DNA of 35,030 nt. Origin: an uncultured Methanosarcinales archaeon (lineage in GTDB: Archaea > Nanobdellota > Nanobdellia > Woesearchaeales > CAYSVS01). Below are positions 1-35,030 of this stretch, one piece after another. The stretch is from the NCBI GenBank assembly GCA_964434475.1, contig CAYSVS010000009.1, positions 1-35,030 on the forward strand. The letters run 5' to 3'. Made by a program: the position numbers and the translations under genes. The notes under the pieces were generated by a model. The model was given only the letters and a program-made list of their open reading frames with translations, was not told the DNA's origin and searched no databases. Position 1 is the first letter of the stretch, and every line of letters starts with the position of its first letter.

Positions 1-2
1 AA

Positions 3-55
3 TGTGCAATTAATCTAAAAAGCTAAGCTAAACAGCAATTATGCAAAGTTCTCTG
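3..55 (+). repeat. Left copy of 53-bp inverted repeat at the window ends
   Basis: tgtgcaattaatctaaaaagctaagctaaacagcaattatgcaaagttctctg is the exact reverse complement of 34978-35030. Confidence 0.97.
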
Positions 56-374
56 CATATATGAAATTGTACTAGATATTACGTAAAGGACTAATAATGG
101 CAGTTCTGGTTTGTTATATAACTCTGTTAACCATCGATTTCAACTCTTTTTTTAATAATTTGATTTTTAAAAGTAGTGTTGGTATTGACTGCGTTTTCAT
201 ACTGGAACTAATTTTTGCTATCTTAAAAGACTCTTTCGCTTTATTAAATATAATCTAAAGAATAATCTGTTGATGCTATTTTTTTATTAATATGTTATTT
301 ACTTATGCTGATTAGTGTATTAGGAGTCCTTTGATTTTTTAGAAAATAAATAAAGAATAAGTAAAAAAAACAGA

Positions 375-1151
375 TTATTTTTTAGGAATTTCTACTTGTT
401 CTTCCATAGCTGCTTTTTTGTCATCTTCTGAAACTGTAGAAGCTTCCTTTTTTGGTTCTTCTTTATGTTCTGTTTTATCTTCCTTAAGTTCAGGTTTAGA
501 AGCTTCTTTTTTTGGTTCTTCTTTATCTTCTGTTTTATCTTCCTTAATTTCAGGTTTAGAAGCTTCTTTTTTTGGTTCTTCTTTATCTTCTGTTTTATCT
601 TCCTTAATTTCAGGTTTTTCTTTTACTTCTTCTTTAGTTGTCTCTTTTTGAGGAGGTTCTTCTTTTTTTTCTTCTGCATTAAGATTATCTTTCTTTGGCT
701 CTTCTTTAGCTTTTTCCTCAAAACCTGCTGCTTTTTCCAGTTCGCTGGCTTCTGTTTTTTTCAATTCTTCTGTTTTTTTCTCTTCTGGTTTCTTCTTGCT
801 ACTCTTTTTCTTAAGATCTGCCAGCTTCTGTTTTATCTCATCAGTTTTATTCTTTGGCTCTTCTTTCTTTTCCTTAACTTCTGTTTTGACTATATCAAAC
901 CCTTCAAGCTCAGCGTATACTTTTCCGTCATCCTCTTTCAATACATTTACCTTGACATGATGAGGAGGGGATTTTATACCTTTGCTCCAAATAGCTTCGT
1001 TAAGATTCTTGCCTATATTTATGTTTTCACTTTTCATGTTTTTCATTAAAAACTGTTTAAGTGCTTTAGTCGCTTTTTTAGCTCTTTTATATTTTGGGCT
1101 TTTTAGCCACTCTTTTCTTAAAGGAATGTTGTAAGTTCTTTCTATTGCCAT
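375..1151 (-). CDS. rpl31e: 50S ribosomal protein eL31 with long Lys/Glu-rich C-terminal tail
   Basis: N-terminal ERTYNIPLR...KRAKKA...LNEAIWSKGIKSPP is the L31e signature; follows eL39; GGTGA RBS upstream. Confidence 0.95.
   Translation of the reverse strand: MAIERTYNIPLRKEWLKSPKYKRAKKATKALKQFLMKNMKSENINIGKNLNEAIWSKGIKSPPHHVKVNVLKEDDGKVYAELEGFDIVKTEVKEKKEEPKNKTDEIKQKLADLKKKSSKKKPEEKKTEELKKTEASELEKAAGFEEKAKEEPKKDNLNAEEKKEEPPQKETTKEEVKEKPEIKEDKTEDKEEPKKEASKPEIKEDKTEDKEEPKKEASKPELKEDKTEHKEEPKKEASTVSEDDKKAAMEEQVEIPKK
438..617 (-). repeat. In-frame 60-bp tandem repeat, three copies (KPEIKEDKTEDKEEPKKEAS)
   Basis: Sequence lines 421/481/541/601 are near-identical at 60-nt period. Confidence 0.95.
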
Positions 1152-1162
1152 TTGTGATTCAC

Positions 1163-1336
1163 CTATGCTTTGGTTTTAGTCCTTCTCCATGATCTTTTTA
1201 CAGTTGTATGTCTGCCTGGATGTATCTTTCTTGTTTTACCGTATTTTTTAGGCACTGTCCAGAATGGGGCCCATCTTGTCCTTTTGCCTAATTTGATAAG
1301 TCTGAGTTTTCTGCTTAAATGTTTGTATCTAGCCAT
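1163..1336 (-). CDS. rpl39e: 50S ribosomal protein eL39 (57 aa, not in ORF track)
   Basis: Manual translation MARYKHLSRKLRLIKLGKRTRWAPFWTVPKKYGKTRKIHPGRHTTVKRSWRRTKTKA; PxW and RxWRRTK motifs; GGTGA RBS; position between eS19 and eL31. Confidence 0.92.
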   Translation of the reverse strand: MARYKHLSRKLRLIKLGKRTRWAPFWTVPKKYGKTRKIHPGRHTTVKRSWRRTKTKA

Positions 1337-1347
1337 TATGAATCACC

Positions 1348-1776
1348 TTATTTTTGTAATACTTCATTAGCTGCTTTGTCTAACAATTCTTTTCCTTCTT
1401 TTGTGATCACTCTTCCTTTATGTGCGCCTTTCTCTTTTTTTTTTATAAGGTTTGCTGCTTCTAATTGTTGTAGGATTTTTCTTATTATATTGCCTGATGC
1501 TTTTCTGAATTGTTCTGGTTTAAAGCCTCTATTTTTGCTTCCACCGTATTTTGTCCTTAGTTTTTCAGTTCCAATCGGACCTAATTTCATGACTTTTCTA
1601 AGTACTGCTGCTGCTCTTAAATACCACCAATTTTCTTGAACAGGAGGTCTTTGCCTATTTGTTCCTGTCTTTACAAAGCTTGCCCATTCTTCTGGCTTGA
1701 TTTGCTCTAGCTTTTCAAGCTCTTGAGCTGTTCTTTCGATTAGTTTCGTTGGATTAACGTTAAAATACTTTCTCAT
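1348..1776 (-). CDS. rps19e: 30S ribosomal protein eS19
   Basis: PEEWASFVKTG...RPP...WWYLRAAAVLRK...GPIG...YGG...ASGNIIRKILQQLE; GGTGA RBS. Confidence 0.97.
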   Translation of the reverse strand: MRKYFNVNPTKLIERTAQELEKLEQIKPEEWASFVKTGTNRQRPPVQENWWYLRAAAVLRKVMKLGPIGTEKLRTKYGGSKNRGFKPEQFRKASGNIIRKILQQLEAANLIKKKEKGAHKGRVITKEGKELLDKAANEVLQK

Positions 1777-1915
1777 TTAATAATCACCCTTATTTGGCCT
1801 TATTTTAATCTATAAATCAAAAAATACTTGCATATTTAAATGTTACGGGTTTAATCTTTGTTTATGTGATTTAATGTTCTATTTAATCACTGATTAGTTA
1901 TTAAAAAACGTTAAT

Positions 1916-1923
1916 TTTAAATA
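1916..1923 (+). promoter_or_regulatory. Candidate TATA box (leaderless transcript)
   Basis: TTTAAATA ending about 25 nt before the ATG at 1949; AT-rich context weakens the call. Confidence 0.4.
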
Positions 1924-1948
1924 TTCTTAATATTTAACTTAATATAAA

Positions 1949-2383
1949 ATGTTTAAGAAATTAATGATGATGGCAGGAATTGGTGTATTGACTGCTAATT
2001 TGTATGCAGGTAATCAAGAAGTAAAATATTCTGACATTCAAGATAATAAAGATAAAGTAGTGCAAACTAGGTTTATATATAGATATAATCATATGGAACT
2101 TATGAAATCTGATCCTGGTTTTGATATGCAGATTTTGGAGAGAAAAGTGGATAGGTTGTATAAATATTTAGAAAAAGAAGACGATGTTTTACTTGATTCA
2201 ACAGAACTTCCTTTTCAATATACGCATTCTATATCTATTTTAAAAGAAAAACTTGGTTATAATGGCAAATCTGATACTGATGTTAAAACAGAACTAGGAT
2301 TAAGTCAGAGATCAACCTTAAAAGAATATACTGCAACAATGTTTAAAGTTTATGAAAAAATGATAGATAATATAGAGAGTTAA
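1949..2383 (+). CDS. Hypothetical secreted protein
   Basis: 144-aa ORF with Sec-type signal MFKKLMMMAGIGVLTANLYA. Confidence 0.7.
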   Translation: MFKKLMMMAGIGVLTANLYAGNQEVKYSDIQDNKDKVVQTRFIYRYNHMELMKSDPGFDMQILERKVDRLYKYLEKEDDVLLDSTELPFQYTHSISILKEKLGYNGKSDTDVKTELGLSQRSTLKEYTATMFKVYEKMIDNIES

Positions 2384-2384
2384 T

Positions 2385-2729
2385 CTATTTTCCTTTCCCG
2401 TCATATTCAACAAACAAAGTAGGGTTTTCGAACAATCTTATTCTTTTCATCTTCTTTACATATGGTTTTAATTCTTTCCAGATCCATACTGCAATGTTTT
2501 CTAAAGTAGGCTGCTTCATATAATCGTTCAGAAATGCACCCTTTAATTGCGCTATAATTGTTTTCTCAACAGTATTTGTTAATGTTCTTGTGTCGATGAT
2601 CATTCCTATGTCATTAACTTTACTTTCAACTTCGACCATCAATTTGTAGTTATGTTCGTGTAATGGTTGGCCTTCTGCATCTTGCAGCTTGTGCTTTGCT
2701 TTGAAAAAAAAACTTTTTGATAATAACAT
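2385..2729 (-). CDS. 6-pyruvoyl-tetrahydropterin synthase/QueD-like T-fold protein (atypical active site)
   Basis: FxAxHxL...LHxHNY...GMIID...LN...PTLENIA...E pattern; lacks catalytic Cys and the LDH motif. Confidence 0.85.
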   Translation of the reverse strand: MLLSKSFFFKAKHKLQDAEGQPLHEHNYKLMVEVESKVNDIGMIIDTRTLTNTVEKTIIAQLKGAFLNDYMKQPTLENIAVWIWKELKPYVKKMKRIRLFENPTLFVEYDGKGK

Positions 2730-2850
2730 ATTAACACCCGATACGTGTGTTTACGTTCTTTTTTAAATTTATTGTTGTGTTTAATTATTCATTATAATAA
2801 ATATATGTTCTAGCATAATCTTTATAAATATGCTTAAGATAAATCATTTG

Positions 2851-5800
2851 ATGATAAATTACAAAAAAAAGCCAGATACAGAAAAGAAAATAAAAAAGAT
2901 TCTGCATCCTGTAGTTGCTAAGTGGTTCTTCAGAAAGTTCAAGAATTTCTCGCTTCCGCAGTTATATGGTGTTATGGAGATACACCAAAGGCAGAATATT
3001 CTAGTTTCAGCTCCTACTGGTGCAACCAAAACATTGACTGGCTTCTTAAGCATACTGAATGAATTGGTTGATAGTGCAGATAAAGGAATACTGGAAAATA
3101 AGGTATATTGCGTATATGTTTCTCCATTGAAGGCATTGAATAATGATATATCTCGGAACTTATTAGAACCATTGAAAGAAATTGAAGAATTATATGGAAA
3201 AGAATTAGGTATTCGTGTTGGAGTAAGAACTGGAGATACAACACAGAAAGAAAAAGCGCAGATGCTGAAAAAACCTCCTCATATCTTGATTACCACTCCT
3301 GAATCTTTGGCTATAATGCTTACTAGTCCTAAGTTTTCTGAACATCTAAAAGATGTGTCTTGGATAATCATTGATGAAATACACGCATTAGCTGACGGAA
3401 AAAGGGGCGTCCATCTTAGTTTAAGCATAGAAAGATTGGATAAATTAAGTAGTCATATGACTAGGATAGGGTTGAGTGCAACAGTCGCTCCATTAGATGA
3501 AATAGCAAAATTTTTAGTAGGTTATGAAAATAGAGGATTAAGACCTTGTAAGATAGTGGATGTACAATTTATCAAAGAACTAGATATAAAGGTTCTTTCA
3601 CCTGTAGATGATCTGATAAATACTCCTCACGAAGTTATGCATTATAAGATGTATAAGCTGATAGATAAGTTGGTTCAGAAGAATAAGACGACGTTAATAT
3701 TTACTAATACAAGAGCAGCAACTGAACGTGTTGTTGATAACTTAAAGCATAAGTTTCCCAAAAACTATAATAATCTTAATATTGCAGCGCATCATGGATC
3801 TTTATCTAAGGAACATAGGCAAGAGACAGAGCAGGCGCTTAAAGATGGAAAATTGAAGTGTGTTGTTTGTTCAACTAGTTTAGAATTAGGTATAGATATA
3901 GGGTACATAGATCTTGTTTTGCTGCTTGGTTCTCCTAAATCAGTAGCTAGAGCATTGCAAAGAGTTGGCAGAAGCGGACATAAATTACATGCAATAACAA
4001 AAGGAAGGATCATTGTTTTGGATAGAGATGATCTTGTGGAATGTGCTTGCTTGTTGAAGAACGCTATGGAGAAGAAGATAGATAAGATCCATATACCTAC
4101 TTTATGTTTAGATGTTCTAGCACAACAGATACTAGGGATAATATTATCTGGATCTATGAATATAATGGAATTATATGAGATGGTTAAGAAAAGCTATTGT
4201 TATCATGGATTGCCTTATGATGATTTTTTACAGACTATAGAATTTCTTGCAGGAGAATTTTCTAGCTTAGAAGCAAGGCATGTATATGGAAAGATATATT
4301 ATAACAGAGATACTGGAGAGATAAGAAGAAGAGGAAAGATGACTCGTGTCATCTATATGACAAACATTGGCACAATCCCTGACCAAACAGGTATTAAAGT
4401 AAAGATTGGAGATAGGATTATAGGAGTAATAGGTGAAGGTTTTTTGGAAAAGCTAAGGCCAGGAGATGTTTTTGTTCTTGGAGGTAATACCTATATCTTT
4501 AAACATTCGAGAGGGATGGTTGCGCAAGTTAGTGTAAGTGTTGGCAGACCTCCTACTGTTCCTCATTGGGTAAGCGAGATGCTGCCATTAAGCTTTGACC
4601 TTGCTAATGATATAGGACGATTTAGGCGGCTTATAGAAGATAAGTTCAAGCATAAAAAGCCAAAAAAAGAGATTATGAAGTTTATCAACGATTATCTTTA
4701 TGTTGATTCAAAAGCTGCGAAAGCAATATTTAATTATCTAAGAGAACAATATGATTATATCGATGATATTGCTTCTGATAAGAAGATTGTTATTGAGAAC
4801 TACTCAGATAATAATAGGTATTATGTAATATTCCAGACCATGTTCGGCAGAAGAGTCAATGACTGTTTGTCAAGAGCTGTAGCTTATGCTATTGCTAGAA
4901 CTCAGAAACTCAATGTGGAGATAGGAATAAATGACAACGGATTCTATGTTGCAAGTGAGAAAAAATTAAATGCTTTGAAGGAATTTAAGATGCTTAAGTC
5001 TGAAGAGTTAGTTGGTGTGATGAACCTTGCTATAGACAAGACTGAAGTGTTCAAAAGAAGATTCAGGCACTGTGCAGCAAGAGCATTGATGATATTGAGA
5101 TTCTATATGGGTAGGAAAAAGACAGTGGGTAGAGCTCAGGTTAGCTCGATGCTGTTGATGCATGCATTAAGGAGGATAGACGAAAATTTCACAATACTTA
5201 AGGAAGCGAAAAGAGAGGTTTTGGAAGATCTTATGGATATAGATAATGCTAAGAAAGTCTTGTCAAGGATTGAGCAAGGCAAAGCGCAGATCAAGGAAGC
5301 GACAACACAGATACCATCGCCTTTTGCGTTTAAGTTGATAGCTGATTCTTATACTGATATAATGAAAATAGAAGATAAGATAGAATTCTTGAGAAGGATG
5401 CATTCTCTTGTCATAGCAAAGATTGCACTGCAGAAAGGAAAGAAAAAAGAAGATATAGAATTTTCTTTGCCGTCTGTTAAAAGCGAGGATGTAGTAGACA
5501 GCTATGAGATGGAGATGGAAGCTATACAGAAATTATCTGCAAAGAAATTGAGGATGGTAAGGGAATTGGATATCGAGAAAAAAATACCATTGGATGTTAA
5601 GCTTGATCTATTAAGGGTAATAAAAAATAAGAAAGATATGGATACAGATGTTGCTGACAGCATAAAGAAGCATGAAGCTGTGATAAGAAATTTCTGGAGC
5701 AAGGATCTGGCAGAATTTATCCTGAAAAAAGCATATGATGTTATAGATTATAGAAAGGTATGGGATGAGGATATAGAAGATCATTATCAGCAGGAGAAAG

Positions 5801-6021
5801 AGGTTACGACGAAATTACTTGTTGATCAGATGCTTAAGGTTCAGAAAAAGCTGGAGATGCAACCAGAGATATTTTATGATTTTGAAAGGCTTATAGAAGG
5901 TCATAGGGAAGGATTTGGTAAGAAATTTTTGAAGTATTTCAAAGAATTGATGTCAGATAGAAAGCTTTCAAATGTATGGCCTAAGGAACTAAGAGAATTT
6001 TTGATGAGTATTGATCTATAA
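2851..6021 (+). CDS. lhr: Lhr-family SF2 ATP-dependent helicase (start 2830 or 2851)
   Basis: YVSPLKALNND, RTGDT, ITTPESL, DEIH, GLSAT, HHGSLS, STSLELGIDIG, QRVGRSGH, IGTIPD, PSPFA. Confidence 0.95.
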   Translation: MINYKKKPDTEKKIKKILHPVVAKWFFRKFKNFSLPQLYGVMEIHQRQNILVSAPTGATKTLTGFLSILNELVDSADKGILENKVYCVYVSPLKALNNDISRNLLEPLKEIEELYGKELGIRVGVRTGDTTQKEKAQMLKKPPHILITTPESLAIMLTSPKFSEHLKDVSWIIIDEIHALADGKRGVHLSLSIERLDKLSSHMTRIGLSATVAPLDEIAKFLVGYENRGLRPCKIVDVQFIKELDIKVLSPVDDLINTPHEVMHYKMYKLIDKLVQKNKTTLIFTNTRAATERVVDNLKHKFPKNYNNLNIAAHHGSLSKEHRQETEQALKDGKLKCVVCSTSLELGIDIGYIDLVLLLGSPKSVARALQRVGRSGHKLHAITKGRIIVLDRDDLVECACLLKNAMEKKIDKIHIPTLCLDVLAQQILGIILSGSMNIMELYEMVKKSYCYHGLPYDDFLQTIEFLAGEFSSLEARHVYGKIYYNRDTGEIRRRGKMTRVIYMTNIGTIPDQTGIKVKIGDRIIGVIGEGFLEKLRPGDVFVLGGNTYIFKHSRGMVAQVSVSVGRPPTVPHWVSEMLPLSFDLANDIGRFRRLIEDKFKHKKPKKEIMKFINDYLYVDSKAAKAIFNYLREQYDYIDDIASDKKIVIENYSDNNRYYVIFQTMFGRRVNDCLSRAVAYAIARTQKLNVEIGINDNGFYVASEKKLNALKEFKMLKSEELVGVMNLAIDKTEVFKRRFRHCAARALMILRFYMGRKKTVGRAQVSSMLLMHALRRIDENFTILKEAKREVLEDLMDIDNAKKVLSRIEQGKAQIKEATTQIPSPFAFKLIADSYTDIMKIEDKIEFLRRMHSLVIAKIALQKGKKKEDIEFSLPSVKSEDVVDSYEMEMEAIQKLSAKKLRMVRELDIEKKIPLDVKLDLLRVIKNKKDMDTDVADSIKKHEAVIRNFWSKDLAEFILKKAYDVIDYRKVWDEDIEDHYQQEKEVTTKLLVDQMLKVQKKLEMQPEIFYDFERLIEGHREGFGKKFLKYFKELMSDRKLSNVWPKELREFLMSIDL

Positions 6022-6066
6022 TCATTAAAGGCATATTTTAAATACTATGTCTGTTTTTTACTTGTT

Positions 6067-6225
6067 ATGTTATTTGATGAAAAGAAAACATTGTCGATTA
6101 TTCTTATAGTATTGCTTGTTGTAAATATGATACTTTTTGGATTGCAAAAGATTAGCGCATTATCATTCTGGGGATTGATACTTACGGTGTTTCTTATAAT
6201 GAAGTTCTATATAAAGAAGAAATAA
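6067..6225 (+). CDS. Small two-TM membrane protein (52 aa, not in ORF track)
   Basis: MLFDEKKTLSIILIVLLVVNMILFGLQKISALSFWGLILTVFLIMKFYIKKK fills the gap after lhr. Confidence 0.7.
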   Translation: MLFDEKKTLSIILIVLLVVNMILFGLQKISALSFWGLILTVFLIMKFYIKKK

Positions 6226-6282
6226 TATTAGTTTTAAAAGACTAATAAATAAACTGTTTAATAAAAATAAATAAAAACAAGA

Positions 6283-6561
6283 TTATTTTTGTTTTCCTTT
6301 AACCATCAATGTACTGTTTTTTTGTGTTATAGATATCTCTGTAAGGTTGTTTATAACTATGTCATTGCCTGCTGGCAAATATATTACATTTAATCCTTTG
6401 ATATCTACTTTTCCTACTTTTTCGTAATCCAGAAACTGGTCCGGTACTTCTTTGCTTAGATGCGGGTCGTTGTCACTGAATAGATTCACAAAACAAGGAT
6501 AGTATTCTCCTTTTCTCTTTTTTCGTCCTAATATTATGCTTTTTGTTTTGTATTTTGCCAT
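6283..6561 (-). CDS. Hypothetical protein
   Basis: 92-aa ORF with upstream TTTATATA; no recognised motif. Confidence 0.7.
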   Translation of the reverse strand: MAKYKTKSIILGRKKRKGEYYPCFVNLFSDNDPHLSKEVPDQFLDYEKVGKVDIKGLNVIYLPAGNDIVINNLTEISITQKNSTLMVKGKQK

Positions 6562-6707
6562 TGTGTGATTTTTCTCCCAATGATTATATATAAATTTAAC
6601 TTATTATTACATAGTAGATATTATTTTTTGTTAAAAAACACTTCTGAAAATTCACAAAAAATTATCGAGATATATATGTGCCATTTTATTATTTGAAATC
6701 CCAAAAA

Positions 6708-8615
6708 TTATTTTTCTATTCTTACATCCAGAACTTCTTTAAATTTTCTTATTTTTTTTGTCAAGTCTTTTAGTCTGTCTTCATCTGTCGAATGCAGCTT
6801 GATTTGCAAAATAATATGGCCTTTGCTGCTTCTTGTGTTTATAGCTTTTATTATTATCCTTGCTGTTGTTATGGTGTTCAAAGCCTCTCTTATGAATCCA
6901 GGTGCGTCGTTTGCAACTATTATCAGTTCTTTTTCATATTTATCTTCCAGAATTTTCCATTTTAGCTTAGCAGTTTTAGATTGGTTTAAACTATGGATAT
7001 TAGGACACCCTTTTTTATGCACAGTTATTTTCTTGTCTTTTGTATAGAATCCTAATATCTTGTCACCTGGTTTTGGATAACAGCATTTCGAGATTTTTAT
7101 AGGTGCTTTTTTGCCTTCAATTATTTCTATTTGATCAGCTAATATTATTTGTCTTTCTTCATCTGCACTAAAGCTTTTTTTAGGTTTGTCAAATTGTATG
7201 TTCAATGCCTGTCTAATCTTTGATTTTGCCATGCTGCCTTTTACGAAATTTAGCCATTGTCTGTTAGGTTTAGCATTTTTTTGTGTAATAATATCCACAA
7301 CATCGCCTGATTCAAGCTTATGGTCCAAAGGTACAATGTTATTGTTTACTTTTGCTTTGCTGCATTTTTCACCTAAGTTGGTATGCACTTCATATGCAAA
7401 ATCTACAGGTGTAGATTTTTCAGGTAAAGATATAGGATCTCCTTTTGGTGTAAACACAATAATCTCATTTGCAAATAAGTCTAGGCTTAAATCTTCAATT
7501 ATGTCTTGTGCATCCTTGTTTGTTCTTCTCCATTCAAGCAGCTGCTTGATCCAGCGTATTTTTTGTTCGAATTTTTTGTCTCTTTCAGTGCCTTTATATT
7601 TCCAGTGTGCTGCTACACCTTCTTCAGCATAATCATGCATCTCTTTGGTTCTTATCTGTATTTCCAATAGTTTGTTGTAAGGCCCTTCTACTGTTGTATG
7701 CAGGGATTGGTAGCCGTTAGGCTTTGGATTCTTGATAAAATCCTTAAATCTTTTTTCAACAGGTTTCCATTTGTTATGGAGTATATCTAGTGCAGAGTAG
7801 CAGTTAGTTATATTATCTGTGATTATCCTTATTGCGATAAGGTCAAAGATATCATCAAATGTTTTCTTATCCTTCTTCATCTTATTATATATGCTATAGA
7901 AGAATTTTGCTCTTCCTGCAACATCTGCAGGAATATGGCTTTCTTTTAGTGTTTTCTTGACTTCTTCTATTATTTCCTGTGTTTTTTTTTCTCTTTCTCC
8001 TCTTTTTTCAGATATTCTTGCTTTAAGGTATTGATAAACTTTTGGCTCAAGGTATCTTAAACTTAAATCTTCTAGTTCTCCTTTTATGTAACCAACTCCT
8101 AGTTTGTGAGCTATAGGGGCATAGATATGCATGGTTTCCTCAGCGATCCTTTTTTGTTTGTCTGGTCTTAGATGCTTTAATGTACGCATGTTATGTAATC
8201 TGTCAGCTAATTTTATGAGCATTATTCTGATATCCTTAGAAGCTGCAAGTAATATCTTTCTGAAGTTTTCAGCTTTGTATTCTTCTTTTTTGAAGAATCT
8301 CATCTTGTCTATCTTTGTCAGTCCTTGAACCAAGCCAGCAACTTCTCCTCCGAATTCGGTCTCAATTTTATCTATCTTTACTAAGGTATCTTCAACAACA
8401 TCATGCAATAATGCAGTGCATATTGTAGCTGTATCTGCTTTTAATCTTATTAGTATTTCTGCAACACCTAAAGGATGCATAAAATAATCTTCTCCAGAAA
8501 TACGCTTTTGGCCTTTATGAGCATCTTTGGCAAAATTAAACGCTTTTCTGATAAGTTCAGAATCAGCTCTAGGATTATTATCCTTCACACTTTTGATGAA
8601 TTCGTTAAAGTCCAT
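6708..8615 (-). CDS. rel: Long RelA/SpoT homolog, bifunctional (p)ppGpp synthetase/hydrolase
   Basis: HD domain (AHKGQKR.SGE.YF.HP, ALLHDVVED, IKLADRLHNMRTL), synthetase (GRAK, DLIAIR, RFKD, NGYQSLHT, EIQIRT), TGS (FTPKGD, TPVDFAYEVHT), CCxPxPGD...H...C zinc finger, C-terminal ACT-like domain. Confidence 0.96.
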   Translation of the reverse strand: MDFNEFIKSVKDNNPRADSELIRKAFNFAKDAHKGQKRISGEDYFMHPLGVAEILIRLKADTATICTALLHDVVEDTLVKIDKIETEFGGEVAGLVQGLTKIDKMRFFKKEEYKAENFRKILLAASKDIRIMLIKLADRLHNMRTLKHLRPDKQKRIAEETMHIYAPIAHKLGVGYIKGELEDLSLRYLEPKVYQYLKARISEKRGEREKKTQEIIEEVKKTLKESHIPADVAGRAKFFYSIYNKMKKDKKTFDDIFDLIAIRIITDNITNCYSALDILHNKWKPVEKRFKDFIKNPKPNGYQSLHTTVEGPYNKLLEIQIRTKEMHDYAEEGVAAHWKYKGTERDKKFEQKIRWIKQLLEWRRTNKDAQDIIEDLSLDLFANEIIVFTPKGDPISLPEKSTPVDFAYEVHTNLGEKCSKAKVNNNIVPLDHKLESGDVVDIITQKNAKPNRQWLNFVKGSMAKSKIRQALNIQFDKPKKSFSADEERQIILADQIEIIEGKKAPIKISKCCYPKPGDKILGFYTKDKKITVHKKGCPNIHSLNQSKTAKLKWKILEDKYEKELIIVANDAPGFIREALNTITTARIIIKAINTRSSKGHIILQIKLHSTDEDRLKDLTKKIRKFKEVLDVRIEK

Positions 8616-8740
8616 AAAAAATAGAAAAAAGCAGGTGGTTTAAAAATTTATTGATAATCTTTGGTTTAAAGATTAATTTGAATCTTTTTAAAATTCAAAG
8701 TATGGTAAGATTTAAAAATAAGGTCTTAATGATGAGATAT

Positions 8741-9724
8741 ATGATATGTTTAGGGATAGAATCAACTGCGCATACTTTTGGTATAGCTATAGTAACAGAT
8801 GATAAGAAAGTTCTAGCTAATGAACGTTCTTTGTATACTACAGAAAAAGGAGGGATGATACCTGCAAAAGTTGCTAATCATCATATTGAAGTTTGCAAAG
8901 AAATAATGCAGAAAGCTTTGGATAAAGCAGGAATAAGTTTGAAAGATGTTAATCTTATCGCTTTTTCTCAATCGCCTGGACAAGGGCATGCTTTGCGTAT
9001 AGGCAGTTTTATTGCTAGATATCTTAGTTTGAAATTTAATATTCCTATTGTCGGAGTTAATCATTGCATAGCTCACTTGGAAATAGGAAATATGTTAACA
9101 GATTCAAAAGATCCTGTTTTGCTTTATGTATCTGGTGTTAACACTCAAGTTATTGCTTATGATGCAGGCAAGTATAGAATATTCGGTGAAACTTTAGATA
9201 TAGGTGTTGGCAATTTCTTAGATTCATTTGCAAGGCATATAGGATTAGGTTTTCCAGGCGGGCCTAAAGTAGAGGAGTTGGCTAAAAAAAGCAAGAACCT
9301 TATTGAGCTGCCTTATACAGTTAAAGGGATGGACTTTAATCTTGGTGGAGTACTTACTAATCTTAAACAGAAGTGGAATTCAGGCAAGTATAGTAAGGAA
9401 GATTTATGCTATTCTTTGCAGGAGTATGTGTTTGCTATGCTTATGGAGATCAGTGAAAGAGCGATGGCGCATTGCGATAAGAAAGAGCTGTTGCTTGGCG
9501 GTGGAGTAGCTTGCAACAAAAGGTTGCAAGAGATGGCGCATATAATGTGCAAAGAAAGGGATGCAAAGTATTTTGTATTGCCTAATGAGTTTAATATTGA
9601 TAACGCTGCAATGATTGCATGGACTGGGATAATTATGAATAAGGCAGGTGTTGTTACAAAGCTAGAAGATTCTAAAATAAATCCTTATGAAAGAACAGAT
9701 GAGGTAGAGGTTGTCTGGCGTTAG
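8741..9724 (+). CDS. kae1: tRNA N6-threonylcarbamoyltransferase Kae1 (KEOPS), stand-alone; probable start 8741
   Basis: LGIESTAHT, VNHCIAHLEIG, VSG.NTQ, GETLDIGVGN.LD, GGVACN, DNAAMIA, RTDEVEVVWR. Confidence 0.96.
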   Translation: MICLGIESTAHTFGIAIVTDDKKVLANERSLYTTEKGGMIPAKVANHHIEVCKEIMQKALDKAGISLKDVNLIAFSQSPGQGHALRIGSFIARYLSLKFNIPIVGVNHCIAHLEIGNMLTDSKDPVLLYVSGVNTQVIAYDAGKYRIFGETLDIGVGNFLDSFARHIGLGFPGGPKVEELAKKSKNLIELPYTVKGMDFNLGGVLTNLKQKWNSGKYSKEDLCYSLQEYVFAMLMEISERAMAHCDKKELLLGGGVACNKRLQEMAHIMCKERDAKYFVLPNEFNIDNAAMIAWTGIIMNKAGVVTKLEDSKINPYERTDEVEVVWR

Positions 9725-10530
9725 CCTAATGTTCCGCATGCTGCAAGAATATCATCGCCTTTATTTTCTCTTATGAAGGTCTTTATTCCTTTTTGCATTA
9801 ATTTTTGTTTTATTTCTTTTATTTTATGCATGTCTGTGCTTTTATAATCGCATTTGTCATGTTTGTTGTAAGGGATTAGGTTTACAAGGATATTCATCCC
9901 TTTGAATAATTCTGCGATTTTATTGATATCTTCAATTTTGTCGTTTATTCCTTGAATTAAAACATATTCAATCATTATTGGTCTGTGTCTGCTGTTTGGT
10001 ATTTGTTTTAGTGCAGTTATTATTTTTTCTATAGGATGTTTTCTGTTTATCGGCATCAATTTGTTTCTTGTTGCGTTGTTAGTTGCGTTTAAAGAAATAG
10101 CTAATCTTGTTTTTGTGTCTTTGCTTAATTGCATCATTTTATCTGGAATTCCGCAAGTTGATACTGTAATCTTCTTTTGGCTGAATTTATATTTTTTATT
10201 CAGTTCATTTATTGCAGCAACAACATTTGTGTAGTTGTCCAATGGCTCACCCATGCCCATGAATACTATTGCTGTTGGTTCTTGTTTTATTATTTTTTTA
10301 GCCTTAATATATTGCTTTAGAATTTCGTCTTTTGTCAAATCTCTCTTAAATCCTAATTCTCCAGTCTTGCAGAATGTGCATTTAAATTTACACCCTGCTT
10401 GCGATGAAATGCATAATGTTATTTTGTTTTTTAGAAAAAGTATGACTGATTCAATAAAAATATTATTATCTAGCTGGAATATTAGCTTGATTGTTTTGTC
10501 TTTAGACTTCAGGATTTTGTTCAGTTTCAT
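9721..10530 (-). CDS. rlmN: RlmN/Cfr-family radical SAM RNA methyltransferase, short form
   Basis: TLCISSQAGCKFKCTFC, MGMGEP, TVSTCG, AISL, IEYVLIQGIND, VNLIPYN, GDDILAACG. Confidence 0.88.
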   Translation of the reverse strand: MKLNKILKSKDKTIKLIFQLDNNIFIESVILFLKNKITLCISSQAGCKFKCTFCKTGELGFKRDLTKDEILKQYIKAKKIIKQEPTAIVFMGMGEPLDNYTNVVAAINELNKKYKFSQKKITVSTCGIPDKMMQLSKDTKTRLAISLNATNNATRNKLMPINRKHPIEKIITALKQIPNSRHRPIMIEYVLIQGINDKIEDINKIAELFKGMNILVNLIPYNKHDKCDYKSTDMHKIKEIKQKLMQKGIKTFIRENKGDDILAACGTLG

Positions 10531-10819
10531 CTATTCCCATTATCTTCTTTTTTTCAATCCTAAGCTGCGCAATTTCATTTCTACAAATTTCTTTAGCTTT
10601 TCTGCTTTCTTCAAGCTCTTTGTAGAGATCTTTGTTCTTTTGTATTGCGTCTTTGTATCTTATGTTTGCTTCTCTAATCTTTTGTTTTACTTCGTCCAAA
10701 GCATTCAGGTCAACATTGTGCTTGTTCTCTGGATTGTTTGCCCTTTGTCTGATAAGTTCTGTATAGCTTATCTTGCCTTCATCAATAAGCCTCTTTTCCT
10801 CGTCTGTTAAGATTGTCAT
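10502..10819 (-). CDS. Hypothetical coiled-coil protein
   Basis: 105 aa, charged helical C-half; overlaps the rlmN start. Confidence 0.7.
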   Translation of the reverse strand: MTILTDEEKRLIDEGKISYTELIRQRANNPENKHNVDLNALDEVKQKIREANIRYKDAIQKNKDLYKELEESRKAKEICRNEIAQLRIEKKKIMGIDETEQNPEV

Positions 10820-10912
10820 AGAATAAGAAAATAAGGGGTGATTTATATTGGTTTTGGTTGATTAAGGTTCCATATTCGGGGTATGTGTCATACTTTGGCT
10901 TGATGTAGTTAA

Positions 10913-13900
10913 TTAAGAGTATTTTGTTTTACAATTTATTTTTTGGTTTATGAATTCTTTTAGTTTACTTTCATCACTTCCTTTTGTGAACTCTTTCTCA
11001 GTTCCTTCTTCTATTGATATTTTTATGCTGTATCCGTATGATTTTATTGATGCATAAATCTCTTCTGCAAGATCTGTCTTGAAATCAGCACAAGTTTTTG
11101 GATTTTTAACGTTTAGTACTTGGATGATTGCATTATTGAAAGATCCTGTTACTTCATCATCATTTGTTTTAAAATTTTTTGAACTAAAATCCCACCAATA
11201 TTTTATTGTACCTTCTGGTATAATATCATACCAACTAGTTCTTAAAACATCAACTGTTATCTTTTTTGTTCTTCCTGATGTCGCTTCTTGCGCTTGCTGC
11301 TGTTCTTCAGCTTCTTCCTGTTCTTGAAATTGTTCACAAGGGTCATCACTGCATCCATATGTCTTTTCTCCTTCTGAATCTGTTATACAGCAATATTCTT
11401 TACCCTCTCCATCGCATCCATTTCCTCCCAATTGTTCTGTTTTGCCAGATGCGCATACGCAAGGGTTGCTTAGTTCTTCGCCAATGCTGCATTTCTCAGT
11501 CATATGGCATTTTCCGTCGTAACAATAATGTCCTCTTGTATTGTCGCCGCAATTTATGCTTGTTCCGCCGCAGATGCATGTTTGATGTAAATAAGTGCTG
11601 TCGCTTGGGCATGAATCTGTTTCAGGAGAAACTTTGGGTCGTATGCCTATCTTGATAGGAATGTCTTTCTGCCAAAGTAATTGGTCATTCCTTATCTGGT
11701 CTGCTGCTGTGCTATCTATGCAATTATCTGTTCCGTCTAATGCATGCCTTAACTCAAGATGTATTTTCATCTCTTTTTCCTGCTCTCCTGGTTTTGAAGG
11801 TAAAGCAACAACATTGTATGTCAATTGTTTTGCATATTCTCTTTTATTGTTCTTTACAATGTATGGCATCTGCATAGTGTTTAACTTGAATTTTATTCCG
11901 TTGCTTTCTATTATTGCGCCAGTGATATTTTTTGCATAGCCATTGCCTATCTTAATCTGATCATATTTTCCGTTAACATTGTATGTTGTTATTTTTTGAT
12001 CATTGTTTGTATCAAGCAATGTAAATTCAAACTGCACTGTATTTTGGTTGTTGTGGCTTATCAGTTCATAGCTTAATTCTTTTTGCCAGCCTTCTGGAGC
12101 AACCTGTTGCTGGAAAGATACGCCTGTTGCTCCTGTCAATTGTAGATTATCGTCTATTACAATATCATAATTTTTTGTTCCGTTGTGTTTTATCTTGAAC
12201 ACTAATGGTGAGCCTATTTTGCTTCCTGTTGAAGTTTTTTTCTCTATCCATAGGCATTGTGTCTTATCTCCTTTAACATAAATGTCGCCATTGAATTTTA
12301 ATATGTCTCCTGGATAGTATTCTGCTTTTTCTTTTGATATAGGTTCGTTGATATTTACGAAGTGTGCGCTGCCTCTTGCATCCCATAATAATTCTGTACC
12401 TTCGCAGACAAACCTTCCTGCTAAAGGGTCAAACCTGCATGTTGCAATATCTCTTGCTGTCTTGTCTTCTATAGGAAAATACCAGACTCCATCCTTATGA
12501 CCTTCTGGCAGGCATTGTTCTGCAACCTTTTTATTGTTGATATGCAACTTTACTCTTACGTGGCTGTACCTGTTGCTGCTTTCTACAATCTTAGATGTAC
12601 TTTGGTCTTCAAAATCTCCTTGGCTTAGTCTTCTGCCTATAGCCAATGGCTCTGTCATTGTTTCTTGTGTCCAGCAATCGCATCCCTGATATGGATGTGT
12701 TTCTCCAGACATAAGGCTTTTTTCACAGCTTAAGCCTTGTTCCATGGCTGTATTATCGTCTGGACAAACAAGGTCAACACTATAACCGTCAACATCACAA
12801 CCTGGAACTATATTCCATGTTGCTCTGTATTCGTACATAGCCTTATCGTTGTATGGAGTATAGCCAAGGTATTCTCTCCATGCAGGATAGCCTCCAACAA
12901 CTGTGTTGAATGTACTTGAATACGAGCCATCTATTATACTTTCAAAATCAAGACCCCAGTCTCCTGTTAATGATCCTAGACAAATCTTACGCATTATACC
13001 TTGTGTTCCTCCAGCAAGATAGTTGTCAAGAGCAACATTTCCATATTCTTTCTGCAGTTCTTCTGCACTTTCACCTAGACTTTCAAACATAGAAGTTATG
13101 GTAAGCTTAGCTCCATCAAAACCTCCTGCACCTATGCTGCTTGCGCCGTCTTCAGCAGTACAGTCTTCTGTAAAATAGCTTATCACTTGCCATAAAGCGC
13201 TGCACATATAATTATTGAACATTTCTTTGCAAATGCCTGTGTTTGCTCTTCCACTTGTCTTTACCTGTAAAAAGCAGTTATGCAATCCTTGCATTATGTT
13301 CTTTAATGTTTTTAATCTTGTATAGATTCCAGATACACACATGCATTGGAATGTTGATGTGTGCTGCTGCGGAGTAAGCATGTGCAGGTTTTCTCTATAT
13401 AATGCATTGTCTTGGCCAAAGCACGCTGGTTGATCCCTACCTTCATAATATCTGTTTTCGTTATAGCATGTTAATCCTATCTTGTCTTCTCTATAACTAT
13501 ATTTTTCGTTTGGCGCTGCTTCCTGTATATATTTACCTTCAGATATCATATCTGTGCATTGGCTTAACGCATATGGTAAAGGTTCTTCTTTTAGCTTATA
13601 TGTTGTTTCTCCATCTTTTTTTAGCATCTTTGATTTGATATAGCCAGGAATATTGTCCTCTTCAAGCAATAATGTTGTTCCTATCTTAAGAACTTCTAAT
13701 TGTGCTGGTGCAGACCCTATGGTTCCTCCACCATAAACTTTTCTTAAGAGATATTTATTGTTTCCAATGCTTTTTTCGTATACATAATGAGCTCCGTCAA
13801 ATTCATAATGGCTGTTGAAGTTTATTTTCTCGCTTCCTTCTGGAGGCTGAGGAACTAAATTAATTATTAATCCTCTTGTACTTATCTTTTCGTTGTTTAT

Positions 13901-16696
13901 ACAAGCGTGAGATTCTTTTATGGCTTGGTTAACCTCTTCAGGAGATGCTTCTTCAGTCCATTTTGCAGGTGTTTTGTGACAAAGGAATCTGTCTGCCGCC
14001 CATCTGAAAGTTTCATGCGCTTTTCTTTCTATTTCCCATGCAGCTGCGCATGCACTGCATTTTTCATCTAAATCTTTGTCGCTTAGATCATCTTGTAGAT
14101 CCTCGTCACCTTCATTCTTTTTGTGTCCAGGCTTAGGGCATTTTGTTTCTGGTGTTAAGGATTCCATCCTGCATGTTACTTTCCTATAGGTTTTTGCTCC
14201 TATCTTTGCGATCCATGCTCCGAGTGTTGCTACTCCTAAAATTTTCAGTGCAGACTCTATTTTTGGCAGAATCTTGTCAAGCTTTTCTATTGTTTGATTT
14301 GTAGTTTTAATACCGCCTTCCAAAAGCCATTCTGGTAAAACTTTTCTTGGATCTATTTTGGTATCCATAGTATATGCTATGTCCATACATTTCTTCATAC
14401 CTCTTGTTTCGCCGTTCTCTTTAAAATCAACATATACTATATACGGAAATATCATCTCATTGCCTAACAGCATATCTTTTAGTTTTTTGTCTCCTTCACT
14501 TATTTCTGTGCTGTCAAGCCTATAGCGTATGAACCATTTTGTCTTGTCTGGATTTGATTCTATTATTTCCGGAGAACCAGGCAATATCTTGCAGCTTAGG
14601 TTGTATCTCTTGTCTTTTTCTATATCTGTTGCACTGCATCTTTTATCAAGCCTTATGTCTGTTATTTGATAGTCTGTTGCACTGCCGAAGTATGAAAGAT
14701 TAAGAAGGAATTGTATGTGCTCTGTGCCTTGTTCTATCCTTTCTGGATTGAGCAAAGTAGGAGCCTGGTATTTTGCCAAAGGTATAATGTCAAAAGCCAT
14801 CTGTCCTGCCCAGCACGTTCCTATTCTGAAATTTAAAGATTTTTTTTGTGATTTTAAGCCTGCTTTATCTATGGCGACAAGGTATAGGTTAACAGCAAAC
14901 TCTTCATCTCTTATTTCGTTTCTGGTATCTTCTTCTCTTGCTATATCTACTCTGTCGGGTGTGGTAGGAAGAAAAGGTTTGTTGCTGAAATCTTGAGCAT
15001 ATTTTTCTATATTGATACCTTCTATCTTAAAATATCCTGATTCATCTGAAGATACTTCAGTAATGGATGATGTTTTGCCTTTCCTGTAAAGTTTTACTTG
15101 TATACTAGGATCAGTATATCCTTCGATAATTAGGTCTTTGCCTATGGTTCCTTCATATATGAAATATTCACCTGATGCTGCTTCTGATGGTTGTATGTTT
15201 GTAATGTCAGGAGCTGTTGTATCTTTTATTATTGTGTATTGTTTACTGTCTTCATTGCCTGCTTTATCCACAGCTTTTATTGTTATGTAATTTATGCCCT
15301 CTTCTATAGGTAAGTTTAATTCAAAATCACCTTGAGCGGGAATAGGTGCGTATTGGTATGATATTTTACATTTTTCTGGATAGTATCTTTTATCCTGCTC
15401 CTGTTCAACATCTCCTGGTTCTGTTGTGTAAGTATAAGGGTTTGACAGTGGACCTTCATTGCAATATCTGTCAACCATAGAGATTTGGTATTTGTATGTC
15501 TTGCCTGAATTTATATATCTGTCAACAAACTCAGGAGCGCTTTTTACTATGCCAAAGAATTTATCGTTTCTGTATGTTTTATAATAGTTAAAATCAGGGT
15601 GTTTGCTTTCGTTCCAGATTATTTTTATAGCTCTCTTGGAATCAGAATGTTTTCTAACTCCTGTGATAACTCTGGAAGCTTCATCAACAGTTTGTTGTAC
15701 ATTTGAGTATATTATAGATACATTTTCATTTACATAGCCTTTAACTTCTATAGAACCAACTTGTTCTACTGTTTCTGGTATGTCTGTTTCTATATCCAGG
15801 ATGGGTTTGGTATAATCTGTTTTTGTATTGTATATGTATTCTTTCTCTGTTCCGTGCTTTGTTGTAACAGTGAATTTAAGTTTATTATTGCCCTGTTCAA
15901 GCTCTACATTAGAGAAGCTAAACTTTCCTGATGCGCTTGTGCTTGATGGAGTGTATCGCCTGTTGTTTGGATCATCATTCACAATAAGTTCAACGTATGC
16001 ATAAGCAGGTGTTTTTCCTCTGATATTCATATATTTTTCATTATAGAATTCAGGTATTTCTAATTCAAGTGTAGCCGCACTATCGCCTAGTGTTTTGAAT
16101 CCGCCTTTGTTGGAATCAGTGTATTCTGTTATTATTTGAAAAAAATACTCTGTTCCAGGATCAAGTCCAATAATATTTATTTCATGATCTTGTGTGCTTG
16201 AATCTCCTACTTCAATAACTTCAAGATTGTTCTTATCTGCACTGTAATGTATCTCTGTTATTGTATCTATGTTTGTTTTCCAGGTTATTACAGCAGAATC
16301 GTCTGTTGTATTTGCTGAAATGTTTATGAATTCTAACTTAGGATATGTCTTTAATGTATAGAAATTATTGCTGTTGTTATCTATTAGAGTATAGCTTGAT
16401 GAATTTGTGGATTGAACCTGAAACTTATATTCTGTATCAGATTCAAGGTTTGAAAGTTTAATTTTATGTTCTGTTACTTTATTGTTGTCTGTTTTGTATT
16501 GGTCTAGCTCCTCTATCCCATAATCTACCCTGCTTGTTGAACCTGTTGATGTCTCCCATTTTATCTCTGCTGTTTCATGATCTATCACATTTGCATTTAT
16601 ATTTTCTATGCTTAGTTGTTCCGCAGATATTATAGGCAGAGCTAAGATTAAGCAGATTACAAATATACTGAATTGTTGTAATATTGTCTTTTTCAT
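10913..16696 (-). CDS. Giant secreted Cys-rich protein with Fn3/Ig-like domains (1927 aa)
   Basis: Sec signal; two tandem Fn3-like repeats (A.I.W.T...Y...H.I...L...TEY.FQ); Ig-like AVDKAGN/AIDKAG motifs; central hydrophobic helix; Cys clusters. Confidence 0.88.
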   Translation of the reverse strand: MKKTILQQFSIFVICLILALPIISAEQLSIENINANVIDHETAEIKWETSTGSTSRVDYGIEELDQYKTDNNKVTEHKIKLSNLESDTEYKFQVQSTNSSSYTLIDNNSNNFYTLKTYPKLEFINISANTTDDSAVITWKTNIDTITEIHYSADKNNLEVIEVGDSSTQDHEINIIGLDPGTEYFFQIITEYTDSNKGGFKTLGDSAATLELEIPEFYNEKYMNIRGKTPAYAYVELIVNDDPNNRRYTPSSTSASGKFSFSNVELEQGNNKLKFTVTTKHGTEKEYIYNTKTDYTKPILDIETDIPETVEQVGSIEVKGYVNENVSIIYSNVQQTVDEASRVITGVRKHSDSKRAIKIIWNESKHPDFNYYKTYRNDKFFGIVKSAPEFVDRYINSGKTYKYQISMVDRYCNEGPLSNPYTYTTEPGDVEQEQDKRYYPEKCKISYQYAPIPAQGDFELNLPIEEGINYITIKAVDKAGNEDSKQYTIIKDTTAPDITNIQPSEAASGEYFIYEGTIGKDLIIEGYTDPSIQVKLYRKGKTSSITEVSSDESGYFKIEGINIEKYAQDFSNKPFLPTTPDRVDIAREEDTRNEIRDEEFAVNLYLVAIDKAGLKSQKKSLNFRIGTCWAGQMAFDIIPLAKYQAPTLLNPERIEQGTEHIQFLLNLSYFGSATDYQITDIRLDKRCSATDIEKDKRYNLSCKILPGSPEIIESNPDKTKWFIRYRLDSTEISEGDKKLKDMLLGNEMIFPYIVYVDFKENGETRGMKKCMDIAYTMDTKIDPRKVLPEWLLEGGIKTTNQTIEKLDKILPKIESALKILGVATLGAWIAKIGAKTYRKVTCRMESLTPETKCPKPGHKKNEGDEDLQDDLSDKDLDEKCSACAAAWEIERKAHETFRWAADRFLCHKTPAKWTEEASPEEVNQAIKESHACINNEKISTRGLIINLVPQPPEGSEKINFNSHYEFDGAHYVYEKSIGNNKYLLRKVYGGGTIGSAPAQLEVLKIGTTLLLEEDNIPGYIKSKMLKKDGETTYKLKEEPLPYALSQCTDMISEGKYIQEAAPNEKYSYREDKIGLTCYNENRYYEGRDQPACFGQDNALYRENLHMLTPQQHTSTFQCMCVSGIYTRLKTLKNIMQGLHNCFLQVKTSGRANTGICKEMFNNYMCSALWQVISYFTEDCTAEDGASSIGAGGFDGAKLTITSMFESLGESAEELQKEYGNVALDNYLAGGTQGIMRKICLGSLTGDWGLDFESIIDGSYSSTFNTVVGGYPAWREYLGYTPYNDKAMYEYRATWNIVPGCDVDGYSVDLVCPDDNTAMEQGLSCEKSLMSGETHPYQGCDCWTQETMTEPLAIGRRLSQGDFEDQSTSKIVESSNRYSHVRVKLHINNKKVAEQCLPEGHKDGVWYFPIEDKTARDIATCRFDPLAGRFVCEGTELLWDARGSAHFVNINEPISKEKAEYYPGDILKFNGDIYVKGDKTQCLWIEKKTSTGSKIGSPLVFKIKHNGTKNYDIVIDDNLQLTGATGVSFQQQVAPEGWQKELSYELISHNNQNTVQFEFTLLDTNNDQKITTYNVNGKYDQIKIGNGYAKNITGAIIESNGIKFKLNTMQMPYIVKNNKREYAKQLTYNVVALPSKPGEQEKEMKIHLELRHALDGTDNCIDSTAADQIRNDQLLWQKDIPIKIGIRPKVSPETDSCPSDSTYLHQTCICGGTSINCGDNTRGHYCYDGKCHMTEKCSIGEELSNPCVCASGKTEQLGGNGCDGEGKEYCCITDSEGEKTYGCSDDPCEQFQEQEEAEEQQQAQEATSGRTKKITVDVLRTSWYDIIPEGTIKYWWDFSSKNFKTNDDEVTGSFNNAIIQVLNVKNPKTCADFKTDLAEEIYASIKSYGYSIKISIEEGTEKEFTKGSDESKLKEFINQKINCKTKYS

Positions 16697-18636
16697 CTTT
16701 TAGTCATTATCTCCGGTTCAGGCATCTTTTTTGAATTCTTAGGCAAGTTCATAAAAAACTCTTGCATGTATGGTGTCAAATCCTCGCTGTCAGGAATAGG
16801 TTCTATTGTGCTTACTGTATGGAACTTGATGTTTTCAGCATCCTTGACTCCTGCATTGCTTGGTTTCCATTCGCCGATATAACCTCCACTGAATTCGTCG
16901 TCTTTCATAAGGTATATCTTTAATGAATATGTATAGTCTTTGTCAGCCAATAATGTCATAGGTATAATCTCTTCTGTTTTGTCAGGAGGATAAAATCCGT
17001 ATGTTGTATGCTGCATATTTGGATTGCTTATTATAATTACAGCTGTTTCATCAGAATCTAGGTAAGTTTCTAGATCAGGGTATTCTATGTCGTGTTTGAC
17101 TACGCTATAATTGTATATTTTTTTTATAGGTGTCAAGCCTATTATCTCTGTTTTTCCATCCATAAGGTCTGTATCTATTATTTCTTTTGCTCTCTTATAT
17201 CCAGGAGCTTCAACCTGTATTAATCCGCCGTAGCATAAAGGAAGCATAAGTTCAACACCAGAATATGTTCCGCCGAACAAGTAATCTGTTGTACCTTGAT
17301 ATCCGCATTTGAACTTAAGGCATTCGAAAGACACATTAGCTCCTACCACCATACCTCCTGTAACATTATTCTTTGTCTGTATATTGATGTTCTGCGTTTT
17401 TTCGCTGCAGAACTCTTCTGAATTTGGAGCAGTTTCAAAATCAAAAGATGTTGTTGAAAAAGTCTGCCTATTTGCAATATTATGATTTATGTTGACAGGA
17501 AATGCAAAATTGAAAGTGTATTCTTTGTTATCATCTGTCTCATCATCCTTTAAAGTTACCATAACAGGATATTTCACATCATATGTAAAATGATATATTT
17601 GCATACAAAGCCATGACATATCTATTACATCTTCTACCTCTTGGCCTTGCTGTGTACCTGAAGTCATTATCATGCCGTTGTTAGGCCTTACGTTGAAATT
17701 AAAGTCCCATGAAGGGTCGAATGTTAATGATGCATGCATGTTAAGGTAGGAATCATCGCCTGTAGCATGAAAGATATAATGGTTCTTGACATATTCTTGT
17801 TCTTCAGGGATAGGCAAATAGTTTGTATCAGATATTCTTACCAAAGGTATATTCATCTGCAGCAGTTGTTTTAGCTTATCTTCAACCTTCTTGACAAACC
17901 AAATCCTTGGACTACATCTTATCTCAAAATTAGTATAAGGTATTTCAGGGTCCAGAGCTATCAAATCTATAGTTAGTTGTTCTAGCCAGGATTCTTTGTT
18001 TTCCTGTTCCATTATCTTTCTTGCCAGTTCAAGCACCTTCGATAATCTTATGTTCTTGTTTATGGTAAACCTGTTTATGTTAGATACTGTTGTATTATCT
18101 TTGCTTCTTATCTCTAAAGGCCATAATACATCATATACAACATCATCATAGCTTAGTATGACTTCTGTCTGCATATCATCTAATTGTTTAATGTTGTATT
18201 GATTTTCTAATGCAGTAAAATTATTTACGCATAGTTTTAGCTTTGTGTTCATGCTGTTCTCTAATTCGTTCTTGATAAATTCATTGCTAGGTATCCTGTT
18301 CTGGCCATTGTGCCACCAGTAAGGGATTTTTAATGTATCAAATTCAGGATGTACTGATATATAGCTGGTAGGGTCTTTTGATATCAAAAGAGGAAACTCC
18401 ATGTAGCCTCCGTTATGACCTAGAATCGCTAAATCTTTATCGCTGATTTGTTTAATGCATGTTTCTACATATCGATAGACAGGGATAATCTCTTGCGGCA
18501 ACTGAGTTCTTGCTTTTTCTTTCAGTTGTGATGTTGATTGTTGGATGAACAGCACTATAGCTACGCCTAGAAGCATAAGTATACCTATGATTATGAAAAT
18601 AGTTATCTGTCCCCTTTTTTTTAGTGTAATGCTCAT
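16693..18636 (-). CDS. Large protein with class III (prepilin-like) signal peptide; probable start 18636
   Basis: KKRG|QITIFIIIGILMLLGVAIVLFI; paralog of 24648-26756. Confidence 0.85.
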   Translation of the reverse strand: MSITLKKRGQITIFIIIGILMLLGVAIVLFIQQSTSQLKEKARTQLPQEIIPVYRYVETCIKQISDKDLAILGHNGGYMEFPLLISKDPTSYISVHPEFDTLKIPYWWHNGQNRIPSNEFIKNELENSMNTKLKLCVNNFTALENQYNIKQLDDMQTEVILSYDDVVYDVLWPLEIRSKDNTTVSNINRFTINKNIRLSKVLELARKIMEQENKESWLEQLTIDLIALDPEIPYTNFEIRCSPRIWFVKKVEDKLKQLLQMNIPLVRISDTNYLPIPEEQEYVKNHYIFHATGDDSYLNMHASLTFDPSWDFNFNVRPNNGMIMTSGTQQGQEVEDVIDMSWLCMQIYHFTYDVKYPVMVTLKDDETDDNKEYTFNFAFPVNINHNIANRQTFSTTSFDFETAPNSEEFCSEKTQNINIQTKNNVTGGMVVGANVSFECLKFKCGYQGTTDYLFGGTYSGVELMLPLCYGGLIQVEAPGYKRAKEIIDTDLMDGKTEIIGLTPIKKIYNYSVVKHDIEYPDLETYLDSDETAVIIISNPNMQHTTYGFYPPDKTEEIIPMTLLADKDYTYSLKIYLMKDDEFSGGYIGEWKPSNAGVKDAENIKFHTVSTIEPIPDSEDLTPYMQEFFMNLPKNSKKMPEPEIMTKR

Positions 18637-18637
18637 T

Positions 18638-19414
18638 TTATTTGATTTTTTTAACAACCTCTATTATGTAAAATTTGTTGAATGTCAAAAATAATAGTAT
18701 TACTATAGATGATGTAATTGTATATGCTTTGTTGTTGAATATGAATAGTTTTGCGATAATACTTAATGCAAATAAGATTATGCTTAAGCTTAAGTATGGC
18801 AAGTAAAGTTTTTTTGCTTTCTTGAAAACTATGTTTGCTGTTTCCTCTATGTATCTCTTTTTTGTAAGAAATTTTATGTATAATATAGATATAATGTTCA
18901 ATAGATATATCATTATAGGTATTATTACGAATATGTAAACAGCACTGATCACTAGGATTCCGCCAGGATAATATCGTAACTTGTCTACTGATGTAGACAC
19001 CAAGCTTAAGAGTATATTAAGTATAAAAAATACAAATATTCCTATGAAAAACAGAATAAAGTTAAGTATATAGAACTTTTTTATGAATATTTTGTCAAAC
19101 TTTTTGTTCATCAATCTTGTCCATATAATGCCTTTAATTATCGACCAATTCAGTATGGATATAAGCAACGCTATAAGTATATATATATAGAACTTTGCCA
19201 TGAATGTGTTGATTATGTTGTTACCTATGCTAGAGTTTATTGCATCAGATACAGAAGGAAGTTTTTCTATCTCTGTTGACATAATAAAACTTAAGATATT
19301 CAGTATTCCTATAAACAATATTATATGTAGTAAATCAAGTCCAAATACTATCAATCCTTTTTTTTTCATTTCCTGTAATGCTTTTTTTAATGTCTTTTTC
19401 ATCTTGTTCACCAA
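18638..19414 (-). CDS. Polytopic membrane protein
   Basis: About six hydrophobic segments. Confidence 0.8.
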   Translation of the reverse strand: MVNKMKKTLKKALQEMKKKGLIVFGLDLLHIILFIGILNILSFIMSTEIEKLPSVSDAINSSIGNNIINTFMAKFYIYILIALLISILNWSIIKGIIWTRLMNKKFDKIFIKKFYILNFILFFIGIFVFFILNILLSLVSTSVDKLRYYPGGILVISAVYIFVIIPIMIYLLNIISILYIKFLTKKRYIEETANIVFKKAKKLYLPYLSLSIILFALSIIAKLFIFNNKAYTITSSIVILLFLTFNKFYIIEVVKKIK

Positions 19415-21534
19415 TCATGATTGTAAGGGTCATTAGGGTTCTGATCTAGATTAGATTCTGATTGTATCGTGTTAACAGTTTGCTGTTCTTGTAGTATTCT
19501 TTTTGATTCTGTGCTTATTATTGCGTTGCAGTATTCGCCTTCTTCAAATCCGCTTCCTCTTGCGTCTATACATATTTGTGTATAAGCATAGTGGCTTCTT
19601 TCGATTATAGGGTCGCTGTCCATTCTTGATAAACTATCTCCCATTTCAAGATGTTGATATGATTTGAATATTGTTGATGTTTTTGAAGGACCTTTCAATA
19701 TTATATTGAAGTCCATATCTTGTGTTTGTGCGTTTACTAGAAATGTTATCTTATAGAGCTTTTCCATCATTGCGTTGTTGTTTTGTTCACAAAATCCTCC
19801 TGCATTGCATTTACTGTTTACAAGATATGAGCAATTGTCGTCGTGTGTGCATTGCGACATAACTTGAGTTACTTCAGCTTCTGCGTGAGCAGCTATTGTA
19901 GCTAACATCCTTTCGTGTTCTGCATAAGGCGTAAGCAAAGTTCCATGGCCTGATGCTCTGTCTATATATGACCTGCAGAACAATGCTTCGTTTAGTGTGA
20001 ATAGTTGTCCTAAAGGATTTGTCTTGAAAAAATTAACAACAGCATCAAACTGTTTTACTTTGTTGCCTGTTATAGTGTGATAAAGGCTTCTGCCAGCTGC
20101 TGCTGCGCTGAATACGCTCATTATAGTGTTTCCCATACTTTTGTGCTCTACTTTTGATTTGAGCTTTGCGACAGCTTCTTTGCAAGCTGTGTCTTGTGTA
20201 GCACATTTATGGTTGGGATCTGTGATTGTTTTTTCCCCTCCATTATATGTTATTTTAACAGGCATAGTTGAATGTAGGTTATAAGTTATGTATTCTGTGC
20301 AATCATCATTAATACATTCATCCCTGTAAGGGGTTTCGCTAGCATCAGTATATTCTTTGTACATTTCATTGCTTGCTATATCTTTAGTAACTATCTTGCC
20401 TGTCTTTGCTTCAGTGTATTTTATTGTCTGCGCTTCTCCTTTATTGTTAAAATCAAGCTTTGTTTTTGCGATTCCATCATCATCAACATATATCTCTTGT
20501 ACTTTTTTTCCGCCTGATTTAACTATAATGTTGTTGCCTTCTTCTTTGAATGCATATACGCTAGGAAGATAAGAATAGTCGATGCCTGCGATTAATTTTG
20601 AATCAACATTTTCTGCAACTTTTGTATTTTTTTGATATATATCTGCAGTAGTTTCTTTTATTATTGCGAATTCATCAATCTTATTTGGATTTTGATATAT
20701 TCTGTCTTCGTTGATTGTGATGTGGCCATCTTTATTTTCTGCTTTGCCTGCTTCAATCGCATCTTTATAGTCTTCAATTTCCATTATTACTGGGCTTAAT
20801 TCTATACCATTGACAATAAGTTCTGTAAATTCTGTGCCTTCTTTGTTAGTATCATAACTAAATTTTTTTTCTTCAGAATATATTTGATAGCCGTCGCCAT
20901 CTGCTATTTTCTTGTTGCCGTTTGATAAAACTGTTAAAATGTTTCTTTCATTTTCGCTGTAGATGTATTCACCACCATCCTTTTTAGTTATCTTTTCTTT
21001 TGTTCCGAATAAGATAGTAGTATCATCTTCTTTTTTGATTTCGTTTAGTTTAACTTTTTCTATTATATCTTTAGGAACATTATCTTGGAATAATTCTTTG
21101 TCAACTATTATGACTCCAGTGCCGTCTTGGTTTGTGCCTTTTAGATTGTTTGCATTATTTATTTCTGTTGTATAAGTGGTTTTTTTTTCATCTTTTTTGA
21201 CAATATATCTGGTATTGCCTTCTCTTGTTATTGTGTTTCCTTTGCCTGATATTGAATTTTTTGTGAAATCAAACGTATTTGATATTTCATCTGATGTATA
21301 GACATATTTATTATTATTCTCATCTAGTTTAATAACTTCCATATATTCTAATAGATAAATTGGATAGCTTGCGCTACCTGCATCTTCTCCTTCTTGAGTG
21401 AATGGAATTATAAATTCTCCTGTGCCTTGTTCTCCGCCTTTTCCATTAGTTAATTCAATAGGTTCTATTGCTAAGGATACATTTACAACTACCAAAACCA
21501 TTACCAATAATGTGATAAACAATCTTTTATTCAT
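19408..21534 (-). CDS. Secreted hypothetical protein (708 aa)
   Basis: Signal MNKRLFITLLVMVLVVVNVSLA; K/E/N/G/T-rich N-half; Cys-containing C-terminal region. Confidence 0.83.
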   Translation of the reverse strand: MNKRLFITLLVMVLVVVNVSLAIEPIELTNGKGGEQGTGEFIIPFTQEGEDAGSASYPIYLLEYMEVIKLDENNNKYVYTSDEISNTFDFTKNSISGKGNTITREGNTRYIVKKDEKKTTYTTEINNANNLKGTNQDGTGVIIVDKELFQDNVPKDIIEKVKLNEIKKEDDTTILFGTKEKITKKDGGEYIYSENERNILTVLSNGNKKIADGDGYQIYSEEKKFSYDTNKEGTEFTELIVNGIELSPVIMEIEDYKDAIEAGKAENKDGHITINEDRIYQNPNKIDEFAIIKETTADIYQKNTKVAENVDSKLIAGIDYSYLPSVYAFKEEGNNIIVKSGGKKVQEIYVDDDGIAKTKLDFNNKGEAQTIKYTEAKTGKIVTKDIASNEMYKEYTDASETPYRDECINDDCTEYITYNLHSTMPVKITYNGGEKTITDPNHKCATQDTACKEAVAKLKSKVEHKSMGNTIMSVFSAAAAGRSLYHTITGNKVKQFDAVVNFFKTNPLGQLFTLNEALFCRSYIDRASGHGTLLTPYAEHERMLATIAAHAEAEVTQVMSQCTHDDNCSYLVNSKCNAGGFCEQNNNAMMEKLYKITFLVNAQTQDMDFNIILKGPSKTSTIFKSYQHLEMGDSLSRMDSDPIIERSHYAYTQICIDARGSGFEEGEYCNAIISTESKRILQEQQTVNTIQSESNLDQNPNDPYNHDW

Positions 21535-24500
21535 TTAGTCTTCACCTATTGCGCTGCATGCGTCATAGCTTTCCGGTATGTCTAATGTGATGCCGTTTCT
21601 TAAGCTTTTTATCCTGTCTATCTGTTGTGTTATGTATCCTATCTTTTTTGTTAATTTAAATATCTTGCATGGACCTGTATCTGAGCCTTTGCAGAAGTAT
21701 TCTGAGCTTCCAAATGCTAATGAAACAGGATCGCTTAACAAGTCTTTAATCTCTCCAGAGAATCTCTTCCAGATATGTACAAAAGGTATTACCTGAAAAG
21801 CTTCTCCATATATATATGCGCATTGCAAATATTGAAACTGATCCTGACAGGCTGATACTGGCATTCCATAGGGTACTTTGTTCTGAAGGCAGTCAATATA
21901 CATGCAATTGATCTGTCTGTATTTTTTTAGATTTCTTGAAATTCCTGCAGGACATAGTGTTAATATGCTTAATACTAAGCTGTCTTCTGGATTTTTCGGC
22001 CACATCCCTACATCGCTGAATCCCCTGTCTTCCAGGGTTTTCTGTAATTTAATTCCAAAGAATCCTTCTTCTGCAACACCTCTTACTTCATTAACATATT
22101 CAAATGCTTGTTTTTCTTTGCCATCCTTCATCAAATTATTATATTTGTCCCAATTAACCTGTCCTATTGTTTCGTGATAGCTTATTCCTAACAATCTTTC
22201 ACTTAGATGCGTGTTTGCTGAAGAACAGCTGCCCCATTCGCAGAATTTACTTAATACTTTGTTTACACTTGCAAACATGCTTGGTGTTTCAGGAGGATTA
22301 TACAATGCACTTATACCTTGTTTGAATATAGCGAAAACCAGTTCTATCGTAGTTACCACTTGATATATCTGGCAGCCTTTGTCAGCTATTTCTAGTAATT
22401 TTTCCATCCATTTAAGTTTGTCTGCAAGTTTGTACAAGCCATTGTCTTTTGCTTCTTCTATCAAGCTTTGTGTTCCACTATCTATAGTACCTAAAGGCAT
22501 ATTATACAGAGGAATTTCTATTCCTATTGTTTCGTATTCTTTGTTTGTTACATATCTTTGGTTTACTTCTGTAATAAGGCCAAATGTGCAGTTAAGCTTG
22601 AATCTTGTGACATCTTCTGCGATGCCTTGCCTTCTTATATTTATTTTCACTAAAGTATCATTTCCGCCTGCATATACTAAGCTTGGATTATTGCCGCTTG
22701 CAAAGTAATCCATGTCTCCTTCACATCCCTCTAATGACGCTTCTAATATCTTTATGTTCGATGTGCTAGGAGTGAATCCTAAGTTTGTATAGACTTGCAT
22801 GTTTGTCAATGGAATGGTTTGCTTATCTAATTTTGAAGGCAATAATCTTTTGTTGCTTATGGACCAATAATTAGGGGTTCCGTCCTGTGATTCCAGTATT
22901 CTTATCTCTTTTTCATATTCTATTGAATTATCTACTATATCTTTGAATGTTAATTTTAGGTTAGCTTTATTGTCCTGTCCTAAGCTTGATAATGGCCCAA
23001 TTTCTTCCCAGATACAGTAATGTAGTGAAGAATTAACTTGTTCTGAACATTTGGCAGCGATAGGTTCTTTTTTACCTGTTATTTCACTAAAGTTTCCATA
23101 AGCCGAAACAGTTGTATCGTCTTCAATATATGCTTCGACTGTCATATGTTCATTTGCCTGAAAATATTGTTTTTGTCCTTGCTCTCCTATAGCATAAATA
23201 TTTGTTGCGGTTATTATGGGATCCTTATTATCTACTCTTAATATTGCATCTTGTTTTCCTTTAATTATATTGCCAACATCATCTTTTGTTGCGTCTGTTA
23301 AATAAATCTTGTACATGTCAAGGTGCTTTGCACTCTCGCTGACATTAGCTCCGCCGTAACATTCCCATAAAGAGCCTTTTTGTATGCAGTCATTAGCTCT
23401 TGCAAAATTTTGTTCTTCTAATCCTGGTATTTCTGAAAGATCAAATACAACGCCTTTCCCTGGATAATCTAGGTTAAAACCTGATCCTGCTTCTTTCATA
23501 GTAGCTAAGAACTTATTCTTGCCTGGTTTGATGTAACAATATTTTTCATCGCATTTGTCTGTTCCTATTGTATTTGTTTCTGGTGCTTGGCTGTCTACAC
23601 TAAATGTGAATTTCTTTGATGTGTCTAATTTATTGCCTTTATCATCTTTAGCTATTATCTTTATTGTGGGCTGTATCTGTGTTTTTTCTCCTGGGTTGAT
23701 AGAAATATCTTCCCAGATAAACCTGTATGTTTTGCCACTTTTTTGATATTTGTTAGGTTGGTAGTTTGTTCCAGCATAAGCTGCGTTCAGTTCGCTTAGG
23801 TCTGCCTGTACAGAATCAGTATCTATTTCTTCATTATCCTCTATATCTGCAATCATATTGACTTTTGTTCCAGACCCTGAAATGTAATCTACTTCAGCAT
23901 CGCCTATCTTGAACTCAAGATTATCTAGTTTAGGTGCAGAAAGATCTACTTTGATATCTTCTGTAGTTTTTGTTGCTATATGGCCTTGATTGTCTACAGC
24001 TATTATGCTTATAGTCTGCTTGCCTTCTTTTGTTAAAGGAATTTCTGCATCCTCTTGATACCAGCATTTGTCGAACTCTGCTTCAACTTCTTTTCCGTTG
24101 ATTTCTATGCTTTTTATGCCGCTGCATTTATTGAGGCATAGTGTACCTTCGCAAGCTTTTTCGTGCACTATATAACTAAGTTTTGCTACATCGCCTTCTT
24201 GTACTGGTTGCTGTTGTATATCTATCTCAGGAGCTAACCCATCTACATAATATGAATCAAATTCTTCTGTTAGCTGTGTTCCTTCTGAATCATACAGCTT
24301 TACTTTTAATCCATATTTGTTTGCAGGCATAAAAACATTTTTTGAATGTTCACATTTGTAAAAATCATCATCTAGCTTTGTGCATTGCTTATTGAACGGA
24401 ACTATCATTCCGTTTGCATCTAGTTTAACCATGTTTGGAGTTATTGTCGAGTCTTCAGCATATATCCTTGCTTCAACTATAATAGATATGACATCATCTG

Positions 24501-24651
24501 ATGAGATCATATTTGGAATATTATTTTCTCCTTTGATCTCCATGTTTCTGATAACTCCTGTTACTGAATAGACGTTTGCTGTGTAGATAGGCAGAGCTAT
24601 GATTAAGCAGATCATCAATATGCTTATTTCTTTTAATATTATTTTTTTCAT
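21535..24651 (-). CDS. Large secreted Cys-rich protein with Ig-like repeats (1038 aa)
   Basis: Sec signal; repeated VD..AP and A.D..GN motifs; helical Cys-rich C-terminus related to the 1927-aa protein. Confidence 0.87.
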   Translation of the reverse strand: MKKIILKEISILMICLIIALPIYTANVYSVTGVIRNMEIKGENNIPNMISSDDVISIIVEARIYAEDSTITPNMVKLDANGMIVPFNKQCTKLDDDFYKCEHSKNVFMPANKYGLKVKLYDSEGTQLTEEFDSYYVDGLAPEIDIQQQPVQEGDVAKLSYIVHEKACEGTLCLNKCSGIKSIEINGKEVEAEFDKCWYQEDAEIPLTKEGKQTISIIAVDNQGHIATKTTEDIKVDLSAPKLDNLEFKIGDAEVDYISGSGTKVNMIADIEDNEEIDTDSVQADLSELNAAYAGTNYQPNKYQKSGKTYRFIWEDISINPGEKTQIQPTIKIIAKDDKGNKLDTSKKFTFSVDSQAPETNTIGTDKCDEKYCYIKPGKNKFLATMKEAGSGFNLDYPGKGVVFDLSEIPGLEEQNFARANDCIQKGSLWECYGGANVSESAKHLDMYKIYLTDATKDDVGNIIKGKQDAILRVDNKDPIITATNIYAIGEQGQKQYFQANEHMTVEAYIEDDTTVSAYGNFSEITGKKEPIAAKCSEQVNSSLHYCIWEEIGPLSSLGQDNKANLKLTFKDIVDNSIEYEKEIRILESQDGTPNYWSISNKRLLPSKLDKQTIPLTNMQVYTNLGFTPSTSNIKILEASLEGCEGDMDYFASGNNPSLVYAGGNDTLVKINIRRQGIAEDVTRFKLNCTFGLITEVNQRYVTNKEYETIGIEIPLYNMPLGTIDSGTQSLIEEAKDNGLYKLADKLKWMEKLLEIADKGCQIYQVVTTIELVFAIFKQGISALYNPPETPSMFASVNKVLSKFCEWGSCSSANTHLSERLLGISYHETIGQVNWDKYNNLMKDGKEKQAFEYVNEVRGVAEEGFFGIKLQKTLEDRGFSDVGMWPKNPEDSLVLSILTLCPAGISRNLKKYRQINCMYIDCLQNKVPYGMPVSACQDQFQYLQCAYIYGEAFQVIPFVHIWKRFSGEIKDLLSDPVSLAFGSSEYFCKGSDTGPCKIFKLTKKIGYITQQIDRIKSLRNGITLDIPESYDACSAIGED

Positions 24652-26756
24652 CTTCTAAAGTTCGGATGCAATTCTTCTCCGTATATTTTTGAGTATTTTG
24701 GAATCTTGCCTATCTCTCCCATATCTTCTATTACTCTTGATTCTACGGGTATTGAATACACGTCTGGATTAATAGCATAAAATGTAACTTTCTCGTTATT
24801 GTATATGTTGTCTTCTGTAATTGTTATGTTTTGTGAATATCCTCCGCTAGTGTATGATTCTACTGAAATCTCTTTTTCAGGCGCCCAATAGCATTCTTTT
24901 ATCAAGCCGCCAAGCATCTTTATGCATCTTTCTTGCGGTAATATCTTGAATTCTTTGTCATTTATTACATTGATTTCAATATCGTATTCACCTGGAGCGA
25001 ATTTATCTATTTTTGTTTCTTCCTGTTTCAATGATGCGAATACTTCATGGTCCTGCTGTCCTTGTTCAGGTATCCTTGTTAATATGATTGTTGCACTTTC
25101 TTCTGGGTCAAGTTCGACAGCTTCTTTGTTAAAAGTCCATCTTGGATGCAGTTGTTTTTTCATCAAGCTTATTTCTATTTCCTTGAATGGATAAAGTTCA
25201 ACTTCTATATTTTGCTCTTCGCCAAGTCTTGTTGTAAGGAATTTTGATTCTCTTAGATAATCCTGGTTGTCAAAGCTAATTATGCCGTTTATTCCGACAG
25301 GAAACTTTGTCTCTAGGATTCCTTTGTTGTTTGTTTTCCCTATAAAGCACGATTCGTCCCCTATGCTGTAGCTGATCTTTAAATTAGGTATAGGTTCTTG
25401 TGTTATCTTATCTGTTGTTTTGACAGTAATATTGCCCGAGTTTCTTTTGTCTATATTGCACATCATACTTCCTTGCGGAAGTGCAAAACTTTCAATAGGT
25501 TCGAAAGTCTCGTTTATAGCTTCGTTGTTTCTTATATTTGCTTCTAAGGCTATCCAGAAAGTGTAGCCTTTATTGTTGAATGCATAAGGATCCACTATGC
25601 TTATCAGCACAGGATATGATATGTCATAGATTGTTTCGTATCTTTGAATGCCGAAGTTAAGCAGAGGTTCATATATTCCTTCTGGGCCTATCATGCCTGA
25701 TTCTGAATTAGTGTCAAAATATATGGGCCATTCAGAGAAATAATTGAAGTTTACGCCTAATGTTGAAAATCCTGTAATAGGCAGTACCATCGAATCATAG
25801 ATTCCTTGTGCAGTGCTGCTGAATTCGTTTTCCTCTACTATCACTCTTTCATAATTCAAGCTGTCCTTAATCTTGAAATAAGGTGTAAAAGACTGCAGCA
25901 TAAGCTGTATGTTATCTTTCACTTTATCTTCCTGCCAGTATACACCCGAAGTTTCGAAATCTGTAGTTGACATAGGAGGTATCTTTAGTTCGTCTATTCC
26001 TGAAAATATTGTCAATAAATCTAATGTTGAACTTTCAAGGAAAGAATATTCTGATTCAAATTGGGTTATGTTGTATGCTTTTTCGTATATGTTTTTGAAA
26101 TCAAATGAAATTTTCTTATAGAATTTATCTGTTTTCGCTCTGTTATTTCCTTTAACAATATCTGTTTCCATATATATCAATATCCTTACATCTTCTTCTG
26201 TTATTGTTGTGAGTGTGGTTATATTATCATCAGCAACAACAGTGAATTCCTTGAAATCGTCAAACCCTCTGAAACATTTTTTCAGATTGGATTCAATGTA
26301 TTTGTCTATCTGTGTTTCTATAGCATATTCTTCACTTATATATTCTGTATTTTGTCCTCTGTATAATGGAGGTCTCATCGATGCAAATTCGCAGTAGCCT
26401 GTGCAGTCGTTGTCTCCTTTTAGATAATACCAATAGGCTGGTTTTATATCTGAATTAGGCAGCAGTTCAAGAGTATTGCTGCTTGTAGGCATATCTTGTA
26501 TTATCTTGATATTATTTTCGTATATATATCCGCCTTTGTTTCCTAATTCTACAAAAGCATCGATTGCTGTTTGTTCTATGCATTGTTCTATAAAATTAGA
26601 TACAGGTTGTGCATAATTAGGAACATCCTCTATTTCTGGTTCTTTTATCTCTAGTTTTCTCTCTTCAACGCTTGATTGTATATATACAACTATCGCAGCT
26701 GAGAATAGCAGAATGATTCCTATTATTATGAAAATAGTTATTTGTGCTTTTTTCAT
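24648..26756 (-). CDS. Large protein with class III (prepilin-like) signal peptide; probable start 26756
   Basis: MKKA|QITIFIIIGIILLFSAAIVVYI; ATGA overlap with the upstream stop. Confidence 0.87.
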   Translation of the reverse strand: MKKAQITIFIIIGIILLFSAAIVVYIQSSVEERKLEIKEPEIEDVPNYAQPVSNFIEQCIEQTAIDAFVELGNKGGYIYENNIKIIQDMPTSSNTLELLPNSDIKPAYWYYLKGDNDCTGYCEFASMRPPLYRGQNTEYISEEYAIETQIDKYIESNLKKCFRGFDDFKEFTVVADDNITTLTTITEEDVRILIYMETDIVKGNNRAKTDKFYKKISFDFKNIYEKAYNITQFESEYSFLESSTLDLLTIFSGIDELKIPPMSTTDFETSGVYWQEDKVKDNIQLMLQSFTPYFKIKDSLNYERVIVEENEFSSTAQGIYDSMVLPITGFSTLGVNFNYFSEWPIYFDTNSESGMIGPEGIYEPLLNFGIQRYETIYDISYPVLISIVDPYAFNNKGYTFWIALEANIRNNEAINETFEPIESFALPQGSMMCNIDKRNSGNITVKTTDKITQEPIPNLKISYSIGDESCFIGKTNNKGILETKFPVGINGIISFDNQDYLRESKFLTTRLGEEQNIEVELYPFKEIEISLMKKQLHPRWTFNKEAVELDPEESATIILTRIPEQGQQDHEVFASLKQEETKIDKFAPGEYDIEINVINDKEFKILPQERCIKMLGGLIKECYWAPEKEISVESYTSGGYSQNITITEDNIYNNEKVTFYAINPDVYSIPVESRVIEDMGEIGKIPKYSKIYGEELHPNFRR

Positions 26757-27487
26757 TTTGTTGCTCGTATGCATGTGAATTTGTAAAATGTTGAATCTAT
26801 ATTTTCACATATTATAGGCAGTGCTTCTTTATACATAGCTGCTAAAGTAAGGAAACAGATGTCTTTTTCGCTTCCTATTTTTGATTCACATATGTCTTTT
26901 GCCTGGGAATATGTCTTTAGCCTGAGTTGGTCAATCATCTTGTCTGTCTCTTGTGTTATTTTTGTATAATGGTATGCTGCAAATATTATAGTTACTATCA
27001 CAGCAAGGCTCATCAACACAGTCAATGTTCTTATGAACAGTTTATCGTGTTTGATATCGTGTTTGCCGTGCATAAAAGCATCTTTGATCTCTATGAGATA
27101 CCATATTATCAACGCATCTATGAGGATTATGAATCCGAAAGCTCCTAGAATTATGTCATGGATGATATTGAAGCCTTCTGTTTGTATGTACATGCTTATT
27201 ATGCTGTTGAAAATTTCAAACCCAAACCACGCTATAGCAAGATACCAGATAGATTTTCCTCTTGTCATCAATCCGTGGATTATAGAGAATATTATAGCGA
27301 TAAAAAGTATGTTGATGATTACCGCTATCCCTCCTTCCAGTACATATCCGAAAAACATTACTGTCTGGTTGGTAACAGTAAACATAAGATAAACAAGTGC
27401 AAGAAATATTGTGTAGATAGTAAGGACTTTTATTCCGTTGTACTTACTAATAGATTCACTACTACTTTTACCCCTCTTTTTAACCAT
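26753..27487 (-). CDS. Polytopic membrane protein with Cys-rich C-terminal domain
   Basis: About five TM segments, then DICESKIGSEKDICF...ICENIDSTFYKFTCI. Confidence 0.82.
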   Translation of the reverse strand: MVKKRGKSSSESISKYNGIKVLTIYTIFLALVYLMFTVTNQTVMFFGYVLEGGIAVIINILFIAIIFSIIHGLMTRGKSIWYLAIAWFGFEIFNSIISMYIQTEGFNIIHDIILGAFGFIILIDALIIWYLIEIKDAFMHGKHDIKHDKLFIRTLTVLMSLAVIVTIIFAAYHYTKITQETDKMIDQLRLKTYSQAKDICESKIGSEKDICFLTLAAMYKEALPIICENIDSTFYKFTCIRATK

Positions 27488-27513
27488 CCTTCATAGAATT
27501 GTTTTAATTCTAA

Positions 27514-27521
27514 TATATAAA
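27514..27521 (-). promoter_or_regulatory. Candidate TATA box for the surface-protein operon
   Basis: Minus-strand GAAACC-TTTATATA, about 26 nt upstream of the ATG at 27487. Confidence 0.5.
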
Positions 27522-27945
27522 GGTTTCTATTTATATTATATATTATATATCTTTTAGAAATGATTAATTACACACATGGTTTTTGTATCTTGTTGTTCTG
27601 TAATTGTTTATGGTTAATAATTGTAAAAATTCATGTTTACAATATAAACGTTTGGTTTATCAAATATTTTTTGTCTTAAATAGTTCTATTTATAAGTAAT
27701 AAATCTGGCGTATATTCTGCAGCTTGCTGTATTTGGGTAATCAGATGTTAAGGCTTTTTATTGATTCCTTGCCGGGTTTCATAGTTCTCGGCTTGCTGCG
27801 ATAATAAATACGCGTAAGAATTAAAATTATTGCGGAATTCTTTTTGAATTTATGGGACACTAAAAATCATGCGATTATTTTTAAGTGTATTCTGAACTTG
27901 CTAACTTAGGATTTTTTCTTTGTATCAATCAATATTTTTAGAAAT

Positions 27946-28590
27946 CTATGTTTGTGTTTTCAGATGAGTTATGTATTGTATAAGATGGTATGTTTGATCA
28001 TGGTCATAAATTCTGGGTATTGAATATTTTTCAGGATTTTTGAAAAACTCGTCTAGTGTAACGCTTTTTTCACTCTCGTTATAATGCTTATGGAATAAAG
28101 CCTTGAAACATTGTATTCCTATGAGATGTTTTATTGCATCATCAAGATGGACTAAAGGTTTGGTTATTTTCATAACCTCTTTTTTATTTCTGTTGAAGAT
28201 TATTGTGTCGTAATGTATGTTTTTATCTTTAAGGCAAGTGTATGTGTCCTGTTCCATTATCTTTTGGAGTTTATCGTCTTCTACTTTTCTTGCAGTAGAT
28301 ATCTGTACAGTATATCCTTCTTGTTTTAACTTGTATGTAAGCTCTCTAAATCCTGGAATAAGTTTCATATTTTTATATTTTCTTGATAGTATAAAATTCT
28401 CAAATGCTTGTAAGCAGTGTTCTGCTGTTGGAATATTTCCATAATCGTCTGTGCAGTAAGAGAAATTGTAAGTGGTCTGGTTGTGCCTTTTTAGATTGCA
28501 TCCTGATACTTTATTCACATATTCCCTAAAATCGTCTGCACATTCTAACCCGCAGTCATCTAGATCTAGGCTGATTAATTTTCGTTCCAT
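27946..28590 (-). CDS. HAD-superfamily 5'(3')-nucleotidase-like hydrolase
   Basis: Motif I ISLDLDD, motif II STAR, Lys, motif IV HLDD. Confidence 0.8.
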   Translation of the reverse strand: MERKLISLDLDDCGLECADDFREYVNKVSGCNLKRHNQTTYNFSYCTDDYGNIPTAEHCLQAFENFILSRKYKNMKLIPGFRELTYKLKQEGYTVQISTARKVEDDKLQKIMEQDTYTCLKDKNIHYDTIIFNRNKKEVMKITKPLVHLDDAIKHLIGIQCFKALFHKHYNESEKSVTLDEFFKNPEKYSIPRIYDHDQTYHLIQYITHLKTQT

Positions 28591-28641
28591 AGTTTTAGTA
28601 AAAAGAAGAATATTTAAAAATATAATGGGTTTGAAAATTAT

Positions 28642-30786
28642 CTATCTGACTTTTCCTTTTACTACTATCTTGGTCTTGATCTCTTCTGTATCTGTTTTTA
28701 GTTTCTCTTTGTTGAACAGTACTTCTTTATTTTTCACTTCTAGTTTATTTTCAAACATTTCATCTATGGTAATTTCTTTGTCATATATTTTTTGTTCCTC
28801 AACAAAAACTTGGTCTCCTGGGTGTGAATGGTGAAGTTCTATAATTTCAACATTGTTTTTGTCTTCAGCTGCCAAAAGCATGCCCTGGCTTTCTACTCCT
28901 CTAAGTTTTGCTGGCTTAAGGTTAGTTACTATTATTATTTTTTTTCCTATAAGTTCTTCTGGTTTATAGTATTTTTTAAGACCAGCAACCAATTGTTTTT
29001 GTTCTTCTCCTAGGTTTGTCTTTAAAATATATAGTTTGTCTGCATCAGGATGGTCGTTTACTTCGAGTATTTCTGCTACTTTAAGATTAGCATTCATTTC
29101 TTTTTTTTCTTTTTTCTGCTTTCCAGCATATTTCTGCTTGAATTCCTCTACTTGCTCATCTTCTAATTTATCAAATAAGATTCTTGGTGGGTTTGTCTTA
29201 TGTCCTTTTTCTATCTCCATATAACCTAAGTTGATCCAATGCAGTTTTTTTTCTGGCATGCCTATCTGTGCTCTTATCCTTTTTGCTGTGTTGGGCATGT
29301 ATGGTTCGATAAGTATAGACAAATCTTTTACAATATTTGCCAGAACATTCATTGTTGTGTCTGCTCTTTTCTTGTTTTCCTTGAACGCTTTCCATGGCTC
29401 GTTTTCCTGGAAATATTGGTTTCCTAGCCTGGATATGGACATGATCTCTCTGAGTGCTTCTTTTAGTTTTATCTGTTCAAGTAATCGCTTGACCTTTTCC
29501 TCTCTCTGTTTAACTTTTTCTATGAATTCATTGTCTTTTGGTTCGATGTTAGCTTCTGGTATTATGTCTTCATAAAACCTGTGAATGAAGCTTATTGTCC
29601 TGTTTACAAGATTGCCTATATTAGCGACAAGCTCATTGTTTATCTTGTCTTGAAAATCATTCCATGTGAATTCTGTGTCTGTCTTTTCAGGACGGTTTGT
29701 CATAATGTAATATCTATATGCATCTGCAGATATTCCTGAATTCATAGCATCGTCTCCAAAGATACCTGTGCCTCTGGATTTTGAAAACTGTCCTGATTCA
29801 TAGTTCATGTATTCATTGCTTGATATCTGGTCTAAAAGAGTGTAGTTGTCTCTTGTTCCGATGAGGAATGCAGGAAACATAATTGTATGGAAGGGAATGT
29901 TGTCTTTGCCCATGAATTGCACTAGTTTGATCTTTTCTGGATTGTGCCACCATTTTTTCCACTCTTCTTTACATTGTTTAGTTATGGATATATATCCTAT
30001 TGGTGCGTCAAACCAGCAATAGAAAACTTTTTGTTCATATCCTTTTTTTGGAACAGGGATTCCCCATCTTATGTCTCTTGTTATGGCTCTTGGTTTTAGG
30101 CCTTCTTTAAGCCATGCATTTGTCATTGTTTTTGCATTGTTGCTCCAGTCTTCGCTAGCTTCATCTACCCATTTTTTTATTTCTGGTTCGAGCTTTGGCA
30201 AGTCAATGAACAAGTGTTTTGTTTTTCTTATTATGGGTTTATTATTGCATATCTTGCATCTTGGTTCTTTCAGTTCAGTAGGGTTAAGTAATTTACCGCA
30301 GCTTTCACATTGGTCCCCTCTAGCTTCTTTATATTCGCAGTAAGGACAAATTCCAACAACAAATCTGTCTGCAAGAAATCTTTTATCGTGTTCGCAAAAA
30401 AATTGTTCTGTTTCCTGTTCGAAAATAAATTCTTTTTTTTCTAGTTTGTTGAAAATGTCTATGGCTATCTCATGGTTTGCTTTGTCGCTAGTTCTTCCAA
30501 AACAGTCAAAGTCGCAGTTGAACCATTCATAAATTTCCTTTTGTAATTTGAAATACTTATCGCATATTTCTTTTGGTGTTACACCTTCTTCAACAGCTTT
30601 AGTCTCTGTTGCTGTGCCGTGTTCGTCTGTACCGCATACATAAATGTTAGGAATCTTTCTTAACTTAAGGAATCTGCTGTAAACATCTGCTGATAATACG
30701 CACACCATAGTACCTAAGTGAGGAACATTGTTAACATATGGGAGTGCGCTTGTTACCAAAATTTTCTTTTTTTTCGTTTCTTTCAT
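28642..30786 (-). CDS. metG: Methionine--tRNA ligase with C-terminal tRNA-binding domain
   Basis: TSALPYVNNVPHLG, GTDEHG, zinc knuckles, ITRD..WGIPVP, WFDAPIGY, GKDNIPFH, FSKSRG, HPDADKL...NLKPAKLRGVESQGMLLA. Confidence 0.98.
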   Translation of the reverse strand: MKETKKKKILVTSALPYVNNVPHLGTMVCVLSADVYSRFLKLRKIPNIYVCGTDEHGTATETKAVEEGVTPKEICDKYFKLQKEIYEWFNCDFDCFGRTSDKANHEIAIDIFNKLEKKEFIFEQETEQFFCEHDKRFLADRFVVGICPYCEYKEARGDQCESCGKLLNPTELKEPRCKICNNKPIIRKTKHLFIDLPKLEPEIKKWVDEASEDWSNNAKTMTNAWLKEGLKPRAITRDIRWGIPVPKKGYEQKVFYCWFDAPIGYISITKQCKEEWKKWWHNPEKIKLVQFMGKDNIPFHTIMFPAFLIGTRDNYTLLDQISSNEYMNYESGQFSKSRGTGIFGDDAMNSGISADAYRYYIMTNRPEKTDTEFTWNDFQDKINNELVANIGNLVNRTISFIHRFYEDIIPEANIEPKDNEFIEKVKQREEKVKRLLEQIKLKEALREIMSISRLGNQYFQENEPWKAFKENKKRADTTMNVLANIVKDLSILIEPYMPNTAKRIRAQIGMPEKKLHWINLGYMEIEKGHKTNPPRILFDKLEDEQVEEFKQKYAGKQKKEKKEMNANLKVAEILEVNDHPDADKLYILKTNLGEEQKQLVAGLKKYYKPEELIGKKIIIVTNLKPAKLRGVESQGMLLAAEDKNNVEIIELHHSHPGDQVFVEEQKIYDKEITIDEMFENKLEVKNKEVLFNKEKLKTDTEEIKTKIVVKGKVR

Positions 30787-30810
30787 TTTATATTGGCGTT
30801 ATAGTTTGTT

Positions 30811-30818
30811 TATATAAA
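30811..30818 (-). promoter_or_regulatory. Candidate TATA box for metG
   Basis: TTTATATA about 25 nt upstream of the ATG at 30786. Confidence 0.5.
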
Positions 30819-30940
30819 TTTAACTAAGGTTTAGGAATTATGGTGTTTAGAATAATTGTATTTCAAGATGATTTTATATGAAATAAAAATGTTTATATAG
30901 GATTTATTTTATATTACCTGTAATGATAAGATTAAGTGTG

Positions 30941-31687
30941 ATGCTTAGAAAGAGATCTCAGATAACTGCTTTCATCATCGTAGGATTGGTGATTGTTTTA
31001 TTGTTCGGATTATTGATGTATATCCAATCTGCAAGAGAGGAATATCATATTAAAGAAAGCATATTCGACACTTCTGAGATTGAGTATTACATACAGTTGA
31101 GCATAGATCAGGCAGCAGAGGATAGTTTGCTGTTTACTGGATTGATGGGCGGCAATTATGATTTGAATAGGACTTATGATACTGAAACTTATTTTGTCAA
31201 TTATCTATATGATGGACAAGTCAGCTATCTGCCTTCTTTAGATAGGATTGAGGAAGATATGGAAGCTTTTGTAGATTATGTCTTGCCTTTTTACATCAAT
31301 CTGGCTGTTTTTGAGGAAAAAGGGTATGATATTAAGTTAGGCAATGTGAGCACTGATGTTGTTATTACTCAAAATGCGGTTGATTTTATAGTAGATTATC
31401 CTATATCTGTTGAGATGGGAGATAGAAAGAAAACTCTTGAAAAATTTAAGACAACATTTGATGTAAGATTGGGCTATATTTATCATGTTGCAGAGAATAT
31501 AGTAAACCAACAGTTTGAAGATCCAGGATGGATCGATGTTACTTATCTTGATGGACTTAAGGCTATGCAGAGTGATCTATCTTATCTATCAGAAGATACT
31601 GTATTATTTGCTTTGCAGGATAAGCTGTCTGAAAAGCCATTTTATTTTATATTTGTATTGAAACTAGGTGATAAGATTGAAGCATAG
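30941..31687 (+). CDS. Short member of the class III signal (prepilin-like) family; start 30923 or 30941
   Basis: RKRS|QITAFIIVGLVIVLLFGLLMYI; shares G..GG and downstream motifs with the two long paralogs. Confidence 0.83.
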   Translation: MLRKRSQITAFIIVGLVIVLLFGLLMYIQSAREEYHIKESIFDTSEIEYYIQLSIDQAAEDSLLFTGLMGGNYDLNRTYDTETYFVNYLYDGQVSYLPSLDRIEEDMEAFVDYVLPFYINLAVFEEKGYDIKLGNVSTDVVITQNAVDFIVDYPISVEMGDRKKTLEKFKTTFDVRLGYIYHVAENIVNQQFEDPGWIDVTYLDGLKAMQSDLSYLSEDTVLFALQDKLSEKPFYFIFVLKLGDKIEA

Positions 31688-33293
31688 GGTTATTTTGGCA
31701 TTGTTTTTTGTGTTATTATTATTAGGAACTGTAATAGCTCCAGGAGAGATGAGTGCAGACGAATTTGCAGAGATTCAGACTCCTACTGCAGAAGACTTGG
31801 CCAAAATCGAAAATCCTGTTGTTGACCAATTTGATAGGCTTTCAGGAGCAGAGAAAGACAAGTATGTTGAGGAAAATACTGGTAAATGCCCTAGTTGTGC
31901 AAATGAACATTTAAGCCATAAATTTGACTGTGATGTTAATGTTGGTAATGGTGAAGATGTAAACGTAGATGGCAGCAAGATTACAAACACTGGATCTGAT
32001 CCTTCTGTGACTATTGACCTTAATAATCTAAAAGGTGCAGATATTACTAAAACACCAAGCGGATGGAACATTAAAGGTACTTCTACAGGTAGTAAGACAA
32101 ACACATTTGCAGGGAGCATATCTGATATCAAGCTTGATAATAATGGTAATCTTATCGTGGATGTTGAGCCTGGAAAAACTGCTGTTGTCAACGGAGGTCA
32201 GATTAAAGCGAATGGATTCACAAAGTTTGTGATTGAGAATGGAAATATAAAAGCAGCAGGGTTTTCCCCTCAAGAAGGTGCACCTGCTTTTGAAGTTGCT
32301 TTTAAAGACGGAACAACATTGGTTGCTCAATCAGGCGGTGCTGTCGAGTTTAATTCTGATTTGGATAGATTAGATTATCTGTCTTCTGGTGTTGAGGTTA
32401 GTTTTTCAAAGTCTGATGATTTTAGCGGTAAGATAGGCATACAAGGTGGAAGCGCTATATTCAATCATGATGAGTATGGTTTAGAAAGTTTTGAATTAAC
32501 CGGAGATGTTAATGATTTTGAATGGCATTATGATATTAATTATCCTGAAGAAAAAATAGTTTTCAAAGATATTGATTTTAAGGAGTCTTTTAAAGGAGGG
32601 CGGTTTGCAGATAATGCGCATATTCCTAAAAAAACTAACTTTGCAATACAATCTGATGGCGCCCATGCAATAATCTTTGACAATGTTGAAGATCAATTGG
32701 TTTATGACTATAGAGGATTAGACTATAAGGCAAATATTGATGACTTAGGAAAAATAAATCTTGCAGTTGACCAGTCAACTGGTTATTATGGTTCAAGATT
32801 AGCAGAAGATTCCGTATTAACATATGGCTGGAAAGATATGTATTGGGATGGAGAAGATTGGCAGATTGAGAACTATTGGAAGGGTTCTGATAAGGTACAC
32901 TCTGCATATAAAAATAAAGAATATATTGATGCTATGGGTTTTGCGCTTTACTCAGATACTGTGCCTTTACCTCCTCAAAACATAGGTTATCAAGATTTTA
33001 CTGAAACTATAGATATATCTGCTTCTCAAACATCTGCTCCTGGATCAGATATACTTCTTTCTGATAGAAAACCAGGAGATAAGATGACATTAAATAAGGT
33101 TGCATGGCAGAAAGTGCATAATTATTTTAAGGGAACTGATAATGATGATACTGAATCTAATTTTATATCTGATTTGATGTCTTATTTATTTGGGCCTACT
33201 GGAATGAGAGCTAAAACAAATGGTGGTGTTAGTTTTTTTGATAAGCCTAAAAGATTTGTTGAAGGTCTACATGAAAGTAAAAATAAGAATTAA
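31668..33293 (+). CDS. Secreted acidic, Gly/Asn/Asp-rich protein
   Basis: Signal RVILALFFVLLLLGTVIA; overlaps the upstream gene. Confidence 0.83.
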   Translation: MIRLKHRVILALFFVLLLLGTVIAPGEMSADEFAEIQTPTAEDLAKIENPVVDQFDRLSGAEKDKYVEENTGKCPSCANEHLSHKFDCDVNVGNGEDVNVDGSKITNTGSDPSVTIDLNNLKGADITKTPSGWNIKGTSTGSKTNTFAGSISDIKLDNNGNLIVDVEPGKTAVVNGGQIKANGFTKFVIENGNIKAAGFSPQEGAPAFEVAFKDGTTLVAQSGGAVEFNSDLDRLDYLSSGVEVSFSKSDDFSGKIGIQGGSAIFNHDEYGLESFELTGDVNDFEWHYDINYPEEKIVFKDIDFKESFKGGRFADNAHIPKKTNFAIQSDGAHAIIFDNVEDQLVYDYRGLDYKANIDDLGKINLAVDQSTGYYGSRLAEDSVLTYGWKDMYWDGEDWQIENYWKGSDKVHSAYKNKEYIDAMGFALYSDTVPLPPQNIGYQDFTETIDISASQTSAPGSDILLSDRKPGDKMTLNKVAWQKVHNYFKGTDNDDTESNFISDLMSYLFGPTGMRAKTNGGVSFFDKPKRFVEGLHESKNKN

Positions 33294-33295
33294 TT

Positions 33296-33766
33296 TCACA
33301 TAAACAAGTTAAATATATTATAGATAACTGCATCGTAATTGTATAAACAAAGACCATAGACAAATGCATTTCCTGTGTTTGATAATCCTATTGCAGTATA
33401 GTCTGCTGCTTTTTTAGCTTTTCCAGATAAGTGTTTATCGCTAAATTTAGATACTGCTTTTCCTAGGCCGTATCCTATTCCGTTTAATATTGCAGATGTT
33501 GCCATAATGTGCATAAGACTTTCTCCAGATCCTATTATCAAGCCTTCTGCTATGCCGTGATTAGCCATATAATCTTTGAATACTTCACTAGTTTCGCATC
33601 CTATTCCATCTCTATTGCAGATTTTGTATGTTGTGATTACATCCAGTGTTTTTATTGCAAACATCAATCCATTTGAGTACCAATAATGCTTAGTTTTTTC
33701 TAGAAATGTATTTGATTTACTTTGCGGTTTATCAACGACTTCCTCTAGAGTTTTTCCTTGTTCCAT
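33296..33766 (-). CDS. Hypothetical membrane-associated protein
   Basis: LDVITTY...G...E motif followed by Gly-rich hydrophobic helices. Confidence 0.7.
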   Translation of the reverse strand: MEQGKTLEEVVDKPQSKSNTFLEKTKHYWYSNGLMFAIKTLDVITTYKICNRDGIGCETSEVFKDYMANHGIAEGLIIGSGESLMHIMATSAILNGIGYGLGKAVSKFSDKHLSGKAKKAADYTAIGLSNTGNAFVYGLCLYNYDAVIYNIFNLFM

Positions 33767-33839
33767 ATGCTGTTTGTTAGATGAATTACCTTTATAAAAC
33801 TAACTGTTTTTTAATTACTCATTAGTTGTTAATTTATGC

Positions 33840-34994
33840 TTGAATAAGAACTGTTCTGTTATTGAAATAATAGATAAAAAAAGGAAAATGAATAAAAGCA
33901 AAAACTCTAAGCAGAAAATAAAAAACGCCAAAGACCTAAGAGGAGTATATGGAGATGGAAGTGGAGTTGATTTTGATAAGAACCAGAAAACCATCGTACA
34001 TAACGGTCAAAAACTTAATCTTGATGATGTAAAGGGAGCAGAAGTTACTAAAGTATCGGATGGATGGAAGGTTAGTTTTCCTAAAGGTGATGCTAAATCT
34101 TTGAATGTGGGCAGCGATAGTTTCAATATTCCTAAAGGAACAGATGTTGAAATATCTGATTCTGCAGGCGGTAAGATAATAAAGACTGGAACTGGGAAAA
34201 CTCTTGAAGTCAGCACACTCAAAGGAAAGATTTCCATCGAACCAAACACCCAAATGTCTTATAAGTCTTCTGTCAGTGATACAGAAGTTTATGTCTCTAA
34301 GGGAAAAGCAACATTTTCAAATGATCATCTTGAGTCTGCTATAGGTAATCAAGGAAAAGGTAATTTTTATGGGAGCGGAGAGTCTCAAACTTTTAAAATA
34401 GATGGAGAGAACAATGATCTTTCATTAAAATTTAATGAAGACAAAATAAATGTCGATTACGAAGCAGATTCTTTTAAAGGAAGATTATCTTTGGATGGCT
34501 CAAGTAAGGTAGATCTAAGTCAGGATTATGGTTTAATTTTGACCAAAGGTAAAAATGACTTAGGAGAAGAACAATATAGGTGTATTGTAAAAGGATTGGA
34601 TAATCAAAACAAGGTTAATTTTGAACATGGAGGATATAAATATAGTGTAGGAGAGAAAGCAGAGATAAATTATGGATCTATTTTCGGCGAGCCTACAAAG
34701 ATAAGTTTTTTAGGTTCTTCTGGTAATATAGGTGGTGTTGATTATGATCCTTTAAAAGATATTTTTGTTGATAAAGCAGGTTCACCTCTTGAGACTGAAG
34801 CCTTCAAAGAGAAATTTGATGTTGTAAGGGCGTATTTCAATAATGGAAGAATTGATAGTGTAAGCGGTAAATCTGATGTTTCAACTGGTGCTTTGGTAAC
34901 AACAGGATTGGAAATGATGGGTGAAGCTGTAGTAGAAGTTTTAAAATATCCTTTTAGGTTGTTGGATAAAATGTTTTCAGAGAACTTTGCATAA
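33840..34994 (+). CDS. Paralog of the 31668-33293 protein without an evident signal peptide (first ATG at 33888)
   Basis: GDGSGVDFD...LNLDDVKGAEVTKVSDGWKV aligns with GNGEDVNVD...IDLNNLKGADITKTPSGWNI. Confidence 0.75.
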   Translation: MNKNCSVIEIIDKKRKMNKSKNSKQKIKNAKDLRGVYGDGSGVDFDKNQKTIVHNGQKLNLDDVKGAEVTKVSDGWKVSFPKGDAKSLNVGSDSFNIPKGTDVEISDSAGGKIIKTGTGKTLEVSTLKGKISIEPNTQMSYKSSVSDTEVYVSKGKATFSNDHLESAIGNQGKGNFYGSGESQTFKIDGENNDLSLKFNEDKINVDYEADSFKGRLSLDGSSKVDLSQDYGLILTKGKNDLGEEQYRCIVKGLDNQNKVNFEHGGYKYSVGEKAEINYGSIFGEPTKISFLGSSGNIGGVDYDPLKDIFVDKAGSPLETEAFKEKFDVVRAYFNNGRIDSVSGKSDVSTGALVTTGLEMMGEAVVEVLKYPFRLLDKMFSENFA

Positions 34995-35030
34995 TTGCTG
35001 TTTAGCTTAGCTTTTTAGATTAATTGCACA
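34978..35030 (-). repeat. Right copy of the 53-bp inverted repeat
   Basis: Exact reverse complement of 3-55. Confidence 0.97.

Follow-up and report, generated by a model that had tools for sequence, protein, structure and literature searches.

A complete gene for a long RSH of the Rel type is carried on the archaeal DNA analysed here (the window, which is one whole contig of 35,030 bases). Judging from its sequence, the 635-aa product is likely to be a Rel-type long RSH, predicted to be bifunctional, that was acquired anciently and has been maintained vertically. It is a genuine further member of a published and annotated family. The family is widespread among small DPANN archaea of this kind and earlier work has described it from them, so the only feature that is possibly new, and under-described, is a clade-wide shortening of the sensor arm.

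Gene, domains and family assignment

The RSH gene and its domains were located as follows.

6708..8615, minus strand: coding sequence of the long RSH (Rel-type), 635 aa, ATG start (open reading frame list and TIGR00691)
8094..8543, minus strand: HD (p)ppGpp hydrolase domain, residues 25-174 (Pfam HD_4, 4.6e-52)
7587..7916, minus strand: synthetase domain, residues 234-343 (Pfam RelA_SpoT, 1.6e-42)
7284..7463, minus strand: TGS domain including H411, residues 385-444 (Pfam TGS, 9e-22)
7101..7283, minus strand: residual alpha-helical domain, residues 445-505, which retains its first helix and has lost the remainder
6981..7100, minus strand: zinc-finger / ribosome-intersubunit (RIS) domain, residues 506-545, with C511, C512, H533 and C537
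6720..6941, minus strand: ACT/RRM domain, residues 559-632 (Pfam ACT_4, 2e-7; 32 bits, cut-off 27)

The 635-aa product was assigned to the long RSHs by the NCBIfam model TIGR00691 spoT_relA, with 692.7 bits (cut-off 499.2), and it fell far short of both proteobacterial equivalogs, RelA NF008124 (442.6, cut-off 728) and SpoT NF008303 (565.6, cut-off 947). The residues of the hydrolase site are present (R38, the metal-binding H47, H71-D72 and D138, the pair E75-D76, and N142) and fall in columns that do not vary in bacterial Rel, and those of the synthetase are present as well (R235, K237, K245, R263, Y302, H306 and Q320, with D258 and E318 as the catalytic Asp and Glu). The RxKD-type motif of the synthetase reads RFKD at positions 289-292 and is basic, where RelA has an acidic ExDD; the RxKD motif is linked to bifunctional enzymes. 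The functional names given here to the catalytic, TGS and zinc-finger residues are those we take over from work on RelSeq, Rel and RelA, and H411 of the TGS domain is presumably the histidine that reads the CCA end of tRNA.

Among solved relatives the best match was B. subtilis Rel 6yxa (2.4e-149), with further matches to 7oiw, 1vj7 and 6s2t, all of which are bifunctional Rel enzymes. The AlphaFold model of the protein has a mean pLDDT of 87.0 and a pTM of 0.79, and its ACT region folds as beta-alpha-beta-beta-alpha-beta with a pLDDT of about 84-95. Foldseek searches with the full-length model returned ribosome-bound RelA 5iqr_8 (4.5e-39), Rel 6yxa and SpoT 7qpr, and those with the N-terminal half returned T. 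thermophilus Rel 6s2u (TMt 0.83, rmsd 3.0). A profile search of the 1.5-Mb genome found no second RelA_SpoT or HD_4 gene, so this is its single RSH-family gene.

The initial annotation of this DNA had reported intact hydrolase, RxKD synthetase, TGS, zinc-finger and ACT motifs, and had read them as a complete bacterial-type long Rel in an archaeal chromosome; Pfam, TIGR00691 and the residue check bear out the motifs and a long RSH of the bifunctional (RxKD) type that is complete. The sequence does not point to a missing synthetase activity, which the annotation had named as a finding that would speak against its reading, as the catalytic residues of that domain are intact. Its further proposals, (p)ppGpp signalling in response to tRNA or ribosomes in a probably host-dependent archaeon, for example for dormancy between hosts, drew no support from the results.

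Genomic context and assembly integrity

The window belongs to an assembly of 1.5 Mb in 148 contigs, 96.95% complete and 0.85% contaminated. The RSH gene is flanked by archaeal genes encoding L31e, S19e, an archaeal-type Kae1, an Lhr-type helicase and MetRS, with RlmN also nearby. Two features adjoin it directly.

8741..9724, plus strand: archaeal Kae1 (t6A synthase), the divergent neighbour and a synteny marker (TIGR03722, 460.2 bits against 375)
8616..8740, no strand: intergenic region that separates the divergent RSH and kae1 genes; TATA-like A/T-rich stretches lie ~25-30 nt upstream of each start

The kae1 open reading frame (8651..9724, plus strand) opens with TTG, and the family match begins at residue 31, with the likely ATG at 8741; the gap to the RSH gene is thus 35 bp if counted to the TTG and about 125 bp if counted to the likely ATG. 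The TATA-like boxes before the two genes were dismissed as evidence because such strings are common in a genome of 33% G+C. The G+C content around the RSH gene (0.33-0.34) is the same as that of the rest of the window, and no tRNA or Rfam families were detected within the 35,030 bases. The 120 homologues listed for Kae1 are 67-89% identical to it, and their readable names start with 'Candidat', 'Nan' or 'arc'. Pfam, NCBIfam and the open reading frame map thus agree with the earlier description of an RSH gene set among clearly archaeal genes and divergent from kae1.

Twenty RSH loci from genomes of the same order were compared. Several of these are truncated by contig ends, so that the counts for Kae1 are lower bounds: it lies in the flanks, within ~6 kb, in at least seven of the 20 loci (L016, L018, L020, L021, L023, L029 and L031), and is both adjacent and divergent in at least four (L018, L020, L021 and L023). 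A functional link between the RSH gene and kae1 was not adopted, as their adjacency is explained equally by inherited gene order. The surroundings of the RSH gene are archaeal in all 20 loci, including those of the one-contig genomes G018 and G222, and the archaeal neighbours found by Pfam among 104 open reading frames include TFB, Orc1/Cdc6, Alba, L37ae, L44e, aIF2-alpha, class I LysRS, L31e and S19e. No partner of the bacterial rel operon was found by Pfam among these 104 frames, and the only recurrent partner genes were Kae1 (seven loci), NUDIX (three), Orc1/Cdc6 (two) and Alba (two). The NUDIX gene is beside or near the RSH gene in L017, L018 and L024.

The locus is also recovered in independent data. 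Run X1, possibly the source sample, yielded an independently assembled Logan contig (10,496 bp) that spans positions 4800-11084 with 0 mismatches and carries Lhr, the RSH gene, Kae1 and RlmN unbroken. Its single 1-base length difference falls at 8616, in an intergenic A-run outside the coding sequence. In two runs from another sample (X2 and X3), pieces of 151-239 bases match parts of the RSH gene and of kae1 at 0-1 mismatches. Among the runs listed for the locus there was none of RNA, which bears on expression in neither direction. As the independent contig spans this whole interval, the RSH gene is not an assembly artefact.

A bacterial origin of the sequence itself, as a contaminant, a chimeric join in the MAG or a recent lone transfer, might be suspected from the ~49% identity to Bacillota Rel over the part aligned to 6yxa and from the division of the assembly into 148 contigs. 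We consider it extremely improbable, given the unbroken contig from Lhr through RlmN, the archaeal context in 20 of 20 relatives, a gene composition equal to that of the window, and best homologues which are archaeal where named and which, for all 120 listed, are 614-683 aa long. Chimeric assembly, which had been named at the outset as a possible objection, is not borne out by the continuity of the locus, and chimerism and contamination alike were discarded on the G+C content, the relatives' archaeal neighbours and the independent contig.

Distribution and phylogeny

Among 61 genomes of the same order, that of the window included, 25 passed the cut-off of TIGR00691, as did 131 of 301 genomes of the phylum, the latter being an even draw of genomes that are each at least 90% complete. 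Presence and absence of the gene track families, as the following counts illustrate.

Family f62: RSH gene in 34 of 36 genomes
Family f60: RSH gene in 6 of 6 genomes
Family f59: RSH gene in 7 of 7 genomes
Family f69: RSH gene in 8 of 8 genomes
Family f53: RSH gene in 5 of 5 genomes
Family f65: RSH gene in 8 of 10 genomes
Family f43: RSH gene in 0 of 24 genomes
Family f64: RSH gene in 1 of 12 genomes
Family f32: RSH gene in 0 of 5 genomes
Family f46: RSH gene in 0 of 5 genomes

In several relatives without the long form, the matches were confined to the HD domain and measured about 160-220 aa. At E<=1e-10 the 10 bacterial control genomes matched and none of the model archaea did, in agreement with the initial statement that model archaea lack (p)ppGpp signalling. 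The best 120 homologues of the RSH protein are 53-71% identical over 96-100% of its length and measure 614-683 aa; their organism labels are Candidatus Woesearchaeota, Nanoarchaeota and Nanobdellota, with the exception of P0104, which is labelled as a Thermoproteota archaeon. From these labels we take the organism of the window to be a DPANN archaeon of the Woesearchaeota type.

Two phylogenetic analyses were performed. The first, in FastTree, was built on the copy of the window, 20 further copies anchored in genomes and, from a clustering at 50%, the 150 best representatives, 171 rows in all. A branch with a support of 98 has on one side the 21 archaeal rows, 12 short representatives and one fragment, and on the other 137 rows, 128 of which exceed 680 aa. 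The second was run in IQ-TREE in quick mode under LG+G4, on 104 rows and 582 columns from which the columns of the alpha-helical domain had been removed. It included 41 genome-anchored archaeal copies, 13 of them from other orders of the class, 24 named bacterial sequences drawn from 80 loci (at most six from Bacillota and at most four from each other phylum) and 39 of the 150 representatives, picked by hand to cover the FastTree subclades. A branch with an SH-aLRT of 99 separates all 41 archaeal rows from all 63 bacterial rows. Both trees are unrooted and their bacterial sampling is biased towards query-like sequences; they therefore indicate one archaeal clan and are silent on the donor and on the direction of transfer. 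Within this clan the copies from the same order and from the same class are intermixed, so that either some of the inheritance has been non-vertical or the tree lacks resolution at this depth.

A recent lone transfer, against which the initial annotation had proposed a phylogeny and a survey of DPANN, is contradicted by both: the gene is widely conserved, and the wide distribution together with the single well-supported clan led us to reject this explanation. An archaeal ancestor most probably acquired the Rel gene from bacteria long ago, a direction which we infer because Rel occurs in nearly all bacteria. The same origin is stated by Li et al. (PMC8407392). As part of the best explanation, the gene would since then have been passed on mainly by vertical descent and been lost from entire families. 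The best-scoring bacterial representative was P0124, whose nearest named relatives are Bacillota genomes, and a contig scan for relatives of P0124 returned mostly Bacillota and Actinomycetota. In an Atlas look-up, the bacterial representatives fell into clusters of 616-665 aa in which Pseudomonadota or Spirochaetota are commonest; this look-up is coarse and serves as a lead only.

Residue conservation and predicted activity

Conservation was scored on an alignment that contained 152 members of the clade and 135 representatives from the bacterial side. The former comprise the 120 best homologues, 20 genome-derived copies and 12 short representatives; the 120 homologues were placed in the clade by similarity, length and names, with no use of a tree. 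The sites scored were R38, H47, H71, D72, E75, D76, D138 and N142 of the HD domain, R235, K237, K245, D258, R263, R289, K291, D292, Y302, H306, E318 and Q320 of the synthetase, H411 of the TGS domain, and C511, C512, H533 and C537 of the zinc finger. All of them are kept in at least 149 of the 152 clade members, with two exceptions, D76 and R289. Position 76 is D in 115 members, E in 30 and another residue in seven, and position 289 is R or K, a conservative exchange. The synthetase residues D258, E318, Y302 and H306 are found in 152 of 152 members, as is each of the four zinc-finger residues, and the TGS histidine H411 is found in all 152 and in 135 of 135 bacterial representatives.

Within the clade the synthetase has the highest domain identity (mean 0.647), level with the TGS domain (0.646), and the zinc finger follows at 0.51, so that TGS and zinc finger about match the catalytic domains; the ACT domain is the lowest. 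This ranking of the domains follows the bacterial pattern, and it is the ranking that should be read, as the absolute identities are not comparable between the clade and the bacterial set.

These patterns bear on what the enzyme does. It could be kept mainly as a hydrolase, in a housekeeping role like that of SpoT or Mesh1, with a weak or silent synthetase; the HD residues are fully intact, and the HD-only matches in several relatives that are without the long form fit such a role. A synthetase which is the most conserved domain of the clade, equal with TGS, would however be needless for a hydrolase-only function, and its residues are as strictly kept as those of the hydrolase. This makes the explanation unlikely; under it, the enzyme would clear (p)ppGpp or a related nucleotide that is taken up from bacterial neighbours or arises in side reactions. 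Most likely, as the conservation of both sets of residues suggests, the enzyme both makes and degrades (p)ppGpp. In this chemistry the synthetase domain would move pyrophosphate from ATP onto GDP or GTP, and the Mn-dependent HD domain would break the resulting (p)ppGpp down again. The arm formed by the TGS, zinc-finger and ACT domains would set the balance between synthesis and hydrolysis, probably on deacylated tRNA at a stalled ribosome, and would do so with a much shortened alpha-helical domain.

Shortened alpha-helical domain and proposed ribosome coupling

Between the end of the TGS domain and the zinc finger there are 67 residues (median; range 58-81) in the 152 clade members, compared with 141 (79-203) in the 135 bacterial representatives. 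About 75-90 residues of the alpha-helical (AH) domain are deleted across the clade, in all 152 members. In the alignment to E. coli RelA, residues 381-497 of the query correspond to 402-517 of RelA and residues 506-606 to 607-711, leaving RelA 518-606 unmatched, and the Pfam model RelA_AH_RIS scores 22 bits, below its cut-off of 23.8. What is left of the domain is modelled as short helices at 452-456, 461-470 and 484-493, with a loop of pLDDT below 50 at 477-481. A shortened region of 79-101 residues also occurs in 10 of the 135 bacterial representatives; since the AH domain is thus variable in bacteria too, its absence was not taken to exclude the protein from the long RSHs. This deletion in the sensor arm had been overlooked in the initial annotation, and no mention of it in archaeal Rel was found in the passages on RSH and DPANN retrieved from the literature.

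In bacterial RelA complexes the alpha-helical domain sits between the tRNA and the ribosome. As this domain is largely absent here, coupling to the ribosome may be altered or lost. The enzyme might then be active and uncoupled from the ribosome, its C-terminal arm acting only in autoinhibition or in sensing a small ligand or a protein partner, as in SpoT. Such an arrangement would accord with the absence of ~75-90 alpha-helical residues in 152 of 152 members, with an archaeal ribosome unlike the bacterial one on which Rel evolved, and with the 10 bacterial representatives whose short linkers show that the domain can be lost. We regard it as rather doubtful, as neither H411 nor the CCHC zinc finger varies within the clade and the TGS and zinc-finger domains are conserved nearly as well as the catalytic ones, which is expected if contacts to tRNA and rRNA persist.

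Because the C-terminal arm is retained under constraint, the enzyme most likely takes its input from deacylated tRNA on a stalled ribosome. This coupling to tRNA and the ribosome, and any downstream targets, are our inference. By extension, and tentatively, it is possible that much of Nanoarchaeota (Woesearchaeales and sister orders) runs a ribosome-coupled stringent response, with a sensor arm that may have been remodelled for the archaeal ribosome through loss of most of the AH domain.

Relation to published work and significance

Archaea were described as being without long RSH by Atkinson et al. in 2011, in the part of that paper which was available (PMC3153485). According to the passages available of Li et al. 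(2021, mSystems; PMC8407392), RelA/SpoT is present in 69.0% of Diapherotrites, 41.7% of Woesearchaeota, 21.3% of Pacearchaeota and 19.0% of Nanoarchaeota, and a bacterial origin was predicted for these DPANN genes. The suggestion in the initial annotation that homologues may already have been noted in DPANN was therefore correct. Passages of a 2023 article (PMC10249747) and of a 2026 paper in EMBO J (PMC13728122) nevertheless state that the system is absent from archaea. No study of these archaeal Rel enzymes was found among the passages retrieved from the full-text literature on (p)ppGpp or alarmones in Woesearchaeota and DPANN, on archaeal long RSH and on the archaeal ribosome.

A single gene adds little to this, as the family, its annotation and its bacterial origin are already public. 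The significance lies instead in the contrast between the ~40% of sampled genomes of the phylum that have an intact, constrained Rel and the printed claims that archaea have no (p)ppGpp signalling. If the ribosome-coupled reading is true, (p)ppGpp would be a native archaeal second messenger, contrary to the statements of 2023 and 2026. If active, the enzyme would be the most direct handle on how a bacterial ribosome-sensing enzyme works with an archaeal ribosome, and a handle on how ultra-small, possibly host-dependent archaea slow their growth. The deletion in the sensor arm across the clade is the one feature that merits a targeted experiment.

Comparison with known systems

The RSH of the window belongs to the same family as the DPANN RelA/SpoT homologues in PMC8407392 and GenBank, and many of its best homologues carry the GenBank name 'bifunctional (p)ppGpp synthetase/guanosine-3',5'-bis(diphosphate) 3'-pyrophosphohydrolase [Candidatus Woesearchaeota archaeon]'. 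The figure of 41.7% of Woesearchaeota in the available part of PMC8407392 fits the 25 of 61 and 131 of 301 genomes found here. In that part the subject takes up one sentence and a supplementary tree, and domain completeness, residue conservation, kae1 synteny and the AH deletion go unmentioned.

Of the short bacterial long-RSHs, ten (P0131, P0132, P0133, P0154, P0163, P0167, P0173, P0192, P0218 and P0265) have an AH region that is likewise reduced, to 79-101 residues. Unlike the archaeal clan they are scattered in several places on the bacterial side of the tree, and in four of the six sequences inspected (P0167, P0192, P0218 and P0265) the gap is filled with charged low-complexity linkers.

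E. coli RelA is monofunctional, with a degenerate hydrolase, whereas the HD site of the archaeal RSH is intact. The TGS, zinc-finger and ACT domains of RelA as seen on the ribosome (5iqr, 5kpv and 5l3p) align with those of the archaeal protein, but RelA 518-606 has no counterpart and the score for NF008124 stays at 442.6 against 728. With Bacillota Rel (B. subtilis 6yxa and 6htq, S. aureus 7oiw and RelSeq 1vj7) the archaeal RSH has in common the domain order, the RxKD motif and the catalytic residues. It differs from them in length, 635 aa against about 730, with ~85 residues gone between the first AH helix and the zinc finger, and in its placement, as the archaeal clade is not nested in the sampled Bacillota and one branch parts it from the 63 bacterial rows.

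Surroundings of the RSH gene

The long RSH gene, which encodes a Rel-type (p)ppGpp enzyme, and the divergent kae1 have the following neighbours in the window.

6283-6561, reverse strand: ORF of 92 aa, on the downstream side of RSH at a distance of 146 bases
9721-10530, reverse strand: RlmN/Cfr-like radical SAM RNA methyltransferase, 269 aa, matching TIGR00048

No family match was found for the 92-aa ORF. Two of the 20 loci of same-order relatives (L018 and L031) have a homologue of it, at 42-48% identity, that likewise follows RSH downstream. On the other side of the RSH gene, one base of an A-run at window position 8616, immediately upstream of the start codon, is missing from the independent contig of sequencing run X1. 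The two assemblies thus differ only in homopolymer length here, within the promoter region that RSH and kae1 share and outside the RSH coding sequence.

The RlmN/Cfr-like gene is convergent with kae1, its 3' end and the kae1 stop overlapping by 4 bases. In the NCBIfam search its product scored 276.4 bits against TIGR00048, slightly below the cut-off of 290, and as the alignment starts only at model position 72, the protein is without the N-terminal domain.

Other genes of the window

Two archaeal genes carry C-terminal parts that are not covered by their family matches, and a large co-directional block lies beyond the RlmN/Cfr-like gene.

375-1151, reverse strand: ORF with ribosomal protein L31e, 258 aa
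2830-6021, forward strand: Lhr-type helicase, 1063 aa, matching PRK13767
10913-27487, reverse strand: 1927-aa protein and six upstream ORFs (ORF listing, Pfam)

The L31e match is confined to residues 4-82, and the counterpart ORF in the same-genus relative L020 is 174 aa long as opposed to 258 aa in the window; the window's ORF either has a long C-terminal extension or was called overlong. For the helicase, the PRK13767 model stops at residue 872, leaving a tail of ~190 residues unmatched.

According to the ORF listing and Pfam, the 1927-aa protein has fn3-like repeats in its N-terminal part, and its C-terminal half is rich in Cys. The six upstream ORFs (654, 258, 708, 1038, 708 and 244 aa) are co-directional with abutting or overlapping ends, and none of the six had a match in Pfam and NCBIfam searches. 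The block looks like a large operon for surface or secreted proteins without an assigned function.

Alarmone-related genes in the same order

Among same-order genomes without a long RSH, several had matches to the hydrolase (HD) domain only, in open frames of ~160-220 aa, and a few had synthetase-only matches (G007, G035, G038, G043, G047, G033 and G057 together). These matches suggest that the order has small genes resembling alarmone hydrolases or synthetases.

A Pfam scan of neighbouring ORFs placed a NUDIX hydrolase gene near the RSH gene in 3/20 relatives' loci. In the window itself, no NUDIX gene lies close to RSH.

L017, 7963-8442, same strand as and directly upstream of the RSH gene: NUDIX hydrolase
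L024, 7922-8428, same strand as and directly upstream of the RSH gene: NUDIX hydrolase
L018, 9002-9481, just past kae1: NUDIX hydrolase

Certain NUDIX enzymes of bacteria break down (p)ppGpp, so the hydrolases at these three loci may be partners of RSH.

Follow-up and report, generated by a model that had tools for sequence, protein, structure and literature searches.

How DPANN archaea hold partner cells is largely unknown, and we know of no cultured member of the Woesearchaeota. The window analyzed here, a stretch of 35,030 nucleotides from an archaeon of this kind, carries seven co-oriented genes (g1–g7; positions 10913–27487, minus strand) and raises the question of what such a set of genes builds at the cell surface. 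The original prediction was a translationally coupled, disulfide-rich extracellular complex on a type IV filament-like scaffold, plausibly for adhesion to or penetration of a host cell. The answer toward which we lean, with modest confidence, is a pair of paralogous surface assemblies, g2–g3 and g6–g7, each made of an anchor and its cargo and probably serving cell contact.

Gene order and conservation of the operon

The junctions between the seven open reading frames are either ATGA overlaps or gaps of 0–5 nt (Table 1). The overlaps lie at 26753–56, 24648–51, and 16693–96. At the g3/g4 junction, the TAA stop codon is followed immediately by ATG, whereas 5 nt separate g4 from the ATG of g5 at 19402 and 1 nt separates g5 from the ATG of g6 at 18636. 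The TATA-like box TTTATATA upstream of g1 is a candidate promoter, and the operon transcript would then be nearly leaderless. Among sequencing runs, a single DNA run and no RNA run was listed as containing this stretch. Located 3' of g7 is a 105-aa ORF with a TATA-like box of its own.

Table 1. Features of the operon and of a neighboring gene pair
Feature	Positions	Strand	Description
TATA-like box TTTATATA	27514–27521	−	candidate promoter element read from sequence, ~30 nt 5' of g1 ATG
g1	26753–27487	−	244-aa polytopic membrane protein with C-terminal 4-Cys region
g2	24648–26756	−	pilin-like modular anchor, 702 aa from ATG 26756; longest ORF 24648–26774 (708 aa)
g3	21535–24651	−	1038-aa Sec-type exoprotein, 26 Cys
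g4	19408–21534	−	708-aa Sec-type secreted protein, 11 Cys
g5	18638–19414	−	258-aa polytopic membrane protein, 5–7 hydrophobic segments, no Cys
g6	16693–18636	−	second pilin-like anchor, 647 aa from ATG 18636; longest ORF from TTG 18657 (654 aa)
g7	10913–16696	−	1927-aa Sec-type exoprotein, 49 Cys
Small pilin-like paralog	30923–31687	+	254 aa; overlaps start of the 541-aa protein gene; outside operon
Secreted protein	31668–33293	+	541 aa; partner of the 254-aa pilin-like paralog; outside operon

Inspection of the translations assigns Sec-type N termini to g3, g4, and g7 and a polytopic topology to g1 and g5; the N termini of g2 and g6 read K-K/R-A/G-Q, followed by a hydrophobic stretch. All seven proteins are members of unnamed families. 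Scans against Pfam, NCBIfam, and PHROGs gave fn3/Ig-type matches in g7 only and otherwise noise, and the absence of recognizable enzyme motifs noted at the outset extends to enzyme domains, none of which was found by Pfam or NCBIfam in any protein of this copy.

Chance alone does not account for the arrangement, since relatives show the gene order as well. Of 67 cases in which at least 2.5 kb lies downstream of a g2-like gene, 52 have a g3-like gene next; for g6-like genes and a following g7-like gene, the count is 15 of 22. In 22 of 43 cases a g6-like gene lies within 9 kb of a g2-like gene, mostly at a distance of 5.2–7.1 kb, and the genes in between encode a variable Sec-type protein and a protein with 5–7 transmembrane segments. 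The position of g5 is kept just ahead of g6-like genes. At 13 of 79 loci, all in closer relatives, a tblastn match to the g1 family sits directly 5' of the g2-like gene. With its ATGA overlaps, short gaps, exported or membrane-bound products, and recurring order, the locus is thus a real translationally coupled operon, as had been proposed, and the co-occurrence of its genes across relatives is borne out.

Among Woesearchaeota-type DPANN archaea, the operon characterizes a single order and is found in most of its sampled genomes. The g3 family is present in 127 of the 151 genomes sampled from that order (E ≤ 1e-10) and in 194 of 301 genomes of a phylum-level sample; strong matches are confined to the order, and only weak ones were obtained elsewhere in the phylum. 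The conserved core of g7 has 557 representatives at the 50%-identity level. Searches of the literature on Woesearchaeota and DPANN pilins, surface proteins, adhesins, and lytic transglycosylases returned no description of the operon, and the available portions of PMC13705601 and PMC11606122 do not mention it. Near-universal presence in the order beside housekeeping genes would also suit a structural role in the envelope.

Proposed pilin-like anchors and their large partners

Class III signals, as formulated in the FlaFind rule, consist of basic residues, a small residue at −1, and a hydrophobic stretch of about 20 residues. The motif [KR][GAS]xx plus a hydrophobic stretch is present in 108 of 120 g2-family proteins, and the prepilin-like call originally made for the two proteins of ~650–700 aa stands as regards this signal motif. 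Among the 108, the −1 residue is Gly in 76, Ala in 21, and Ser in 11, and the +1 residue is Gln in 106; the other 12 members of the family mostly read K[QN]GQVTIF. An acidic residue at position +5 of the mature protein is typical of polymerizing pilin subunits. Both g2 and g6 read Q-I-T-I-F, placing Phe, not Glu, at +5, and they are therefore expected to act as single anchors or caps rather than as polymerizing shaft subunits. In the same genome, Glu+5 is found in three small pilins (Q-x-x-M-E) and is absent from nine proteins of the QIT[IL]F type. Curated pilin and class III signal models did not match whole g2 or g6 at E ≤ 0.1, nor did they match the first 45–50 residues at E ≤ 10; such short models are insensitive.

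The AlphaFold2 (AF2) model of g2 (pLDDT 84) has an N-terminal helix, then α/β domains, and then C-terminal β-sandwiches of the transthyretin/CnaB type. The predicted helix spans residues 5–40 and leads into a low-confidence linker (pLDDT 61–64 over residues 31–50). Fold matches are restricted to residues 442–680, the C-terminal β-sandwiches; residues ~50–415 matched no pilin fold, although this domain was barely probed, the β-sandwiches having filled the fold lists. The N-terminal module shared by g2 and g6 also occurs in paralogs of 240–345 aa. A search for longer proteins in which a g2-like part is fused to other sequence found none, which is weak evidence.

The operon had been described as two membrane/pilin/exoprotein triplets, and this symmetry holds only for the middle member. 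The two anchors are full-length paralogs (25% identity by BLASTP, E 3e-29). In contrast, g1 and g5 show no detectable relation when their families are compared by hhalign (probability 0.4%), and BLAST similarity between g3 and g7 is limited to their signal peptides. The g3 and g7 families do share one 68-column Cys-rich motif (hhalign probability 97.1%, E 5.6e-11), which corresponds to residues 1102–1169 of g7.

The two exoproteins differ in layout. An N-terminal Ig-like array in g3 is followed by a helical Cys-rich C-terminal domain (~703–1038), and g7 is made up of an fn3/Ig array (~25–600), a conserved core (~615–1680), and a C-terminal region (~1680–1927). The Pfam matches of g7 are of the fn3/Ig type (fn3, E 2.5e-11; Pur_ac_phosph_N, 1.6e-10; Glucodextran_B, 1.1e-8). 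When profiles of the three large families were run against PDB sequences, Ig/fn3 matches were confined to the N-terminal arrays and the cores had no match. A protein-atlas search yielded nothing usable for g3, nor for the 248 C-terminal residues of g7, a region (~1680–1927) in which no domain was recognized. The AF2 model of the g7 core (pLDDT 66.8) retrieved generic β-sandwiches at background level, the best being an Ig-like domain of a GH2 enzyme (Z 8.9, rmsd 3.3, 101 residues aligned). Two further matches were to HAP2 domain III (Z 7.9 and 7.8), and we do not count them as evidence for a fusogen.

The C-terminal end of g7 homologues is variable. Enzyme domains are found there in 4 of 46 homologues: SLT in three (P0131, P0133, and P0137), one of which also has VanY, and Trypsin_2 in one. 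DUF2341 is another of these variable domains. A clustering of the C-terminal tails was not clean, since the tails still held core domains. The g7 of this window has no SLT domain (Pfam, E ≤ 0.1). As 42 of the 46 homologues likewise lack an enzyme domain, a wall-cutting role is not general.

Does an anchor hold the exoprotein encoded next to it? For complex prediction we chose g2 (residues 45–708) and the C-terminal domain of g3 (703–1038), because alignments exist for both, whereas the 541-aa partner of the small pilin-like paralog has no relative in the 150 other genomes of the order. With alignments built in this analysis, the pair scored 0.71, 0.72, and 0.65, and the best of three controls scored 0.00. 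Of 157 solved complexes, 116 reach the mark applied to this score, as do 2 of 215 mismatched pairs. Confidence on the g3 side is modest (partner pLDDT 51–65), and at least 60% of contacts agree between runs. The predicted interface joins residues 248–328 and 365–378 of g2 to residues 718–773 and 892–965 of g3, includes the shared Cys-rich motif, and coincides in part with the columns that are most conserved in each family. Together with the conserved gene order, this controlled prediction makes a physical complex plausible. The description of that complex as disulfide-rich has to be toned down: cysteine content is only moderate (Table 1; eight each in g2 and g6), with exactly eight cysteines also encoded by the g6-type genes of relatives.

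The pairing is not limited to the operon. At least six further pairs in the genome place a small QITIF-type gene beside a gene for an exoprotein with a signal peptide, and several of these overlap by 4 nt. In the pair on the plus strand of the window, the family profile of the g2 type matches 30941–31174 and 31241–31519, both within the gene for the 254-aa paralog.

The remaining three proteins are conserved parts, perhaps a linker (g4) and a membrane base (g1 and g5). In g4, a variable N-terminal part precedes a conserved C-terminal domain of ~230 aa, and the invariant residues are G481, C520, Y594, Y651, C655, and C669. Its positional counterparts form one fast-evolving family, of which the copies at loci L034 and L031 are matched by the window copy (E 2.8e-8 and 2.6e-6), and hhalign detected no profile similarity between this family and those of g3 and g7. 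The g1 family (an alignment of 13 members) corresponds to no Pfam or NCBIfam family. None of the 18 members of the g5 family has a Pfam match, and because their alignment contains no invariant residues, g5 is probably structural.

Possible roles of the assemblies

How might these parts work together? In the anchor-plus-cargo reading, the class III signal of g2 and g6 would be cut before the invariant Gln, probably by one of two prepilin-peptidase homologues, and the hydrophobic N-terminal helix would keep each anchor in the membrane, although a place at the tip of a type IV filament is also conceivable. Each anchor gene is coupled in translation to the gene of a large Sec-exported cargo, g3 or g7, which itself lacks an anchor. 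In the g2–g3 pair, the helical Cys-rich domain of the cargo is predicted to clamp onto the middle domain of g2, so that the Ig-like array of g3 would be free to project outward. Docking of g7 on g6 could proceed likewise, via the motif common to g3 and g7, and would leave the fn3/Ig array and the variable C-terminal end of g7 free. The likely job of such assemblies would be contact with the surface of another cell. Because g7 of this copy has no murein-cutting or protease domain, it would bind rather than cut. Host adhesion or penetration stays a proposal, to which the sole pointer is the murein-degrading or protease domains of the 4 g7 homologues described above; this copy has none.

In one alternative, which we consider unlikely, g2 and g6 would be genuine minor pilins: the single type IV machine of the genome would place them at the tip of a pilus made of the small Glu+5 pilins, where they would carry g3 and g7 as tip adhesins. 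As was originally noted, no assembly ATPase, platform protein, or prepilin peptidase is encoded among the window ORFs scanned; a search of the bin found all three elsewhere in the genome. Two Peptidase_A24 homologues lie on contigs other than that of the operon, T2SSE scores above cut-off on contigs C1 and C25, and C1 also has two platform proteins (T2SSF genes) and small pilins adjoining its ATPase locus. These components, the class III motif of the g2 family, and the predicted docking of cargo on anchor would all suit a filament tip, and the missing Glu+5 has a parallel in the tip pseudopilin GspK, which lacks it as well. The ATPase family is present in 151 of 151 genomes of the order, which agrees with a tip complex, but its co-occurrence with the operon therefore cannot discriminate. 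What argues against the tip is that the assembly genes sit on other contigs and are not linked to the operon, that the operon has no set of small minor pilins, and that no similarity to PilY1 or GspK was found in family scans or PDB-sequence profile searches. In addition, the modeled g2 helix appears to join the globular part through the low-confidence linker at residues 31–50 rather than belonging to a packed pilin head. Against the wider idea of a type IV filament as scaffold stand anchors without Glu+5, the absence of a match to curated pilin models, and the lack of linkage to assembly genes.

An S-layer-like or envelope lattice with a housekeeping role, where g2 and g6 would form membrane stalks, as SlaB does in Sulfolobales, and g3 and g7 the canopy outside, as SlaA does, strikes us as distinctly unlikely. 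Its two-component logic of anchor and large protein is the same, the g3 family is widespread in the order, and this genome has a single copy of the operon. The neighbors are housekeeping genes, MetRS here and Pth2- and S6e-like genes in relatives (judged from their N termini). The β-sandwich stalk domains of g2 resemble SlaB (8qox_B; Foldseek E 4.4e-6; Z 9.8, rmsd 2.1, 85 residues aligned), but this is one common β-sandwich among dozens of equal matches, and no S-layer family was matched in Pfam or NCBIfam. Moreover, the anchor would be N-terminal and pilin-like rather than a C-terminal stalk, and the enzyme payloads on some g7 homologues, together with the fast evolution of g4 and of the g7 N terminus, suit an interaction surface better than a lattice.

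It is improbable that the operon is a device for attacking or feeding on bacteria, in which g7, like a polymorphic toxin, would deliver an exchangeable effector at its C terminus and the other genes would position it: a core that is conserved while the C-terminal domains vary (SLT, SLT plus VanY, Trypsin_2, and DUF2341) would fit, as would the murein-directed large proteins proposed for these lineages in the available part of PMC8204110, but enzymes are rare among the homologues, this g7 has none, its last 248 residues gave no lead, and its core fold gave background matches only.

We therefore return to two anchor-plus-cargo assemblies as the preferred reading. The operon, present in most sampled genomes of its order, now has a concrete predicted architecture of pilin-type anchor, docking domain, and free outward end. 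The repeated pairing of a pilin-like gene with an exoprotein gene suggests that giant surface proteins without an anchor are displayed according to a general rule, and if this rule holds, it would help in annotating many hypothetical proteins. Carried to its full extent, the idea would be a general, so far undescribed pilin-adaptor display system of Woesearchaeota, in which every class III-signal protein of the QITIF type would be an adaptor dedicated to one cargo, which would be translated alongside it, exported by Sec, and caught for display on a type IV filament machine. In such a system g2–g3 and g6–g7, with g4 and g5, would be the core host-contact organelle of the order, the end of g7 would be exchangeable and, in some lineages, would cut murein to open bacterial walls, and the strain-specific small pairs would be variable adhesins. 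We regard this generalization as doubtful.

Comparison with known systems

Bacterial minor pilins carry PilY1, and GspK caps the type II pseudopilus. In both the PilY1/minor pilin and the GspK-GspI-GspJ complexes, the filament ends in a large non-pilin protein or a cap that is held by pilin-like proteins, and g2–g3 is similar in silico; unlike these tip complexes, the operon provides one large anchor per cargo, not a set of small minor pilins.

The modular type IV pilins PilB and PilC of Streptococcus sanguinis, as described in the available parts of PMC8179133 and PMC9934059, consist of a pilin-type N-terminal module and extra globular modules that make the filament adhesive. g2 and g6 are built likewise from an N-terminal module and extra domains, but in their case the prediction is that the added domains grip a second, large protein and do not themselves bind a ligand. 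They are also archaeal, lack Glu+5, and are not encoded beside assembly genes, and no sequence or fold similarity to PilB or PilC was found.

An archaeal case is the Sulfolobus bindosome, whose sugar-binding proteins bear a class III signal (PMC3047682, in the part available). There, as would be the case for g2 and g6, a pilin-type signal puts functional surface proteins at the envelope with no pilus shaft. The bindosome proteins, however, are themselves the binders and need a dedicated Bas system, whereas g2 and g6 are predicted adaptors for a Sec-exported protein.

The large extracellular murein-transglycosylase proteins of fam00969, specific to Woesearchaeota and Pacearchaeota according to the available text of PMC8204110, are giant, lineage-specific secreted proteins for which attachment to bacterial walls has been proposed. 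Three g7 homologues carry SLT and in this resemble them, whereas the g7 of this window and most of its homologues do not; the likeness is drawn from the description of the family. That text describes neither the operon nor pilin-like partners nor the docking motif.

Finally, the SlaA/SlaB S-layer of Sulfolobus acidocaldarius (PDB 8qox) also combines a membrane-anchored stalk with a large outer protein, and the β-sandwich domains of the stalk are common to g2. The match is limited to that common β-sandwich, whereas the operon's anchor is N-terminal and pilin-like and its cargo is Cys-rich with variable ends.

Operon layout and kinship among the seven genes

The 1.5-Mb genome that holds this contig (C9) is 97% complete, and the window itself (G+C ~34%) carries archaeal housekeeping genes for L31e, Kae1/TsaD, the Lhr helicase, and MetRS. 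From 10913 to 27487, the minus strand is filled by seven ORFs, g1 (first) to g7 (last). As originally predicted, they are co-oriented and tightly packed, with a TATA candidate at the start; the junctions are ATGA overlaps or gaps of 0-5 nt (see table). The box lies in the 458-nt gap between g1 and the next gene upstream, and the g7 stop is followed by a T-rich stretch and, beyond it, by a small separate gene that has a TATA-like box to itself. Two other ORFs of the window on the same strand deserve mention. One matches ribosomal protein L31e in residues 5-71 only and has a long C-terminal extension. The other is a full-length RelA/SpoT-type protein with HD_4 (E 4.6e-52), RelA_SpoT (E 1.6e-42), TGS, and ACT domains; such long synthetase-hydrolases of (p)ppGpp are seldom found in archaea.

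Features of the operon, its surroundings, and related loci on other contigs of the same genome (anchor and cargo are putative roles)
Feature	Location	Strand	Detail
TATA-like box TTTATATA	window 27514-27521	-	~30 nt before g1 ATG
g1/g2 junction	window 26753-56	-	ATGA overlap
g2/g3 junction	window 24648-51	-	ATGA overlap
g3/g4 junction		-	TAA, ATG immediately after
g4/g5 junction	window 19402 (g5 ATG)	-	5-nt gap
g5/g6 junction	window 18636 (g6 ATG)	-	1-nt gap
g6/g7 junction	window 16693-96	-	ATGA overlap
L31e-matching ORF	window 375-1151	-	258 aa
RelA/SpoT-type gene	window 6708-8615	-	
Anchor-cargo pair	window 30923-33293		pilin-like 254 aa, then 541 aa
Cargo of that pair	window 31668-33293	+	541 aa
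Secreted-looking protein	window 33840-34994	+	384 aa
Anchor-cargo pair	C7		pilin-like 274 aa, then 1063 aa
Anchor-cargo pair	C18		pilin-like 264 aa, then 630 aa
Anchor-cargo pair	C18		pilin-like 240 aa, then 351 aa
Anchor-cargo pair	C18		pilin-like 345 aa, then 1848 aa
Anchor-cargo pair	C6		pilin-like 1016 aa, then 4140 aa
Pair in reversed order	C21		624 aa, then 241 aa
Type IV filament locus	C1 75032-83824	one strand	three small pilin-like genes (132, 135, 154 aa); 869-aa and 309-aa genes with pilin-like N-termini
Type IV filament locus	C1 75032-83824	other strand	201-aa gene, ATPase (498 aa), two platform genes (299, 321 aa)

We hold with moderate confidence that the operon encodes two anchor-plus-cargo surface assemblies, with pilin-type, probably non-polymerising anchors (g2 and g6) carrying large exoproteins (g3 and g7), and that their role is contact with another cell. 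The original prediction had described two triplets, each of a membrane protein, a prepilin-like protein, and an exoprotein, around the secreted protein g4. The kinship results make this only partly right. Paralogy between g2 and g6 extends along the entire protein (25% identity, E 3e-29). By BLAST, g3 and g7 have signal peptides alone in common, but their family profiles share a 68-column Cys-rich motif (g3 881-948, g7 1102-1169; hhalign probability 97.1%, E 5.6e-11). No kinship was found between the membrane proteins g1 and g5 (hhalign 0.4%) or between g4 and either g3 or g7. The genes for g3, g4, g5, and g7 are each single-copy in their own genome.

Conservation in relatives and recurring pairs

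In the protein collection, at least 230 proteins belong to the g2 family; each is unnamed or labelled "hypothetical," and wherever a source is named it is Woesearchaeota or Nanoarchaeota. Scanning species-representative genomes gave 393 confirmed matching stretches, and 79 loci were retained; 28 are titled "uncultured Methanosarcinales archaeon" (TPA assemblies, label as deposited) and the rest Woesearchaeota, Nanoarchaeota, Nanoarchaeia, or archaeon. By tblastn of the seven proteins, these loci contain 85 g2-type and 27 g6-type genes. A g3-like gene follows the g2-type gene in 52 of 67 cases with at least 2.5 kb of DNA downstream, and a g7-like gene follows the g6-type gene in 15 of 22 with at least 1.5 kb. 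A g6-type gene lies within the next 9 kb of a g2-type gene in 22/43 cases with at least 8.5 kb downstream, mostly 5.2-7.1 kb away. At least 8 of the 15 g2-g3 misses belong to a third paralog type, which occupies an additional module of different gene order and has a g3-like gene upstream of it, and all seven g6-g7 misses had just 1.5-3.6 kb of DNA remaining. A g1-like gene stands immediately 5' of the g2-like gene at 13 of the 79 loci.

In the ORF maps, two genes invariably separate the g3-like gene from the g6-like gene, one for a Sec-type protein of 360-920 aa and one for a protein of 250-330 aa with 5-7 TM segments, and start-stop overlaps are kept in relatives. The g4 counterparts by position form one fast-evolving family with a conserved C-terminal domain of ~230 aa, which the g4 of the window joins at E 2.8e-8 and 2.6e-6; the g5 counterparts align along their length with zero invariant residues. 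Of 301 genomes sampled across the phylum, 194 have the g3 family, and within the window's own order it occurs in 127 of 151 genomes (E<=1e-10); these tallies include the unpublished genomes G242, G243, and G355, and no conclusion depends on any one of those. Every strong match falls within that order, and outside it are eight weak matches only (1e-6 to 1e-12), in other orders of the same class. At the 50%-identity level, the core of g7 is represented by 557 sequences at E<=1e-3, of which 178 reach E<=1e-30. Gene order is conserved among these relatives.

Some loci carry additional genes. The third pilin-like paralog, in its differently ordered module, lies upstream of the main cluster at L027, L034, L037, L038, L045, L055, L056, and L076; at L034 and L038 this module runs from a g3-like gene through one or more small genes to the pilin-like gene and a 6-7 TM gene. 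At L022, L075, L077, and L079, small proteins of 130-260 aa with a class III signal are encoded upstream of the cluster by a few genes, adjoining peptidyl-tRNA hydrolase-like and ribosomal protein S6e-like genes (judged from N-termini). These small proteins may be shaft pilins that, in those lineages, are tied to the cluster.

Within the genome itself, the g2 profile finds further proteins through its first ~235 positions. At least six more places have a gene for a protein starting Q-I-T-I-F (QITIF-type, with a class III signal) directly beside one for a protein with an N-terminal signal-like segment, and several of these pairs overlap by 4 nt. The small pairs look strain-specific because no relative of the 541-aa cargo was found among 150 other genomes of the order; g2-g3 and g6-g7 are the conserved ones. 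This cargo and the 384-aa protein near it are both secreted-looking, with alike Gly/Ser/Lys-rich beta-type sequence and a common "DGWK / SGWN" stretch near the N-terminus, and they may be diverged paralogs of strain-specific cargo. The genome has 32 ORFs of at least 900 aa, with signal-bearing giants of 6437, 5092, 5021, 4362, and 4140 aa (82-317 Cys each); the 4140-aa giant follows a QITIF-type pilin-like gene.

Pilin-like anchors and predicted docking

By consensus, g2-family proteins start MxxKKGQITIFIIIG, where the Gln is invariant. Of 120 members, 108 fit the class III signal pattern used here, which follows the FlaFind rule (residue -1: G 76, A 21, S 11; residue +1: Q in 106 of 108). The pilin-like character first proposed for g2 and g6 is supported by this signal; no curated pilin model matches them, isolated N-termini included, and they lack a Glu at +5. 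Twelve proteins of the genome start with the series basic, small, Gln, hydrophobic. Three small ones (132-145 aa) have Glu at +5 in the reading Q-x-x-M-E, and two of these adjoin the ATPase locus; the other nine read Q-I-T-[IL]-F and lack the Glu. In bacterial systems, Glu+5 helps subunits assemble with one another and is missing from the tip pseudopilin GspK. g2 and g6 are therefore expected, by analogy, not to be shaft subunits.

The likeness to GspK also fits a true pilus-tip complex, a reading we consider unlikely. The prepilin peptidase, ATPase, and platform protein, absent from the window according to the original prediction, are all encoded on other contigs: there are two homologues of Peptidase_A24, two platform genes, and T2SSE ATPases, and the type IV filament locus of the genome is on C1. 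Co-occurrence of the operon with the ATPase is uninformative either way because T2SSE-family ATPases are present in 151 of 151 sampled genomes of the order (148 above the Pfam cut-off). The accessible text of a 2026 survey describes archaeal type IV filament systems as widespread, with Asgard and DPANN archaea as exceptions (PMC13705601), a statement about whole systems that is not directly comparable with our single-family count.

The g2 model (pLDDT 84, pTM 0.54) consists of an N-terminal helix (5-40), a low-confidence linker, alpha/beta domains to ~415, and tandem beta-sandwiches (448-680). These C-terminal sandwiches filled the lists of fold matches, which are to transthyretin-like/carboxypeptidase-regulatory and CnaB-type domains (best 5aq0_B, Z 11.6, rmsd 1.7, 81 aligned).

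Because g3 and g7 have only the Cys-rich motif in common and their partners are paralogs, g2 (45-708) was modeled with the C-terminal domain of g3 (703-1038), with family alignments as input. The complex scored 0.71, 0.72, and 0.65, against 0.00 for the best of three controls; 116 of 157 solved complexes attain the same mark, as do 2 of 215 mismatched pairs, counts that are approximate for our own alignments. pLDDT is 51-65 for the partner and 79-84 for the other chain, and at least 60% of contacts agree between runs. The predicted interface joins g2 248-328 and 365-378, outside the ~235 positions common to the small paralogs, with g3 718-773, an internal hydrophobic helix flagged as possible TM in relatives by a simple hydropathy scan, and 892-965, which takes in the common motif. 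Both sides fall on the most conserved columns of their families. The model supports binding of g2 to the g3 C-terminal domain, and by analogy g6 would dock g7. Of the physical complex originally envisaged, the g2-g3 pair passes in silico.

Exoproteins and comparison with known systems

No family in Pfam, NCBIfam, or PHROGs matches g1-g6. The g7 matches are N-terminal only and all Ig-like (fn3 E 2.5e-11, Pur_ac_phosph_N 1.6e-10, Glucodextran_B 1.1e-8), and profile searches against PDB sequences gave Ig/fn3 matches alone. Modeled at middling quality (pLDDT 66.8), the core of g7 shows a 59-residue helix (789-847), a helical Cys-rich middle, and beta-sandwiches, for which fold searches returned background-level beta-sandwich matches alone. 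An envelope or S-layer-like scaffold is in our estimate quite improbable.

The ends of the g7 family vary. Among 46 homologues with Pfam data (22 precomputed, 10 of them re-scanned, and 24 scanned from 125 unscanned full-length representatives), three carry a terminal SLT lytic transglycosylase domain, joined in one of them by VanY/M15; a fourth has a trypsin-like peptidase domain at its end, and one has a DUF2341 domain. The g7 of the window has none of these by Pfam, and its last 248 residues gave no match lead. An attack device with exchangeable effectors, which such ends bring to mind, is very improbable in our judgment.

None of the papers found by our literature searches, partial in their coverage of sources, describes the operon, the family of QITIF anchors, the common docking motif, or the recurring pairs. 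The accessible text of one study describes large murein-transglycosylase proteins that are extracellular, reach 3,000 aa, and are restricted to Woesearchaeota and Pacearchaeota; its authors proposed that they attach to bacterial walls (PMC8204110), and part of the g7 family, matched by description only, probably falls under this account. The general ideas are already known, from modular pilins and tip adhesins to surface proteins with a class III signal and the murein-directed giant proteins of these lineages.
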